From: an uncultured Flavobacteriaceae bacterium
GTDB taxonomy: Bacteria; Bacteroidota; Bacteroidia; Flavobacteriales; Weeksellaceae
DNA: 39,380 nt
Reading direction: 5' to 3'
Assembly (NCBI GenBank): GCA_963519505.1
Contig: CAUQOP010000001.1
Location: 1-39,380, forward strand
This document shows, piece by piece, positions 1 through 39,380 of the stretch (positions are counted from its first letter, which is position 1; the number at the start of each line of letters is the position of its first letter). The notes under the pieces were generated by a model. It was not told the DNA's origin and did not search any database. It worked only from the letters and a program-made list of their open reading frames with translations. Made by a program: the position numbers and the translations under genes.

Positions 1-7
1 AAAGAAG

Positions 8-1168
8 ATGAAAATGGAAAGATTTTTTATGAAAGGGAAATTTATAAGTAGCATACTAGTGCTGTTGGCACTGGCAGACTGCAGCCCCAAAGATAAATAT
101 GAATGGAATGCGGGAATGTCTGCACCTAAATATTATGGGAATGGAGGTCCAATGGTAGAGTATTTTTATAAAGGTAAAAGTGTAGCAGGGGCTTCCGCTA
201 ATATAGGTTTCTCTCCAGGCTGGGGAGTGACAGCGGGAGGCTATTCTGGAGGAGACCAATACAAGGATATCCCTGATAGTGTGGCTGTCAGCTGGATATG
301 TGCTACCGATAGAATAGAATACAGAGGAGGAGTGCGGCTTCCAAGGGAGCGCATGCTCGAGCTTTTTAAAAATGGGTTCAAGACAGTCTACGGTATGAAG
401 ACCACCTACACTTCTATAGTAGCAGGAATGGCTCCTGGAGGAAATGCTACCATATGGCTGCGTGGCTCTGAAAGACTTACAGAAATTATCAGGTTCAAAG
501 CAGAGAATAATGGAATATGGAAAGAACATGATGAAGACTATAACAGATATAAGAAAGAAGTAACTTCTTCAAAAAGTTATATAAATTCTGAAGGTAGTAT
601 ATTTCGGTATCTTCATGGCGTACCCTATGATGTTTGGGAAAAAGGAGACAAGGAATACGACTATGATATAGGTTTCAGCAGCGAGGGAGGACAAAAAATA
701 AAACCAAATGTTTTTACATTTTACACCAAAGACGGCACATGGTACCAGCCGAGCAAGGGAGATTTGGCTTTTCAGTCTGTAGACTGGCAGGAATGGGGTA
801 AATTTGAGTATAAAGAAAATAACAATCTTATTAAAAAACTAAAACTTCCTGTTGAGATTCATTTTTCGGTGGATTATAATGATGTTCTTTATATGGGGAA
901 CATCGTCCTTCCTCAAGATTTCAAGAAATATTTTGAAAACCAAGCCAATAACAGGATAACGATAGGGGTGGAAAAGAATTTAGAAACAGGTATTTTATGG
1001 GTATCGGGAAAGAAAGGCTTTCAAAAAGTCATGAGGTTTAAATTAGTAGAAGTTAAAGATGAAGAGCAGCCTTATTTTTATTCCCTGCCTAAAGGATTTA
1101 AGATTCCCAAATGGAACGGAAGAACTCCGATTGCCACGCCAGAGTTTGACTACTGGCAGGAGGAGTAG
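8..1168 (+). CDS. Lipoprotein, DUF2931-like T6SS immunity protein (Tli-type), paralogue A
   Basis: 386-aa ORF. The likely true start is the 8th codon (nt 29), giving the lipoprotein signal MKGKFISSILVLLALADC. By eye it is roughly 85-90% identical to ORF 38130..39296, which directly follows a DUF2235 effector. It shares the motifs PDS..V.W....Y.....LP and GMAPGG...WL.G with ORF 17368..18462. The immunity role is inferred from position and lipoprotein character. Confidence 0.6.
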   Translation: MKMERFFMKGKFISSILVLLALADCSPKDKYEWNAGMSAPKYYGNGGPMVEYFYKGKSVAGASANIGFSPGWGVTAGGYSGGDQYKDIPDSVAVSWICATDRIEYRGGVRLPRERMLELFKNGFKTVYGMKTTYTSIVAGMAPGGNATIWLRGSERLTEIIRFKAENNGIWKEHDEDYNRYKKEVTSSKSYINSEGSIFRYLHGVPYDVWEKGDKEYDYDIGFSSEGGQKIKPNVFTFYTKDGTWYQPSKGDLAFQSVDWQEWGKFEYKENNNLIKKLKLPVEIHFSVDYNDVLYMGNIVLPQDFKKYFENQANNRITIGVEKNLETGILWVSGKKGFQKVMRFKLVEVKDEEQPYFYSLPKGFKIPKWNGRTPIATPEFDYWQEE

Positions 1169-1476
1169 GGTGTAGTATAGAGAACATAGAACATTTTATA
1201 AATAATTACTATGGATATATTAAAGTTATAATAATATCATTTTTCCTTGCTCTCTTTTTCATAAATAGAAAATGCAAGAAAAATAAAGAAGAAAGACTGA
1301 GACAAAATAGAATTGCCGATAGACCATTAAAAAACACATATTCAACTTTTTCCTGTTAATAATCAGGGGAATACATGATATTTAGTAAAAAACTCTACAA
1401 AAGGTATTGTGTTTCAGATTTTTATTTTTAAATTTGGTTTTGTTTGAAATTTGAATAGATTTTAAAAAATTTTTAT

Positions 1477-1926
1477 ATGTTATCAAGTAAAGGCATTGGA
1501 GGAAATGAAGTTCCATTAGATGCGAGTGAAGCCATCTTTGAAATTCCTCAAAACAGAACACTTCTAGCACAAAAACTTACAGCAAATGACCCTGTAAAGC
1601 CAGAATTAGTGGAAGGGTTAAACTCCATTGAGGCGGTTTTCAGTCATTTTAAGCCAGAAATCAAAGTAGATTTTGAAGATGCTAATGGAGCTGTAAAAAT
1701 GGAAAATCTTCAGTTTAGAAACTTGGGGGATTTCGGTACAAAAGGAATTACTGCTCAAAGCAGTTTTTTAGCTGGACTAGAAACTGAAAAAGACCAATAC
1801 CAAAAGATTATCAAACAACTAAAAACTAACAAAATACTGAAAGCAGCTTTGGAAGATCCAGAAGCAAAGAAAGCTTTGTTTGATACCCTGCAAAATCTCA
1901 TCAAAGAACTAGATGGGAATAAGTAA
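1477..1926 (+). CDS. tssB: T6SS contractile sheath small subunit TssB (VipA family)
   Basis: 149-aa ORF lying 28 nt upstream of tssC. Size, position and overall family resemblance fit the small sheath subunit. No search was run. Confidence 0.8.
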   Translation: MLSSKGIGGNEVPLDASEAIFEIPQNRTLLAQKLTANDPVKPELVEGLNSIEAVFSHFKPEIKVDFEDANGAVKMENLQFRNLGDFGTKGITAQSSFLAGLETEKDQYQKIIKQLKTNKILKAALEDPEAKKALFDTLQNLIKELDGNK

Positions 1927-1954
1927 CACACTCATTTTTAATGTTTAAACTATT

Positions 1955-3337
1955 ATGGCAAAAGAATTACAACAAGCATCTTCTGCTTCTGAAAATATTT
2001 CACAGAAATTTAGTGATGAAACTCAAAAATCAGCTCTTTCTATTGAGAAAAGCCTTGAAAAATTGGCTCGCTACGGTGGATTTGATTTATTAGAAACCTC
2101 CATAGAAGGGGTGCAGAACATCAACCCTGATAGAAAAGCTAGAAGAAAAATTTTCCTTACTGAAAAAGGGAAAGAAAAAGAGCGTGAAACTTTGAAAAAA
2201 ACGCTTGAGCTTTGGGCAGATGTCATTAGTAAGAATGATGTACTGACAGATATGGTGGCTGATTGCGAAGACCAAAGAAAGTCTGCTGAAGACCTTCTTT
2301 CTAAAAACCTTGCTAGAGCTATAGAAATTACTAAAGAACTAGAAACTAACTACCGTACCATAGGACTTTTCTACAAGAATACAGAAGCTGATAAGGTTAA
2401 AAATATTACGGTAGTAAACGCTACTTTAGATCAGTTAAAAGACTTGGACAACACTCGTTTTATTGATACTATCCATGCTGAACTTTCTAACAATTATGAT
2501 AGATTAGACCTAAAAGATAACTATGGAATTTTGGTTATTCCAGGATATTTAGGATCTAATAAAGTGGTAGAAAAATGGGCAAAAATTGCTCACGAAAACA
2601 AAGTAATGCTCGTTACCGATTTCGAACATTTAGATGAACCTGATGATGTTATGGAAATGTTTGATCAAGCTTACCTAACGGGAGGAGATATTTACAGAGC
2701 TAATGTTCTTATGACTTGTAACTGGCTGGTAGGTAGAGGAAGATTTGAAGAAATAGATGAATTGGAAGATCTTTTTGTTCCACCTTCTGCTGCTTTAGCA
2801 GGGAAAATATATAAAACTCTAATGTCCCAAGTTACTGCTGGGAAAAAATTTGGAGGTATCAATGAAGTGGACGGAGTAAAATTTGACTTAAAGAAAAGTG
2901 AAATTGCCAACCTTGAAAACTTAGGATTGATTCCTATGGTGAATGAATATGGAAAAGTGATGGCTTTCTCTGGAAAAACACTATTTAATGGAGATAATCT
3001 AGGGCTTCAGACCTACTCTGTGGTAAGGGTTTTTGATTATGTTACCAAAGTTTTGATGGATTTCCTTAACCGAAGAGCATTTGAAAACTTCACTGCTGTA
3101 ACCAGAAAAGAAATTATGAATCAAATTGTAAGATTCTTGGACAGCATCACAGGACCTGGAAAACTGATAGAGAACTTCGAAATCCGAAGATTTGAACAAG
3201 ATCCTGTTCAAAAAGACAGAGTTCATCTTGATATTCATATGAAACCTTATTTCCCTGCAAAAAATTTCCTTATTAAAATGGATGGGCATAAAGGTGATGA
3301 AGGAAATCAATGGGAAACAGAATACGAACAAAAATAA
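1955..3337 (+). CDS. tssC: T6SS contractile sheath large subunit TssC (VipB family)
   Basis: 460-aa ORF of Bacteroidota-typical TssC length. It sits immediately after tssB and is followed by a hairpin terminator. Confidence 0.88.
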   Translation: MAKELQQASSASENISQKFSDETQKSALSIEKSLEKLARYGGFDLLETSIEGVQNINPDRKARRKIFLTEKGKEKERETLKKTLELWADVISKNDVLTDMVADCEDQRKSAEDLLSKNLARAIEITKELETNYRTIGLFYKNTEADKVKNITVVNATLDQLKDLDNTRFIDTIHAELSNNYDRLDLKDNYGILVIPGYLGSNKVVEKWAKIAHENKVMLVTDFEHLDEPDDVMEMFDQAYLTGGDIYRANVLMTCNWLVGRGRFEEIDELEDLFVPPSAALAGKIYKTLMSQVTAGKKFGGINEVDGVKFDLKKSEIANLENLGLIPMVNEYGKVMAFSGKTLFNGDNLGLQTYSVVRVFDYVTKVLMDFLNRRAFENFTAVTRKEIMNQIVRFLDSITGPGKLIENFEIRRFEQDPVQKDRVHLDIHMKPYFPAKNFLIKMDGHKGDEGNQWETEYEQK

Positions 3338-3356
3338 AATATACCATTTTATAAAA

Positions 3357-3388
3357 GAGCGGAAATTAGTTTTTCCGCTCCTTTTTTG
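3357..3388 (+). terminator. Rho-independent terminator between convergent tssC and tssF
   Basis: The stem GAGCGGAAA (3357-3365) pairs with TTTCCGCTC (3372-3380) around a 6-nt loop. It is followed by CTTTTTTG. An A-run precedes it, so it could also work on the minus strand. Confidence 0.6.
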
Positions 3389-3484
3389 TTATTTTAATTT
3401 GTTATATTTTATTTATTATATGTAGTATATATGATACAAAACAACATGTACTTTATATACTACATCGAAAATATAAGTATATAA

Positions 3485-5296
3485 TTATTTGTTAATCAAT
3501 CTATAAGGGTAGATGTTTGCTGAATTTTTTTCTAGATAAAGTAAAAAACTATCGCACAAATATTGCCATTCAGTTTCTGATAAAGGAGGTTGAGAACTCT
3601 GATTTCTAGTAATATAAATATCTATTGTACGGGTAAATCCACCTTTATTAGAAACCTCTTTTTTGGTTCCTTTTTTTATTTCTATTCCTGAAATAGTCTG
3701 TTTAAAATGTTTATTTCCAAAATTTTTAATATCTGCAGCTGTAACTATTCGTCCTCTACTGAGCATAGAACTTCGATATTCTAAGATTTTATCTTGAACA
3801 GATAAACTTTTACGCCCCCCAAATGAAGACTTTAGCATTACTGCTTTTGAAAATGACAAAGACTTACTATTATCAATCTCTAGGTTTGTTCCTGGTTTAA
3901 TATCATTACCTTCCTCACCTGTTGTCAACCAATATGAAATATCACATGAAAGAGCGTCTCCATTAGCAGATGAAATAACAAGGTAAGGATTACTTGCTTG
4001 AACAAAATTTTTCTCTTTAGAGAGCTGCTCTAATGCTGCCACATTTTGCTGAATACTTCTGAGAGTTTCTCGTGTCATATCTCCACCAATACTTGAAAAA
4101 GCAGCTGATTCATCTTTTATCAGTTCCAGAAGATATTGTAATAGTTCTGAAGCATTTCTTTGGTCAAATCTTGCCACTCCTCCTCGCCTAAGCACAACAT
4201 TTATTCTTTGATTATCATTTTTGAGGTCAAGTCTATCTCCTTCATCATTTTTTACATAATCTAAATCTAGAAAATGGTCATCTGATTGTATAGAAACTAT
4301 ATCGAGCTTTCCATTCATTCTTCGAAATAATCGTGTATTTTTTATATTTACAACAGGGAAACAGTTTAAGTTAAAACTTACATTTTCAAACACCTCACTA
4401 GTAAGCATCTCCGAAAATTCTAATTTTAACCATATAATATCTTCTGCATCAGATAATTGATGTTCAGGAAAATTCTCTCTAAAAATAATAGGTTTCTCTG
4501 TCTGTTCCGCAAGAGATATTTTTTCCTTCAAAGTAAAAAAATAAGGCTTATAAAAATCATTTATTTCACTATAAATTTGTGATAAATAATGATAATTTTT
4601 AGATATAATCCCTTCTAAATCAATATTTTTTAGTTCTACATTATACCCCTCTTCAAATTGCATTTCCTTATCTCCAAAATAAATTTTGGCTTGTTTAAGA
4701 TGATAAAAAAAGAATTCTTTTTGATAAGAATTATTGATATCAATATAAAATTGTAGATTTTCTATATTTTTTTCTTTAAAACAACGGATTCCCAACCATA
4801 ATTCGCCAGATTTTAATGGGCGATTTGCTCTGCCAATCCTTTCTGTAAAAAAATAACTTTCTATTTTATTTAAATCATTTCCAAAGGCAATATACTCAAC
4901 CTTTGCTTTATGTAGTTGGGCTTCTATTGTTGGAGAAAAATAAATATCTTTGAGGGTGTTCTCAGAAGGATTAAATATATTTACAATATTTTTAGTTGTT
5001 TTAAAAGAATCATACAAAGATAGTGAAGGATTGTCTTCTTGTGGTTCTACTTGGACCAGTGAATAAGCTGGATGAACTCCTAATATATTCTCTGGAAATA
5101 AAAGTTCTAGAATGCGCTCTATCATACGAGAATTAGAACTTTCCAAAGCGAAACCCAAACGCTCCAATTCAGATGCTATAGCAGATAATAATAAACCTAC
5201 TATTGGATCAAAAGAATTTTCCGATTCTAATTCATTATATCCCCATAATCGCGATGCTCTGCGCAATATTCTATCCTTAATCCTGTCTTGATTCAT
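3485..5296 (-). CDS. tssF: T6SS baseplate subunit TssF
   Basis: 603-aa ORF. The N-terminal ..SFDPIVGLLLSAIASELERL.. resembles the DPxVERLLEGFAFL motif of the TssF/ImpG family, and the length is typical. Confidence 0.75.
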   Translation of the reverse strand: MNQDRIKDRILRRASRLWGYNELESENSFDPIVGLLLSAIASELERLGFALESSNSRMIERILELLFPENILGVHPAYSLVQVEPQEDNPSLSLYDSFKTTKNIVNIFNPSENTLKDIYFSPTIEAQLHKAKVEYIAFGNDLNKIESYFFTERIGRANRPLKSGELWLGIRCFKEKNIENLQFYIDINNSYQKEFFFYHLKQAKIYFGDKEMQFEEGYNVELKNIDLEGIISKNYHYLSQIYSEINDFYKPYFFTLKEKISLAEQTEKPIIFRENFPEHQLSDAEDIIWLKLEFSEMLTSEVFENVSFNLNCFPVVNIKNTRLFRRMNGKLDIVSIQSDDHFLDLDYVKNDEGDRLDLKNDNQRINVVLRRGGVARFDQRNASELLQYLLELIKDESAAFSSIGGDMTRETLRSIQQNVAALEQLSKEKNFVQASNPYLVISSANGDALSCDISYWLTTGEEGNDIKPGTNLEIDNSKSLSFSKAVMLKSSFGGRKSLSVQDKILEYRSSMLSRGRIVTAADIKNFGNKHFKQTISGIEIKKGTKKEVSNKGGFTRTIDIYITRNQSSQPPLSETEWQYLCDSFLLYLEKNSANIYPYRLINK

Positions 5297-5585
5297 ATTG
5301 TTTTTAAAACTAAAACAAAAATAAATATTTATTTTTTAATTTTAAATCATATTTAATCATTTATATAAAGTATAATAAATACCAAACAATATATAAATAA
5401 TATAAAAATTAACTCTTTAAAGAAAATCCTATCCTAAGATAAATGATCTCTTCTTGGACTTTTATTTATATTTATTAACTTTTATTTTCCTTTTAAAAAT
5501 AAAAAAGACTTTTATTATATTTTAATATACTTTTAAGAAATCCGTTTATTCCCTTGTTTAAGGGCGATAGAGCTCGTTTTGAAGG
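5297..5585. other. Extremely AT-rich non-coding stretch next to the iterons (candidate DNA unwinding element of oriV)
   Basis: About 290 nt with almost no G/C and no ORF, directly abutting the iteron array. Confidence 0.4.
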
Positions 5586-5909
5586 GAGTGGAATTCCGAA
5601 AATAGGAGAGTGGAATTCCGAAAATGAGAGGAGTGGAATTCCGAAAAACCCTTGTTTTCAAGGAGAGTGGAATTCCGAATAAAGTATTTTTAGAATTTTT
5701 TAGGGAGTGGAATTCCGAAAATGAGAAAATTTTGAACTCCTTAGGGGAGTGGAATTCCGAAAATGAGCGTTTTTCTCGTTGTTTTTTTCTCATATTTGAA
5801 GATTAGGGAGTGGAATTCCGAAAACGGGAGGAGTGGAATTCCGAAAATAGGAGAGTGGAATTCCGAAAATGAGAAAATTTTGAACGCTTTGGGGGAGTGG
5901 AATTCCGAA
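5586..5909 (+). repeat. Iteron array (candidate plasmid oriV)
   Basis: There are ten same-orientation copies of the core GAGTGGAATTCCGAA (consensus about RGAGTGGAATTCCGAAAAT). They start at 5586, 5608, 5631, 5665, 5705, 5747, 5808, 5831, 5853 and 5895. Two clusters have 22-23 bp spacing. The core contains the palindrome GGAATTCC. The array lies immediately 3' of the Rep-like gene. Confidence 0.85.
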
Positions 5910-5940
5910 TTATTTATCATTTGTATATTATCTTTATTTT

Positions 5941-7026
5941 TTAGAGTATTTTGGGATATCCTTCTGGAAGTATTTTCCCTGTATGAGTTTGTCTATACAA
6001 AATAATGATATATTCCTGAAATTTTTGTAAGAATGATTGACCAATAAATTCTGTTGCTTTTTTGCCATTTCTTCTATTATTTTTTACAAACTCCTTATAA
6101 GCTTCTTCTAATAAATTTCTGCTGTTTACTATATTTTTATAATGATAAGCAAGGTGGGTCATTTCATTTTCTGATAATTGATGTCTTCTTATGAAATATC
6201 GTAATCTTTGTCTCACCAAAGTAGCATCTTGGGTCTCTTCAGAAATGCTATCATCTTGGATTCTTTTTGTAGCATATGGTTTTATATGAATTCTATTCTT
6301 GTCAATGCTATAATTAAATGATGTTTGATTATACCTATCTAGATTCTCTCTTATTGGTTTCAAAAATTTACTGCAAAAATCTTTAGTTGTAGAGTAATTT
6401 ATTCCAAACTTTTCGTTAAAAGTCTCTAGTTTCAAAGTAGTTCCTTCATAAGGTATTTTTGCTAGCCAAATTGCGAAAATAACATGTTTGTTATTCCTAA
6501 TATTATAAACTAAATTATATAATGTTGGATTATATTCAGGAATTACAATAAGTTTTTTGAGCCAATAACTGCTGATTAAGAAAGAAGTATACCCGCGCTC
6601 ATCATAAGTAGGTGCGGTTATAAGGCCTCCAAAGGTCTTAATTTCCTTGCCTTTAGAATTTATTGAGTTATACCAACCCATTTTAAATTTTGTAAGAAAT
6701 TCAACGGCTTCTATGACTTGCTTGGAACTTCCACTTGGAGAAATTAAACTGTTTTTAATTTTCATTGAAGCAAATGTATTATGCTCTGACTCAAATTCTT
6801 CCTCAAAAAGAGACAACTGCATTGGTCTGTCTTGTGGTCGAAGCTGTTCATTTCTCAAATCTGCTGCAATATTAAATATCGCCCTAAGAGCATTAATAGG
6901 GATGTCTACTGCTTTATTATCTTCAAATAAAAAATCATCAACAAAACTATTCCCTAGTCTAATAATTTCGGTTTGGGTCAAGTTTTTGTAACTCTTTCGG
7001 ACTATTCTTTTCTCGTTATCTTTCAT
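5941..7026 (-). CDS. Putative plasmid replication initiator (Rep)
   Basis: 361-aa ORF adjacent to the iteron array and near ParA. The size is typical of iteron-binding Rep proteins. The assignment is mainly contextual. Confidence 0.55.
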   Translation of the reverse strand: MKDNEKRIVRKSYKNLTQTEIIRLGNSFVDDFLFEDNKAVDIPINALRAIFNIAADLRNEQLRPQDRPMQLSLFEEEFESEHNTFASMKIKNSLISPSGSSKQVIEAVEFLTKFKMGWYNSINSKGKEIKTFGGLITAPTYDERGYTSFLISSYWLKKLIVIPEYNPTLYNLVYNIRNNKHVIFAIWLAKIPYEGTTLKLETFNEKFGINYSTTKDFCSKFLKPIRENLDRYNQTSFNYSIDKNRIHIKPYATKRIQDDSISEETQDATLVRQRLRYFIRRHQLSENEMTHLAYHYKNIVNSRNLLEEAYKEFVKNNRRNGKKATEFIGQSFLQKFQEYIIILYRQTHTGKILPEGYPKIL

Positions 7027-7114
7027 ATTTTTTTATTACCTTTGCAGAGCAAGAAGAGATTATTTATCTCAAAATAAAGCCTACATTACTTTTAAAGTTT
7101 TGGAGGCTTTTCTT

Positions 7115-7657
7115 TTATGGATAATCTACTAGCGGATGACTTTGCACTGTGTTATTCTCCTGCTCTATGATATCAAATTTTATTTTGCCGAAGCCTATTT
7201 CCTCTCTTTCAATTTTATGTTTTTTAGATAAATAGTATTGGTATAAATCTTCTTTACCTTTTTTTATTGACTCTTCATAAATCCATTTATAAATAGTTAT
7301 TTGATCTGATTTCACCTCCAAAATTTGGCTGTTGGCAATAAAAACATTGCGAATAATGGTAAAATTATTCCTTTCATAAGGAATTGGAATAAAATATCCC
7401 GTTCCTTTTTTGTTCTGAATAGAGTTTAGATAAAGTCTTATAATTTCTTTTTTCTTTATCATCAAAGGATTTCTAAAATTCCCCACTATTTCATGTGTTT
7501 TTTTTCGCCTTACATTATAATAAAGCCATTTTTGTGCATGAGAAAATTTATCTTCAATAAATCTATGAAACTTAAACAGACCAGTATTAATATTGTGATA
7601 AACCACAACCTCTCCTGTACTCAATTTTACTGCTGCTTCATAAGATTTATTTGTCAT
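7115..7657 (-). CDS. Hypothetical protein (last gene of the parA operon)
   Basis: 180-aa ORF on the same strand as parA, 5 nt after the preceding ORF. No motif was recognised. Confidence 0.45.
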   Translation of the reverse strand: MTNKSYEAAVKLSTGEVVVYHNINTGLFKFHRFIEDKFSHAQKWLYYNVRRKKTHEIVGNFRNPLMIKKKEIIRLYLNSIQNKKGTGYFIPIPYERNNFTIIRNVFIANSQILEVKSDQITIYKWIYEESIKKGKEDLYQYYLSKKHKIEREEIGFGKIKFDIIEQENNTVQSHPLVDYP

Positions 7658-7662
7658 ATCTA

Positions 7663-8097
7663 CTAAAATTTATCCTTGTATTTTGTTTTCAACTCCTGTA
7701 CTATTTCTGAAAATAGTTTCATTTGAGAAAAATCTAACTCCCCTTTTGTAAAAATGGTATAAAAATGATAGTTTTTTAAGTATTCAGAATCTTCCTCTGT
7801 CAGATAAGTGGATGTTATTTTCACTTCTCCAGGATTTTCCCTTCTTCCTGGTCTATACCTCACATTGGCTTTTCTTTGTTCCATCTTCCCTTTTGTCTGA
7901 CGGAGTAACTCTATTCCATCACTTATAGCTTTGGCATTGGTATATTCCAAGTTTTCATTTTTTACAATCTCATATTTTACGAATTCTTTAAGCCATTCCC
8001 AATCTGCTAGATAAATCCTAAAGCCATATTTAACCATTTTAGGTTTTTCTTCTTCTGGTTTTGAATCCAATATATCTAATTGAAAAACATTGTCCAT
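7663..8097 (-). CDS. Hypothetical protein, possible ParB-analogous partition adaptor
   Basis: 144-aa ORF starting 1 nt after the parA stop, which suggests translational coupling. This is the usual position of a centromere-binding partner. The segment KYGFRIYLADWEWLKEFV could be a ribbon-helix-helix element. The functional call is weak. Confidence 0.35.
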   Translation of the reverse strand: MDNVFQLDILDSKPEEEKPKMVKYGFRIYLADWEWLKEFVKYEIVKNENLEYTNAKAISDGIELLRQTKGKMEQRKANVRYRPGRRENPGEVKITSTYLTEEDSEYLKNYHFYTIFTKGELDFSQMKLFSEIVQELKTKYKDKF

Positions 8098-8098
8098 T

Positions 8099-8848
8099 TT
8101 ATCCTTCTATTTTCTTTATAATTTCTTTAACTAACTGTTTATAATCTTCACTTGCTCTTGATAAAGGCGCAACCTGAAAAATAGTTTTTCCTTCTTTTTT
8201 AGCATTTTCTACATTTACATCTTGCCGAATATAGGTCTCCAAAAAATACTGTCCTGCTTGTTGTTTTGCTAAATCACTATATACTCTAAAATTTTTAGTG
8301 TTAGTAAGAACTTTATTGAAGAAAAAACCTAAAAATTGTAACTTCGGATTATAATTATCTATAATTCTTTTTACTGATGGTAATAATTCATTAATCCCTT
8401 CAATAGAATACTCCTCTGCCTCAATTGGTGAAAGTACATAATCTGAAGCACAAAGTGCAATTTCTCCCAAACCCACTCTGCCACTTAATGGACGAGGCGG
8501 ACAATCTATTATAATGTAATCCAAATTCATTTTACTAGATAATATATCTATCATATCTTTCAAGACTGTTCTTTTATAATCTGTCTCCTCTACCCCTCTA
8601 TCTCCTGCTAATATGAATAAACTTTCTCCTTTTTGTGTCAAACGAAAATTACCTGTCTTCTCAATAAAATTTTTAACCGTATAAGGAAAATCTTTTGGTA
8701 TCTTATATCCAATTGACAAATTCCTTTGTGAATCAAAATCTATAATCAAAACGCGCTTTTTCATTTCTGCAAACGACGCTCCTAAATGAATAGATGTTGT
8801 GGTTTTTCCTACACCTCCTTTTTCAGTAATGATAGATATTACCTTCAT
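8099..8848 (-). CDS. parA: ParA/Soj-family partition ATPase
   Basis: 249 aa. It has the deviant Walker A ITEKGGVGKTTTS at the N-terminus and DCPP in the Walker B region. Confidence 0.9.
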   Translation of the reverse strand: MKVISIITEKGGVGKTTTSIHLGASFAEMKKRVLIIDFDSQRNLSIGYKIPKDFPYTVKNFIEKTGNFRLTQKGESLFILAGDRGVEETDYKRTVLKDMIDILSSKMNLDYIIIDCPPRPLSGRVGLGEIALCASDYVLSPIEAEEYSIEGINELLPSVKRIIDNYNPKLQFLGFFFNKVLTNTKNFRVYSDLAKQQAGQYFLETYIRQDVNVENAKKEGKTIFQVAPLSRASEDYKQLVKEIIKKIEG

Positions 8849-9304
8849 AAATCTTCCTTTTTTTCAAATCACAAATATAATAATTATTTTTAATATAAAA
8901 AATAACATACTACAAATACTACTTATAACAAATTTAATTTAAAATATAAATATTATTTATAGTTTATGTTTTAATGTACTTTATATAATAAATATGATTA
9001 TTTATTTTGACACTGAAAAAAAAACTTGTTTTTTTTCTCTATTTTATATTTAAACTCTTCTAAAATACATTGATTTTATCCCTAAACAACATCGTTTTTA
9101 ACGAAAAAACAAGGGTCTTTCTCAAAATATAAAATCTAAATAACTGGTTATCAAGTGTTTAATATTTAAAAAGTAGGTTTTTTTCTCATTTTTTGTGAAT
9201 TTATCACATAGCCGCCTTATTTCATTCTACAATTGCAGTTTTAGAAATAAGTGAAATATGTAATTAATCTTTATGATCCCTATTTTAAATTCATTATTTT
9301 TAAT

Positions 9305-9312
9305 TATTTTTG
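9305..9312 (+). promoter_or_regulatory. Candidate Bacteroidota -7 promoter box (TAnnTTTG)
   Basis: TATTTTTG lies 27 nt upstream of the ATG at 9340. The -33 element is not clear. Confidence 0.3.
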
Positions 9313-9339
9313 TGTCAATGGTTTAATTTTATTAAAATA

Positions 9340-9987
9340 ATGAATTTAAAGTATCTACATTTTATTTTATTCTTTTTTGGGGTAATGGGACTTACAAATT
9401 GTAGCTCAAAAAAATATATTTCAGAGGTTCCTTATCGATATTCTTCTGAAGAGGAATATCAAGCCATAAACACTGAGAAAACAGTCATAGAAAACCAATA
9501 TACCAATGTTGATGACAACCCTGAAAAACTTGATGATAAAAAACTTCGTCTTAAGGAAAAATATGCTGTTTTATTTGGAGTAATGCCCAAAGAGATTAAA
9601 AACTATGATTTTTATACATACATAGACCCTTGGCTAGGCACACCTTATCGTAAACAAAGTCTTGAATTACAAAAAGCTGTGGACTGCTCTTATTTTGTAC
9701 AGGCCTTATACAGTGATGTTTTCCAAGAGACCTTTCCAAAAACCCCTGATGGAATTTTCCGTTCCAAAGCGCTGCAGCTTTTTACAGGAAGAACTTTTTT
9801 ACAAGAAGGAGATTTGATTTTTTTTAGATATGATAAACACAAACCTATCTCTGATGTTGGGATTTATCTCCATAATGACAGAATTTTAGCCTGTTCGAAT
9901 AACGAACTTAATATTTTTAACTTTAATAATGAATACTTTCAGCTAAGATACATCGCAGCAGGAAGGTTAAAGCCTAAAGAAAAATAA
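9340..9987 (+). CDS. NlpC/P60 (C40) family cell-wall peptidase lipoprotein
   Basis: Lipoprotein signal MNLKYLHFILFFFGVMGLTNC. The catalytic Cys context is VDCSYFVQALY and the His context is DVGIYLHNDRILAC. The ORF track begins at a TTG at 9310, but the ATG at 9340 is more likely. Confidence 0.8.
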   Translation: MNLKYLHFILFFFGVMGLTNCSSKKYISEVPYRYSSEEEYQAINTEKTVIENQYTNVDDNPEKLDDKKLRLKEKYAVLFGVMPKEIKNYDFYTYIDPWLGTPYRKQSLELQKAVDCSYFVQALYSDVFQETFPKTPDGIFRSKALQLFTGRTFLQEGDLIFFRYDKHKPISDVGIYLHNDRILACSNNELNIFNFNNEYFQLRYIAAGRLKPKEK

Positions 9988-10039
9988 CTATCAAATTTTA
10001 ATTTTATAAATTAAAACATCTAATCCAAGTCTTTATCTT

Positions 10040-10975
10040 ATGTCCGAAATTTCTTCTTTAATTCAATCTGTTTCCGAAATTTCTGCCGATATCCGTGCAG
10101 AAGTTGTAGTTGGTAACTTATTAGAGAGTGGTAGTCTTTCAGAAAACCAATACATCGTGCATAAAGAAGGACAGTTTGCAAGAACATACCGCCGTGATAT
10201 TCTCAGTTCTGAAGAAATAGATTTTGACTTTGACACTGTTTCATTTTTAAGGTTGAATTTATCTCGTGATAGTATTTATGACACCTTGCCTCAAAATATG
10301 GTTCACAGCATTCAAAATGACACCCCTGGCAAAGGAGTGGATACGATGATAAAGGAATACAGGCTACAGCAAGAACAGCAGAAACAAGCTAGAGCCTTTT
10401 TTCAGCCTTTTGAAAATGAGATGTTTGCATTTGGTGTGGAAACAGAAATGTTTGAAAGCAAATTCCTCACAAAACTCAATGATACTACAACAGCTGATAT
10501 TTTTTATGATTTTTGGGGAATGAGTAGAGATTTTCCACCTATTTTAATCTCTAAAATGATAAAAATTCTTCCTTATACTCATAAAATCGTAGGAAATATA
10601 GAGTTATCAGTTCAGATTCTTTCTTCTATTTTAAAAGAAAAAGTAGAAATACAAAGAAAAGGATTTTTCAAATATTATGATGAAGAACAAGCAATTACAT
10701 TAGGAGACTGCCATTTAGGAATAGATTTTATCACAGGACATTCTTATGATGATTATTCAGAAAATTACCAGTTACTGATAGGTCCATTACAAAACTCTCA
10801 TTTTCAAGAATACATACATGAAGGGAAATTAAAACAATTTGTAGAACTTTTTTGTGAGTATTTTTTTCCATTGGAAATGGAAATCGAACCGCAGATTTTA
10901 CTACAAGAAAATCAAGAATTATTTGAATTCAATTCTTCCCAACCTTCTATTTTAGGATATAATACCAAAATTTAG
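10040..10975 (+). CDS. tssG: Candidate T6SS baseplate subunit TssG
   Basis: 311-aa ORF of TssG-like size, cotranscribed with a TssN-like membrane protein. It is the only unassigned ORF of suitable size for the otherwise missing core component. No motif proof. Confidence 0.45.
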   Translation: MSEISSLIQSVSEISADIRAEVVVGNLLESGSLSENQYIVHKEGQFARTYRRDILSSEEIDFDFDTVSFLRLNLSRDSIYDTLPQNMVHSIQNDTPGKGVDTMIKEYRLQQEQQKQARAFFQPFENEMFAFGVETEMFESKFLTKLNDTTTADIFYDFWGMSRDFPPILISKMIKILPYTHKIVGNIELSVQILSSILKEKVEIQRKGFFKYYDEEQAITLGDCHLGIDFITGHSYDDYSENYQLLIGPLQNSHFQEYIHEGKLKQFVELFCEYFFPLEMEIEPQILLQENQELFEFNSSQPSILGYNTKI

Positions 10976-11021
10976 TACTTTATTACATTTATCTTTTTAA
11001 ATTCTTAATACTCAATAAAAA

Positions 11022-12029
11022 ATGACACAGTTAAAGAAATATTTTGAGAATCTTTTAGAACCTCAGGTTCTAGCCATTTTACTGATTGTACTTGCGGCTT
11101 GTATTGTCTTAACTATTATTTTTGGACAAAAGGTAAATGGCTTCAAAGAAAACAAATCCAAATTTTACACATATGTTTTTTCTTTGGCTTTTATTTATTC
11201 CATTATTGCTTTTTTAGGATTTAATAAATTATTCATGGACAAAGAGTTACATGAATTTATATTTTATCAGGTTTCTTCACTTGTTTTAGGAATTATTCAT
11301 TGTAGGCTTTATCGTAGTTATCTTCAAAAATTTAATGATGATAAAAAACTTACTGAATATCTTTTTGCTTTAATTGCGGCTTTGTACAGTTTAATTCCTT
11401 TTGGGCTGATTTACACTTTATTGAATAGCTCTCAATTTTTGCCTTTAATGCTGGGACATTATCTTTTGTTCTTCGTTCCTACTTTGTTTAATGATACTTT
11501 TAACCGAGCGATGAGTATTCCGCCGAGGATTTATAAAACATGGCAGTTTCCACAGAATTACAAACAATTGGCAGGTGTTAGTGATGAAGAAATGCGAGAT
11601 TTGGTTGTCTTTTCATTTATGATTGACAAAGGTGAATTTTCTGAAAAATATAATGTTTACCGTGCTAAAGGACCCACAAGGCTCGATTTTGGACGGCTTT
11701 TTTACAATTTTGTACTGGATTATAATGAAAGACATTCTGAGTCTCCTATCGAAATTGAGGGAAAAAACGGACTTTACAACTGGGTGTTTTTTCTACAGCC
11801 AAAATGGTATGAAACTACGAAATACATTGACCCAGAACTGACTTTGTATATGAATGGAATAGAAGAAAACAGTGTGGTGTTTTGTGTCCGTTCTGAGCAG
11901 CTGGGGGTGGGAAAGGAAACAAAAGAAGAGGAACAAAAAATAGACTTTGAGTTTAATAGTTATAAGGAAAACAAAAGATCTTCTCAAACCATTAAAAAAG
12001 CAAATGACTCACAAGAAACAATTTCATAA
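11022..12029 (+). CDS. tssN: Candidate T6SS-iii membrane protein TssN
   Basis: 335 aa. The N-terminal half has several hydrophobic helices (e.g. LAILLIVLAACIVLTIIF, FSLAFIYSIIAFLGF, LFALIAALYSLIPFGLIY) and the C-terminal half is a soluble domain. This matches the architecture described for Bacteroidota TssN. Confidence 0.5.
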   Translation: MTQLKKYFENLLEPQVLAILLIVLAACIVLTIIFGQKVNGFKENKSKFYTYVFSLAFIYSIIAFLGFNKLFMDKELHEFIFYQVSSLVLGIIHCRLYRSYLQKFNDDKKLTEYLFALIAALYSLIPFGLIYTLLNSSQFLPLMLGHYLLFFVPTLFNDTFNRAMSIPPRIYKTWQFPQNYKQLAGVSDEEMRDLVVFSFMIDKGEFSEKYNVYRAKGPTRLDFGRLFYNFVLDYNERHSESPIEIEGKNGLYNWVFFLQPKWYETTKYIDPELTLYMNGIEENSVVFCVRSEQLGVGKETKEEEQKIDFEFNSYKENKRSSQTIKKANDSQETIS

Positions 12030-12061
12030 TAAATTATCCTCTAATCCATTATTTTCAGAAA

Positions 12062-13072
12062 ATGTACAAAACATGTAAAATAGACCAAGGAACTGTAACT
12101 CTGAAAGAAATTGCAAAGCATTTTGATTTAGAACCAGATGAACTCCGTTGGTTTCATAATCGTTTTTGTCCATTGGAAGACTTAATTGGCACTGATATAC
12201 AGCCTCATACTTCTATCATCTACCTCCCCGCCCCTGGAGAAGATTCAGGATATTATAAAAATACAAGAAAGACTAAACTCCTGCTTGATAAAAATTATCA
12301 TTTACTTTGTCCTCTGTCATTCTCCAAAAAATATGGGATAGAACTTATAATTTCTGGAGATAAAAAAACAAAAATTGCTTACGAAATTGAGGTTCAGAAA
12401 AAGAACAAGAACCTTATTCATATTTTTCAGAAAGATGTCTGGGTAGATGAAACTCTACCTGAATTTATTATGGAAAAAATAGCTAGTGAAATAGGAAGTA
12501 TTTTTTATCCTCTCGAGTTAGAATTGTATGATAATGGTAAATTAAAACTTATCACAAATTTTACTGAAATACAGAACAGATGGAAACAGAAAAGACAAGA
12601 ATTAGCCTCCTATTACAAAGGTCATTTTATAGAAAACTTACTAAATAACATAGATCAGCAGATAGAATACCGCGGCAAAACCCAAAAGAGAATTTTAAAC
12701 AATTTCTTCTTTGCTTTTTATTTTATGCCTTTGTACGAAGAGTGGACAGAGGATTATTCCTCTTCCTTCCAGGCAGGACTGCCAATGTTCCCAAAAAAAG
12801 AGAGGGTTTTATATGAATTTACATTATCTTTGAATAAAGAAATTTCAGATAATCAGAAAGTTATCATCCTTGCAAAAGGAAAATGCATAGAAAAGAGTAA
12901 TACTGATGGTATTCTTCCGGCAGAGAATAATGAAAAAACAGAAGGCTCAGCAGAGTTCATCTATAAACTCAATGCGGAAGACAACAGTATTTTTTCTATA
13001 TTAGGAAAAGTAGATTTAAAACAAGGGGATTACCATCAGAAAATAAACTTTAAATGTTTTGAAATAATATAA
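12062..13072 (+). CDS. Hypothetical T6SS-embedded protein (LysM-like N-terminus?)
   Basis: 336-aa ORF between tssN and the PAAR-like gene. The N-terminal CKIDQGTVTLKEIAKHFDLEPDELRWFHN...IIYLP loosely follows the LysM pattern. Confidence 0.45.
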   Translation: MYKTCKIDQGTVTLKEIAKHFDLEPDELRWFHNRFCPLEDLIGTDIQPHTSIIYLPAPGEDSGYYKNTRKTKLLLDKNYHLLCPLSFSKKYGIELIISGDKKTKIAYEIEVQKKNKNLIHIFQKDVWVDETLPEFIMEKIASEIGSIFYPLELELYDNGKLKLITNFTEIQNRWKQKRQELASYYKGHFIENLLNNIDQQIEYRGKTQKRILNNFFFAFYFMPLYEEWTEDYSSSFQAGLPMFPKKERVLYEFTLSLNKEISDNQKVIILAKGKCIEKSNTDGILPAENNEKTEGSAEFIYKLNAEDNSIFSILGKVDLKQGDYHQKINFKCFEII

Positions 13073-13082
13073 ATGAAAAGCC

Positions 13083-13559
13083 ATGAGTGAGAAACATCTT
13101 GTCTGCCAAGGAGCTGTTTGTCAGTGTATTTTTGGAACTGCTCCTGACACTTTAAAAGTAAAAACTCAGAAAAAGCATTTTATCAATGACTTAGAAGGGG
13201 AAGAGAAATTAATCGCTACAGACCAAGATTTAGGAAAAACCTTGGAGAATAACACTTTTGGGAGCTGTGCAAAGTTGAATAACAATCCCTGTCAGGCGAT
13301 TATTACAGAATGGAGTGGGTTTTATGACAAGGTCACATTGGAAGCCAATGGCGGACATCCGCTCCTAGAAGACAGTAAGGCTACCTGCCCTATTGGTGGA
13401 AAGGACTGCATCAGTATAACCCATCATGGGCAGAGCTGTGAGGTAAGCTCTCAAAGCCTAAACAACGCCCGCCCAGAAGTTCTTACTGAGCTGTGTCCGT
13501 TTTTTGATTTTACAGACACTGAAGAGAGTGAACAGAATGAAAACGAAGTAAAACTCTAA
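13083..13559 (+). CDS. DUF4280 PAAR-like spike-tip protein
   Basis: 158 aa. The cysteine pattern and motifs are typical of DUF4280: LVCQGAVCQCIFGTAP..L, TFGSCAKLNNNPCQ, SKATCPIGG..I. It has an acidic C-terminal tail. Confidence 0.8.
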   Translation: MSEKHLVCQGAVCQCIFGTAPDTLKVKTQKKHFINDLEGEEKLIATDQDLGKTLENNTFGSCAKLNNNPCQAIITEWSGFYDKVTLEANGGHPLLEDSKATCPIGGKDCISITHHGQSCEVSSQSLNNARPEVLTELCPFFDFTDTEESEQNENEVKL

Positions 13560-13573
13560 AAACTGAATGAATA

Positions 13574-15541
13574 ATGAAAATAATAGGCGAAACAGCACCA
13601 TTAACAGGCAGGGATTACCAGTATAAACTGGTCAATGATAAGCGTGAAAAAGTTGCCGTAAAAGAATGGCAGGTAGTATTAGATGGAATAATATTAAAGA
13701 CCAACAGTACAGGGGAGTTTGTATTTAATATGAACTTAGCAATGAAGACGCTCAAGATATTAGCATTTACCAGCAATAAAACTTATACACTGAGTGTGTC
13801 CGTTGTAATGGGGGCTCCCACTGTCAGCTGGGTAGAATGGCAGGATATTGAAGGGAAGCCATTAAAGGGGCGTAAAGTAGGCTATTTAGATAAAGTTCGG
13901 CTGTGTATACAAACACAAAATATTCGTAAGGGAGAAAAACTAACAGTTACCATTTATGAAGACCAATTTCTTGATGGACATGGATTATCCTCTACAACAA
14001 TGGGAACTTACCAAACGATAGGTGTCAATAAGAATGGCAGGGCTTATTTATTACTTAATAATATTAAAGTTTATAGAGGTAAACTTAATGTTGATTTTAT
14101 TGATGAATCAGAACATGAATACTATGTTAGAATTGTATATAATAAAATCATTGATATTATAAAAGATGATGTACAGCTCATAGTTCAAAATGAACTGAAA
14201 CAATATATAAAACCTAAACAAACGAACACTCCTGTAAAAGTAGGTGCTTCTAAACCACCGAAAAAAAACACAAAAAAGGAAGAAGTAGATATAACTTTTA
14301 ATCTATTTTTTGATGGAACACAGAATAATAAACAAAATACTTTTGAAAGGCATAAAAATTCCGAAGCATACCGAAAATTCAGCAACAAAAAAGATGATAG
14401 TTATATGAATGAGCTGTCTAATGTAGCTATTTTAGACGAGATTGCGATAGATTCTAACCATATGCACAAAATTTATAATTGGGGGATAGGTTCTAATGTT
14501 AGAGGAAAAGATGAAAAGTCTGTAGTTGGTTTAGCTATAATGGCAGATTTATCAGATATAGGAGATATTCCTAAAGTAGAAGTGGACAAAAGCCTTTTCT
14601 CCTCCCTTAAAGGAAGGATAGAATGGACATTTTCAAAAATGGAAAAGATAGTAAAAATAAAATATTCAAAAAATAAAATAAAAACAGCAACTTTTAATAT
14701 TTTTGGATTTAGTAGAGGTGCGACAACTGCCCGATATTTTATGTCTTTGGAAAACAGAATAAAAACTACTTTACAATTAGATTCTATCCAAAACATTATC
14801 TTTAATTTCGTTGGGTTGTTTGATACTGTTGCTTCTTTTGGATTTCTCCACTATAATGATGTGGAGCAGTTGAATCTCACAGCAGTGAGTAAAGCAAAAA
14901 AGGTGGTACACCTTATTGCAGCTAATGAATATAGAGAATATTTTGCTCTTTCGGATATTAGTAGCGCAATAAAAAAAGGAGTAGGATATGAACTAGTTCT
15001 TCCTGGTGCTCACTCAGATATAGGAGGTGGTTATCCAAAAATAGAGGAAGAAGTAAGGTTTCTGGACAGTGAAGTACACCCCAAAAAGGAATTTACTAAA
15101 GAGATTAATGCAACAAAGGGGAAATATATGGAATCAGGCTGGTATACCATACAACAGCTTGAAATAGAAGAAGGATATGTGAGAGAGAGTGGATATGTAT
15201 GTAACCTGTATGGAAAACGAAAACTTACAAATGAATATCAGTATATTTCTCTAAAAATAATGAAATATTTTTGTGAGAAATATACAAAAATGAGTTTTAA
15301 TGAATCTGAATTTTCTCGATATCGTGTAAAAAACTCTTTTTTACAACAAATAGAAAAAGAATTATACGAATATGCTATTGCCAACGACAGTGCCTCCAAA
15401 AAAATAGCAAGCCCTAATTATAGAGACTTGAAAATATTGAGAAATAAATTTTTACATATCTCACACAAGAAAAATGAACTATTTTTGGATGGACGGCTAA
15501 ATAATAAAGGAGAATTAGAAAGAGAAATAAAAAAGGGATAA
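13574..15541 (+). CDS. DUF2235 alpha/beta-hydrolase T6SS effector (Tle1-like phospholipase) with about 230-aa N-terminal extension
   Basis: The four DUF2235 hallmarks are readable: FFDGTQNN, the GxSxG nucleophile elbow in FGFSRGATTARYF, GLFDTVASFG, and PGAHSDIGGGY. It follows the PAAR-like gene by 14 nt. Confidence 0.85.
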   Translation: MKIIGETAPLTGRDYQYKLVNDKREKVAVKEWQVVLDGIILKTNSTGEFVFNMNLAMKTLKILAFTSNKTYTLSVSVVMGAPTVSWVEWQDIEGKPLKGRKVGYLDKVRLCIQTQNIRKGEKLTVTIYEDQFLDGHGLSSTTMGTYQTIGVNKNGRAYLLLNNIKVYRGKLNVDFIDESEHEYYVRIVYNKIIDIIKDDVQLIVQNELKQYIKPKQTNTPVKVGASKPPKKNTKKEEVDITFNLFFDGTQNNKQNTFERHKNSEAYRKFSNKKDDSYMNELSNVAILDEIAIDSNHMHKIYNWGIGSNVRGKDEKSVVGLAIMADLSDIGDIPKVEVDKSLFSSLKGRIEWTFSKMEKIVKIKYSKNKIKTATFNIFGFSRGATTARYFMSLENRIKTTLQLDSIQNIIFNFVGLFDTVASFGFLHYNDVEQLNLTAVSKAKKVVHLIAANEYREYFALSDISSAIKKGVGYELVLPGAHSDIGGGYPKIEEEVRFLDSEVHPKKEFTKEINATKGKYMESGWYTIQQLEIEEGYVRESGYVCNLYGKRKLTNEYQYISLKIMKYFCEKYTKMSFNESEFSRYRVKNSFLQQIEKELYEYAIANDSASKKIASPNYRDLKILRNKFLHISHKKNELFLDGRLNNKGELEREIKKG

Positions 15542-15545
15542 AACG

Positions 15546-16664
15546 ATGCAAAAAATATTAGTAATAATAGGAATAGTGATGAATAGTATAATAGCAAATG
15601 GGTGCAAAAAATACCAAGAACCTGAAAATGAGATATATGATGTACTAACAGGAGCAACAGCAGATAGAGGATACTCTATGAATATGTACCACGGATATTT
15701 AGAATATGAGAATGATGTTAACCATATTCCTATAGGAGATGGGCATGGTTATCTTAGTACAGGTTTATGGAATAATCATTTTGTAGGCTGGGATAAATAT
15801 CGTGCTCCAGATTCATTGGATATACGATGGTTATCAATTACAGAAGATAAGTTCTATGAAGGGAAATTCAAATTCTCTGAAGAACTAAAACAGAAAATGA
15901 AGACTTTTTCGAAAGAAAAAAGTGTCTTATTGAATTTTGTTCTCTTACCAAAGGGACAGATTTGGCTGTATATGATAGATGAAAATCGAGAATTAGTCCA
16001 AAAATATCAAGCTCAGGAAATAAGCGTTTTGGGGCAAGAAGAATTTACTAAACGAGTATTCTTTTATTTACCAGATAGAAATGATATCGAAAGCCGAAAA
16101 GAATATATAAAATCTAGGATAAGTGAACTGCCAGCCCAAACCCAGAAAGAAGTAGCAGAAGGGACTATTCCTACAGATTATTGGGAGAAACTAGACAAAC
16201 GATATTTATGGAATTTCAAAATAACCCCATCTATATTAGGGAAAATAGAAGTGGTAAACAAAGAGAAGGGTTATATCAATTTTCTGAATGCGGAATTATT
16301 TAGTTTTAGTGCTTTAAAAAAAGAAAGAGCTATTCCTATCTATATAGAATATGAATCTGCGATAGAGAACAGCTATGAGTTTACCACAAGAATCTATCTT
16401 ACAGGAGTTCCAGGGAAAGAAGACATGAATTATCTGCCATACGAACAGATGCGGGCAAGAGAGCAGGAATTGATAAAATTATTTTCAGATTTTTATGAAA
16501 AAATTGGCAGGAAAGAGTTTGAAATTTATTTGAAACTAGATGACATGTTTATCCCAAAAGGGCTGTATCTGAAACATGGTGAGATAGAACAGAAAATTCC
16601 TAATGTATACATAGAAGCCTTTAATGATACTTTTGATAAAGAACTTTACATTGGTGTAATGTAA
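15546..16664 (+). CDS. Lipoprotein, DUF2931-like immunity candidate
   Basis: 372 aa with the lipobox ..SIIANGC. It starts 4 nt after the effector stop. It shares PDSLDIRWLS...FYEG and ..IWLY...E.....YQAQE with the other immunity paralogues. Confidence 0.55.
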   Translation: MQKILVIIGIVMNSIIANGCKKYQEPENEIYDVLTGATADRGYSMNMYHGYLEYENDVNHIPIGDGHGYLSTGLWNNHFVGWDKYRAPDSLDIRWLSITEDKFYEGKFKFSEELKQKMKTFSKEKSVLLNFVLLPKGQIWLYMIDENRELVQKYQAQEISVLGQEEFTKRVFFYLPDRNDIESRKEYIKSRISELPAQTQKEVAEGTIPTDYWEKLDKRYLWNFKITPSILGKIEVVNKEKGYINFLNAELFSFSALKKERAIPIYIEYESAIENSYEFTTRIYLTGVPGKEDMNYLPYEQMRAREQELIKLFSDFYEKIGRKEFEIYLKLDDMFIPKGLYLKHGEIEQKIPNVYIEAFNDTFDKELYIGVM

Positions 16665-16739
16665 AAAAAGGAATCAAGTATATTACAAAATGATTTTTGG
16701 ATTGACTAAAGCGATTTTCTAAAAATATGAAATTTTGAT

Positions 16740-17378
16740 TTGGCAGATATTTCTTCTGTTGCCAAAACTTCGCCAGACAGTGGTAAAAAAGGAGGAATAG
16801 AACTATTTTTCCCTGGTGTGCATTCTGATGTAGGCGGCAGCTATGTAGACGGCGCTCCCAATATATCATATAAAATAAACTTTTCTTCTGAGATGGAATT
16901 TTTAACAAAAGAGAAAGAAGAACTCATACGGCAAGGCTGGTTCTCTAGCCAGCAAATATCTGTGAAGTATTATCTTACCATACATGGACTCAATAACTAT
17001 CGTTTAGAGGGAATTAAAAATAGTGTAAGCAACCAGTACAGTTATATCCCGCTGCATATTATGGCTGAATTTGGCAGAAAAAAAGGGGTACAATTTGATA
17101 ACAATATACTTTATAGTTCATCTAAAATTACTAATAACCCTGATTTCCTTAATAAAGTGAAGAAAATTCTGTGGGATTATAGTTTTAACGGCGGTCCACG
17201 CTTGGTTTATAAAGAAAAAGGCACCGAGGCAGAAAATGAACTGATTAGAAAGTTAAGGCTGTACTATCTCCACTGGAACTCTACCTACGGCACGATAGAT
17301 GATTCCCTTGGGGCTTTCGTAACTGGAAAGGACAAACCTAATTTTAAAAATAGTAAAAGACAACGAGATGTATATTAA
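16740..17378 (+). pseudogene. Orphan C-terminal fragment of a third DUF2235 effector
   Basis: The 212-codon frame opens at a TTG. It contains only the His motif (FPGVHSDVGGSY) and the C-terminal region, which is alignable to residues about 470-600 of ORF 13574..15541. The FDGT, GFSRG and LFDTV motifs are absent. Confidence 0.65.
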
Positions 17379-18462
17379 AAATTTAATCACTTGTTTCTGC
17401 TTGATTTTTTTATTAACCCACTGTAAAGAAAATCCTTTTATGAAAACAGAGAAATATCCTTATGCTGTTACAGCTACAGGTCCCGAAGGTTATCCTATGG
17501 AAGTACATATGGGCTACTTCTTGGATGAAAAAGAAGAGCTGATATGCGGTGTGCCTAGAACAGGTTCCTTGAGTGCAGGCTGGCAGGGTGATGCAGCCGA
17601 AGGCGGACAAAATGGAGATAAAATACCTGCCTATCTATCCCTTACCTATGTTTCCTATGCAGAAAAGAAGTTCTATAATGTAGAGGCCAAGCTCCCTGCA
17701 GAAAAAATCCTTGAAGAATTTAGAAAGGGATATAAACTAAAAAAGTACATGAGTGATGAAACAGAAGACCTGACCTATGGGAAACTAACGGTAGGTATGG
17801 CACCTGGGGGAGTGGTTGTCCTATGGCTTTCTGGAAAATCTCATCGCGTAGAAATCTGCAGACTGCAGGCTAAAGAAGTCTTTGTAGACAAGGACGATTT
17901 CAGAAGAAGAGTTTTTGAAAATGAAACCCAGCAGGAGTTTTTTGATGTTGCTTATGATTTAGCCCTCTCTGACAGCATAAAACAAGATATCAAAGAAAGA
18001 GGGATTCCGTTTGGGCTGTGGGATGAGTATAGAGAAAAATACAACTACCGCTTTACTTTCAGACCTTATGATGACAGAGATAAATTTACTTATATAAATG
18101 CTCTATATTATAATGGAGAAGCAGAAGAAATTTTAAAGCCAGACCTTGCCCTAAAAAAATATACTTCCAGAGGTATTCCTTATAGGTGTAATTTTATATT
18201 TTTCTCATACAGCACAGAGATTATTTTTAATGACAGAGAGATGATACAGGTTTTCAAAGAACTGAAGAAAAAACACCCTGGCAAGCCTATAGATATTATC
18301 CTGACTCCTACTTTTCTATATAACGAAATAAAAGTATCTGTAAAATGTGAAGACGAAGAAATCCCTCTATCCAAATACATAATGGAAGGCGTCTGGGGAG
18401 AATCCATAGATGATGCCATAGAAAGGAGAGCTTTAGAAGAAAATAACGGTAATGGGGAGTAA
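17368..18462 (+). CDS. Lipoprotein, DUF2931-like immunity protein cognate to the orphan effector fragment
   Basis: 364 aa with the lipobox LLTHC. Its start overlaps the fragment's stop by 11 nt. The motifs LTVGMAPGGVVVLWLSGKSHRVEICRLQAKE match paralogues A and B. Confidence 0.6.
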   Translation: MYIKNLITCFCLIFLLTHCKENPFMKTEKYPYAVTATGPEGYPMEVHMGYFLDEKEELICGVPRTGSLSAGWQGDAAEGGQNGDKIPAYLSLTYVSYAEKKFYNVEAKLPAEKILEEFRKGYKLKKYMSDETEDLTYGKLTVGMAPGGVVVLWLSGKSHRVEICRLQAKEVFVDKDDFRRRVFENETQQEFFDVAYDLALSDSIKQDIKERGIPFGLWDEYREKYNYRFTFRPYDDRDKFTYINALYYNGEAEEILKPDLALKKYTSRGIPYRCNFIFFSYSTEIIFNDREMIQVFKELKKKHPGKPIDIILTPTFLYNEIKVSVKCEDEEIPLSKYIMEGVWGESIDDAIERRALEENNGNGE

Positions 18463-18475
18463 TTATAAAAACATT

Positions 18476-20992
18476 CTATATTTTTTGTTTTTCCCAGTAG
18501 AGTTCATCATTTTTCAAGGTGACACTGACAGTATCTCCTTCATGAAACTCTCCTGCTACGATTTTTTTTGCTAAAGGTCTTCGTAATTTTCCTCGAATAA
18601 CACCTTTTAGTGGCCTTGCTCCATATTTTATGTCATAGCCTTCTTCTGAAAGATATTCTTTGGCTTCTTCCGAAATATTTAATGTAATATTTAAATTTTT
18701 AACCAAATCTAATAATTCTTTTTTGAGGTGTATTTCGAAAATTTTCAGAGCATTCTCTTTACTTATCGGTGCAAAAGGAATGATTTCTGTAAGTCTTCCC
18801 AAAAACTCTGGGCGAAAAAACCTTGTCATAATCTCCAAAAGATCGGCTGAAGCTGGAATTTTTCCATTAGCAAAAGAATTTACAATAAAATCCGAGCCTA
18901 TATTAGATGTAAAGAGAATGATAGCATTAGAGAAATCACCTTCTTTGCCAAGTCTGTCGTGCAGCTTACCTTCATCCATTATTTGAAGAAAAACATCAAA
19001 AACTGAAGCATGAGCCTTTTCTATTTCATCAAAAAGAACAATGGAATAAGGCTTTTGTCTAATTTTATTAACCAAAAGTCCGCCCTCTTCATAGCCTACA
19101 TAACCAGGAGGCGCTCCATAGAGTAATGCCGCGGAATGCTCTTCTTTAAACTCGGACATATCAAAGCGGATAATTGCATTTTCATCTTGGAAAAGAAATT
19201 CTGCCAAGGATTTTGCCAGTTCGGTTTTCCCTGTTCCTGTTGGCCCTAAAAAGAAAAATGAACCGATGGGTTGTCCAGCTTTACTCAGTCCAGAACGGGA
19301 CTCTAGAACCGCTCCAGAAATTGTAGCTATAGCGTGGTCTTGCCCTACCACTCGGCGGGAGAGAACCTGCTCTATTTCATTCAAACGCTGTTTTTCTTCT
19401 TCTTGTAGTTTTCCGATAGAAATATTTGTTTTTTGAGAAATCATCAAAGCTAAATCTCTATCAGTAATATCGCTTCGTTTTTCCAAAGCAACAGCCTCTG
19501 CCTGCTCTATTCGTTTTCTAGAAAAAGCAAAAATATTTTCGACATCAATAATTTGATTATCAAAAACTTCTGGTTCTTCTTCAGAACTTAATAAGTATTT
19601 AGTTTTTTCCACTAAATCCTTTAAAAGCCATAAAGCATGAGTTTTTAACTGTTCATCTGAATAATTTTTTGTGTTTTGTTCTAGATGTATGATCTGATTC
19701 AGAAAATGATTTTTTTCTTTCAGGAAGGACTCACCAGCAGTTTTTAGAGCAGACATTGTGTGGTCTACTAAATCTATTGCCGAAGCAGGAAGACTCTTTT
19801 CTTTCATGTACCGCTTAGACAGACGAATTGCCTCTCGAATACTTCTGTCTTCAATATTAATTTGATGGTGATTTTGATAACTTACCAATGCCTGTTTGAG
19901 CATTCTGAAATGAGTTTCATCATCAGCTTCTTCCATTTTGATAATTTCGAACATTCCTGATAGACCCTGTTCTTTTTCTATCTTTTTGGTATACTCTTCT
20001 ATCGTAGTGGCGGCAATCAGAGTGAGTCCTTTTGACAATTCACTCTTCAACAGATTGCTAATTCCCATATCTTGGTTACTGCCCAATAGTGAATGAATAT
20101 CATCAATAATCAAAACGCTTTTGGGATATAAACGAAGTTCATTGGCAATATTTTTCAGTCGATCTTCTATTTCGCCTTTGTAAGAAGCTCCAGCAATAAT
20201 AGCTCCTAAATCCAGTTCAAAAACCTCTAAACCACCTAGCAAATCAGGAATCTGATTAAAAACCAATTTTTGGACAAAACCCTCTATCAGTCTAGTCTTC
20301 CCAATGCCATGATCACCTATAATCAATACATTTTGTTTGTGATAGCGACAAAGTATCTCCGTAATGTGATGGAGTTCTGCATCTCTACCAATTAAGAAAT
20401 TATCTTCTTGATGAGTTAAATCATTTTTCTTATCCTGTTTTAATAAATCATTCTTTTTCTTAATCTCTTCTTTTTTATTGATACAATATTTTTGCAAAAA
20501 GCCTTTCTTTAAAGTAGATAAAGATTTTGGCGAAGAATTAGAAATGTTGTCAGATAATTCAAATTTTGGCTGATCTTTCAATAGTTCTTCTCTTGTGACA
20601 GGAAAGGTTTTCATTTGATCAAAACTAAATGCTGCCCCTGGTGAACTCAACGCTACCATTAGACAAAAAAGCGTAACTTCGTCCTCACTTAGCAATTCAC
20701 GGATAGCATCTGCTTCAGCAAAGATTTCATCTATAATTTCAGAAGGCTCACAACTGCGTAAATTTGGAGATTTTGGCGACTCTTCTATTCTAACTTCCGC
20801 CCATTCTTCCAAAAAAAACACATCGACTCCTAGTTTCTCTAAGTTTTTTAAAAGAGATAAATCCCTATTTAGTATGGCTTTAAGTAAATGCGCCCCAGTA
20901 TATTGCGCATTCATATTCTCTCTCCCTATTTTCTGAGCAACCTCTAATGCTTTCTGTACTTCAGAATTATATGATGATTTGAAAGTTTCCAT
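18476..20992 (-). CDS. tssH: ClpV/TssH AAA+ sheath-recycling ATPase
   Basis: 838 aa with two AAA modules. The Walker A motifs are GDHGIGKTRL and GPTGTGKTELAK. The Walker B motifs are VLIIDDIH and VLFDEIEKAH. It has a Clp-N-like N-terminus. Confidence 0.92.
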   Translation of the reverse strand: METFKSSYNSEVQKALEVAQKIGRENMNAQYTGAHLLKAILNRDLSLLKNLEKLGVDVFFLEEWAEVRIEESPKSPNLRSCEPSEIIDEIFAEADAIRELLSEDEVTLFCLMVALSSPGAAFSFDQMKTFPVTREELLKDQPKFELSDNISNSSPKSLSTLKKGFLQKYCINKKEEIKKKNDLLKQDKKNDLTHQEDNFLIGRDAELHHITEILCRYHKQNVLIIGDHGIGKTRLIEGFVQKLVFNQIPDLLGGLEVFELDLGAIIAGASYKGEIEDRLKNIANELRLYPKSVLIIDDIHSLLGSNQDMGISNLLKSELSKGLTLIAATTIEEYTKKIEKEQGLSGMFEIIKMEEADDETHFRMLKQALVSYQNHHQINIEDRSIREAIRLSKRYMKEKSLPASAIDLVDHTMSALKTAGESFLKEKNHFLNQIIHLEQNTKNYSDEQLKTHALWLLKDLVEKTKYLLSSEEEPEVFDNQIIDVENIFAFSRKRIEQAEAVALEKRSDITDRDLALMISQKTNISIGKLQEEEKQRLNEIEQVLSRRVVGQDHAIATISGAVLESRSGLSKAGQPIGSFFFLGPTGTGKTELAKSLAEFLFQDENAIIRFDMSEFKEEHSAALLYGAPPGYVGYEEGGLLVNKIRQKPYSIVLFDEIEKAHASVFDVFLQIMDEGKLHDRLGKEGDFSNAIILFTSNIGSDFIVNSFANGKIPASADLLEIMTRFFRPEFLGRLTEIIPFAPISKENALKIFEIHLKKELLDLVKNLNITLNISEEAKEYLSEEGYDIKYGARPLKGVIRGKLRRPLAKKIVAGEFHEGDTVSVTLKNDELYWEKQKI

Positions 20993-21026
20993 ATTTATAT
21001 TACTTTTATCAAGTTTTTCAATTTCA

Positions 21027-22085
21027 TTATTTTTTCATCCAAATTCCCCATTTTTTAGTTTTGTAATGGACATTGATATTTTGGATACAATTTTGTGAAT
21101 TCTTGTTCAAGCGAATAGCCGAGATTTTAATTTTATCCCCTGAAATGACTCTGCAAAATTCATCAAATGGTAAAATTTTATCATCATTGATGACTACAGG
21201 AATATCATAATTTCCACAAAGATAGTCCTTGAAATCTTCCTTTGTTTTAGACTGATTCGCGACCTGATTTAATAATAATTGAAACTGCTCATTGGAGATT
21301 TCTGGAGCTTTTTTAGGCTCAGCAAGTGTATCTTTTTTAGTATTTCCTCGTGGAGAAACAGGAATATTCTCAAGCATATCTACCAATGGATCTTTTTGTG
21401 GATTGCCTTTTGGAAGAGAAAAAGAAGCATGGGAACGCTCAAATTCATAAGATTTAAGGTCTATTTTTTGTTTAGCTTTTATGGTTTTAGGCGCTACATA
21501 AATAGTTTTTACTGCACGATGTTCTACATCTCCATTTACAATTAAGGTAACTTTTTTCTGTCCAGCTGATTTGAAATGATATGAAACAGACTGCCCTAAA
21601 GCATCAGTATCTATACTTTCACCAAAACTCCATTCCCAAGATTGTCCACCTTCTTTTTCTCCAAGAAAATCAACTTTCTGTCCAACCGTAACGACACTTG
21701 GGGCAATAATCCTAGGTAAATATCCTGTGTTTTGGCTGGTTGCTGTGATGTGAATTGATTTTTCATGAACACAGTGACCATTGATTTTCAAGCGAATAAT
21801 ATAATTTCCTGCTTTCTTATATTGGTGCAGGGTTCTCTGGCGATAATCAGGAGCTGAACCATCTCCAAAATCCCATTCCCAGCTCTTTGCATTGGGTGTA
21901 TTGTCATAAAATTCAACGACTTTATCTATTGACATATCCCCTGACACTAGAAATTTGGCACTTTCACAATCTACACGGCGAAAATACTGAACCAGTAAAA
22001 GTATAATACTAAGCAGCAGAACAATACCCAAACTCAAATAAATACGCCTATCTATCCGAAATAAAAAACCAAAATGCCTTAACAT
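21027..22085 (-). CDS. Membrane-anchored protein with two PKD domains
   Basis: 352 aa with an N-terminal TM helix (LSLGIVLLLSIILLLV). There are two PKD signatures, WEWDFGDGS and WEWSFGES. It lies 34 nt upstream of clpV on the same strand. Confidence 0.8.
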   Translation of the reverse strand: MLRHFGFLFRIDRRIYLSLGIVLLLSIILLLVQYFRRVDCESAKFLVSGDMSIDKVVEFYDNTPNAKSWEWDFGDGSAPDYRQRTLHQYKKAGNYIIRLKINGHCVHEKSIHITATSQNTGYLPRIIAPSVVTVGQKVDFLGEKEGGQSWEWSFGESIDTDALGQSVSYHFKSAGQKKVTLIVNGDVEHRAVKTIYVAPKTIKAKQKIDLKSYEFERSHASFSLPKGNPQKDPLVDMLENIPVSPRGNTKKDTLAEPKKAPEISNEQFQLLLNQVANQSKTKEDFKDYLCGNYDIPVVINDDKILPFDEFCRVISGDKIKISAIRLNKNSQNCIQNINVHYKTKKWGIWMKK

Positions 22086-22137
22086 ATATCATTTTTAACC
22101 TAACAAAAATAATGTTTTTTTGTAAATATAAAAACCA

Positions 22138-22322
22138 TTACTTTTTCTTTATGGTCTTTTCTACCCTGTAGAAACTAGTTTTGCTGATACCTGCTTGTTT
22201 ACAGGCTTTATCTATAGGAATATTTTTGTTTTCATAAAGATGAAAAGCAAAATAATATTTTTCCAAAGTTTCTTTCTTTACCCCTTTGGGTCTTCCGATG
22301 AGCTTCTTTCTTCTCCTTGCCT
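22138..22322 (-). pseudogene. Remnant of a second serine-recombinase gene (C-terminal HTH only)
   Basis: By eye it is about 88-90% nt identical to 26417..26600. It translates to ARRRKKLIGRPKGVKKETLEKYYFAFHLYENKNIPIDKACKQAGISKTSFYRVEKTIKKK*, which matches the last about 60 aa of ORF 26417..26992. Going upstream in this frame a stop codon (TAG) is reached before any ATG, and there is no catalytic domain. Confidence 0.8.
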
Positions 22323-22400
22323 CCTTTGATTCATTTCTTTTATATTCCTCTTTTTCGTCCGATTTTCTAAAACAACTTAAAATAAATTCGTCATAAATAA

Positions 22401-25148
22401 TTAGAATCCGTATTTTCTTTCTCTATTTTTAAAGGCTTCTTTACCTCCTTCTACAATATCTGCAATATGCTCTTTAATACCCATGCTTTTTAATAAATCT
22501 GTTTCGGTTTCAATTTTAGCAAATGTATTTTCTATTGCACCATTGATATAATCAAATTTATAAAGACTCGAAGTTTCTTTGTCATTTTGTCCCTTTTGAT
22601 TTGCAACAATAACATTTTCTGCATCGGCATTTACAACAATATTTGCATTGTGTGTAACCAATATAATTTGTCTTTCAATTTTCTTATTCCTTAGATAAGA
22701 GATAATATTTTCACTTACAGAACGATTGTCCAAGTTATCTTCTGGTTGGTCAATCAGAATTGGTGATTTTGATTTACTCAAGCCTATTATTAACATTAGT
22801 ATCACAAAACTTGCTTTCCCTGTGGACATCTCACCAAGTTTATCATTTTTGTAAGTGATTTCCCAATAGTCATAAAAATAATCATCCAGTATTTTTTTCA
22901 TAATTTCTCGTTGGTTATATCTCGTATTTACCACATATTTTCCACTTAAAACATCTTCAAATATATTTTTTACCTCACTTTCCAAATGTGAATATTCATA
23001 TTCCGAAATTCTTGTCTTTTTACTTTCTAAGATATCATAATTCAAATTTGAAGCACTTCTGCCATCAGTGAAATCCAAAATATTTTCACGGAATTTTTGG
23101 AAATTAAATTGTGCTATTCCCCTTATTTGTAAACCGTCTTTTTCAAGTTCTACTGTTCTATCTTTCAATAACTCTATAATGTTCATATACTCATCAAAAG
23201 ATTTTTTATATAATTGGAATAAATTGTCTTTTGTTTTGATTGCAAATTCTTTTTTCTCCGTGATACTTGTATTGAGAGTATTTATATCCTCCAAAAGCTT
23301 TTTGTCATTTGCAATAGATCCATTTAGTTTTTTTATTTTTTCTTGAATCTCTTCATTCTTTTGGTACGGCTTCATCTCATTTTCAATACTATTCTTCTGA
23401 GTGATGATTAGATTTAACTCCTCTTTAAAAATATTATTATTTACAAAAACCTTTTTCCCCTCACTATTCTCTTTAAGTTCTATTTCTTTAATCAAATTTT
23501 CAAGCTGATTTATTGAATCACTTAGAAAACTTAATTTAGTTTGATAATACTCTCTAAATCTATCTGTCTTAATATTTTGTAAAAAGGTTATTTTTTTAGT
23601 TTGTAAAATAACTAATTCATTTTTAAGTTCTTGCAAGAAAGTATTCGTTTGAGAAAAATCACTATTCAGTAAATCTTTTCTTTTTTGATTTTGCTGTTGT
23701 TGTTCTTGAATACTTTTGTATTGCTCAATATGCTCATCGGATAATCCTGCTTCTTTGTTTGACTTTTCAACTTCTTCAGAGTTTGTTTTAATACTAGTCT
23801 CTAAAACCTCTTTTTTTGGTTTTGTGTTTAATTCGGCTTCTAATTTTTGTATATCATCAAGAGTATCAAAGTAGTTATCTATCAGATCATCTCTTTTTTT
23901 GTCATATCCTCTTACTCTTTCAATAAAATTATTATACTTTTGTTTTGAATCAGTATCCTCACAAATAAGATTTCTAACTAATTTATTTAGAGATTCTCCT
24001 TTTCCACTTAACTCAGGTTCAGCAAGTTTTACCAATTCATTTTGTGGAATATACTTTATATTTGGAATTAGAGAATTATGCCCGTCTTCTCTATCAGATA
24101 TTTTTTGAGAAATACCAGCTTTCGTTGTAATTTCAAAATTAAAGCCTGAATCAATAGATTTTAGACCATATCTTTCTTCCCCATTATTTTTAAAAAGCAA
24201 TTTGTCTTTTGTATCTGCTAATAAGGTTTTTGCAATAGAATATAACAATATAGACTTTCCTGACGATTTTCCACCGATAATAACATTAAGGTTAGGGTTA
24301 AAATATATCTCTTCATTACTAAATTTATTATTAGGAGAAATAAATTTCACTTTGTCAATAATTTCCTTATCTTCTTTGAAGTCGGGTTTTTCGTCTTGCA
24401 TTCTTACTCTTTCTTCAGGTTCATAAATAATTTGTTTTAATCCTTCAAAAGTAGGATCTGCTTTTATCCAACAGTTTTCTTTTAAGGAATAATTCTTTAT
24501 ATCATGATTATCAGAGGCAATAATCATAGGGATATACTTTCCTATATTAGGAAAAACATTTTTTATATATCCTTCCTTATCAGTTACTTTCCCAAGTTCA
24601 TAAATATCAACTAAATCAACTATATCTTCTTTTTGTGCTATGGCGTGAGGTAAGGAATTTGTAATATTTTCAATGTTATTAGTTTTACTTCCTGCATGTA
24701 TGGTTGTTATTCCTCCTAATTCTTTTATTAATTTCATGGTGTCTATTAAATCACAATATACTTCATTGTGTTTTTTATTAGAACCTTCTATCTGTTTTAT
24801 ATTTGTAGTGTTTTTTAGCTGCCCCCATATATAAGAAATATTAGAAGTGCCTGAAAAAATACCTATGAAATGTATTGGATCTTTACCTCTTGCATCAGCT
24901 AAAAATTCTATTCCAGGTAAAACAGTTATTCCTTTATCTTTACCAAGTTGTTGCAAATTTTGGATTCTATCTATATCCATTATATGATGGTCTGTTATTG
25001 CAACAACAGATATTTCATTTTCAGCTAATATATTTATTATTTCTTGGTCTGTTACTCCTTTATTTTTATAATCATATGATGAAGGAGTATGAAAGTGTAA
25101 ATCCCATTTTCTCCATTCAGAGCCTCTGTTTACTTTGTTTGTATTCAT
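22401..25148 (-). CDS. PHP-domain phosphoesterase fused to SMC/ABC-like ATPase with long coiled coil (Ppl-like candidate defence protein)
   Basis: The N-terminal PHP motifs are WDLHFHTP, AITDHH, PGIEF, TTIHAG and IASDNHD. Walker A is IIGGKSSGKSILL. A K/E/Q-rich coiled-coil region of about 300 aa follows. Near the C-terminus are EMSTGKASF, the Walker B ILIDQPEDNLDNRS and LVTHNANIVV. The start is set at MNTNKV (25148), which avoids a 62-nt overlap with the upstream gene. Confidence 0.75.
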   Translation of the reverse strand: MNTNKVNRGSEWRKWDLHFHTPSSYDYKNKGVTDQEIINILAENEISVVAITDHHIMDIDRIQNLQQLGKDKGITVLPGIEFLADARGKDPIHFIGIFSGTSNISYIWGQLKNTTNIKQIEGSNKKHNEVYCDLIDTMKLIKELGGITTIHAGSKTNNIENITNSLPHAIAQKEDIVDLVDIYELGKVTDKEGYIKNVFPNIGKYIPMIIASDNHDIKNYSLKENCWIKADPTFEGLKQIIYEPEERVRMQDEKPDFKEDKEIIDKVKFISPNNKFSNEEIYFNPNLNVIIGGKSSGKSILLYSIAKTLLADTKDKLLFKNNGEERYGLKSIDSGFNFEITTKAGISQKISDREDGHNSLIPNIKYIPQNELVKLAEPELSGKGESLNKLVRNLICEDTDSKQKYNNFIERVRGYDKKRDDLIDNYFDTLDDIQKLEAELNTKPKKEVLETSIKTNSEEVEKSNKEAGLSDEHIEQYKSIQEQQQQNQKRKDLLNSDFSQTNTFLQELKNELVILQTKKITFLQNIKTDRFREYYQTKLSFLSDSINQLENLIKEIELKENSEGKKVFVNNNIFKEELNLIITQKNSIENEMKPYQKNEEIQEKIKKLNGSIANDKKLLEDINTLNTSITEKKEFAIKTKDNLFQLYKKSFDEYMNIIELLKDRTVELEKDGLQIRGIAQFNFQKFRENILDFTDGRSASNLNYDILESKKTRISEYEYSHLESEVKNIFEDVLSGKYVVNTRYNQREIMKKILDDYFYDYWEITYKNDKLGEMSTGKASFVILMLIIGLSKSKSPILIDQPEDNLDNRSVSENIISYLRNKKIERQIILVTHNANIVVNADAENVIVANQKGQNDKETSSLYKFDYINGAIENTFAKIETETDLLKSMGIKEHIADIVEGGKEAFKNRERKYGF

Positions 25149-25158
25149 AATATATTTT

Positions 25159-26352
25159 TTAATATAAAAATCCGAACAACCATAGAGGAATAGATTTTCC
25201 ATTAGGTTGAACAATATCATCTTTTACGATCCAAGAATTTTCTAATCCTTTAATTTGTGATGTTGTTTTGTTTTTTCCTCCTATTTCAAAGGTGTACTTA
25301 TCGTCTACTAAAAAATCAGCTTGTTTAGACTGGGATATTTTATGATTCACAACTATTTGATTATAGAAGAATATTTCCCGAACAGTTCCTATATTAGGAT
25401 TACCCTCATTTAAAGCAAATAGAAGGTTTGTGTTATTCAAGTATACTTTTTCAGGTTTTTGAATTGAAGCTATACTATAATTTTGAGGTTGTAACAAATA
25501 CAATAAACGAGATTCTTCCAAAAAGTATAGGTAGTTGTTTAATGAATTTCTATGAATATTTGTTTTTCGGGAAAGCTCAGATAAATTGGGGGAGAATGGA
25601 ACTTGCTGACTTACAATGTATAACAATTGTAAGATTTTTTTAGCTTGCCTAATATCAAATCCCTTAATCTCAGCCATATCTACTTCTACAATTAACCTTA
25701 CCAATTGTCTTAATTTCTGGTGATAAGTATGTATATTTTCCATAAAGAAAGGATAACAACCTACTTCTAAATATTCATTAAAGAACTCATATGGCTTAAA
25801 ATCAACAGAAAAATATTCATTAAAATCAAAATTGGGATTTAATATTTCTTGCAAAGAAATTTCAGAAATATGAACACCTTTAGATAAGGAAAGAAACTCC
25901 CTGAAAGAAAGCCCATGAAGTTCATAAATTACAGCTCTTCTACTTAAATCGCCTTCATTATGTGTGATATCAATAATTGATGAGCCTGTAAAAATTATTT
26001 TTAAATCATGATATCTATCGTATAGATTTTTAATTTCTTGAGACCAACTAGGGTATTTATGTACTTCATCCAATACCAAAACTTTTCCTCCCTGCATATA
26101 GAACTCCTTCCCTATTTCTAGTAAACTATGGTTAGAAAAGAAAATATCATCTAATGAAATATATAATTTTTGAGTTTTTGGCAAGTTTAATTGAGCTAAA
26201 TACTGAAGTAACATTGTTGTTTTTCCAGTCCCTCTCGCTCCTTTTATACCAATAAGATTATCATTCCAATCTATTTTATAATATAGACTCCTAAAAAAAT
26301 CCAATTTAGTTTTTAATAGATGTTGATTGGATATATCAAACAATTCTTCCAT
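25159..26352 (-). CDS. AAA+ ATPase of the AAA_14/DUF4143 type
   Basis: Walker A is GIKGARGTGKTTML and Walker B is VLVLDEVHKY. The C-terminal ADFLVDD..FEIGGK resembles the nuclease-like DUF4143 end. The likely start is MEELFD at 26352; the ORF track extends to 26412. Confidence 0.75.
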   Translation of the reverse strand: MEELFDISNQHLLKTKLDFFRSLYYKIDWNDNLIGIKGARGTGKTTMLLQYLAQLNLPKTQKLYISLDDIFFSNHSLLEIGKEFYMQGGKVLVLDEVHKYPSWSQEIKNLYDRYHDLKIIFTGSSIIDITHNEGDLSRRAVIYELHGLSFREFLSLSKGVHISEISLQEILNPNFDFNEYFSVDFKPYEFFNEYLEVGCYPFFMENIHTYHQKLRQLVRLIVEVDMAEIKGFDIRQAKKILQLLYIVSQQVPFSPNLSELSRKTNIHRNSLNNYLYFLEESRLLYLLQPQNYSIASIQKPEKVYLNNTNLLFALNEGNPNIGTVREIFFYNQIVVNHKISQSKQADFLVDDKYTFEIGGKNKTTSQIKGLENSWIVKDDIVQPNGKSIPLWLFGFLY

Positions 26353-26416
26353 TTTATAAATGCACAAATAAATATGCAATTTATAATTATTTTTGCATAT
26401 TTCAAAATGCAAAAGC

Positions 26417-26992
26417 TTACTTTTCTTTCTTCAAAGTCTTTTCTACCCTGTAGAAGCTGGTTTTGCTTATACCCGCTTGCTTGCAGGCTTTATCGATAGG
26501 AATGTTTTTGTTTTCATAAAGATGAAAGGCAAAATGATATTTTTCCAAAGTTTCTTTTTTTATTCCTTTGGGTCTTCCGATGAGTTTCTTTCTTCTCCTT
26601 GCTCCTTCGATTCCTGCTTTCGTTCTTTCACTGATGAGATTTCTTTCAAACTCAGCCACTGCTCCAAAAATCTGAATGATAAACTTCCCATTGGCAGAAG
26701 TAGTATCAAAAGCGGGTTCAGAGATACTTTTGAAGAAAACACCTTTTTGATTAAAAAACTCAATGAGCTCAATCATATTTTTTAAAGAGCGGAAAATTCT
26801 ATCGGTTTTATAAACAATAACCACATCTCCCTCGCGAAGGAAAGAGAGCATTTCATTGAGTCCTTTTCTGTCTTCTCGCACACCACTGGCAATATCAGTG
26901 TAAATTTTCTCGCACCCTTGCTGTTTTAATAGTTCTATTTGGGTTTCTAATTTCTGCTCAGCAGTAGAAACACGCGCATATCCGAAAATCAT
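26417..26992 (-). CDS. Serine recombinase (resolvase/invertase family)
   Basis: 191 aa. The N-terminal MIFGYARVSTAEQ carries the catalytic Ser context. The C-terminal HTH is IPIDKACKQAGISKTSFYRV. Confidence 0.9.
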   Translation of the reverse strand: MIFGYARVSTAEQKLETQIELLKQQGCEKIYTDIASGVREDRKGLNEMLSFLREGDVVIVYKTDRIFRSLKNMIELIEFFNQKGVFFKSISEPAFDTTSANGKFIIQIFGAVAEFERNLISERTKAGIEGARRRKKLIGRPKGIKKETLEKYHFAFHLYENKNIPIDKACKQAGISKTSFYRVEKTLKKEK

Positions 26993-27496
26993 AATTTAGA
27001 TATTTAATGTTTATTGTTATGGCTTTTTGTTTATTTATCTATAGGAATATTCTCCAATATATTTCTTACAAATAATGGTAAATATTTTTCATAAAAAAGA
27101 CACTTTTTAATTATTTAAATTGGAACAAATACAATATCCAAATTTATAAAATAATCAAAAAACAAGTTCCGAAGTTTTTTACTCCTTTTTTATCAAAAAA
27201 AAGCAAGATAGTCTTTGCCTAAAACTTGAAAAAGTTGTATATACAAAGACACATCTTGCACCTCTCATTTCGGTTAGCTTTCAGATATTTTATATTTTGG
27301 TAAAGGAATTTTATTATAGCAACATAAAACATTGATTTTCAATGTCTGTTTTTTGTAAAATAGATTTTGGACTCTAAAAATATGCTTATAGTACAGAAGA
27401 AATGAAGTTCTAAAAAAGCTTGTTTTTTTAGTATAAATAATGTTTTTATTTGGTATTTATTGATAACCAGCTATTTAGCAAAACAGCTCTGTCACA

Positions 27497-27574
27497 TTTT
27501 TTACAGGTTGCTCTCCTAACCCTGCAGTATATTTTACAGGTAGATGATATACCTTGAATTATTTTTTACAGGTT
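27497..27574 (+). repeat. Three direct copies of TTTTACAGGT
   Basis: The copies are TTTTTTACAGGTT at 27497-27509, ATTTTACAGGTA at 27531-27542 and ATTTTTTACAGGTT at 27561-27574, with about 30-34 bp spacing. They lie in a 737-nt ORF-free gap upstream of the recombinase. Confidence 0.4.
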
Positions 27575-27658
27575 GGTAGGGTAATTTAAAATAATGAAGT
27601 AGACAAAAAACTAGTACCCTAACTTTAGAATTTCATTGGTAATTTTATATGAAAGACA

Positions 27659-27688
27659 CTTTGATAGTATCATTTGATACTATCAAAG
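27659..27688. repeat. Perfect 30-bp palindrome
   Basis: CTTTGATAGTATCA tt TGATACTATCAAAG has 14-bp arms and a 2-nt centre. It lies 41 nt beyond the stop of the DUF234-type ATPase gene. It could be a terminator or a dimeric protein binding site. Confidence 0.6.
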
Positions 27689-27729
27689 TCATGTTTTTAA
27701 TCACTAAGTAAAAAACTCAGTATTAGTTA

Positions 27730-29049
27730 TTACATATCCTCCAAGCTCCACGCATAAAAATCTTTTTTATAGGAATTAAATTGCGGATTTTGGATTAAAA
27801 ATTCGGCAGCTTTTTGTCTTAGTTTTTCTATATTTATATTGTTCTTTTGTCGTTTTATTTCCGCGAAATCTATGCTTTTTTCTATTTCATTTACTGCTAT
27901 AAAATCTATTTCAGTTTCTCCTTTTCTATCCCAATAGTTGCCGATGCTCGTATAGGCTTGAGAAATTTGAGCATTTTCTCTAAAATACTTTTCTAACATA
28001 TGTCCGCTGAATGAAGAAAAATCCCTTTCTATGATCTTTTGCAGCTGTTCATATGCCCCTATTTCTATCATTGATGAATATTTATAGATGAACCTAAACC
28101 AAAACATGATAAAATTATCTTCTATCTGATATTTTACATTTTTAGTTGAGCTTTTTGTAAAAATAGGCTGTTGTTTTTTTATCAGATTAAAATCTCTCTC
28201 CATTTTGGTTAAATAGCCTCCAATTTCCTTTTTTAACAAGTTTTCTATCTCAGCTCTTGTATTTTTCCCTTCAGAAATAGCCGTTAAAATGCTAAAATAA
28301 GTTCCATATTCTTTTCCAAACTCATCTATCAAAAGATTTTTCCCTTCAGAAATGAAAATAGAATTCTCATCTATCATTCCTTCTATCATTTTTTCTTTGC
28401 TTGTCCATCCATTATCCATAAAAAGCTGAACATATTTTGCCACACCTCCTGTAAAACTGTACAAAGCCAATAAATCATCAGGGGTATAGCTGGGACTATA
28501 ATCTGATAAAATTTCCTTTAAAGTATTGGTTTTAAATGCTTGTAGCTTTATGAAATGATTCGCTCTTCCGAATAAAGGTTCTTTATAATTTTCAAAAATC
28601 TTGTACATCAATGAAATTACAGAGCCTGAAACTATTAGATTCAGCTTAGCCTTATCCTTATGCAAATCCCAAATTCTTTGCATATCGCTATAAACCGATG
28701 GATTTACTGTGAAAAACTCTTGAAATTCATCAATTATCAAGGTAATGTTTTGTTCATATGATAGCTGAACAATATATTCAAAAAGAACAGAAAACGAATT
28801 TACTTCTCCCAAAATAGGTGGATTTAATTTCTCTTTTAATTCTTGTAGAAAATCCTGGCATAAGATAACCTCTGATTTTTTTGCTACAAAAAAGTACAGA
28901 AACTTTGTATTTTCATAGGATTTTAACAAAAGTTGAGTTTTTCCAATTCTTCTTCTCCCAGTTACCACACTAAATTGAGCATTCTTTTTTGATTGCTCTT
29001 TAATTTCGAGTAGTTTTTTGATTTCTTTTTCTCTGTTGTAAAATTTCAT
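27730..29049 (-). CDS. AAA+ ATPase of the Arch_ATPase/DUF234 type with PD-(D/E)xK-like C-terminus
   Basis: Walker A is TGRRRIGKTQLL and Walker B is TLIIDEFQEF. The C-terminal GETEIDFIAV...IDFAEIKRQ looks like a D..E.K nuclease motif. The likely start is MKFYNREKE at 29049; the ORF track extends to 29088. Confidence 0.75.
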   Translation of the reverse strand: MKFYNREKEIKKLLEIKEQSKKNAQFSVVTGRRRIGKTQLLLKSYENTKFLYFFVAKKSEVILCQDFLQELKEKLNPPILGEVNSFSVLFEYIVQLSYEQNITLIIDEFQEFFTVNPSVYSDMQRIWDLHKDKAKLNLIVSGSVISLMYKIFENYKEPLFGRANHFIKLQAFKTNTLKEILSDYSPSYTPDDLLALYSFTGGVAKYVQLFMDNGWTSKEKMIEGMIDENSIFISEGKNLLIDEFGKEYGTYFSILTAISEGKNTRAEIENLLKKEIGGYLTKMERDFNLIKKQQPIFTKSSTKNVKYQIEDNFIMFWFRFIYKYSSMIEIGAYEQLQKIIERDFSSFSGHMLEKYFRENAQISQAYTSIGNYWDRKGETEIDFIAVNEIEKSIDFAEIKRQKNNINIEKLRQKAAEFLIQNPQFNSYKKDFYAWSLEDM

Positions 29050-29324
29050 ACCACAAACATAAGAAATGTGCATTTCCGAAACAAACATTTCGAAAAAAAT
29101 ATTTAATTTATAAAAATCTATGAATCAAAGTTGAAGGTTTTATTGATGTATATTTTGAGATTTATAATTATTTATAGTTCCAAAAACTATCTTAAAAGAA
29201 AACAAATAAATAAAACGGGAAAAAGAACTATTTTTAGAAAAGATTATTTGGAGGAATTATAGTTTCAAAAAAGGGTCGGTTTTTAGGAAAAATTTAACGG
29301 TTTAATTATTTCATATTAAAATGG

Positions 29325-29353
29325 ATTTGGTTTAAAAAAAAGTTTTACTTTTG
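29325..29353 (+). promoter_or_regulatory. Candidate Bacteroidota promoter for the tssK operon
   Basis: TTTG at 29325-29328 and TACTTTTG (TAnnTTTG) at 29346-29353, 26 nt upstream of the tssK ATG. Confidence 0.4.
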
Positions 29354-29379
29354 TAAGGATTTAATTAAAAGTTGAGTTT

Positions 29380-30540
29380 ATGACAGAAACATTACATTAT
29401 TTTCCTGTTCATTGGATAGATGGAATGAAGATTAACAAAGGACATTTTTTATCTGTCCAAGATAGTATGAGTGATATGCTCCGTGATGGAATTGGCATCC
29501 ATTTATCAATGCAAAATTATGGTCTGCTTCCTGTTGAAGACTCACTTAAACTGAGTTTAAGTATTGATAATCATAAACTTCTTCGTGTACGAGTAGAAGA
29601 ATGTCAAGCAGTAACTCCAAACGGCTCCCGAATATCCATTGGAAAAGGTGTTGCTGAACAATTGCAATTATCCATTCCTTATCCAGAAGCAGCATATGAG
29701 TTAAAAGACGATGAAAATATAACACTTTTAGCATGTATTTCTGTAAACCCATTTAAACGAATTCCTTTTGGGGAGCCAGATCCAGATGAGAATCCGCCAA
29801 GATATCCATTTACACAACCTGAATATAATCTACATTTAATTCCCGAAAATGAGCTAAAAAACACCGTAGGGTTTGGGCTTAGCTACCTTACAATTGGCAA
29901 GGTTTTAGTAAATGCTGGAGAGTCGCGTATAGATGAAAATTATATTCCTCCTTGCGTGAATGTTTCTTCACATTTAAAATTAAAGGATTTATATTCATCT
30001 ATAGAACATTTTTATGGTCAAATGGAGCTTTATTCAGTGCAGATAGAGCAGAAAATTCGGGTAAAAAATCAAAATAATTCCTTAGCAGTAATGATTGGGC
30101 TTTTAGCAGAAAAGACACTTAATTATTTAGGAATGGAGATCAATCGTTTCCGTTGGTTGTCACCACATCGTCCACCTGTTGAAATGTTCCTTTCTGTAGT
30201 GAGTTTAGCAAGAGTTTTGAAAAATTTCATTGATGCTAAATCTGGTGCAGGTAAGGAGGAACTACTCAATTATTTTTCGGAATGGTGTAATCTGACACAA
30301 GGAAATTTTGAGCAAATATTTACTGAGGTTATTAATTCTGATTACGATCACAATCAGATGGATATTGTCATCAAAAAAATTGTAGTTTTTATGAAAACAT
30401 TAGAGGAACTGTTTTCAATTCTCAACCGCTTGGATTATATCGGCAAGAAGCGAGACGGTAGTATTTTTGTTTCTGAAAACACAGACGAACGAGAGGCTGT
30501 TGTCCATGCAAAAAGAAGTAGAACTTTTTTGGCTGATTAG
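29380..30540 (+). CDS. tssK: T6SS baseplate subunit TssK
   Basis: 386 aa. The N-terminal PVHWIDGMKINKGHFLSVQD parallels the canonical TssK start (W.EGM.L.PQHFQQ). Confidence 0.85.
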   Translation: MTETLHYFPVHWIDGMKINKGHFLSVQDSMSDMLRDGIGIHLSMQNYGLLPVEDSLKLSLSIDNHKLLRVRVEECQAVTPNGSRISIGKGVAEQLQLSIPYPEAAYELKDDENITLLACISVNPFKRIPFGEPDPDENPPRYPFTQPEYNLHLIPENELKNTVGFGLSYLTIGKVLVNAGESRIDENYIPPCVNVSSHLKLKDLYSSIEHFYGQMELYSVQIEQKIRVKNQNNSLAVMIGLLAEKTLNYLGMEINRFRWLSPHRPPVEMFLSVVSLARVLKNFIDAKSGAGKEELLNYFSEWCNLTQGNFEQIFTEVINSDYDHNQMDIVIKKIVVFMKTLEELFSILNRLDYIGKKRDGSIFVSENTDEREAVVHAKRSRTFLAD

Positions 30541-30609
30541 ATCTTTGATCTTGATTAAAATAACCTACAACAATTAAAACAATAAACAACTCCAAACAGA
30601 CAGTAAAAA

Positions 30610-31122
30610 ATGGAAGTATTAAATAAGACAGAGCGTAGAAAATCATTTTTATTTTTCTTAATATTTTTTGGTCTTACGATGGGATTGCTTCTTATAGCAG
30701 TGTTTTTCAATGTTGCTTTTCCTTTTGTAGAAAATCAACTATTAAAAAAAGAAAACCAAAAGATGAAACAGGAAATGGAAATTCAAAATCGATTTTCGTT
30801 TCAGTTGGAGCAGGTGAAAGGTGCGGTCGATTCTATTGGTATTGCAGGACAAAATGATTATTTTAACGAAAAACTAGCACTTTCTGTCTTGGCAGATATG
30901 TATAAACAACTTCCTAAGGACTCTTTACAAAACAAGACAATGTATAACAATACCATCATGACTTACAAAAGTCTGATTGATGCCAAAAAAGAAATCAAAC
31001 ATTTGTCTATGAATAGAGAAACCATGGATAGTTTGAGTAGTCTAAACAAAGCTCTAAAGGAAGAATATGATAAAATGAAAACTGATCTAGAAGTATGTAG
31101 ACAAATTTATCAATCCCAATAA
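30610..31122 (+). CDS. tssO: Candidate T6SS-iii transmembrane protein TssO
   Basis: 170 aa with a single N-terminal TM helix (FLFFLIFFGLTMGLLLIAVFF) followed by a coiled-coil-like region. The size and topology are those described for TssO, and it lies directly after tssK. Confidence 0.55.
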   Translation: MEVLNKTERRKSFLFFLIFFGLTMGLLLIAVFFNVAFPFVENQLLKKENQKMKQEMEIQNRFSFQLEQVKGAVDSIGIAGQNDYFNEKLALSVLADMYKQLPKDSLQNKTMYNNTIMTYKSLIDAKKEIKHLSMNRETMDSLSSLNKALKEEYDKMKTDLEVCRQIYQSQ

Positions 31123-31125
31123 GAG

Positions 31126-31638
31126 ATGAATATTCTTAAGTTTTTTCTATTTGGGTTTAGTTTCATTGCTGTAAATTTTGCTTTCAGTCAAGAAAATGAA
31201 GAAATCCCTTGTAATATTTTAGAAAATCAACAGAAACTGCACAAAAAACATTTTTTGAGTGGGACCCCTCTTCTTTTGATGGTTGATAATGCTGAAAACC
31301 TTTATGTAAAAGCGCAGATTGGAAAAAGAACAGATAAAATATTTTTATATCTGAATGTTTTAGCACCAAATGTCTGTATTGAAAAAGGGAGGAATGTTGA
31401 TATTTATTTTCATTCTGGCGAAATTCTACGCCTAAAGAATGATTTTCGACTGAATTGTGAAGGAATATGGGTAAAACAATTGTCCCAAAAAGAGCTTCAG
31501 AAATTTACAGAATATCCTATCCAGCATATCAAGATTTTTTCTTACCATAAAGATTATGAGTTGAATATTTCTGAGGAACAAGACCAAAATATTAAATCCC
31601 AGATAGCATGTTTGGAACGACTTAAAGTAAGAAAATAG
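31126..31638 (+). CDS. Secreted/periplasmic hypothetical protein inside the T6SS operon
   Basis: 170 aa with the signal peptide MNILKFFLFGFSFIAVNFAFS|QE and no lipobox Cys. It starts 3 nt after the previous stop. Confidence 0.5.
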   Translation: MNILKFFLFGFSFIAVNFAFSQENEEIPCNILENQQKLHKKHFLSGTPLLLMVDNAENLYVKAQIGKRTDKIFLYLNVLAPNVCIEKGRNVDIYFHSGEILRLKNDFRLNCEGIWVKQLSQKELQKFTEYPIQHIKIFSYHKDYELNISEEQDQNIKSQIACLERLKVRK

Positions 31639-31669
31639 ATAAAATTTTAACTCAAAAGACAAAAATAAA

Positions 31670-32371
31670 ATGTCAAGCAGGTTGCCCTCTCTTAATCTTC
31701 GTTTGGGAGATTTTCAAGCCCATAAACAAATTGATAATGAGAATGAAATCTCCAATGTTCTAGTTAGAACAGATTCAGAGATGAAGAAGCATACAATTAC
31801 TCTTACCATTACAGATAAGGAAATTGGGACAGCAAAAATTGAGGTAGAGGGACAAGTGCTAAAAATCCCAACATATCAATTGAGAGTTACTGATGATAAA
31901 ACTGAAGAAATTAGAGATTTTCAGGTCATTAGAGACTTTCCAAAGATGAAAAAGAAAGAGATTAAAAAATCATGGCTGTCTTTTTTAGGAATTTCTTGGT
32001 TTGATAGTGAAAATTATTTTTACGAAAATGTGTCTTTTGAACCTAAATACAATGAAATAGAGAAATTTCAACTGGTAAAACACCGTCATTTGGAAGAAAA
32101 CCAGCTAGTTTATGAGCTTCAAAATGCTGAAAATAAAGTCATTGTTTTTTCTGGAAGTATCCCTAAACTAAATGATAAATCAGAAAATAACCCATATTTT
32201 TGGATTATAGATCATGTTGAAGGTCAGAGTTTTATAGGAGATATATTGTATCGTGAGAAATTTTTGAAATTAACTCCCCAAATAGAACTTTTATTAATAA
32301 AAAGGAAGAAAACCCCTAAAAATATAGAGAGTAACAACAAGGGAGAAATCCAGCGGTTTATTTATATATAA
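31670..32371 (+). CDS. Hypothetical T6SS-embedded protein (possible TssP-type component)
   Basis: 233-aa ORF between the tssO-like gene and tssE with no signal peptide. The assignment is positional only. Confidence 0.35.
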   Translation: MSSRLPSLNLRLGDFQAHKQIDNENEISNVLVRTDSEMKKHTITLTITDKEIGTAKIEVEGQVLKIPTYQLRVTDDKTEEIRDFQVIRDFPKMKKKEIKKSWLSFLGISWFDSENYFYENVSFEPKYNEIEKFQLVKHRHLEENQLVYELQNAENKVIVFSGSIPKLNDKSENNPYFWIIDHVEGQSFIGDILYREKFLKLTPQIELLLIKRKKTPKNIESNNKGEIQRFIYI

Positions 32372-32385
32372 TTAGTAAATGAAAA

Positions 32386-32814
32386 ATGAAAGGACTATAT
32401 TATAAACTTCCCTTGGATTTTCAAGGGTTGATGAAGCGAAAAGACATAGATAAAATATCGATAGAAGATTCTATTCGACAGCATATTTTTTTGATTTCTA
32501 CAACCTCTTTTGGGGAATGCAAATTTGATGAGAGTTTTGGTTCAGAGATTTGGGAAATGGATTTTGACCTGCTCAAAAGCAACAACAACTTACGAGAGAT
32601 GATGATGAATAGTCTAAAGAGAGATATTTCTAAAAACGAGAAACGAGTAGTTTTGGAGGATATAAGTGTTGAAATTTCAGATTATAATCTTGGAACAATG
32701 GGCAAAACAAGAATGAAAAAGCGGGTGCAACTTACCCTCAAAATGCTGATAAAAGAGACCAATCGTCCATTATTTTTTCAAAATTCCTTTTTTGTAGGAC
32801 CAATTTCTTATTAG
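32386..32814 (+). CDS. tssE: T6SS baseplate wedge protein TssE (GPW/gp25 family)
   Basis: 142 aa. SIRQHIFLISTTSFGECKFDESFGSEIWEMDFD is the gp25-like core. Confidence 0.85.
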   Translation: MKGLYYKLPLDFQGLMKRKDIDKISIEDSIRQHIFLISTTSFGECKFDESFGSEIWEMDFDLLKSNNNLREMMMNSLKRDISKNEKRVVLEDISVEISDYNLGTMGKTRMKKRVQLTLKMLIKETNRPLFFQNSFFVGPISY

Positions 32815-32930
32815 ATAGTTTTAATTATTTAGTAAAGGTTAAAAATTATTTTTTAATAAATTATAAAAAGTATAATACTATAAATAATTTTTATAGAGGT
32901 TATAAAAATTATTGAAAAAGTATAAAAGAC

Positions 32931-32960
32931 TTGCACAAGAAGAAAAAATTGCTATCTTTG
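32931..32960 (+). promoter_or_regulatory. Candidate Bacteroidota promoter for the hcp-vgrG operon
   Basis: TTG at 32931-32933, a 19-nt spacer, then TATCTTTG (TAnnTTTG) at 32953-32960. This is about 70 nt upstream of the first hcp. Confidence 0.4.
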
Positions 32961-33031
32961 TAGGAGAGTATTATTCTGAGAAGAGAAGCCATATTTGGTT
33001 ATATTGAATATTAAAATTAAATTAAAATACT

Positions 33032-33418
33032 ATGTCATTTAAAGCAAAATTAAAAGTTGCAGGAAAAGAACGCAACATCTTGTCAGTAGATTTCGGAATG
33101 CTGCAAGAAACAGATCCTACAGGAAGACCCTCATCAGTAACTAGAGGCGGAAAAATCCACATCGTTGTAGAAGGTACAGGTGAAACTGACCTTTTTGAAT
33201 GGATGACCAACTCCTTTGAACGAAAAGATGGAAGCATTGTTTTTTATAAGCGAGACAGTGATGCTACCTTGAAAGAATTAAAATTCAAAGAAGCCTATAT
33301 TGTAAAATATAGAGAAGATTTTGATTCCACTGGTGATACTCCATTAAAAGAAGTTTTCACACTGAGTGCTAGAGAAATAGAAATGGGAAATGCCATTCAC
33401 ACTAATGAATGGGTGTAA
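33032..33418 (+). CDS. tssD: T6SS tube protein Hcp/TssD, copy 1
   Basis: 128 aa, the Bacteroidota TssD size. MSFKAKLKVAGKE.N.LSV...QETDPTGRPS.VTRGGKI..VVEGTGE is typical. Confidence 0.85.
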   Translation: MSFKAKLKVAGKERNILSVDFGMLQETDPTGRPSSVTRGGKIHIVVEGTGETDLFEWMTNSFERKDGSIVFYKRDSDATLKELKFKEAYIVKYREDFDSTGDTPLKEVFTLSAREIEMGNAIHTNEWV

Positions 33419-33452
33419 GTTCAATTAACAAAAAACATTAAAAATTAGTTTT

Positions 33453-33839
33453 ATGTCATTTAAAGCAAAATTAAAAGTTGCAGGAAAAGAATATAATGTA
33501 CTGAGTGTAAGCTATGGATTGTTCCAAGAAACTGATCCTACAGGGCGTCCTTCAACAGTTACAAGAGGAGGAAAAATAGATATTACTGTAGAAGGCACAG
33601 GTGAAACTGACCTTTTTGAATGGATGACCAACTCCTTTGAACGAAAAGACGGATGTGTGGTTTTTGTCAAGAGAGACAGCGATGCTACTCTGAAGGAACT
33701 AAAATTCACAGAAGGATATCTTGTAAAACACAAAGAAAACTTTGATTCTACGGGAAAAAATCCGCTTACGGAAAGTTTTACAATATCTGCAAGAAAGATA
33801 GAGATGGGAACTGGCGCTTACGAAAACGAATGGGTATAA
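33453..33839 (+). CDS. tssD: T6SS tube protein Hcp/TssD, copy 2
   Basis: 128 aa, by eye about 75% identical to copy 1. The first 11 codons are identical. Confidence 0.85.
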   Translation: MSFKAKLKVAGKEYNVLSVSYGLFQETDPTGRPSTVTRGGKIDITVEGTGETDLFEWMTNSFERKDGCVVFVKRDSDATLKELKFTEGYLVKHKENFDSTGKNPLTESFTISARKIEMGTGAYENEWV

Positions 33840-33882
33840 GCTGGAAGATCAGCCCATTTACAAAAACAAAATAATAAAAAAT

Positions 33883-33937
33883 GGACAATAAAAAACTAAT
33901 GCTTAATTATGTTTTTTGTTGTTCGTTTTTCTTTTTT
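33883..33937 (+). terminator. Possible weak rho-independent terminator/attenuator after hcp copy 2
   Basis: GGACAATAAAAAAC (33883-33896) can pair with GTTTTTTGTTGTTC (33911-33924), including G-U pairs. It is followed by GTTTTTCTTTTTT. The stem is AU-rich, so this is uncertain. Confidence 0.3.
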
Positions 33938-34019
33938 AAGAACCTAAAATATCAGTAGATTGAAGGGTTAAAAAAGTAAAAGATTAACATAAATCATTAA
34001 CTATTAAATATTAAGAAAA

Positions 34020-34406
34020 ATGTCATTTTTATCAAAATTAGAATTGGACGGAGGTAGTTATAATATCCTAGAATGTTCATATGAATTTACCCAGTCAATA
34101 GACAGTATGGGAAAACCTCAGGGAATGCCTAAGGGCGGCGAAATTAGAATAAGAATAGAAAGCATGGGCAATCCAGACCTGCTCAACTGGATGCTGGATC
34201 ACAGCCAGACCAAAGACGGAAAAATTATTTTCTTTAGAAGAGATGCGATGAGCAAACTGCAGGAACTGAAATTTGAAAAAGCCTATTGTATCAATTTCAA
34301 GGAGCATTTTAATGCTAATGATACCCAGCCTTTACAAATTGAAATGGTGCTGATTGCCAAAACATTAGATATTAATGGTGCTGCTCATCAAAAAAATTGG
34401 AGGTAG
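34020..34406 (+). CDS. tssD: T6SS tube protein Hcp/TssD, divergent copy 3
   Basis: 128 aa with the same architecture (MSF..KL...G..YN.L...Y...Q..D..G.P......GG.I...E) but only distant identity to copies 1 and 2. Confidence 0.75.
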   Translation: MSFLSKLELDGGSYNILECSYEFTQSIDSMGKPQGMPKGGEIRIRIESMGNPDLLNWMLDHSQTKDGKIIFFRRDAMSKLQELKFEKAYCINFKEHFNANDTQPLQIEMVLIAKTLDINGAAHQKNWR

Positions 34407-34481
34407 ACAAAGCCATCAAAAAAAGATTGAAAATTAAAATAATAAAATAGAAAAAATTAACCTAAAAACTGTAGAATAAAG

Positions 34482-36341
34482 ATGAATATCAATAAAATCC
34501 GCTCGTTTGGGGAATGGCTTAGTGACAAAGAAAATCCTATGGTCTATTGCCTGCTGAGCCTAGATGGTGAGCCCTTTTTGTCCCGAAACAGCTATGAAGT
34601 GATTCTAGAGCAGAAAACCAATGCACATGATACATTCAGCATTATTGTTCCTGATGATGCGCTGGATACTTATGAGGGCTTTGTGATGGAAAATTCCAAG
34701 AAACTTTTAGGGAAGAAAATCAGCTTGAGTTACTGGCAATATGGTTCTGAGAACCAAGTGTTTTCAGGAATTGTTACAGGACTGAAGAACCGAAAAGAGA
34801 GCGGCTACGGAAAGCTTGTGATTACAGGTCACTCGCCGAGTATTCTGCTGGAAAACGGCAGAGCAGACCGCAGTTTTGAGCAATTATCTTTATCGCAGAT
34901 TGTCAAAGAAATAGGGGTGAATTATCCTCAGGAAGGAAAAATCCATGCTGAAGAACAGGAACTCAATGTGAGAAGAGTTCTCCCTTATACGGTTCAGTCA
35001 CAGGAGAGTGATTTTGGTTTTATCCAAAGACTGGCAACGCGCTATGGTGAGTATTTTTACTATAATGGTAAGGAACTCATCTTTGGAAACAAAGCAGAGC
35101 CTGTTTTGGAACTTTCAGAGGGCAGAGAACTGATAGAGCTAGAGTTTGAATTAGGTCTAAGAGCTCAAGGATTCAGCGGTCTTGCCTATGATGCAGAAAA
35201 GGGTGAAAGTATCCAGCATAATGCTCAGGAAGTTCAGACAGAATGGAAAGAAAACGCCCTGCAGGCAGTGGCTGTACAGGCTTCCAAACAGCTCTTTGGG
35301 AATGTGCCAAAGAGTGTATTCAGTGGAAGTGAAAAATCTCAGGAGTTAGAAGAAATGCTTTTAAAGGAGAAAGAAAACCGTGAGAGCTTGATTTGGGTAA
35401 GAGGTAGAAGCAGAGATTCCAGGCTGAAAAATGGCAGCAGAGCGAAATTGATGGACATCAACGGACGGGCGATGGAAACTTATAGAATTGTAGAAATCAG
35501 ACATTACTACAATGGTGATGAATACTACAATGAGTTTGTAGGAGTGTCTGATGTGCTGCACCCACCATATCAGGATAGTGGAGCCTTTCCAAAGTCACAT
35601 GAACAAATGGGCAGAGTGGTAGAAAATGCTGACCCACTGGGACTGGGCAGAGTAAGGGTACAGATGGTGTGGCAGGAGGCAGGAAGTGAAAAGACCCCTT
35701 GGATAAGACTTTTGCAGCCACACAGTGGAAGTGGAAAGGGATTTTATTTTGTTCCAGAAATTGGCGAAGAAGTATTGGTGGGCTTTCAGGGAGGAAATGC
35801 CGAAAAACCGTATGTCATCGGAACACAGTACAACGGCAAGGAAAAGTCTGGCTATGCTGATAAAGAGAACAGCATCAAAGCAGTGCATACAAGGAGTGGG
35901 ACGAAAATTATACTCAATGATTCGGAGGGAAGCATTTTAATAGAAGACCCCAGCGGAAATACCTATCATATGGACGGACAGGGAAATATCAAAGTCTCTG
36001 CACCGAAAAACATCAGCTTTACAGCTGGACAGAATATCAACATCAGTGCTGGGCAGAATATTACCACAACTGCTGGAATGAACATCAGCACTTCAGCGGG
36101 AATGAATTACACCCAGATAGTTGGCGTGAATTTCGTAAGCACAGTGGCTGGAAATGTAAATCATTTTATCAGTGGAACTTTGACTGAGCTTATCGAAGGA
36201 GATGTCCATAATGAAGTAATGAAAGGCAAAACAACAGTGAATAATGATGGCGGAATAGAATATTTTTCCGAAACGACCATCAGCAGAAGTGCAGAAAAAG
36301 AAATCCAAAATAACAGCGGTGAAAAATCTAAATTGTTTTAG
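34482..36341 (+). CDS. vgrG: VgrG/TssI spike protein
   Basis: 619 aa. The gp5 OB-fold hallmark is GRVVENADPLGLGRVRVQMVWQ...TPWIRLLQPHSGSGKGFYFVPEIGEEVLVGFQGGNAEKPYVIG. A beta-helical repeat region follows (SAGQNITTTAGMNISTSAGMN). Confidence 0.92.
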   Translation: MNINKIRSFGEWLSDKENPMVYCLLSLDGEPFLSRNSYEVILEQKTNAHDTFSIIVPDDALDTYEGFVMENSKKLLGKKISLSYWQYGSENQVFSGIVTGLKNRKESGYGKLVITGHSPSILLENGRADRSFEQLSLSQIVKEIGVNYPQEGKIHAEEQELNVRRVLPYTVQSQESDFGFIQRLATRYGEYFYYNGKELIFGNKAEPVLELSEGRELIELEFELGLRAQGFSGLAYDAEKGESIQHNAQEVQTEWKENALQAVAVQASKQLFGNVPKSVFSGSEKSQELEEMLLKEKENRESLIWVRGRSRDSRLKNGSRAKLMDINGRAMETYRIVEIRHYYNGDEYYNEFVGVSDVLHPPYQDSGAFPKSHEQMGRVVENADPLGLGRVRVQMVWQEAGSEKTPWIRLLQPHSGSGKGFYFVPEIGEEVLVGFQGGNAEKPYVIGTQYNGKEKSGYADKENSIKAVHTRSGTKIILNDSEGSILIEDPSGNTYHMDGQGNIKVSAPKNISFTAGQNINISAGQNITTTAGMNISTSAGMNYTQIVGVNFVSTVAGNVNHFISGTLTELIEGDVHNEVMKGKTTVNNDGGIEYFSETTISRSAEKEIQNNSGEKSKLF

Positions 36342-36343
36342 AA

Positions 36344-38173
36344 ATGAGCAGAACAAGGATTGTAAAAGGTAAAATAACCGAACGCGTAAAAGGAGATATT
36401 TCTATTTACTCTGCGAGTAATATAATAGAAACTTCGCTGCAGAGTATCGTAGAAACAGGAAAAGAAAAAGGAATTAGTTTTGGGCAGCCATCAAAACCGA
36501 CTGAGTATCAACCAGAAAACACTATAATTCTCTACATAGGAATGTTTTTTGACGGAACAGGGAATAATCGTTTTAATTCTGAAAGTCTGTATTACACGAA
36601 AGTAAAAGGAAATAATGATAGAATAAAATCATCTGAAATTCCCACTCAGTTGTCTTTTACTCTCACACCAGAAAAGATAAAGGAGAAAGATATTAGTAAA
36701 ATAAATATTTCGAATAGAGACAGCTATTGGAACCCCTACTCCAACATTGTAAAACTCCATGACTTATACAAAGAAAAGAGTGAAGCAAAAGGGAAAACTC
36801 ATATTATCAAACAATATGTTGAGGGCATAGGTACTGAAAAGTACAAGGAAGACAGTGTTGGTGGTTCAAGTATAGGAAGGGGAGATACAGGAATTATAGC
36901 GAAGGTAGAAAGAGGAATCAAAGATTTAGTAAGAGAAAAAATCGCTACTCTTCCCAAAGACAAAAAGATTTATAAAATCGTATTTGATGTTTTTGGGTTC
37001 AGCAGAGGAGCAGCGGCAGCCAGACATTTTTGTAATGAGGTAAAAAAACCAGCCTATTATGTAACAAGAACCAAACGGGACCCTTATGACAAATATGACA
37101 GAAATGCAAGAATACTTACGGACGAAAAAGATCTAGTGAAGCATGCAGGTGGAATTTTGGGAACGGAACTAAATAAAATAGGCCTTAAACCCTACGAAGA
37201 GACCTATAACAATATAGAAATAAGATTTTTAGGATTATTTGATACGGTAGTTTCGGATTTAGTAGTGAAAGAAAATTTAGGTTATATAGCTACTCTTTTT
37301 ACTACTAAACCATGGATACCTATCATAGCACAGGAGTATTTAGAAGACATTAAAACCAATATATCAGGTTTAGGAATAAAAAAAGTCTTCCAAATAAGAG
37401 CAAATGATGAGTGGCGGGCGAACTTTGCCTATACTCCTACAGAGGATGGCTACACACTATATATGCTGGGAGCTCATTCTGATATAGGCGGAGGCTATGC
37501 GGAGCTGGATAAGTATACTTCTATACTAGGTTTTTTCGATGCTACAAAGGGCGGTGAGGAAATCTTTAAACAGCAAGAAAAAATCCGAAAATATTTCATA
37601 GATAATAATTACTGTAAGGAAAATGAGATATGGTTTGAGAAGATCTATGAGCATACTTCAGGTTTCGCTATAGAGTCTTCCCCTACGGAGACCACCACCA
37701 TTTATAAAAAGAAGATTTCTGATCATTATATCCTGAAAACTTCCCGCTATATTTCTAACAAATACAGCCTTGTGCCAATGTATGTCATGCTCCAAAAAGC
37801 CATTGATTATGGAGTGCCTTTTTATAAAGATTATAATGAGGCAAAAAAAGGAGGTAATAGGATCGACTACCCTTTTGAATATGAAATCCCAGATACAGAG
37901 GAGTTTGAAATGCTGAGAGAGTATTTAAAGAAAATGTTAGATGTAAGCAAAGATGAGAGTAAGAAGAGCTACAGTCTTTCATCACCAGAAATGTTTAAAC
38001 ATATACGCAATCGTTATGTGCATTTGTCCTCGCATTATGCAGGGCTTGACACTTTAGGGCATAAAGATGGCGACCACCATTTTTCAGGAGATTTATTATT
38101 TATTAACCGACCTGTAAAATACAAAGAAGATGAAAATGGAAAGATTTTTTATGAAAGGGAAATTTATAAGTAG
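36344..38173 (+). CDS. DUF2235 alpha/beta-hydrolase T6SS effector (Tle1-like phospholipase), VgrG-linked
   Basis: The hallmarks are FFDGTGNN, FGFSRGAAAARHF, GLFDTVVSD and LGAHSDIGGGY. It starts 2 nt after the vgrG stop. Confidence 0.85.
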   Translation: MSRTRIVKGKITERVKGDISIYSASNIIETSLQSIVETGKEKGISFGQPSKPTEYQPENTIILYIGMFFDGTGNNRFNSESLYYTKVKGNNDRIKSSEIPTQLSFTLTPEKIKEKDISKINISNRDSYWNPYSNIVKLHDLYKEKSEAKGKTHIIKQYVEGIGTEKYKEDSVGGSSIGRGDTGIIAKVERGIKDLVREKIATLPKDKKIYKIVFDVFGFSRGAAAARHFCNEVKKPAYYVTRTKRDPYDKYDRNARILTDEKDLVKHAGGILGTELNKIGLKPYEETYNNIEIRFLGLFDTVVSDLVVKENLGYIATLFTTKPWIPIIAQEYLEDIKTNISGLGIKKVFQIRANDEWRANFAYTPTEDGYTLYMLGAHSDIGGGYAELDKYTSILGFFDATKGGEEIFKQQEKIRKYFIDNNYCKENEIWFEKIYEHTSGFAIESSPTETTTIYKKKISDHYILKTSRYISNKYSLVPMYVMLQKAIDYGVPFYKDYNEAKKGGNRIDYPFEYEIPDTEEFEMLREYLKKMLDVSKDESKKSYSLSSPEMFKHIRNRYVHLSSHYAGLDTLGHKDGDHHFSGDLLFINRPVKYKEDENGKIFYEREIYK

Positions 38174-39296
38174 CATATTGGTGCTGATGGTGCTGGCAGG
38201 CTGCAGCCCCAAAGATAAATATGAATGGAATGCAGGAATGTCTGCACCTAAATATTACGGGAATGGAGGTCCAATGGTAGAGTATTTTTATAAGGGTAAA
38301 AGTGTAGCAGGGGCTTCCGCTAATATAGGATTTGATCCAGGCTGGGGAGTGACAGCAGGAGGCTACTCTGGAGGAGAACAATACAAGGATATCCCCGATA
38401 GTGTGGCGGTTCGTTGGGTCTGCGCTATAGACAGAATAGAATATAGAGGTGGAGCACGGCTTCCGAGGGAGCATATGCTCGAGCTTTTTAAAAATGGGTT
38501 CAAGACAGTCTACGGCATGAAAACCACCTACACCTCTATAGTAGCAGGAATGGCTCCTGGGGGAAATGCTACCATATGGCTGCGTGGCTCCGAAAGACTT
38601 ACAGAAATTATCAGGTTCAAAGCAGAGAATAATGGAATATGGATGGAACATGATGAAGATTATAACAAATATGAAAGAGAAACTATTACTTCAAAAGAAT
38701 ATATAAATTCTGAATTTAATATATTTCGGTATCTTCATGGTGTGCCCTATGATGTTTGGGAAAAAGGAGACAAGGAATATGACTATGATATAGGTTTCAG
38801 CAGCGAGGAAAAAGATGTAACACCTTATATGGTTTTTTACACCAAAGACGGCACATGGTATCAGCCGAGCAAGGGAGATTTGGCATTTCAGTCTATTGAT
38901 TGGCAGGAATGGGGTAAATTTGAGTATAAAGAAAATAACAATCTTATTAAAAATCTGAAACTTCCTGTTCAGATTCATTTTTTATTTGAGTATAAAGGAG
39001 GAAATTATAGTACAGGAATAATTCTTCCCCAAGATTTCAAGAAATATTTTGAAAACCAAGCCAATAACAGAATAACGATAGGGGTGGAAAAGAATTTAGA
39101 GACAGGTATTTTATGGGTATCGGGAAAGAAAGGCTCTCAAAAAGTAATGAGGTTTAAAGTATTTAAAGCCAAGGAAGATGACATGGGAGATTTTTATCCA
39201 GGAGGTTATTCCTTTCCTAAAGGATTTAAAATTCCCAAGTGGAACGGAAGAACTCCTATCGCCACACCAGAGTTTGACTACTGGCAGGAGGAGTAG
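38130..39296 (+). CDS. Lipoprotein, DUF2931-like immunity protein, paralogue B
   Basis: 388 aa. The likely start is nt 38151 (MKGKFISSILVLMVLAGC). Its 5' end overlaps the effector's last codons. It is a close paralogue of ORF 8..1168. Confidence 0.62.
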   Translation: MKMERFFMKGKFISSILVLMVLAGCSPKDKYEWNAGMSAPKYYGNGGPMVEYFYKGKSVAGASANIGFDPGWGVTAGGYSGGEQYKDIPDSVAVRWVCAIDRIEYRGGARLPREHMLELFKNGFKTVYGMKTTYTSIVAGMAPGGNATIWLRGSERLTEIIRFKAENNGIWMEHDEDYNKYERETITSKEYINSEFNIFRYLHGVPYDVWEKGDKEYDYDIGFSSEEKDVTPYMVFYTKDGTWYQPSKGDLAFQSIDWQEWGKFEYKENNNLIKNLKLPVQIHFLFEYKGGNYSTGIILPQDFKKYFENQANNRITIGVEKNLETGILWVSGKKGSQKVMRFKVFKAKEDDMGDFYPGGYSFPKGFKIPKWNGRTPIATPEFDYWQEE

Positions 39297-39305
39297 GGTG
39301 TATTG

Positions 39306-39376
39306 TTAACCGACCTGTAAAATACAAAGAAGATGAAAATGGAAAGATTTTTTATGAAAGGGAAATTTATAAGTAG
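39306..39376 (+). pseudogene. Duplicated remnant of the last about 23 codons of effector 36344..38173
   Basis: 39306-39380 is identical to 38103-38177. It encodes ..NRPVKYKEDENGKIFYEREIYK* without the rest of the gene. Confidence 0.65.
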
Positions 39377-39380
39377 CATA
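39333..39380 (+). CDS. 5' end of a further immunity-gene copy running off the window (the same gene as 8..1168 if the molecule is circular)
   Basis: MKMERFFMKGKFISSI.. is identical to nt 8-55. Confidence 0.6.
   Translation, partial: MKMERFFMKGKFISSI

Follow-up and report, generated by a model that had tools for sequence, protein, structure and literature searches.

We present evidence that the DNA analysed here, a contig of 39,380 nt (the window), very probably comprises a single full copy of a circular, low-GC, non-conjugative Weeksellaceae plasmid of ~39,325 bp, extended by 55 nt of assembler overlap; the plasmid carries a T6SS-iii as its cargo. The GC content of the whole window is 32.5%. 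To judge from sequence identity, the host is an uncultured Weeksellaceae bacterium near Riemerella and Bergeyella; one contig of a MAG that bears the label 'uncultured Riemerella sp.' matches the plasmid at 96-99% identity, and glmM, which flanks a chromosomal version of the T6SS locus, is 86-87% identical to its counterparts in Bergeyella, Cruoricaptor and Riemerella. The source habitat is human-associated metagenomes, probably oral.

As a preliminary description of the window had reported, its first and last 55 nucleotides (1-55 and 39326-39380) are identical and a third copy of the 55-mer is present at 38123-38177. These 55 nt are the longest overlap of prefix and suffix, and the third copy is on the + strand only. 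The true repeat is longer, extending 20 nt further to the left to give 75 nt (38103-38177 = 39306-39380), and spans the ribosome-binding region and first 48 coding nucleotides of two paralogous genes; the terminal copy precedes and enters immA (8-1168, + strand), and the internal copy lies at the start of immB (38130-39296, + strand). Taken alone, a 55-nt overlap located inside a 75-nt repeat is also compatible with a repeat-induced contig end. Joining the ends yields a circle of 39,325 bp with the gene order immB, immA, tssB, tssC, and the junction breaks no open reading frame. This predicted order is found in at least six independent metagenome contigs from six samples (L004-L007, L009 and L142), in which immB, the 75-nt repeat, immA and tssB are continuous, as read from gene order in all six and from DNA alignment A1 in L004-L007 and L009. 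Each relative that shares the immunity cassette has precisely two copies, arranged as predicted, which disposes of the repeat-induced breakpoint or longer immunity array that the preliminary description had raised as a caveat.

A sister contig, Ga0104940_1000392 (L005; 37,768 bp, 97% identical), covers the 39380-to-1 junction of the window, and its own ends overlap exactly over 79 nt within the single-copy clpV gene; the 79-mer does not recur elsewhere in those parts of the contig that were examined. At least 15 related contigs, from different samples and assemblers, are 35.1-41.2 kb in length, and contigs larger than 50 kb never carry proteins identical to the Rep, TssG, NlpC, TssC and TssP of the window. 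Because of the junction-spanning contigs, the sister contig that closes in clpV and the contig sizes of 35-41 kb, the 75-nt repeat leaves circularity intact, and at the level of sequence the circle is established. A tRNA search of the window found none, and no Rfam family was matched, indicating that rRNA is absent. No essential chromosomal gene was detected among the window ORFs scanned with Pfam, NCBIfam and PADLOC, and all of the large ORFs encode T6SS, effector/immunity, plasmid maintenance or defence functions, in agreement with the preliminary description.

The replicon occupies the region between tssF and the NlpC/P60 gene. Ten exact copies of a 15-nt iteron, GAGTGGAATTCCGAA, where 0.06 would be expected by chance, are located on the + strand at 5586-5909 as two triplets with 22-23 nt spacing and four singles. 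They lie beside an AT-rich stretch (5297-5540; 12.7% GC) that may serve as the DNA-unwinding element of oriV, as the tssF promoter region, or as both. On the - strand, parA (8099-8848), encoding a small partition ATPase (Pfam AAA_31/CbiA/ParA), is followed by p144 (7663-8097), p180 (7115-7657) and rep (5941-7026). The position of p144 after parA suggests a ParB/ParG-type partition adaptor; its product matched no family, and p180, a conserved backbone protein, had no match in profile searches of Pfam, NCBIfam and PADLOC. The Rep-like gene, iterons, AT-rich stretch and ParA operon had each been noticed previously, and all are present.

The 361-aa Rep appears to be a RepE-like, iteron-type initiator. 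The top 15 Foldseek PDB matches of its AlphaFold model are all RepE or RepE54 (E 7e-5 to 7e-4, probability 1.00), with low TM-scores of 0.27-0.45 and a model of only moderate confidence (pLDDT 68). Rep had no Pfam or NCBIfam match at curated thresholds, and a sequence profile search of the PDB found nothing; Pfam Rep3_C (WH2) gave a weak match in 11 of 25 Rep homologues (best E 5e-4). A comparison of Rep with PLSDB by tblastn returned matches exclusively on Flavobacteriales plasmids, the best (74% identity) being the circular, 37,356-bp pRCAD0416RA-1, and homologues of ~60% identity are also encoded on Mb-sized Chryseobacterium contigs. We consider this iteron/Rep replicon, with an initiator predicted to adopt the RepE fold, to be real.

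Homology of the replicon to pRCAD0416RA-1 of Riemerella anatipestifer (NZ_CP073240.1), a plasmid of similar size from the same bacterial family, is evident from sequence. The two share the order parA-p144-p180-rep, with protein identities of 85%, 69%, 58% and 75%, respectively, and a serine resolvase that is 86% identical. The 15-nt iteron is identical in both, with nine copies beside rep in pRCAD0416RA-1 and ten in the window, and has been kept within flanking DNA of just ~69% identity; megablast of the window against pRCAD0416RA-1 detected no DNA-level similarity. The cargo of pRCAD0416RA-1 differs, consisting of antibiotic resistance genes (tet(X), floR, erm(F), blaOXA and others) and IS elements, without a T6SS. 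pRCAD0416RA-1 was assembled from long reads and extracted as plasmid DNA (PMC9379664). Because this homologous backbone belongs to a closed, extractable plasmid with no other annotated initiator, we infer that Rep binds the iterons and that the plasmid replicates autonomously in its source host. From the anatomy of the region, Rep would bind the ten iterons and open the adjacent 12.7% GC stretch, leading to theta replication, and the plasmid copies would be partitioned by parA, p144 and p180, closely spaced genes that precede rep on its strand. The modelled RepE-like fold and the direct repeats spaced at ~22 nt beside an AT-rich stretch resemble the mini-F RepE/iteron (Rep_3-type) theta replicons; in contrast to these, Rep of the window does not significantly resemble Rep_3 models in sequence, the rep gene is downstream of the par genes, and the iterons are 3' of rep.

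The plasmid is apparently devoid of conjugation functions. No Pfam or NCBIfam match to a relaxase, T4CP, T4SS gene or integrase was found in the window, and no relaxase or accessory protein of pRCAD0416RA-1 or of a Capnocytophaga plasmid gave a tblastn match there, which bears out the earlier statement that relaxase, T4CP and tra genes are not recognisable. Unlike the window, pRCAD0416RA-1 has a relaxase/mobilisation gene. The sole intact recombinase in the window is a serine resolvase, which may resolve multimers and also mark the site of defence-cassette exchange described below. According to Garcia-Bayona et al. 2021, as cited in PMC9113992, the ICE-borne GA1/GA2 T6SS-iii of gut Bacteroidales are mobile. 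Insofar as that citation describes them, they resemble the window as mobile T6SS-iii that have spread within a human body-site community; those elements, however, integrate and self-transfer by conjugation, whereas the window has an iteron origin and no integrase, relaxase, T4CP or tra genes.

On the basis of gene content, the cargo, which takes up most of the plasmid, is a Bacteroidota type VI secretion system (T6SS-iii), a machine for contact-dependent killing, comprising tssB, C, D (three copies), E, F, G, H, I, K, N, O and P, together with an NlpC/P60 peptidase gene and two conserved genes. On the + strand are tssB (1477-1926), tssC (1955-3337; Pfam TssC, 775 bits), the NlpC/P60 gene (9340-9987), which opens the tssG block at a position conserved in Chryseobacterium loci, tssG (10040-10975) and tssN (11022-12029), followed at a distance by tssK, tssO, p170, p233 and tssE (29380-32814, in the order of Chryseobacterium/Epilithonimonas loci), three hcp/tssD genes (33032-33418, 33453-33839 and 34020-34406) and vgrG/tssI (34482-36341). 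The - strand encodes the baseplate gene tssF (3485-5296; Pfam T6SS_TssF), clpV/tssH (18476-20992; Pfam AAA_2/ClpB_D2-small) and a PKD-domain protein (21027-22085). Pfam or NCBIfam matches were obtained for TssC, D (all three copies), E, F, G, H, I and K, and the Bacteroidota-specific TssN and TssO scored 235 and 90 bits, respectively. The putative small sheath subunit TssB has a sub-threshold VipA match only (E 0.054); its identity rests on the position of its gene directly upstream of tssC, encoding the large sheath subunit, in all related loci and on its conservation there (76-100% identity). TssP has been described as a transmembrane helix with PKD-like domains (PMC10781749), and following this description we read the PKD-domain protein beside clpV as TssP.

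The preliminary description regarded this T6SS-iii as entire, a view that holds in comparison with the main locus of Chryseobacterium and Epilithonimonas, although TssR was not found. The window carries every gene of the Chryseobacterium-type T6SS-iii main locus, and the chromosomal loci of these two genera, whose T6SS proteins are the closest ones beyond the host species (TssC 84-91%), have the same gene set, including NlpC/P60, p170 and p233, and no tssR within 10 kb. These loci are collinear (ClpV/TssP-NlpC-G-N-K-O-170-233-E-F-B-C-Hcp-VgrG) and have no rep or parA nearby; relative to them, clpV-tssP and tssF of the window are inverted, and hcp-vgrG is placed ahead of tssBC. A tblastn search of the window with Capnocytophaga TssR was negative, and the window contains no ~790-aa ORF with a vWA domain. 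No window gene was identified as tssQ; a divergent TssQ might be encoded by p170 or p233. TssJ, L and M, the T6SS-i membrane complex, had no Pfam match in any window ORF scanned. TssR is essential in Bacteroides fragilis, and 31% of T6SS-iii have no identified tssR (PMC10781749). Because TssR was not found, T6SS activity of the plasmid can only be presumed, and it might depend on a gene located on the chromosome.

Cassette exchange at three fixed positions (V1, V2 and V3) accounts for most of the difference between sister contigs, and the conserved blocks are 95-98% identical. V1 (36344-39296, + strand) consists of a gene for a Tle1-like effector (36344-38173) and immB, which encodes a DUF2931 lipoprotein, and runs on across the junction into immA, the product of which is a putative Tle1 immunity lipoprotein (Pfam DUF2931, E 4e-19; N-terminal lipobox LADC). 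The two immunity paralogues share 85% identity as proteins and 88% as DNA, and V1 is swapped for other effector/immunity sets in sister contigs. V2 (12062-18462, + strand) contains p336, a PAAR-like DUF4280 gene (13083-13559), a second Tle1-like effector gene (13574-15541), a DUF2931 immunity gene (15546-16664), a Tle1 fragment, p212 (16740-17378), and a further DUF2931 immunity gene (17368-18462), and is missing or replaced in sister plasmids L032-L038. In each case the putative phospholipase effector gene is followed by DUF2931 lipoprotein immunity genes. V3 (22401-29088, - strand) is a defence island, variable in content among sister plasmids, that comprises a TrlF/Ppl-like ATPase (22401-25220), an AAA_14/DUF4143 protein corresponding to PDC-S01 (25159-26412), the serine resolvase (26417-26992) and an ATPase_2/DUF234 protein corresponding to PDC-S27 (27730-29088). 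Next to it is a fragment of a second serine-recombinase gene (22156-22386, - strand) with 56-65% tblastn identity to resolvase residues 104-185. Many sister plasmids with exchanged effector and defence cassettes are thus evident among the contigs.

Circular plasmids bearing a T6SS are rare, yet examples were known before the window added one more; to call such a plasmid unusual, as had been done, was an overstatement. Plasmid unnamed1 of Capnocytophaga sp. oral taxon 864 F0512 (NZ_CP027233.1, 28,295 bp) carries one of the two plasmid-encoded T6SS-iii that PMC13098142 reports. Like the window plasmid it is small, circular, from a human oral Flavobacteriales and largely devoted to a T6SS-iii, and the serine resolvases are 81% and the ParA proteins 38% identical. 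It differs in gene order, in an unrelated Rep (no tblastn match), in possessing a MOBP relaxase and an annotated TssR, in a TssC that is only 59% identical, and in carrying no large effector/immunity or defence cargo. PLSDB also holds two circular Bernardetia sp. plasmids of comparable size, NZ_CP147013.1 (42,203 bp) and NZ_CP147019.1 (51,249 bp), for which no paper was found in the literature searched. The one inspected, NZ_CP147013.1, has the T6SS-iii blocks tssB-tssC, ClpV-PKD and NlpC-TssG-TssN-TssE, and TssC of the Bernardetia plasmids is the closest to that of the window on any PLSDB plasmid (74% identity). Their host belongs to the Cytophagia and is associated with marine algae, their effectors differ (Rhs/DUF6531), and a PLSDB protein search revealed no homologue of the window Rep on them.

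What is new here is the existence of chromosomal contigs that contain the same rearranged T6SS beside iterons and a truncated rep. Within contigs of 230-619 kb, this T6SS is bordered by the iterons and by a rep gene that is truncated in all chromosomal copies seen and intact in the window. These chromosomal loci belong to other strains of the same species. Plasmid and chromosomal copies are 95-98% identical over more than 30 kb, and they interleave in a tssBCF tree. The window retains an intact tssF-rep-parA-nlpC-tssG link, which joins both ends of the chromosomal version. Such a near-identical chromosomal T6SS is beyond what a single window sequence could reveal. In one contig (L045), a second, distantly related replicon adjoins part of the T6SS locus. 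The truncated rep and its iterons suggest that the chromosomal copy is the descendant of an integrated plasmid.

These chromosomal loci bear on whether the window could be something other than a plasmid. It might be a linear piece of a chromosome or larger element, from a contig that stopped at the 75-nt repeat, with the overlap a de Bruijn branch artefact that possibly masks a longer immunity array. The overlap does fall exactly within a repeat of which the window has three copies, some relatives show tandem amplification of immunity paralogues (L138 has three DUF2931 genes), and a chromosomal version of the locus exists; the six contigs that read exactly from immB through immA to tssB, the sister contig that closes in unique clpV sequence, the clustering of sizes at 35-41 kb, the intact link across rep and parA, and the lack of any chromosomal gene nevertheless largely refute this explanation, which we regard as barely credible. 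Only slightly better is the prospect of a cointegrate, in which recombination with the near-identical T6SS of the chromosome has inserted the plasmid there, and the resulting tandem duplication is assembled as a circle. More than 30 kb at 95-98% identity is ample substrate for such recombination, the chromosomal loci retain iterons and truncated rep, and contigs L029 and L031, which stop exactly at window 6799-6802, fit an assembly-graph branch where both forms co-occur. The additional branches expected at window ~5602/6802 and ~9100, however, usually break short-read assemblies, and many samples give unbroken contigs of 35-41 kb; moreover, the window has an intact rep, unlike every chromosomal copy seen, and in Riemerella replicons of this family exist autonomously (PMC9379664). 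This makes a cointegrate highly improbable.

A further concern leaves the topology as described and touches only the composition of the window, whose effector, immunity and defence cassettes may not all reside on one molecule in this arrangement. The source is apparently a metagenome, and the variants differ mainly at V1, V2 and V3 between conserved blocks of 95-98% identity, conditions under which a chimeric consensus of plasmid and chromosomal variants occurring together can be envisaged. Against it, V3 of L149, L152 and L154-L156 has the gene sizes and order of the window (ATPase_2, resolvase, AAA_14, 939-aa ATPase), L004-L007 carry the V1 of the window, and L004-L006 share much of its V2. 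We therefore judge a chimera unlikely, and return to the window as a closed circular plasmid of ~39.3 kb with a T6SS-iii cargo, as originally proposed, a reading favoured by the junction contigs, the closure of the sister contig, the shared backbone of pRCAD0416RA-1 and the structural matches to RepE.

How the plasmid and chromosomal T6SS are related can be stated only tentatively. One possibility, to which we give somewhat less than an even chance, is that they are two states of one element that are still exchanging, the locus between tRNA-Asn and glmM being a domesticated integrated plasmid. The rep-par module of the chromosomal locus would then have been deleted to differing extents, while effector/immunity and defence cassettes would shuffle at the three fixed hot spots; continued recombination or re-integration between the copies is proposed because they interleave in the tssBCF tree. 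If this is true, a whole T6SS-iii would be gained, lost and shifted between episome and chromosome in a natural human-associated population, without conjugation machinery of its own.

The first and last 55 nt of the window are identical (nt 1-55 and 39326-39380, the longest prefix/suffix overlap), and a third copy of this 55-mer is present at 38123-38177, on the plus strand only; sequence comparison therefore bears out the terminal overlap and the extra internal copy described previously. Leftward extension lengthens the true repeat to 75 nt (38103-38177 and 39306-39380), spanning the ribosome-binding region and first 48 coding nucleotides of two DUF2931 lipoprotein genes, immA (8-1168) and immB (38130-39296), which encode putative Tle1 immunity proteins and share 85% protein and 88% DNA identity. 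Both ends of the window fall on the branch vertex of a repeat exceeding k, so the overlap by itself cannot tell a circle from a contig stopped by the repeat. An exact-protein look-up with Rep, the predicted replication protein, returned contigs from other metagenomes and other assemblers. Five related contigs (L004, L005, L006, L007, and L009) possess the gene order vgrG, 609-aa effector, immB (388 aa), immA (386 aa), tssB, tssC, and DNA alignment is unbroken through the immB end, the repeat, and the immA start; a sixth, L142, crosses the junction with immB, immA, tssB, and tssC. In the five relatives the repeat copy at immA carries three differences, which accounts for their assemblies being unbroken there. 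One of them, Ga0104940_1000392 (L005; 37,768 bp), is 97% identical to the window; both its ends lie in the single-copy clpV gene and overlap exactly by 79 nt, and this 79-mer has no other occurrence within the contig parts examined. Since this contig closes in clpV yet spans the window junction, its assembly and the window are related by circular permutation. Contigs bearing the backbone and/or the T6SS measure 35,141, 35,529, 36,140, 36,182, 37,675, 37,768, 37,975, 37,988, 38,248, 38,329, 38,452, 38,935, 38,992, 39,732, and 41,233 bp, and no contig above 50 kb was found with proteins identical to the window Rep, TssG, NlpC/P60, TssC, and TssP. On these three independent lines, namely junction-spanning contigs, closure of a sister elsewhere, and a 35-41 kb size cluster, we regard circular closure as settled at the level of assembled sequence, supporting the proposal of a closed plasmid with a T6SS-iii as cargo.

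The maintenance features named in the preliminary description are all present. The parA-p144-p180-rep genes occupy 8848-5941 on the minus strand, ten exact copies of the 15-nt iteron GAGTGGAATTCCGAA lie at 5586-5909 (0.06 expected), and the stretch at 5297-5540 has a GC content of 12.7%. The reported lack of tRNA and rRNA genes was confirmed by a negative tRNA search and by the absence of any Rfam family in the window. The order rep-p180-p144-parA is shared with pRCAD0416RA-1, a closed multidrug-resistance plasmid of Riemerella anatipestifer that was extracted as plasmid DNA and assembled from long reads (PMC9379664). This plasmid has nine copies of the identical 15-nt iteron adjoining rep, and its proteins are 75% (rep), 58% (p180), 69% (p144), 85% (parA), and 86% (serine resolvase) identical to those of the window. 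The comparison with plasmid databases suggested earlier was divided in outcome: megablast of window 1-25000 against PLSDB gave no match, while all ten tblastn matches to Rep were on plasmids of the Flavobacteriales genera Riemerella, Capnocytophaga, Flavobacterium, Myroides, and Chryseobacterium, the best being pRCAD0416RA-1 (circular, 37,356 bp) at 74% identity. Kinship to known plasmids is thus visible only in proteins and iterons.

Neither the 361-aa Rep nor p180, p144, p336, p170, and p233 had a Pfam or NCBIfam match at curated thresholds, and searching the PDB with a sequence profile from the Rep alignment yielded noise only. An AlphaFold model of Rep built from 25 homologues (pLDDT 68) was compared with PDB structures; the 15 best matches were all RepE/RepE54 of mini-F (E 7e-5 to 7e-4, at low TM-scores of 0.27-0.45), with RctB next, and a weak Rep3_C (WH2) match occurs in 11 of the 25 homologues. 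From the iterons and the model we conclude that this is a predicted iteron-type replicon whose Rep would be RepE-like in its working, membership of the Rep_3 sequence family not being established. Pfam and NCBIfam searches of the window detected no relaxase, MobC, T4CP, or integrase, and tblastn likewise gave no relaxase or MobC. GC skew and composition track gene orientation and located no origin. AT content peaks in the parA-nlpC intergenic region (8849-9339; 12-14% GC), a candidate centromere and divergent promoter region that holds short direct and inverted repeats (9020-9045/9168-9193 and 9014-9034/9104-9124); a boundary of chromosomal homology, at window 9100, also falls within it.

Other forms of this backbone were observed. 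Six Rep homologues of ~57-62% identity (P0029, P0031, P0064, P0072, P0108, and P0110) reside on 0.4-4.9 Mb contigs, three of them 3.1-4.9 Mb, of Chryseobacterium and Epilithonimonas isolates, suggesting that the replicon family is commonly integrated in Weeksellaceae chromosomes; no such homologue sits less than 10 kb from tssC in the T6SS loci fetched. The same metagenome collections contain a second, related backbone (L014:17770-20576, L015:15243-19131, and L045:457-4397), with identities of ~26% for Rep, 42-47% for p180, ~30% for p144, and 61-74% for ParA, and with different iterons or none. In L014 and L015 it is accompanied by SprB/PKD adhesin-like cargo and by a resolvase identical to that of the window, and in L045 it adjoins the tssK-vgrG block of a window-type T6SS, an arrangement suggesting that more than one replicon may carry the T6SS. 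Finally, L024 (4657-6831) and L027 keep the iterons and a 360-aa rep and have lost window 7330-9263, with most of p180 and all of p144 and parA, so that rep is joined directly to nlpC-tssG; the tssBCF block of this variant clusters with that of L030, a chromosomal contig with a truncated rep.

The cargo comprises tssB, tssC, and tssF (1477-5296; plus, plus, and minus strands); NlpC/P60, tssG, and tssN (9340-12029, plus); clpV and a PKD-domain protein taken as tssP (18476-22085, minus); and tssK, tssO, p170, p233, tssE, three hcp genes, and vgrG (29380-36341, plus). The identical gene set is present in chromosomal loci of Chryseobacterium and Epilithonimonas, with TssC 84-91% identical. Those loci are collinear (ClpV/TssP-NlpC-G-N-K-O-p170-p233-E-F-B-C-Hcp-VgrG) whereas the order in the window is rearranged; the plasmid thus holds the whole main locus of the family in rearranged form, and the claim of an entire T6SS-iii as cargo stands by this comparison, TssR not being detected. 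No TssR homologue was found in the window by tblastn, and the Chryseobacterium and Epilithonimonas loci likewise have no tssR within 10 kb. TssR is essential in B. fragilis, tssR is unidentifiable in 31% of T6SS-iii, and tssO, tssQ, and tssR are often not findable in Flavobacteriales (PMC10781749). A PDB sequence search with TssB returned nothing informative. The three hcp genes are in tandem at 33032-34406, the first two forming a 421-nt tandem repeat with 77% identity, and the triplet is kept in the Chryseobacterium and Epilithonimonas loci.

Sister plasmids have conserved blocks that are 95-99% identical, and whole cassettes are replaced at three places. V1, with replacement limits from ~35900 across the junction to 1339, encodes a Tle1-like effector (predicted phospholipase), immB, and immA (36344-39325 then 1-1168, plus). 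V2 (limits 12031-18311) contains p336, a PAAR-like DUF4280 protein, a Tle1-like effector, DUF2931 immunity, a Tle1 fragment, and a further DUF2931 immunity gene (12062-18462, plus). This fragment, p212 (16740-17378, plus), is C-terminal, is recognized by a weak Pfam match and by similarity to Tle1 genes of relatives, and sits between the two immunity genes; it probably remains from an exchange of effector cassettes. V3 (limits 22332-29167) carries a resolvase fragment (22156-22386), the defense genes Ppl-like TrlF ATPase and PDC-S01-like AAA_14, a resolvase, and a third defense gene, PDC-S27-like ATPase_2/DUF234 (22156-29088, minus). The defense-gene swap site is the tssP-tssK interval (22401-29088; compared in L014-L021, L032, L035, L043, L045-L051, and L148), and other copies hold Thoeris-like TIR/Macro genes, DNA methylases, OLD-family nucleases, NTase pairs, or PemK there. 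The 191-aa resolvase is listed as protein-identical in 1,146 index blocks, including chromosomal contigs above 200 kb. The fragment at 22156-22386 (minus), directly beside tssP, retains residues ~104-185 of a second serine recombinase, and L033, L035, L046, and L148 have a full 190-aa resolvase at this position, so the TrlF/AAA_14 cassette looks like an insertion flanked by two copies of the resolvase. Some sister plasmids have a tssF split into two ORFs (142 + 459 aa) or a tssC shortened to 424 aa (L022:3018-4785, L034:1767-3041), which may reflect an inactivated T6SS on some plasmid copies or assembly errors.

Identical TssB occurs in 4,506 index blocks, including contigs of 230-619 kb with the rearranged T6SS of the window deep inside (in one of 619 kb, at 366-387 kb). 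Chromosomal contigs with a near-identical T6SS include L132-L139 (e.g. L132:1-14136), L025 (544-5748), L026, and L030; some (L136, L138) carry an immB/immA-type cassette, and after tssF the chromosomal order is glmM, an RDD gene, a TPR gene, and rlmL. Homology to the window stops at its first iteron (5602) in L132, L133, L135, L136, L138, and L139. It stops inside rep (6587-6807), with 3-4 iterons kept, in L134 (14042-15055), L137 (14092-14888), L025, L026, and L030, which lack the first ~75 rep codons and all of p180, p144, and parA. At the other chromosomal junction (L039:1-2580) lie rseP (peptidase M50), tRNA-Asn(GTT) at 1989-2063, and a frameshifted tyrosine-integrase N-terminus, and homology to the window begins at nt 9100, running into nlpC-tssG. 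An empty-site look-up with the GlmM homologue P0121 returned a single 4.9-kb contig.

Several alternatives were weighed. An att-based integrative plasmid was dropped, since no att-like repeat was found and neither the tRNA-Asn 3' end nor the integrase-remnant region of L039 has a meaningful match in the window. The rep-like gene could also have been a part of the T6SS locus itself, or the T6SS of the whole family could descend from plasmids; both were rejected because neither rep nor parA occurs within 10 kb of the T6SS loci fetched from relatives (Chryseobacterium, Epilithonimonas, Capnocytophaga, and Flavobacterium). The rep remnants and iterons border a chromosomal locus whose gene order is of the plasmid type and not that of the family, from which we infer that the chromosomal T6SS descends from an integrated plasmid that would later have lost its replication and partition genes. 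In a neighbor-joining tree of the 4.3-kb tssB-tssC-tssF block (no bootstrap, recombination uncorrected), plasmid and chromosomal contexts interleave, suggesting that the two copies exchanged repeatedly. The key additional result is the coexistence, within one natural population, of an episomal form and a chromosomal form with a decayed replication region.

Among genome records, only a 22-kb contig is near-identical; it belongs to a MAG named 'uncultured Riemerella sp.' and shows 93-96% DNA identity in conserved blocks and 96-100% protein identity for TssB, TssC, TssF, Rep, and ParA. The chromosomal glmM flank is 98-99% identical to metagenomic proteins only and 86-87% identical to Bergeyella porcorum, Cruoricaptor, Chryseobacterium, and Riemerella; together these identities point to an uncultured Weeksellaceae species as the host. 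Several sample labels read HMPC12, and the samples are human-associated if this denotes the Human Microbiome Project; an oral origin is a guess.

T6SS-iii loci are known from chromosomes and Bacteroidales ICEs, and plasmid-borne T6SS-i is well documented. A 2026 survey of 43,213 RefSeq plasmids reported only two plasmid-borne T6SS-iii, one on NZ_CP027233.1, a 28-kb plasmid of Capnocytophaga sp. OT864, and the other on a Hymenobacter plasmid of 316 kb (PMC13098142). Our tblastn search of PLSDB with TssC also returned plasmids from Bernardetia (42 and 51 kb) and Tenacibaculum (131 and 154 kb); the 42-kb plasmid, on inspection, has T6SS-iii genes in blocks. On the Capnocytophaga plasmid, Rep is unrelated, TssC is only 59% identical to that of the window, and a MOBP relaxase and TssR are present; small plasmids have therefore captured a T6SS-iii more than once. 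A literature search found no paper on the present plasmid family. The element belongs to a known, rare kind, a T6SS-iii plasmid, on a pRCAD0416RA-1-type replicon family.

The window represents a third, independent lineage beside the two of the survey: the plasmid is compact and apparently non-conjugative, is found in dozens of presumably human-associated metagenomes, and has variable cassettes and a chromosomal twin. In such samples, relatives of the pRCAD0416RA-1 host carry the backbone of that multidrug-resistance plasmid with quite different cargo. Plasmid, integrated truncated-rep copy, and rep-deleted copy form a natural series in which the fixation of a T6SS in a genome can be studied. 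Should the plasmid be active, possession of an interbacterial weapon would be a strain-variable, losable, and horizontally movable trait in this bacterium.

Follow-up and report, generated by a model that had tools for sequence, protein, structure and literature searches.

A probable multi-slot, variable region of candidate defence genes, anchored on a small serine recombinase gene, on a predicted circular T6SS plasmid

How do genes unrelated to the T6SS come to lie in the midst of T6SS operons, and what might be their role there? This question is raised by a region of about 7 kb in the window (the whole stretch of DNA that was analysed, 39,380 nucleotides), which is located between the genes for PKD (21027-22085) and ClpV on one side and the gene for TssK (29380-30540) on the other. 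Just as a preliminary description had stated, it includes five coding elements, all of them on the minus strand, in the order DUF234-type ATPase, serine recombinase, DUF4143-type ATPase, PHP-ABC ATPase and recombinase remnant (Table 1), and none of them is T6SS-related, with zero matches to T6SS families. The region had been delimited at 22086-29379; the limit on the tssK side needs correction, as the part common to unrelated replicons stops at about 29284 and the last ~95 nt before tssK are T6SS side. We consider it likely that 22138-29284 is the part of a circular T6SS plasmid in which defence genes vary, that it comprises several slots and that its cargo is exchanged by homology of the flanks.

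Table 1. Positions of the features discussed in the text, numbered along the window
Feature	Position	Strand	Evidence or remark
Plasmid backbone block: RepB-like 361-aa protein, 180-aa ORF, 144-aa ORF, ParA	5941-8848	-	ParA by Pfam
Recombinase remnant, 195 nt, HTH part (gene nt 380-576)	22138-22332	-	1-nt insertion near 5' end
TrlF-family PHP + ABC (SMC/Rad50-like) ATPase, 915 aa from Met25	22401-25148	-	ORF extendable to 25220
DUF4143-type ATPase, 397 aa from Met21 (AAA_14 + DUF4143)	25159-26352	-	ORF extendable to 26412
Palindromes P1 (26393-26412) and P2 (26360-26379)	26360-26412		3' of recombinase stop codon
Small serine recombinase, 191 aa, resolvase/invertase type	26417-26992	-	Resolvase PF00239 4e-43, HTH_7 PF02796 4e-07
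Conserved non-coding leader 5' of recombinase	26993-27380	-	Promoter-like site 27342-27313; strong terminator-like hairpin ~27260-27195
Terminator-like hairpin, 14-bp perfect	27658-27689	-	~40 nt past DUF234 stop codon
DUF234-type ATPase, 452 aa (ATPase_2 + DUF234)	27730-29088	-	Pfam ATPase_2 3e-20, DUF234 2e-14, above cutoffs
LE (label coined here), conserved 113-nt element at the tssK-side limit of the variable region	29172-29284		Sequence comparison

Judging from its sequence, the window as a whole represents an entire plasmid, a circle of about 39.3 kb whose genes include those for a RepB-like protein, ParA, the recombinase and the T6SS. Its ends overlap by 55 nt, and the circular join is bridged by independent contigs (L078-L083). 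The Rep-like protein shows a weak match to an annotated RepB initiator and is also found in closed plasmids; the backbone block and the recombinase recur in the closed plasmid pRCAD0416RA-1 (74% and 86% amino acid identity), and a Rep-like/ParA/recombinase backbone is common to closed plasmids of Riemerella and Capnocytophaga. A circle that closes, a predicted replication gene and a partition gene thus mark the window as a putative plasmid, and the earlier proposal that T6SS and island share one replicon is borne out. The host is an uncultured, Bergeyella- or Riemerella-like bacterium of the Weeksellaceae, probably from the human mouth. For the plasmid family, T6SS operons and island alike count as cargo; the genes of the island are lacking in a T6SS plasmid of Capnocytophaga. 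T6SS weapons and defence genes on one mobile element have been described for GMT islands (bioRxiv 10.1101/2023.03.28.534373) and for effector hotspots of Pantoea (10.64898/2026.08.01.741415). However, those are chromosomal islands or hotspots with effectors only, whereas here a whole T6SS apparatus and a defence hotspot are found on a plasmid of ~39 kb, without GMT genes.

When the translated ORFs were compared with PADLOC, a check suggested by the preliminary description, all three ATPases matched PADLOC or NCBIfam models related to defence; they are candidates only, none of the three being an experimentally validated system here. The DUF234-type ATPase contains Walker A (GRRRIGKT) and Walker B (LIIDEF) motifs and corresponds to PDC-S27 (PDLC04985, 5.5e-51, residues 14-447); a structure search found no solved relative. 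The 14-bp hairpin behind its gene accompanies DUF234 in other contexts. For the DUF4143-type ATPase, whose start was chosen after the 397-aa gene calls in sister contigs, the AAA_14 match has an E-value of 3e-29 and the DUF4143 match exceeds its cutoff (5e-07, 30.1 bits versus 28.1); the protein contains Walker A (GARGTGKT) and Walker B (VLVLDEV) motifs and corresponds to PDC-S01 (PDLC04789, 1.1e-27). DUF234 and DUF4143 have been assigned to the PD-(D/E)XK nuclease superfamily (PMC3424549, PMC12988326), and both proteins resemble PDC-S01 and PDC-S27 in combining an AAA-type ATPase with such a domain in a single gene among defence systems (PMC12988326).

The start of the third ATPase gene overlaps the stop of the DUF4143 gene by 12 nt. 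Its product is a full-length member of the TrlF family (NF045780, 584.1 bits versus a cutoff of 350; residues 32-938 cover profile positions 1-944 of 944), and its HxH (WDLHFHTP), Walker A (GGKSSGKS), Walker B (ILIDQPED) and H-loop motifs are intact, with motif residues invariant in 26 homologues (alignment A1). A PHP domain with HxH fused to an ABC ATPase is the architecture of Ppl, a defence made up of one PHP-ATPase gene (Gao et al. 2020; Xu et al. Mol Cell 2026, in the account given by PMC13223576), and the two have in common the N-terminal phosphoesterase, the ABC-type ATPase and the occurrence as a single-gene module in defence contexts. In contrast to Ppl, however, only the N-terminal ~300 residues align, and TrlF is a separate family. 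The PADLOC match to Ppl (4e-35) is likewise confined to the N-terminal part (best stretch residues 33-356), and an assignment to Ppl proper was rejected (NF042955, 127 bits versus a cutoff of 1000, with only residues 33-338 aligned). The structure model has low confidence (pLDDT 57.5) and gave weak fold matches to MukB, JetC, Rad50, PHP domains and the SMC head. TrlF alleles are domain mosaics, and the adjoining DUF4143 protein is 99-100% identical.

Comparison with sister loci revealed at least five cargo configurations with T6SS genes at either flank (that of the window, L002, L005, L066 and L088) and partial ones in L004, L008, L057, L100, L119 and L126. Next to a sequence-identical TssK, the ATPases of the window are replaced by validated defence systems, namely Gabija (L066), type I Thoeris (L088) or a type II restriction-modification methylase set (L002); sister contigs have MNT/HEPN modules at this place too, and in L005 the interval between recombinase and PKD is devoid of cargo, i.e. 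lacks the DUF4143-TrlF cassette. Among the alternative cargo, PADLOC recognized GajA/GajB, ThsA/ThsB, QatA-D, Drt3a/b, MTase_II/REase_II, Tmn, AriA-like and SoFic. Elsewhere, the same recombinase protein adjoins QatABCD, DRT3, SoFic and PemK. Differing cargo at the same place and beside the same recombinase therefore points to a defence hotspot that has several slots and the recombinase as its anchor, with differing defence systems between identical tssK and PKD in close relatives. The comparison with related replicons that had been recommended thus supplied both a locus without cargo between recombinase and PKD and loci with alternative cargo. It strengthens the view of the region as a defence island, given Gabija, Thoeris and restriction-modification at the same place in sister plasmids, but not as one 7-kb insert, as its parts vary in the manner of a multi-slot region of the backbone. 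In L004, the left T6SS flank is joined to the right flank of a SprB-type plasmid; many assemblies break at the recombinase gene, a repeat present in multiple copies, and single-flank variants such as L004 and L008 might therefore be chimeric assemblies.

The recombinase stays constant and anchors the locus. Its N-terminal domain is catalytic, the nucleophilic serine lying in a GYARVSTAEQ motif (YARVSTxxQ type), and a HTH follows at the C-terminus, a build and size (~190 aa) typical of small serine recombinases; among solved structures it comes nearest to Gin invertase (2e-33) and gamma-delta resolvase (2e-29). Within the collection, 1146 blocks index the identical protein, and its contexts are numerous. 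Among 31 copies of the gene there are 22 nucleotide alleles, and 64 codons vary only synonymously versus 12 with an amino acid change; strong purifying selection acts on the protein, whether the copy is plasmid-borne or chromosomal. In the same 31 copies, 961 of the 1770 site pairs fail the four-gamete test (Rm at least 27). The leader, for which no Rfam family was matched (fold z-score -2.5), is kept 5' of the recombinase despite differing cargo farther upstream (L013, L066, L088) and is missing where MNT/HEPN abuts the recombinase gene. Directly 3' of the gene, ~64 nt include both palindromes, which are of the type TTGCA-N10-TGCAA and spaced by 33 nt from centre to centre (P2 is degenerate in this copy), and downstream cargo begins directly past P2. 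On the tssK side, LE has a precise outer end (GGGTCGGTTTTT) and is found beside three differing outer flanks (tssK, a SprB-adhesin plasmid and L058); five cargo types abut its inner end, the cargo differing immediately inside, and it is present in 27 further metagenome stretches. Breakpoints are sharp and common to the contexts: LE, the recombinase start codon and the position just past P2. The remnant is a direct repeat of 26417-26613 (~90% identity, spacing 4282 nt), so that the two copies bracket the DUF4143-TrlF cassette. Its position is taken by the 3' end of a full recombinase gene adjoining PKD in L005, L050 and L060, and by a second full gene in L088, where two full recombinase genes stand in tandem.

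In the explanation we favour, the recombinase gene and the ~64 nt with the palindromes form a constant core, with LE at the far side and slots between and beside these anchors. The DUF234 ATPase (PDC-S27) occupies the slot between LE and recombinase, and the cassette of DUF4143 ATPase (PDC-S01) and Ppl-like TrlF protein the slot 3' of the recombinase, between the 195-nt direct repeats. Cargo would move among co-resident plasmids and the chromosome, with LE, leader and recombinase gene or remnants serving as portable homology arms. Most likely, cargo is turned over by recombination through the conserved flanks (LE, and the recombinase gene, whose 3' end is duplicated), a route that we infer from the end products only. 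The primary job of the recombinase may be site-specific recombination, for example plasmid multimer resolution. In each ATPase, nucleotide-dependent recognition of foreign or damaged DNA might be coupled to the nuclease or phosphoesterase domain, and the protein could then destroy invading phage or plasmid DNA or abort infection. Counting against this explanation are the negative phage test of one PDC-S01 and one PDC-S27 representative (see below), the rejection of TrlF by the Ppl model, the weak signal in base composition and the ordinary maintenance roles that such genes can have on plasmids.

Alternatively, and possible if unlikely, the recombinase itself handles the defence cassettes, by capture, excision or exchange at defined sites (P1/P2 and LE being the candidates), and would be integron-like in function. 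This alternative departs from the favoured explanation solely in how cargo moves. It is consistent with precise junctions shared between contexts (the outer end of LE in three of them, cargo past P2, cargo abutting the start codon), with the 33-nt geometry of P1 and P2, which recalls res subsites, with a DUF4143-TrlF cassette that has remnant and P1/P2 on both sides (L076), and with the strong purifying selection on plasmid and chromosomal copies of the protein. However, each locus has a single P2-like site, with none at other cassette borders. The remnant junction at gene nt 380 represents one inherited event rather than a recurrent site, the single-nucleotide mosaicism along the entire gene points to homologous exchange, and the central 6 nt of P2, which are found in both orientations among near-identical loci, fit inversion of a hairpin loop better than crossing-over at a TA in the centre; neither excised circles nor alternative junctions were observed. 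P1/P2 and LE are the candidates for a cognate recombination site; repeat searches found neither a second P2 copy nor an inverted pair. In res/resolvase systems, recombination at or near the resolvase gene reassorts flanking modules. The recombinase resembles those of Tn3-family and plasmid res modules (gamma-delta, Tn3, Sin, beta recombinase) in protein family, size and plasmid location, but here there is no canonical res site 5' of the gene and no transposase, another gene abuts the start codon in several contexts, and candidate sites are located downstream (P1/P2) or kilobases away (LE). A recombinase beside an array of exchangeable, mostly promoter-less cassettes is also reminiscent of integrons; in contrast to these, the enzyme is a serine and not a tyrosine recombinase, cassettes are found in both orientations, and repeated attC-like sites are lacking at cassette borders, the palindrome being present once per locus. 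The region is thus not an integron proper.

Mobilisation by the recombinase has also been postulated for RADS, small serine recombinases linked to defence genes without a mechanism (Andersen et al., PLoS Biol 2026, PMC13552941), a link that holds in Bacteroidota and human metagenomes too (PMC13552941). Like RADS, the locus associates a recombinase of resolvase/invertase type with diverse anti-phage systems and toxin-antitoxin modules. In contrast to RADS, one protein-identical recombinase can be traced here through at least ten cargo sets, breakpoints are defined (LE, start codon, past P2), and remnant repeats and the location on a T6SS plasmid are added. That recombinase, P1/P2 and LE constitute an active platform for capture and exchange of anti-phage cassettes, common to plasmids and the chromosome of oral Flavobacteriales, is possible if unlikely; if true, it would be a serine-recombinase counterpart of integrons and a mechanistic reason why small serine recombinases mark defence loci.

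It is improbable that the region serves ordinary plasmid maintenance and stability, with multimer resolution and with ATPases for replication, partition or addiction, and has no anti-phage function. Resolvases, toxin-antitoxin pairs and ATPases are indeed also ordinary plasmid-maintenance genes; closed plasmids have a resolvase beside backbones of ParA/Rep type, toxin-antitoxin modules (PemK, MNT/HEPN, Fic, zeta) often lie nearby, and one representative each of PDC-S01 and PDC-S27 gave no protection against T7, T5 and T4 in a heterologous test in E. coli B (bioRxiv 10.1101/2024.09.26.614923). However, the Gabija, Thoeris, Qat, DRT3 and restriction-modification systems carried in the same slots are not maintenance genes, and the cargo is dispensable, as illustrated by L005 and the Capnocytophaga T6SS plasmid. 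In addition, relatives of TrlF and DUF4143 are found in defence-like contexts of chromosomes and conjugative elements.

It is very improbable that the 7 kb entered between the T6SS operons in one piece as a discrete mobile element (transposon or integrative mobilisable element), although the outer end of LE is precise in several contexts and the region has the lowest G+C content of the plasmid. No transposase was detected among the five coding elements and no terminal inverted repeats or target duplication in the region searched, which excludes it from the Tn3 family and other transposons; moreover, its parts vary independently. The recombinase/LE module is also common to plasmids with other cargo and therefore behaves like backbone. 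The compositional signal is weak. The low G+C content noted in the preliminary description is real, the island being the lowest 7.3-kb window on the circle, but the contrast had been overstated: the gap is 5 points only (28.3% versus 33.5% for the rest of the plasmid), and ParA, TssF and the 180-aa ORF are equally low (28-31%) though they are backbone or T6SS genes. The 45-55% given for parts of vgrG proved too high (42.6% for the gene, 44% for its richest 1-kb window). The tetranucleotide distance of the island from the plasmid mean is within the top 9% of windows and not extreme.

We also give very little credence to the recombinase acting as a DNA invertase that phase-varies the expression of neighbouring defence or T6SS genes. 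Gin invertase is its nearest solved relative, there is a weak match to the Mpi master invertase family, and in L065, L068 and L069 the DUF234 gene is on the opposite side and inverted; yet no inverted-repeat pair flanks any segment of this region, and all T6SS-site contigs are collinear with the window. Finally, the notion that the five genes are conserved accessory components of the T6SS, suggested by their co-orientation with PKD-clpV and their presence in many sister contigs, is already refuted by their replacement with unrelated genes beside identical TssK, their absence from the Capnocytophaga T6SS plasmid and the zero T6SS family matches.

Recombinase-marked defence loci and elements with both T6SS and defence genes are already known, and the locus adds another example. 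The plasmid family does, however, provide a natural series, with one protein-identical recombinase, many cargo sets and breakpoints at nucleotide level, and the question of homologous arms versus enzyme-catalysed exchange is therefore testable. Small plasmids of human-associated Flavobacteriales combine a whole T6SS with immune genes whose set changes, and offence and defence can therefore spread together. For the candidate families TrlF, PDC-S01 and PDC-S27 the locus offers good support from genomic context; one TrlF relative stands alone beside HEPN_AbiV, and another lies within a CTnDOT-like conjugative element.

The only sizeable open reading frames between the PKD-clpV genes and tssK all lie on the minus strand, and none of the five coding elements of this island, identified with Pfam, PADLOC and NCBIfam models, matched a type VI secretion system (T6SS) family, as the preliminary description had claimed. 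The PADLOC check proposed there returned defence candidates for two of them (see table). No RNA family was found in 21900-29500 by an Rfam scan, and no tRNA or tmRNA in the window. A marked drop in G+C had also been described; with 28.3% against 33.5% in the remainder of the molecule, the island is indeed its lowest-G+C 7.3-kb window, but the size of the contrast had been exaggerated, and in the sliding-window and k-mer check the tetranucleotide distance of the island was unremarkable. Similarly low G+C values are found in ParA, TssF and the Rep-like gene. VgrG has 42.6% G+C (third codon positions 41.5%), compared with about 32% for the rest of the plasmid; raised values are also seen in DUF4280 (41.9%) and the DUF2931 genes (39-40%).

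Features of the locus and of the molecule that carries it, in window positions
Feature	Position	Strand	Remarks
Rep-like protein, 361 aa	5941-7026		weak match to annotated RepB initiator
ParA	8099-8848		part of backbone block 5941-8848
Tle1-like effectors	13574-15541 and 36344-38173
clpV	18476-20992	-	island neighbour beyond PKD
PKD	21027-22085	-	island neighbour, clpV side
Remnant	22138-22332	-	195-nt copy of recombinase 3' end
PHP + ABC-ATPase protein (TrlF)	22401-25148	-	Pfam/NCBIfam/PADLOC annotation
AAA_14 + DUF4143 protein	25159-26352	-	PADLOC PDC-S01, 1e-27
P2	26360-26379		28-bp palindrome
Resolvase + HTH_7 recombinase, 191 aa	26417-26992	-	Pfam/NCBIfam/PADLOC annotation
Leader	26993-27380		388 nt
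Promoter-like site	within 27185-27342	-	11/12 consensus positions, extended TG
ATPase_2 + DUF234 protein	27730-29088	-	PADLOC PDC-S27, 5.5e-51
LE	29172-29284		113 nt, non-coding
tssK	29380-30540	+	opposite neighbour of island
TssD, three copies	33032-34406 region
VgrG	34482-36341
Tandem DUF2931 paralogues	38130-39296 and 8-1168		84.6% aa identity

Sister contigs found by exact look-up of the TssK protein carry T6SS genes on both sides of the locus and differing content between them. Cargo of the window type occurs in L001, L003, L006 and L007, and later in L089-L092; a cytosine-methylase restriction-modification set replaces the DUF234 gene in L002, L009 and L010; L005 has MNT/HEPN and an ATPase resembling the PADLOC candidate PDC-M29A, with the recombinase directly abutting PKD; L066 encodes Gabija; L088 has Thoeris (ThsA-Macro and two ThsB-TIR) together with MNT/HEPN and a tandem pair of full recombinase genes. 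Contigs covering part of the locus (L008, L004, L100) add a Tmn-like protein, an AriA-like ATPase, a YoeB-type toxin-antitoxin pair, a type II restriction enzyme and two Dam-type methylases. It is mainly because systems established by experiment replace the window genes at the same position that we read the window cargo as defensive; this comparison with sister plasmids supports the defence island suggested by the preliminary description, and the locus is a defence hotspot. The island genes are not conserved T6SS accessories, as other genes hold their position in sister plasmids with the exact TssK.

An index of the collection lists the exact recombinase protein in 1146 blocks; the protein is also encoded on SprB-adhesin plasmids and on 220-257 kb contigs with housekeeping genes, where its neighbours are QatABCD, DRT type 3, Gabija, SoFic, PemK and zeta toxin. 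In L065, L068 and L069 (58-245 kb) it lies among tRNA synthetase, cytochrome oxidase and lactate dehydrogenase genes, with MNT/HEPN upstream and SoFic and an inverted DUF234 gene downstream; these may be true chromosomal copies or scaffolding joins. In a tblastn search, the same cargo families were almost never found near more distant homologues of the recombinase (65-86% identity; Chryseobacterium, Flagellimonas and others), which confines the hotspot claim to this lineage. No empty junction between the conserved element LE and the recombinase was found among 27 metagenome stretches; L100 and L058 hold additional toxin-antitoxin cargo where it was sought.

The borders of the exchangeable positions are well defined. 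On the tssK side, the sequence is common to all variants down to about 29172 and divergent inside. LE, located at this border, also occurs in non-T6SS contexts beside three different outer flanks, and there its outer end is exact, finishing with GGGTCGGTTTTT. It is 86-100% conserved across plasmid and large-contig contexts, contains the direct repeats TATAGTTCCAAAAA and TATAGTTTCAAAAA about 80 nt apart, and resembles the rest of the island only in short AT-rich stretches (of 14 nt at most); it may serve as a res site, as a promoter or as a recombination arm. On the far side of this first slot, homology restarts at the recombinase start codon or at the leader. A long hairpin and U-run about 50-120 nt after the promoter-like site of the leader (fold z-score -2.5; no Rfam family) would allow for a possible transcript of about 110 nt; fragments of this stretch are conserved in the Capnocytophaga loci L019 and L028. 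The recombinase stop codon is followed by a conserved stretch of about 64 nt with the palindromes P1 and P2 (both TTGCA-N10-TGCAA), and the downstream cargo starts directly after P2. Among near-identical loci the central 6 nt of P2 read TTTATT or AATAAA; this flip, seen at the same site in L011-L013 and L063-L072, is typical of hairpin or cruciform loop inversion. An attC-like array was rejected, as the P2 palindrome with its half-site is neither repeated at other cassette borders nor enriched in the window. Further inserts are present in L118 (3146-6570; 3.4 kb with an inverted DUF4143-like gene, between leader and recombinase ATG) and in L104 and L113 (about 1 kb, between LE and DUF234).

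The DUF4143-TrlF cassette is bracketed by two 195-nt repeats, about 90% identical and 4282 nt apart. In L088 the second complete recombinase adjoins PKD and represents the unreduced state of the remnant, while L005, L050 and L060 have a single complete recombinase gene at the remnant position, an arrangement that is ancestral or else arose when the two repeats recombined. In L076, a chromosomal locus, sequence derived from the recombinase and P1/P2 adjoin the DUF4143-TrlF cassette at both sides; L004 combines the T6SS left flank with a SprB-type plasmid right flank. The 31 full recombinase copies represent 22 nucleotide alleles; the four-gamete test fails for 961 of 1770 informative pairs of sites (Rm at least 27), and only 12 of the 76 variable codons change the protein, in a sample biased towards identical proteins by the mode of collection. 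Taken together, the repeats, these alternative arrangements and the mosaic alleles suggest a role of the recombinase gene and of its fragments as portable homology arms in cargo exchange. A recurrent crossover site at recombinase nt 380 was rejected, since in L066, with different other cargo, the TrlF 3' flank meets this position at an identical junction, indicating one inherited event. The recombinase itself may also catalyse exchange at the candidate sites P1/P2 or LE, although a repeated site is lacking at the other cassette borders.

Judged by domain content, each of the three ATPases would couple ATP-dependent sensing to nuclease or phosphoesterase activity. The DUF234 and DUF4143 domains fall within the PD-(D/E)XK nuclease superfamily (PMC3424549); one representative each of PDC-S01 and PDC-S27 gave no protection against T7, T5 and T4 in E. 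coli B (bioRxiv 10.1101/2024.09.26.614923). The 915-aa PHP + ABC protein is a full-length member of the TrlF family (584 bits, cutoff 350); for this large family, 1187 clusters were counted at 50% identity and E < 1e-30. With the Ppl equivalog model the protein scores 127 bits and thus fails the cutoff of 1000, having only the PHP region in common with Ppl. The HxH, Walker A, Walker B and H-loop residues of the window protein do not vary among 26 homologues; owing to the pLDDT of 57.5 of the structure model, weak Foldseek hits on PHP domains and on the heads of MukB, JetC and Rad50 serve as consistency only. A literature search for TrlF returned spectroscopy papers only. An obligate two-gene system with DUF4143 was rejected, as TrlF homologues at 80% and 45% identity occur without it; relatives found alone in a Capnocytophaga conjugative element and beside HEPN_AbiV argue for TrlF as a single-gene module and DUF4143 as an independent neighbour.

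TrlF alleles at the locus are domain mosaics (the window; L001, 2820-5828; L073, 8001-10751). The PHP domain of the window copy is 84-100% identical to that of the Capnocytophaga conjugative element and 12-58% to the L001 allele, yet the sister plasmid with the divergent domain is about 96% identical to the window elsewhere, and the DUF4143 protein beside the divergent alleles is 100% identical between window and L001. The coiled-coil part shows a pattern different from that of the PHP domain. In the sister plasmids L067 and L070 (11844-14510) TrlF is apparently a pseudogene, broken up into three ORFs (84, 257 and 560 aa) beside an intact DUF4143 gene.

The window ends overlap exactly over 55 nt; since tandem DUF2931 paralogues are located there, the join was checked by independent means. 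Contigs from other samples (L078-L083, L002, L008) cross the join with vgrG, a Tle1-like gene, two DUF2931 genes, TssB and TssC, and contigs with these genes cluster at 35-41 kb; the island and the T6SS thus share one replicon, as had been proposed. Riemerella anatipestifer has a closed plasmid of 37 kb, pRCAD0416RA-1, with the same block of the 361-aa protein, two small ORFs and ParA and with a recombinase of 86% identity. In Capnocytophaga sp. oral taxon 864, a closed plasmid of 28 kb (NZ_CP027233.1) encodes a complete T6SS, ParA, a Rep protein and a recombinase of 81% identity, and no defence genes. The terminal overlap, the spanned join and the backbone shared with closed plasmids indicate that the window is a complete circular T6SS plasmid of about 39.3 kb (about 39,325 bp). 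Megablast of window 1-22100 against PLSDB plasmids gave no match, so relatives had to be found at the protein level; the nearest genomes are metagenome-assembled genomes of uncultured Flavobacteriaceae, Bergeyella and Riemerella. A limited literature search found no papers on T6SS plasmids in these genera, including Capnocytophaga. The T6SS and SprB plasmids have the Rep-ParA and LE-recombinase modules in common and differ in the intervening content. Seen from this plasmid family, the recombinase region belongs to the backbone and offers variable slots, and it is the T6SS operons that are cargo.

Small serine recombinases mark anti-phage loci across phyla, Bacteroidota included, where 0.877 known systems per contig were reported; the mechanism was left open, with mobilisation or inversion suggested (Andersen et al., PMC13552941). 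GMT islands and Pantoea effector hotspots, like this plasmid, combine T6SS weapons and defence systems on common mobile elements. The locus belongs to an already known kind, both as weapons and defence on one element and as a recombinase-marked defence locus, and its novelty is modest. To this kind it contributes a small plasmid that carries an entire T6SS, one recombinase whose protein sequence stays identical across many cargo sets, defined breakpoints (LE, start codon, P2) and remnant repeats. Its chief interest is as a natural series from which the relation of such recombinases to the turnover of defence genes could be settled.

Nearly all plasmid genes encode T6SS components, with the RepB-like/small ORF/ParA block between T6SS operons. 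The DUF2931 paralogues at the join follow a Tle1-like effector gene. The second effector, divergent and 655 aa long, is Tle1-like by 23% identity to the first and precedes a further DUF2931-like protein (364 aa) upstream of clpV. The effector/immunity regions vary among the sister plasmids.

Follow-up and report, generated by a model that had tools for sequence, protein, structure and literature searches.

A TrlF-family PHP-ATPase gene adjoining an AAA_14/DUF4143 ATPase gene in a variable insert of a Capnocytophaga type VI secretion cluster

Genes and features of the insert

The window that we analysed, a stretch of 39,380 nucleotides, carries a TrlF-family gene and an AAA_14/DUF4143 ATPase gene within a variable, recombinase-associated insert of a Capnocytophaga type VI secretion cluster (Table 1). 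Both open reading frames were located on the minus strand, at the coordinates given in the preliminary description of this DNA, and the motifs that it had quoted (WDLHFHT, ITDHH, PGIE, SDNH, GGKSSGKS, LIDQPEDNLD and ADFLVDD...FEIGGK) are all present in the translations. Upstream of the ATPase gene, at a distance of 64 nt, lies a serine recombinase gene, while a remnant of a resolvase 3' end and a gene for a PKD protein lie downstream of the TrlF gene. A repeat search of the window assigned this remnant to a direct repeat family (D1: 177 nt, 90% identity, spacing 4282) that brackets the two-gene segment as one 4.3-kb unit; the same remnant is found in loci L015-L019, L111, L121 and L122. The ATPase_2/DUF234 gene belongs to the variable insert but not to the pair, its place being taken by a second AAA_14 gene in the syntenic loci L015-L018.

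Table 1. Features of the two-gene segment and its surroundings (positions in the window)
Feature	Position	Strand	Evidence
Resolvase 3' end remnant (aa 128-190)	22144..22332	minus	direct repeat with 26426-26602
TrlF-family gene, 915 aa, PHP + SMC/Rad50-like ABC ATPase	22401..25148	minus	NCBIfam NF045780; AF2 model
ATPase head C lobe, aa 672-915: signature MSTGK, Walker B LIDQPEDNLD, H-loop H833	22404..23135	minus	alignment, AF2
Coiled-coil arm, aa 399-671, apex near aa 558-568	23136..23954	minus	AF2 secondary structure
ATPase head N lobe, aa 261-398: Walker A GGKSSGKS, Q-loop Q369	23955..24368	minus	alignment, AF2
PHP domain, aa 1-260: HxH, DHH, E81, H151, DxH	24369..25148	minus	invariant in 45-sequence family alignment
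Spacer from ATPase gene to TrlF gene, 10 nt	25149..25158	minus	
AAA_14/DUF4143 ATPase, 397 aa, PADLOC PDC-S01 type	25159..26352	minus	Pfam, PDC-S01 models
Serine recombinase (resolvase + HTH_7)	26417..26992	minus	Pfam Resolvase 4.2e-43
ATPase_2/DUF234 ATPase, PADLOC PDC-S27 type	27730..29088	minus	Pfam + PADLOC models

The TrlF frame is open further upstream, to an ATG at position 25220 that would give 939 aa and that is the start used by public gene calls (P0001, P0007). Since stand-alone homologues align from MNTNKV/MDKKSF, the start at 25148 (MNTNKV, 915 aa) appears likelier. Co-transcription, which had been suggested earlier, is plausible because the spacer is so short: the ATPase and TrlF genes are probably read as one transcript, possibly including the resolvase gene. 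No terminator was found in the spacer and no Bacteroidota -7 motif was recognisable between the two genes; promoter motif scans gave results at chance level.

Families and domains of the two proteins

The large protein is a member of an already named family: it matches the NCBIfam model "TrlF family AAA-like ATPase" (NF045780, TrlF_fam_ATP) with 584.2 bits against a cutoff of 350 (E=7.7e-175), its residues 8-914 aligning to profile positions 1-944 and thus to the full length of the model. The family counts 1187 cluster representatives at E<=1e-30, and the window protein is ~24% identical to its gammaproteobacterial members. Motifs, HMMs and an AlphaFold2 (AF2) model (pLDDT 83) agree with the architecture first read from the translation, in which a PHP domain is joined to an SMC-like ABC head whose two lobes are separated by a coiled coil. 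In the model, a nearly unbroken helical arm with ~270 aa of coiled coil extends from ~residue 385/399 to 671 between the ATPase lobes and has no Cys hook; it corresponds to the coiled coil of ~300 aa in the preliminary description. The PHP residues (H18, H20, D53/H54, E81, H151, D213, H215) and the ATPase residues (G292-K298, Q369, S775/G777, D800-D804, H833) are invariant or nearly so in the 45-sequence alignment. Foldseek searches related the PHP domain to RNase AM, PHP phosphoesterases and the Pol III alpha PHP domain, and the whole model to PHP nucleases (RNase AM, Pol III PHP) together with MukB, JetC, Rad50 and LmuB. Among close relatives, the PHP domain is the most variable TrlF module, the N lobe of the head is 86-96% conserved (113 close relatives), the coiled-coil arm is mosaic between alleles, with dS values of 0.9-1.4 in variable segments that reach ~aa 750, and the C lobe is 94-100% conserved from aa 751 on.

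This protein had been likened to Ppl, which Gao et al. in 2020 are said to have presented as a single-gene anti-phage PHP-ATPase. The likeness holds for the architecture and the PHP domain, as both proteins are single chains of ~900 aa in which an ABC-type NTPase follows an N-terminal PHP nuclease domain, but it does not extend to the family. Window TrlF fails the full-length Ppl models, scoring 127 bits against a cutoff of 1000 with NCBIfam NF042955 (Ppl_antiphage; best stretch at residues 9-314) and aligning best at residues 9-332 with the 894-position PADLOC model PDLC02208, so that Ppl homology is confined to its N-terminal third (the first ~310-330 residues; E ~1e-35 to 1e-37). By these profile comparisons, window TrlF is best placed in a sister family of Ppl, not as its orthologue. 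In Ppl, a PHP 3'-5' exonuclease is gated by the NTPase, with inhibition by NTPs and sensing of 3'-OH ends (PMC12904381). By analogy, the ATPase head and arm of TrlF may act as a sensor of nucleic-acid or nucleotide state that gates the PHP domain, a predicted nuclease that would degrade invading DNA. Ppl works as a single gene and close relatives of window TrlF also occur as autonomous single genes; TrlF, too, may be able to act alone.

In its domain composition, TrlF is a single-chain counterpart of machines made of a nuclease and an SMC-like ATPase. Mre11-Rad50/SbcCD, Lamassu and Wadjet likewise couple a coiled-coil ABC ATPase to a metal-dependent nuclease (a predicted one in TrlF), but their Mre11, Toprim or Cap4 nuclease is on a separate chain, whereas that of TrlF is a PHP domain in cis; TrlF also lacks a kleisin-like or LmuA/LmuC partner and a zinc hook at the apex. 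Membership of Lamassu was rejected considering that the LmuB model matched weakly (E=1.8e-06), that no LmuA-like or LmuC-like genes adjoin and that the nuclease is in cis. The TrlF protein of the Photorhabdus laumondii trlR-trlF-trlG locus (PMC7554251) is of a similar length class and has the same PHP domain, split ABC head and coiled coil. That TRL locus also contains TrlG (AlbA_2 + HATPase_c_4) and a small HTH regulator, whereas window TrlF has no adjoining TrlR or TrlG.

Besides its P-loop ATPase domain, the small protein has a winged-helix region and a small PD-(D/E)xK-type domain (AF2 model, pLDDT 89). Pfam matches to AAA_14 (102 bits, E=2.6e-29) and DUF4143 (30.2 bits, E=4.4e-07) both exceed the gathering cutoffs and, as with the TrlF match, lie far beyond chance, confirming its earlier assignment as a DUF4143-type AAA+ ATPase. 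Its C-terminus had been described as a PD-(D/E)xK remnant. The superfamily is correct, the DUF4143 C-terminal domain with its D...E...K signature being classified among PD-(D/E)XK proteins (PMC3424549); since D346, E356 and K362 are invariant in the family alignment, this nuclease-type domain is probably active and not a remnant. Six PADLOC PDC-S01 models also match (E 9.5e-28 to 2.6e-10). PDC-S01 (AAA_14 with a PD-(D/E)XK-type DUF4143) occurs, like the 397-aa protein, as a single gene in varied surroundings; it is a candidate system only, put forward because it lies embedded in defence regions, and has no tie to TrlF. Both proteins can thus be assigned, the large one to a named NCBIfam family and the small one to a PADLOC single-gene candidate. 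The AAA_14/DUF4143 family is hugely abundant and adjoins unrelated genes: relatives with 75% identity are located in toxin/immunity arrays, and the genes downstream of others are mixed (AddB-like nuclease, lyase, YjeF, Cas1). PDC-S01-type ATPases are so abundant that their adjoining a defence gene tells little.

Neighbourhoods and allele turnover

The preliminary description had proposed that the two genes form an undescribed sensor/effector pair, a proposal that the neighbourhoods of both families do not support. Clade-specific HMMs, even at E<=1, detected AAA_14/DUF4143 within 8 kb of TrlF in 0/79 loci of other species, these loci being the best-scoring subset of the pattern-scan matches listed rather than a random sample, and their ORF calls being crude. 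In the other direction, TrlF was found near AAA_14 relatives only in L121 and L122, both of which are the same Capnocytophaga locus, among 80 AAA_14-centred metagenome loci. In these loci, AAA_14/DUF4143 and TrlF do not neighbour each other in independent lineages and so are not conserved as a two-gene system, essentially the outcome that the preliminary description had named as speaking against the pair.

The closest TrlF relatives (85-91% identity) are stand-alone genes between Peptidase_U32 and Peptidase_C92 genes, and other relatives lie in a CTnDOT-like conjugative element, beside unknown genes or an SF1 helicase gene. Nucleotide homology between the window and the stand-alone loci covers exactly 25161-22401, which is the ORF plus 13 nt upstream of its ATG, showing that the transfer of TrlF was ORF-precise. 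Contigs with the syntenic locus match the window at 100% identity in the resolvase and at 99.7-100% in the ATPase, whereas TrlF identity is 82%, 65% or ~40-50%; the allele at ~40-50% is frameshifted, on a contig that keeps the ATPase intact. The two genes remain adjacent in all contigs of this locus (many oral-metagenome contigs), whichever of the at least four TrlF allele classes is present. In one oral genus, three genomic contexts have exchanged PHP and coiled-coil modules with hardly any change in the ATPase head, a pattern that points to parts of Ppl-like proteins under conflict-driven diversification. The distribution of the TrlF gene is patchy, with horizontal exchange and mosaic alleles.

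A conserved resolvase and ATPase beside a downstream gene that is replaced could also mean that the ATPase is a mobility helper of the serine recombinase, serving target selection or regulation as MuB, TnsC or IstB do, and that TrlF is exchangeable cargo on its 3' side. The short distance between the resolvase and ATPase genes, the resolvase remnant downstream of the cargo and the position of AAA_14 relatives upstream of many unrelated genes fit this explanation, as does a weak Foldseek similarity of the ATPase to MuB and TnsC (E ~0.06-0.12). These Foldseek matches are not significant, however, and a resolvase homologue was found near AAA_14 only at the same Capnocytophaga locus among the 80 AAA_14-centred loci, most AAA_14 relatives having no recombinase nearby. 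The TrlF homology breakpoints, moreover, lie at the ends of its own ORF and do not match the 177-nt repeat unit. We consider a mobility role for the ATPase highly improbable.

In the best-scoring locus sample, 28/64 intact TrlF genes of other species had no tightly linked same-strand neighbour. Restriction-modification-type genes were found within three ORFs of TrlF in ~18/64 of these loci, a tally taken from neighbour clusters with annotated representatives, and a TrlG-type gene was near TrlF in only 6-7/64, coming after it in 6. A Pfam scan of two ORFs on each side of TrlF returned restriction-modification genes, TrlG-type proteins and DUF2130. TrlF relatives are also carried by 970 plasmids, of which 721 are conjugative; one of the 970 is the lactococcal phage-resistance plasmid pNP40, where TrlF occurs together with DUF2130.

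Such surroundings bear on whether TrlF is an immune factor at all. As first suggested for the Photorhabdus locus, it might instead act in growth control or DNA maintenance, in which case its neighbours would be irrelevant. The sole genetics that we found on a TrlF-containing locus concerns a temperature-dependent growth arrest linked to Photorhabdus TRL, with no phage phenotype given (PMC7554251), and the literature searched yielded neither biochemical nor phage-challenge data on any TrlF-family protein. That phenotype was nevertheless mapped to TrlG, not TrlF, and none of the Photorhabdus suppressor mutations mapped to trlF (PMC7554251). The strong association of TrlF with restriction-modification operons, conjugative plasmids or elements and phage-resistance plasmids, its patchy and mosaic distribution and its homology to Ppl, a validated anti-phage protein, further argue against a non-immune role, which we find very unlikely.

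Two juxtaposed modules or one system

Operon partners are often functionally linked, and the 10-nt spacer without a -7 motif fits an operon. One alternative is a lineage-specific functional pair, in which both proteins would be made from one transcript, TrlF being the main effector and the ATPase sensing, licensing or adding a second nuclease. The persistence of the adjacency through several TrlF allele replacements is in line with such a pair, as are the invariant D...E...K residues of a nuclease-type domain that is probably active, the direct repeat around both genes and the existence of other recurrent two-gene arrangements of TrlF (with TrlG or DUF2130). Among the 79 TrlF and 80 AAA_14 loci, the two families nevertheless do not co-occur outside this one locus in either search direction, and the nearest TrlF relatives stand alone. 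There is also no co-variation between the two genes, because TrlF alleles fall to 65% identity or lower beside an ATPase that does not change, and an intact ATPase persists beside a frameshifted TrlF. In addition, one representative each of PDC-S01 and PDC-S27 was assayed in E. coli B and failed to protect it from T4, T5 or T7 (PMC12881386). Altogether, a functional pair seems unlikely to us.

We regard it as likely, instead, that two separable single-gene modules are juxtaposed in one Capnocytophaga locus and do not make up a conserved two-gene defence system. ATPase and TrlF would then be neighbours by an accident of local history, maintained by position, and not through a conserved sensor/effector partnership. 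Treating the pair as a local juxtaposition spares an experimental campaign on the wrong unit, and TrlF, a largely plasmid- and restriction-modification-associated sister family of Ppl, offers at this locus a natural allelic series for phage tests.

It is rather improbable, in our view, that TrlF is a constant core recruiting interchangeable nucleic-acid-targeting partners by lineage, with the Capnocytophaga pair as a genuine new two-component variant; if so, specificity or escape from inhibitors would depend on the shuffled PHP and coiled-coil modules. TrlF does recur elsewhere with PD-(D/E)xK-type or nucleic-acid-binding partners (DUF2130, YhcG, a Cap4-like nuclease, TrlG). Candidates for such partners are DUF2130, YhcG-type and Cap4-type PD-(D/E)xK proteins, TrlG, the SF1 helicase and, in Capnocytophaga, AAA_14/DUF4143. 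For a real two-gene TrlF system, DUF2130 with TrlF on pNP40 is a better candidate than the pair in the window.

Two adjacent genes encoding a PDC-S01 ATPase and a TrlF protein

The AT-rich window (G+C ~30%) carries two long open reading frames (ORFs) on the minus strand at 22401-26352, called with a simple longest-ORF heuristic, and the layout of two genes about 10 nt apart that the preliminary description had given was recovered, as the spacer between the stop codon of the upstream ATPase gene and the ATG of the downstream gene, trlF, is 10 nt long. We placed the TrlF start at this ATG (25148) because homologues align only from there. Public gene calls for TrlF and its syntenic homologues use an ATG further upstream, which gives proteins of 938/939 aa and a 62-nt overlap with the 3' end of the ATPase gene; judging from how stand-alone homologues align, this N-terminal extension (window 25149-25220) is probably an annotation artefact.

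All the motifs previously quoted for the 915-aa protein were found, and they are fully or almost fully conserved in an alignment of 45 family sequences: H18/H20, D53/H54, E81, H151 and D213/H215 for the PHP phosphoesterase part, and Walker A G292-K298, Q369, signature S775/G777, Walker B D800-D804 and H833 for the ATPase part. The proposed fusion of a PHP domain with an ABC/SMC-type head split by a coiled coil was also seen in an AlphaFold2 model (mean pLDDT 83, pTM 0.71), which has four parts (see table). Using Foldseek, the N-terminus matched RNase AM, PHP phosphoesterases and the PHP domain of Pol III alpha, and the remainder matched MukB, JetC, Rad50 and LmuB. When the TrlF profile was run against PDB sequences, the only matches were generic heads (SMC, Rad50, AriA) and a single PHP esterase; structures of Ppl or TrlF were not among them.

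The large gene adds a new member to the named family TrlF, its product matching NCBIfam NF045780 ('TrlF family AAA-like ATPase') over the full length with 584 bits, where the cutoff is 350. The likeness to Ppl, a single-gene anti-phage PHP-ATPase, stood for the first ~310-330 residues (PADLOC E=3.7e-35) but not for the remainder, which is unmatched by Ppl models, and the NCBIfam Ppl score of 127 bits was below its cutoff of 1000; since these models reach only the N-terminal part, TrlF is a sister of Ppl and not Ppl itself. By analogy with Ppl (PMC12904381), the PHP domain of TrlF would be a metal-dependent exonuclease, and nucleotide binding and hydrolysis by the SMC-like head may control access of the PHP domain to DNA ends. 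The family gave 1187 matches at E<=1e-30 among 1.84 billion cluster representatives. It was named after the Photorhabdus laumondii temperature restriction locus trlR-trlF-trlG, where suppressor mutations were found in trlG and none in trlF (PMC7554251); this was the sole paper that our literature search on TrlF and TrlG returned.

The small gene is a PDC-S01 member, matching six PADLOC models of this single-gene candidate defence system (best E=9.5e-28). Its family is enormous (at least 8000 relatives, every one of the 8000 scored candidates being at E<=1e-5) and strikingly constant in length at 397 aa. The C-terminal domain, classed in the PD-(D/E)XK superfamily (PMC3424549), had been taken for a nuclease remnant; D346, E356 and K362 do not vary across the family alignment, and the domain looks instead like an intact nuclease-type site. 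The AF2 model of the ATPase has a pLDDT of 89, and no significant relative was found in the PDB by sequence or by fold. PDC-S01 was ranked fourth in frequency among the candidate 'defences' of prokaryotes (PMC12988326), and one representative each of PDC-S01 and of PDC-S27, another such candidate, gave no protection against T4, T5 or T7 (PMC12881386). Our literature searches on DUF4143 and DUF2130 found only the PD-(D/E)XK survey and incidental mentions.

A variable insert in a type VI secretion cluster

The nearest named relatives belong to Capnocytophaga, and most contigs come from oral metagenomes. Both genes lie in a variable insert that interrupts a Bacteroidota type VI secretion (T6SS) cluster and that contains, in minus-strand order, a DUF234 ATPase (PDC-S27 type), a serine recombinase (resolvase), the AAA_14 ATPase and TrlF. 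Other strains carry Tae4 effector and immunity genes at this position, together with a second AAA_14 gene (L015).

Features of the insert, its flanks and the TrlF model (window nucleotides unless residues are stated)
Feature	Position	Strand	Details
Left flank	18476-22085		ClpV-like ATPase (18476-20992) and PKD protein
Direct repeat, downstream copy	22144-22332		177 nt, 90% identical to upstream copy, 4282 nt apart; resolvase remnant
TTTATCTATAGGAATATT, exact second copy	22207-22224		18 nt, in resolvase remnant
TrlF	22401-25148	-	915 aa; starts MNTNKV...; frame open from 25220
TrlF PHP barrel	residues 1-260		AlphaFold2 model
TrlF ABC head N lobe	between PHP barrel and arm		AlphaFold2 model
TrlF helical arm	residues ~399 to 671		AlphaFold2 model; almost continuous; apex near 558-568 low-confidence
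TrlF ABC head C lobe	after arm		AlphaFold2 model
AAA_14 ATPase	26352 to 25159	-	397 aa; Pfam AAA_14 E=2.6e-29, DUF4143 E=4.4e-07, both above gathering scores
Recombinase	26417-26992	-	
Direct repeat, upstream copy	26417-26613		
TTTATCTATAGGAATATT counterpart	26489-26506		in intact resolvase gene; 2 positions differ
TTTATCTATAGGAATATT	27034-27051		~40 nt upstream of resolvase start codon
CCTGTAAAA(A), three direct copies	27500-27575	-	~30-45 nt spacing
Hairpin	27658-27689		perfect 14-bp stem
ATPase_2/DUF234 ATPase	27730-29088		PADLOC PDC-S27 E=5.5e-51
Right flank	29380-39296		TssK-like, TssO, gp25-like proteins, three tandem Hcp genes, VgrG, Tle1-like effector, DUF2931 proteins

Immediately after TrlF, the 3' end of the recombinase gene (aa 128-190) is repeated, so that the ATPase and TrlF genes are bracketed by direct repeats, an arrangement kept in all syntenic contigs. 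Such a layout is expected if a 4.3-kb circle integrated at the resolvase 3' end through one crossover, and the repeats could allow excision of the AAA_14-TrlF segment. The exact recurrence of the 18-nt TTTATCTATAGGAATATT has a chance expectation of ~0.01 for 9.5 kb of such composition (a rough estimate), and it could be a recombinase site or the trace of an older rearrangement. The DUF234 protein is a third ATPase with a nuclease-type domain in the insert; its gene is followed by the hairpin and then by 740 nt without an ORF of >=40 aa. The CCTGTAAAA(A) copies sit in the non-coding DNA that separates the DUF234 ATPase gene from the resolvase gene, and they could be protein-binding subsites.

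A sigma-70 promoter and terminator scan of 21900-27800, with a model unfit for Bacteroidota, gave fewer promoter-like sites than shuffled sequences. The Bacteroidota -7 motif TAnnTTTG occurs in the window at chance frequency (68 matches vs 61 expected), so that its absence between the ATPase and TrlF genes carries little weight. Scanning the entire window for Rfam families and tRNAs gave no match.

Neighbours of TrlF and of the ATPase at other loci

TrlF was shown to be mobile as a single ORF. Its closest relatives (P0002-P0004, 85-91% identity) are stand-alone genes with Peptidase_U32 and Peptidase_C92 on either side in a housekeeping neighbourhood, and the window shares nucleotide homology with these loci from 25161 to 22401 only, which corresponds to the TrlF ORF plus 13 nt. 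A CTnDOT-like conjugative element harbours further relatives, one set with 81% identity and another with 75% (over 79% of the query), which are followed by four unknown genes or by an SF1 helicase 12 nt downstream.

The AAA_14 and TrlF genes had been put forward as a candidate for an undescribed two-gene defence system, and the wider comparison did not bear this out. We sampled one genome per species across many phyla, keeping the best 80 matches (79 loci, 64 of them with an intact gene), and used both a clade-specific HMM and a broader HMM built from 42-100% identical relatives: an AAA_14/DUF4143 gene was detected within 8 kb of TrlF at 0 of the 79 best-matching loci listed, even at E<=1. The pair was present only in contigs syntenic with the window (resolvase, AAA_14, TrlF, PKD, ClpV). 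We consider that the pairing is undescribed because, on present evidence, it is no system.

Pfam scanning of two ORFs on each side of TrlF returned ResIII (11 upstream, 4 downstream), Methylase_S (8), N6_N4_Mtase (6 upstream, 2 downstream), HSDR_N (4 upstream, 2 downstream), the YhcG PDDEXK domain (3), DUF2130 (2 upstream, 2 downstream) and the TrlG-type combination SLFN_AlbA_2 + HATPase_c_4 (6 downstream), and 28 of the 64 loci had no tightly linked same-strand neighbour. TrlF is associated with restriction-modification operons and with conjugative elements; it also occurs on plasmids, of which 970 carry relatives (721 of them conjugative). We regard a non-immune role for the protein as highly unlikely. 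On pNP40, a lactococcal phage-resistance plasmid, a DUF2130 gene precedes TrlF (L201, NC_010901.1, 11074-14944). DUF2130, itself classed as PD-(D/E)XK, also directly adjoins TrlF at L045, L046 and L065, the loci beyond pNP40 being from Streptococcus, an alphaproteobacterial MAG and an actinobacterium, so that this pairing is recurrent and multi-phylum; no description of it was found in the literature searched, and a lactococcal plasmidome paper does not mention the pNP40 DUF2130 and TrlF genes.

From the ATPase side, relatives at 75% identity (L099-L106, positions 6001-8300) are found inside Rhs/YD toxin-immunity arrays, where a variable gene of 325-364 aa follows after 19 nt (with an Ntox23 domain in L105), and relatives at 70% are solitary and adjoin an integrase fragment. 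Among the best 80 metagenome loci listed (relatives 42-100% identical; at least 1 kb of downstream sequence in 54), TrlF was beside the ATPase only in L121 and L122, both of which are the same Capnocytophaga locus, and other tightly linked downstream genes encoded an AddB-like nuclease, a polysaccharide lyase, YjeF, FkbH and Cas1. L123 was rejected as an independent pair, since the matching gene there is on the opposite strand and codes for a distinct ABC ATPase (36% identity over 125 residues). The ATPase could also assist the recombinase, TrlF being the cargo; however, other AAA_14 relatives lack adjacent recombinases at the best loci listed, and we give this reading only a slim chance. Altogether, we think it likely that the two genes are independent modules and that TrlF is autonomous.

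Allele turnover and mosaicism of TrlF

In the syntenic contigs, the genes around TrlF barely vary whereas TrlF varies widely: amino-acid identity to the window is 100% for the recombinase, 99.7-100% for the AAA_14 ATPase and 97% for the PKD protein, compared to 82% for the TrlF allele of L017, 65% for that of L111 and ~40-50% for the frameshift-split allele of L121. This last, much more divergent TrlF-type gene (L121 positions 2676-5338, Walker A GGRGTGKS) is split over four reading frames and is either a pseudogene or an assembly error; the ATPase upstream of it is intact and 100% identical.

A lineage-specific functional pair of ATPase and TrlF would be in keeping with a spacer of 10 nt, with an adjacency that persists and with the repeat that brackets the two genes, but the ATPase does not co-vary with TrlF and stays intact beside a possibly degraded TrlF, which argues against a specific partnership, and we hold such a pair to be unlikely compared to two independent modules.

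Sliding-window comparison of the window TrlF with the L017 allele gave 96-100% identity over residues 1-398, 92-96% over 748-897 and 46-84% between these blocks, while residues 500-750 are 88-98% identical to those of a stand-alone allele (L009). The variable blocks have a dS of 0.9-1.4 and a dN/dS of ~0.3; since dS is also very high, recent positive selection was ruled out as their source. This pattern indicates that the variable segments are old allelic types reshuffled via recombination, rather than products of recent point-mutation sweeps.

Across 113 close relatives, the head regions (226-400 and 751-915) are conserved at 86-100%, the coiled coil with its adjoining segment (401-750) is intermediate, and the PHP domain (residues 26-225) varies most. 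A different effector domain in the divergent N-termini was ruled out, as HxH...DxH is kept and the family profile aligned from its start. The arm and the PHP surface may be the parts of TrlF exposed to phage-driven diversification. Capnocytophaga TrlF proteins (L001-L019, L111-L122, P0001-P0120) are mosaics with a near-invariant head and with PHP and coiled-coil parts of several old types, and these types have recombined among three contexts, namely the stand-alone chromosomal site, the CTnDOT-like conjugative element and the T6SS insert.

Follow-up and report, generated by a model that had tools for sequence, protein, structure and literature searches.

Why does a bacterial locus carry two neighbouring immunity genes with a scrap of the effector gene between them, and does the exact repeat at their boundary mark a recent duplication? 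These questions arise from the 3' end of the window, namely the stretch of 39,380 nucleotides analysed here, in which an effector gene (E1) is followed by the immunity genes immA and immB (Table 1). A sequence-only reading had described the repeated unit as an effector tail plus an immunity gene and had proposed its amplification followed by diversification. Taken as a whole, we consider it likely that the window represents a ~39.3-kb circular plasmid of a Riemerella-like bacterium within Flavobacteriales, and that this plasmid encodes a T6SSiii and bears an old tandem array of a single origin with modules that have since been shuffled.

The plasmid and its effector locus

The first and last 55 nt of the window are identical (positions 1-55 equal 39326-39380 and also 38123-38177) and constitute the terminal overlap of a circular contig; the real molecule is therefore a 39,325-bp circle, and the ORF at the start of the window is a gene starting in repeat copy 2, as had been supposed for the case of a circle. 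Indeed, the join of the window ends is bridged by the related contigs L001, L005, L006, and L007. The circular topology is also backed by a plasmid maintenance module, in which an iteron-like array (GGAGTGGAATTCCGAAAA) adjoins a Rep-like gene. A protein on the R. anatipestifer plasmid pRCAD0416RA-1, where the order of the four-gene module (Rep-180aa-144aa-ParA) is the same, shares 74% identity with the Rep-like protein, which also has homologues at 33-36% identity on other Flavobacteriales plasmids. In terms of gene content and contig evidence, a plasmid replicon was thus found, with circular topology and predicted replication and partition genes. Megablast of the entire window against PLSDB gave zero matches, and protein-level searches of plasmids hit only the Rep relative and one weak DUF2931 match on a Bacteroides plasmid. 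The same molecule carries the T6SS genes for three Hcp proteins, TssB/C/E/F/G/K/N/O, and ClpV, whereas a homologue of TssR was not recognised on it. Complete T6SSiii clusters are rare on plasmids, with 2 among 43,213 RefSeq plasmids in a 2026 survey (PMC13098142), and the T6SSiii plasmid itself is a rarer item than the tandem immunity genes.

E1 matches PF09994, the Tle1-family domain, with an E-value of 2.5e-15 and 57 bits (cut-off 27), and its translation contains GFSRG (VFDVFGFSRGAAAARHF), a serine motif of the G-x-S-x-G type as defined in PMC7245790; furthermore, the gene starts 3 nt past the stop codon of the VgrG gene. E1 is predicted to be a Tle1-type phospholipase delivered by the T6SS. 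Both immA (E 1e-19, 71 bits) and immB (E 4e-19, 69 bits) match PF11153 above the cut-off of 22, and the two are predicted immunity lipoproteins for E1. More than 120 database variants of immA are found at 94-98% identity, and among solved structures none is sequence-related to it; a search for an internal duplication of two DUF2931-like halves in the immunity protein gave weak matches (E 0.07 and 0.012). The true start of immA is likely the third ATG at 38151 (MKGKFISS...LAGC lipobox) and not the first ATG at 38130, because the third ATG is the only one retained in the orphan copy L003_1 and in distant homologues; the true start of immB is likely at 29. When inspected by eye, the lipobox is canonical in immA (...VLMVLAGC), and LAGC is also present in the relatives inspected, whereas immB of the window has LADC instead (...LLALADC, with Asp at -1), which may hamper lipidation. 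On the plus strand, no terminator was found between the effector, immA, and immB, although the scans for sigma-70 promoters and for terminators are both uninformative here, Bacteroidota promoters not being modelled by the scan.

Table 1. Positions of the effector loci, the immunity array, and the plasmid maintenance genes in the window
Feature	Position	Strand	Basis or remark
Plasmid maintenance module	5583..8848	-	iteron-like array, Rep-like gene, two small genes, ParA
Iteron-like array	5583-5929	-	adjoins Rep-like gene
Rep-like gene	5941-7026	-	plasmid maintenance module
ParA	8099-8848	-	plasmid maintenance module
Second effector locus	13574..18462	+	domain matches, sequence comparison; same logic as E1 locus
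E2, Tle1-like	13574-15541	+	second locus
imm2a	15546-16664	+	second locus
C-terminal remnant of third Tle1-like effector	16740-17378	+	second locus; 31% identical to E2
imm2b, orphan DUF2931 gene	17368-18462	+	3' of third-effector remnant
VgrG	34482-36341	+	domain matches; directly 5' of E1
E1, Tle1-like (DUF2235) phospholipase effector (predicted), 609 aa	36344..38173	+	PF09994 match
E1 hypervariable loop (~aa 497-523)	37829..37907	+	comparison with relatives
Repeat copy 1	38103..38177	+	exact match; E1 stop and the 22 sense codons before it, with overlap of the immA start
immA, DUF2931 lipoprotein immunity gene (predicted), 388-aa ORF, allele Na-Ca	38130..39296	+	PF11153 match
immA variable patch N (aa 172-197)	38643..38720	+	population alleles Na, Nb, Nc, Nd
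immA variable patch M (aa 225-238)	38802..38843	+	within C module (Ca/Cb)
immA variable patch C1 (aa 283-298)	38976..39023	+	within C module (Ca/Cb)
immA variable patch C2 (aa 340-362)	39147..39215	+	within C module (Ca/Cb); 4-codon indel vs immB
Junction J1	39297..39305	+	GGTGTA, the 3' flank common to both immunity genes, then TTG
Repeat copy 2	39306..39380	+	exact match; effector-tail remnant and immB start
immB, second DUF2931 immunity gene (predicted), 386-aa ORF, allele Nb-Cb	8..1168	+	PF11153 match

The repeat and the junctions of the array

The exact 75-nt repeat (TTAACCGACC...GTAGCATA) noticed in the sequence-only reading was confirmed at a spacing of 1203 nt; no third copy exists in the window at up to 3 mismatches, and the expectation from 100 shuffles is 0 matches. 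In copy 1, effector codon 587 is represented by 2 nt, and codons 588-609 are followed by the stop codon at 38171-38173; the repeat grows to 78 nt with one mismatch (TTA/TTG) when it is taken from 38100 and 39303. At the junction between the two units (J1), the TTG accordingly has its counterpart in the effector in the TTA at 38100-38102. The units 38100-39302 and 39303-(1174) are homologous over their full length and are arranged in tandem, head to tail, and the proposed "effector tail plus immunity gene" is thus a real unit of 1203 (1206) bp behind the Tle1-like effector. The effector-tail remnant precedes immB because the immunity start sits within the last codons of the effector; a duplication that keeps a working start therefore has to begin inside the effector.

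J1 was read in more than 10 contigs of other samples, and its sequence (GGGTGTA|TTG|TTAACC) was found in every multi-copy relative with the junction read, whether plasmid or chromosomal: namely, it is identical in the plasmid relatives L001/2/5/6/7/8/9/11/14, in the chromosomal L013 (364-kb scaffold), L022 (254-kb contig), and L024 (245-kb contig), and in the array L003 with no effector. A second junction (J2) carries an effector tail of ~118 nt and lies at a 13-nt near-homology (TGTAGTATAGAGA / TGTGGCATAGAGA) between the 3' flank of the immunity gene and the effector. The two independent junction types show that the process recurs.

It might be argued that the array is an artefact of assembly, produced either by placing the alleles of a single immunity gene from two strains one after the other or by a false closure of the contig at a repeat; the 55-nt end overlap, which also occurs internally, is a classic spot for graph errors, and the scaffold of L002 has a gap within repeat copy 2. 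The sequences flanking the junction, however, share no long k-mer, and a de Bruijn mis-join could therefore not make the junction. Furthermore, effector, immA, repeat, immB, and tssB are read without a break in L001, L005, L006, L007, L014, L017, and L022 from other samples and assemblers; for example, L001 is a MEGAHIT k141 contig with 99.9% identity, and L005 is a JGI contig of 37.8 kb. Contigs including those at k=141, which exceeds the repeat length, cross both the array and the window join, and the replicon is a genuine plasmid. For practical purposes, the artefact reading is refuted, the chance left to it being minute, and the array stands as it had been read from the sequence.

Age of the array and exchange of its modules

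immA and immB are 84.6% identical as proteins and 86.8% as DNA, with the differences clustered in four patches. Outside the patches, the paralogues differ with dS 0.29, dN 0.023, and omega 0.08, whereas dS of tssB, tssC, tssK, and tssE between relatives is 0.04-0.11. Judging from these comparisons, the array is old and not recent, because J1 is common to plasmid and chromosomal relatives and the paralogue dS exceeds that of the neighbouring genes; both immA and immB are preserved intact under purifying selection. Within the patches, dN ~ dS ~ 0.6 (dS 0.62) with omega ~1, and the test is thus silent for or against positive selection; the patch-wise alignment called for earlier does reveal the four patches, but its dN/dS neither supports nor opposes selection on them. 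Distant relatives (43-52% effector identity) have one DUF2931 gene each, so that an effector with one immunity gene is the ancestral layout. In the earlier proposal of amplification followed by diversification, the duplication and the variation of copy number in the population hold, while the event is old in view of the shared J1 and the dS of 0.29.

When ~20 related loci were typed, all of which are metagenome contigs or MAGs, with strain mixtures that could yield some chimeric mosaics, discrete allele modules (a-d for N; a/b for C) were found in differing combinations and at either array position. In L005 and L007, the segment of ~nt 231-690 of the unit has exchanged its position relative to the window, L006_B is a hybrid, and in L014, copies A and B agree at 460/460 nt of their gene bodies. 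In a runs test, the mosaic blocks were reached in 0/20,000 permutations. A fixed rule of Ca at position A and Cb at position B was also considered and is broken by L021, L023, and L031 (Cb first) and by L022 (Ca twice). The variable patches are thus modules reshuffled between positions and loci by recombination or gene conversion, and their previous reading as in-situ diversification by point mutations is contradicted by these discrete, conserved modules; among the ~20 loci, recombination between paralogues rather than slow divergence makes most of the variation.

The 75-mer has 71-74/75 identical bases (1-4 mismatches) in relatives. It is hence one among many tracts of conversion or conservation, since the repeats of relatives differ and the L014 copies are identical over their body, and the remark that the boundary repeat stayed identical while the gene bodies diverged applies to the window lineage only. 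Its perfect identity in the window plasmid is presumably a local outcome of conversion, not a mark of recent duplication, and constraints from dual coding, the translation-initiation region, and the signal peptide may be a further cause. An exact boundary repeat should accordingly not be taken as a sign of a recent event.

The copy number of immunity genes is 2 in most loci, 1 in L021 and L025, at least 3 in L024, and 3 in L003; the single gene of L021 and of L025 may reflect a collapse by the assembler or an ancestral condition instead of a deletion. The single gene of L021 is Nb-Cb, alone behind the effector, and fits a 5'-A/3'-B hybrid of an L005-type array equally with a plain Nb-Cb allele like immB of the window; indeed, Na-Ca and Nb-Cb both occur as complete alleles elsewhere. 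L003 is a chromosomal effector-less array of DUF2931 genes related to immA, immB, imm2a, and imm2b and adjoins a tyrosine integrase on its downstream (3') side. Because L003 and the effector-linked three-copy array of L024 are collinear, L003 was acquired as a block, not cassette by cassette. A 197-aa ORF within L003 was considered as a remnant of E2 and is not recognisable as such. Another chromosomal contig, L010, carries a lone orphan immunity relative. These chromosomal orphan-immunity arrays from the same study series match and suggest an arms race.

In the mechanism that we propose, the array would have arisen once, either by an illegitimate (microhomology-type) tandem duplication or, equivalently, by the joining there of two already diverged alleles; its origin lies in the ancestor of the whole clade and predates the split of plasmid and chromosomal loci. 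At the population level, homologous recombination and gene conversion shuffle a small set of allele modules between positions and loci, and now and then remove or add a copy. The immunity pair would most likely widen the protection of the carrier against several circulating allelic forms of the effector, and it is less likely that the two proteins act together.

A recent local amplification, followed by positively selected point mutations in the patches and with the 75-mers identical because they are young, would account for the exact repeat in the window and for differences that cluster in four patches and include many amino-acid changes and indels. Outside the patches, nonetheless, dS is 3-6x as high as for neighbouring genes when relatives are compared; plasmid and chromosomal relatives have the junction in common, and the repeats of relatives contain mismatches; the patch alleles form a discrete and conserved set that other loci carry at either position, with Nc resembling the same patch in homologues that are just ~40% identical; and the patch omega of ~1 comes with a dS that is also raised. 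We hence regard such a history as very unlikely, and its timing is contradicted already. Immunity genes might instead be integron-like or rAID-like cassettes inserted by a site-specific recombinase at the 75-mer, given that L003, beside an integrase, contains the unit 38100-39302 again with identical limits and that rAID arrays carry repeated intergenic sequences (10.1101/471110). The repeat is, however, plain effector coding sequence with no hairpin or attC-like structure at 39285-39380 (-2.5 kcal/mol, z 0.32 vs shuffles), J1 and J2 interrupt the effector at two separate positions, the surroundings of the effector-linked arrays lack a tyrosine recombinase, and the one recombinase found in the window, a serine resolvase (26417-26992), is located ~11 kb upstream of the array. 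Together with the block uptake of L003, this makes a cassette system extremely improbable.

Sequential displacement deserves more weight but is, in our estimate, still unlikely: an incoming module (the effector 3' part and immA) from a diverged relative would have recombined into the locus and replaced most of the 3' end of the resident effector, and the last 71 nt with immB would be left as an orphan. Displacement, for which a model is published (PMC5361080), plainly operates in this family; in L011, a new effector and two new lipoprotein genes are inserted behind VgrG and followed by a VgrG 3' remnant, with the old effector split in two ORFs, and at the second locus of the window, the remnant of a third effector precedes imm2b. 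The divergence of immA and immB beyond that of the backbone, the complete Na-Ca and Nb-Cb alleles, and the lone Nb-Cb of L021 would also be in accord with it. On the other hand, a different-type immunity gene with the remnant of a different effector is present at 16740-18462 and in L011 but absent at the E1 locus, where immB is 85% identical to immA, both genes belong to the same subfamily, and the tail of the resident effector itself is what the remnant (nearly) reproduces; J2 at its near-homology is also what unequal intralocus recombination would give. The two models predict the same final structure, and the signal that distinguishes true duplication from the joining of diverged alleles is erased by extensive later recombination, which blurs the difference.

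The hypervariable loop of E1 has four alleles among relatives (KKGGNRIDYP in the window, ADDDADVKNS, IKNKVNIKNP, and TP---KPPYR). A pairing of the loop allele with the N-domain allele of the neighbouring immunity gene was hinted at by charge complementarity in the window and L005 and failed with more loci; indeed, the ADDDAD loop is found beside Nb-Ca, Na-Ca, Nb-Cb, and Nd-Ca at position A. Across ~20 loci, zero covariation of loop and immunity alleles was found, and the idea of one immunity allele per effector allele is therefore so far unsupported. It appears unlikely, though worth stating, that the loop and the two-position array form a kin-discrimination locus with conserved linker blocks, including the 75-mer, as crossover points. 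If true, new combinations of attack and defence would be formed fast on plasmid and chromosome, in a cassette shuffling comparable to antigenic-variation loci, and the chromosomal orphan arrays in neighbouring cells would be a counter-move.

Comparison with known systems

Tandem immunity genes of the Tle1/DUF2931 type and orphan-immunity arrays are an arrangement already known. In the arrays of V. cholerae, immunity genes are proposed to have accumulated by sequential displacement of effector-immunity modules, and duplication was argued against (Kirchberger et al. 2017, PMC5361080, where the orphan CT/immunity strings of Rhs and CDI loci are also cited); the retained immunity genes are thought to be protective against kin keeping other effector alleles (PMC5361080). 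Like those arrays, the present locus is a recombination-made mosaic with immunity genes that lie 3' of the active pair and are preceded by effector 3' fragments, and the second locus of the window and L011 fit the displacement model directly. Unlike in V. cholerae, the E1 locus has two closely related immunity paralogues (85%) and a remnant that corresponds to its resident effector, so that a true tandem duplication is no less probable than displacement.

The effector-less orphans in L003 and L010 also resemble the AID/rAID-1 islands of gut Bacteroidales (Ross et al., bioRxiv 10.1101/471110). The integrase of L003 is, however, downstream of the array and not at the 5' end as in rAID-1, and a scan of window proteins revealed no tyrosine recombinase; unlike an AID island, furthermore, the window carries the effector and thus the weapon side. 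In V. cholerae, Tli1tox- and Tli1tox+ are DUF2931 proteins that are ~80% identical and differ in the Tle1 neutralised (PMC10395195), and, by analogy, immA and immB with their 85% identity could differ in specificity; that pair, however, comes from different strains and loci and not from a tandem array.

Among the closest arrangements is tle1-tli1-tli2 of A. hydrophila NJ-35, in which tle1 is followed by a pair of DUF2931 genes, neither of which is dispensable (PMC7245790); related cases are Tli1a/Tli1b (DUF3304) of P. aeruginosa and the two immunity-like genes beside tle1 of EAEC (PMC13133936). The A. hydrophila locus and ours share the same effector and immunity Pfam families and a VgrG-linked effector, while the window, unlike the proteobacterial T6SSi Tle1 loci, represents a Bacteroidota T6SSiii on a small plasmid. 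Compared with loci of the A. hydrophila type, the effector-tail remnant of the window pins the junction, and the population data show module shuffling between the paralogues. The locus is a clear natural illustration of the building and upkeep of a T6SS immunity array, in which a scrap of the effector tail records the exact junction.

The immunity array and its reading in independent contigs

The 75-nt repeat (TTAACCGACC...GTAGCATA), which the sequence-only reading had taken as an effector tail running into an immunity start, indeed recurs exactly, with a spacing of 1203 nt between the two copies; a third copy was not found in the window at up to 3 mismatches, none being expected in shuffled sequence, and the repeat grows 3 nt leftward when one mismatch is allowed. 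Since the terminal 55 nt of the window are identical at both ends, the contig is self-closed into a 39,325-bp circle; the window represents an entire circular plasmid (about 39.3 kb) with two Tle1-type effector loci, and ORF 8-1168 (immB) is the gene beginning in repeat copy 2. Both immA and immB encode DUF2931 proteins with signal-peptide-like N-termini; between the two, identity is 84.6% at the protein level and 86.8% at the DNA level. The lipobox of immB reads LADC in the window, L001 and L002 but LAGC in immA and the relatives inspected (GGC to GAC), and this LADC may affect lipidation.

By exact-protein look-up and BLAST against the returned contigs, the order Hcp x3, VgrG, effector, immA, repeat, immB and tssB/tssC was found unbroken in contigs of other samples and assemblers. 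L001 (MEGAHIT k141; 99.9% identity across 6.9 kb) covers the join of the window, L005 (a 37.8-kb JGI contig) is uninterrupted through the array, and L006, L007, L014, L017 and L022 also read it without a break, while L002 has an N run within repeat copy 2. At the junction, furthermore, the immunity 3' flank is joined to effector coding sequence with no long k-mer common to both sides, so that a mis-join in the assembly graph could not have produced it; together with the independent contigs, this rules out an assembly artefact. The array is real, old, conserved under purifying selection and recombining: what the sequence-only reading observed is confirmed, and its interpretation holds in part.

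Features of the plasmid (window coordinates)
Feature	Position	Description
Repeat copy 1	38103-38177	3' end of effector ORF (22 sense codons + stop), overlapping 5' end of immA
Repeat copy 2	39306-39380	
Effector E1	36344-38173	Tle1-like; PF09994 match, GFSRG motif
Effector loop	37829-37907	short, hypervariable
immA	38130-39296	
Junction J1	39297-39305	
immB signal peptide	62-85	
Iteron-like array	5583-5929	about ten copies of GGAGTGGAATTCCGAAAA, 22-23-nt spacing; adjoins Rep-like gene; probably the replication origin
Rep-like gene	5941-7026	361 aa
Second effector locus	13574-18462	E2 (Tle1-like, 655 aa), imm2a, effector remnant, imm2b
Remnant of third Tle1-like effector	16740-17378	C-terminal, 31% identical to E2; followed by its DUF2931 gene imm2b (orphan)
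177-nt direct repeat	22144-22320; 26426-26602	90% identical
Ppl-like PHP/ATPase protein	22401-25220	
PDC-S01-like AAA protein	25159-26412	
Serine resolvase gene	26417-26992	minus strand
PDC-S27-like ATPase	27730-29088	
Hcp (TssD) genes	33032-34406	three in tandem

Age, allele modules and copy number

In the dN/dS comparison that the sequence-only reading had proposed, immA and immB gave two different answers: dS = 0.29 and dN = 0.023 (omega 0.08) outside the four divergent patches, and dN and dS both about 0.6, plus indels, inside them. Both copies are kept under purifying selection. For tssB, tssC, tssK and tssE, dS between the window and its relatives is 0.04-0.11. The junction GGGTGTA/TTG/TTAACC is common to every plasmid relative whose junction was read and occurs also in the chromosomal loci L013, L022 and L024, of which L013, within a scaffold of 364 kb, has phosphoglucomutase and further housekeeping genes on its flanks. 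A single DUF2931 gene follows effector homologues of 43-52% identity. Taken together, these results indicate one origin of the array, in this clade and long before the sampled loci separated.

When each copy was typed at the 151 sites distinguishing immA from immB and by its patch peptides, a few discrete conserved alleles were found, namely Na, Nb, Nc and Nd in the N-domain and Ca and Cb in the C module (patches M, C1 and C2 taken together).

Allele modules at the two immunity positions
Locus	Position A	Position B	Remark
Window	Na-Ca	Nb-Cb	
L005, L007	Nb-Ca	Na-Cb	unit segment about nt 231-690 exchanged
L006	Nb-Ca	Nb-Cb	hybrid B copy
L017	Na-Ca	Na-Cb	
L013	Nd-Ca	Nc-Cb	
L014	Nd-Ca	like A for about 1 kb	nt 231-690: 460/460 identical; b-type in patch C2 only
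L022	Nc-Ca	Nb-Ca	
L023	Nb-Cb	Nc-Ca	
L031	Na-Cb	Na-Cb	
L011	Nb-Cb	Nc-Cb	

The mosaic blocks are far from random, the observed number of runs being reached in 0/20,000 permutations. The Nc patch resembles the equivalent patch of homologues with an identity of only about 40%, while other homologues are the ones that Na/Nb resembles, so that the alleles either predate the array or have been imported. The patches consist of allele modules that have been shuffled, and not of point mutations gathered in place after the proposed amplification. Likewise, the contrast drawn between an identical boundary repeat and diverged bodies stands in the window lineage (75/75) but not in the relatives (72/75 in L005-L007, 71/75 in L011, 74/75 in L013 and L014), and L014 has a long identical stretch in the body itself. 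In repeat copy 2, the 48 nt 5' of the likely immB start are non-coding; as the between-copy synonymous rate (pS about 0.24) predicts about 12 differences for them, this tract would be either homogenised or constrained.

Copy number varies among loci: L021 and L025 have one immunity gene leading directly into the normal downstream flank, and L024 (245-kb contig) reads effector, imm1, J2, imm2, J1 and imm3 before the contig ends. The second junction type, J2 (GGGTGTG/GCATAGAGATGG...), includes about 118 nt of effector tail and is located at a resemblance between the immunity 3' flank (TGTAGTATAGAGA) and the effector (TGTGGCATAGAGA). J1 and J2 thus represent at least two independent additions of an effector tail plus immunity gene, the very unit that the sequence-only reading had named, and cut the effector at different points, both upstream of the embedded immunity start. 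A duplicate keeping its start would have to carry the effector tail.

Plasmid backbone, orphan immunity genes and displacement

The T6SSiii set of the plasmid is near-complete, with TssC, TssD (Hcp) x3, TssE, TssF, TssG, ClpV, VgrG, TssK, TssN, TssO, a DUF4280 PAAR-like protein and a PKD protein; TssB is likely encoded as well, as assigned by position only, and no TssR was recognised on the window. The first two Hcp genes are about 78% identical in DNA, and nowhere do the window and L001 differ more than in the Hcp region (96.9% vs 99.9% elsewhere). In the maintenance module, the GGAGTGGAATTCCGAAAA array is joined by the Rep-like gene, a pair of small genes and ParA. Riemerella anatipestifer plasmid pRCAD0416RA-1 has the same four-gene module, in which the counterpart of the Rep-like protein shows 74% identity; identity falls to 33-36% for proteins of plasmids from Capnocytophaga, Myroides, Flavobacterium and Chryseobacterium. 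The genome matches were to MAGs under the names uncultured Flavobacteriaceae and Riemerella sp. One copy of the 177-nt repeat forms the 3' terminus of the serine resolvase gene, the other being an intergenic remnant; the enclosed segment of about 4.2 kb, carrying the Ppl-like and PDC-S01-like genes, resembles a phage-defence islet acquired by insertion. Transfer of T6SS blocks between chromosome and plasmid has taken place: L013 1099-16767 is a chromosomal copy, 95-96% identical, of plasmid segment 29169 through 39325 to 5602 (from TssK to the effector, both immunity genes and tssB/C/F), with homology ending at the iteron region and housekeeping genes on the flanks.

Immunity genes also occur without an effector. 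L003 (574-kb scaffold) has three immA/immB-type genes, collinear with L024 across 2.5 kb (92.7%), genes closely related to imm2a and imm2b (98% and 91% identical in nt, respectively), another DUF2931 gene and an adjoining tyrosine integrase. Its chromosomal island (2479-19329) comprises one DUF2931 gene, several small genes of 120-144 aa in a row and hipBA, then six DUF2931 genes related to all four plasmid immunity genes, and finally the integrase; it is an effector-less poly-immunity array that would act against the toxins of this plasmid. In L010, which is chromosomal (RNase Y, UbiE and FabH lie close by), a solitary immA of 97% identity occurs together with another DUF2931 gene.

Displacement, as modelled by Kirchberger et al. 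(PMC5361080), is a live rival for the origin of the E1-immA-immB array, and it operates in this effector/immunity family too. The plasmid relative L011 (3937-10044) carries a new effector of 546 aa, inserted after VgrG together with two new lipoprotein genes; next come a VgrG 3' remnant of 123 aa, the old Tle1 gene, now split into two ORFs (331 aa and 257 aa), and the two DUF2931 genes; this may be displacement in progress or, as the split comes from a single MAG, an assembly error. In the second locus of the window, the remnant and imm2b are a textbook displaced-effector remnant.

Function of the pair and known systems

No plus-strand terminator was found between the effector, immA and immB, and the three may be co-transcribed. 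The effector loop has four very different alleles, including one basic (KKGGNR) and one acidic (DDDAD), in relatives otherwise 89-98% identical. L027, L028, L029, L031 and L041 match the window only at effector-gene nt 1-159 and 824-1830 with 1.7-3 kb of unrelated sequence between, so the N-terminal or central part of the effector has also been replaced or interrupted in some lineages; L041, with many frameshifts, looks like a low-quality assembly. The pair would probably broaden protection against the four loop alleles in the population; covariation of effector allele with immunity allele was tested among the typed loci and was negative. As precedents, DUF2931 proteins sharing about 80% identity have different specificities (PMC10395195), and in A. 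hydrophila two DUF2931 genes are needed together (PMC7245790).

The orphan copies of L003 and L010 resemble AID/rAID islands (10.1101/471110). The immunity array itself is of a kind already known, and the rarer feature here is instead the plasmid-borne T6SSiii: the window has no nucleotide match in PLSDB, and a 2026 survey found plasmid T6SSiii in only two of 43,213 RefSeq plasmids (PMC13098142).
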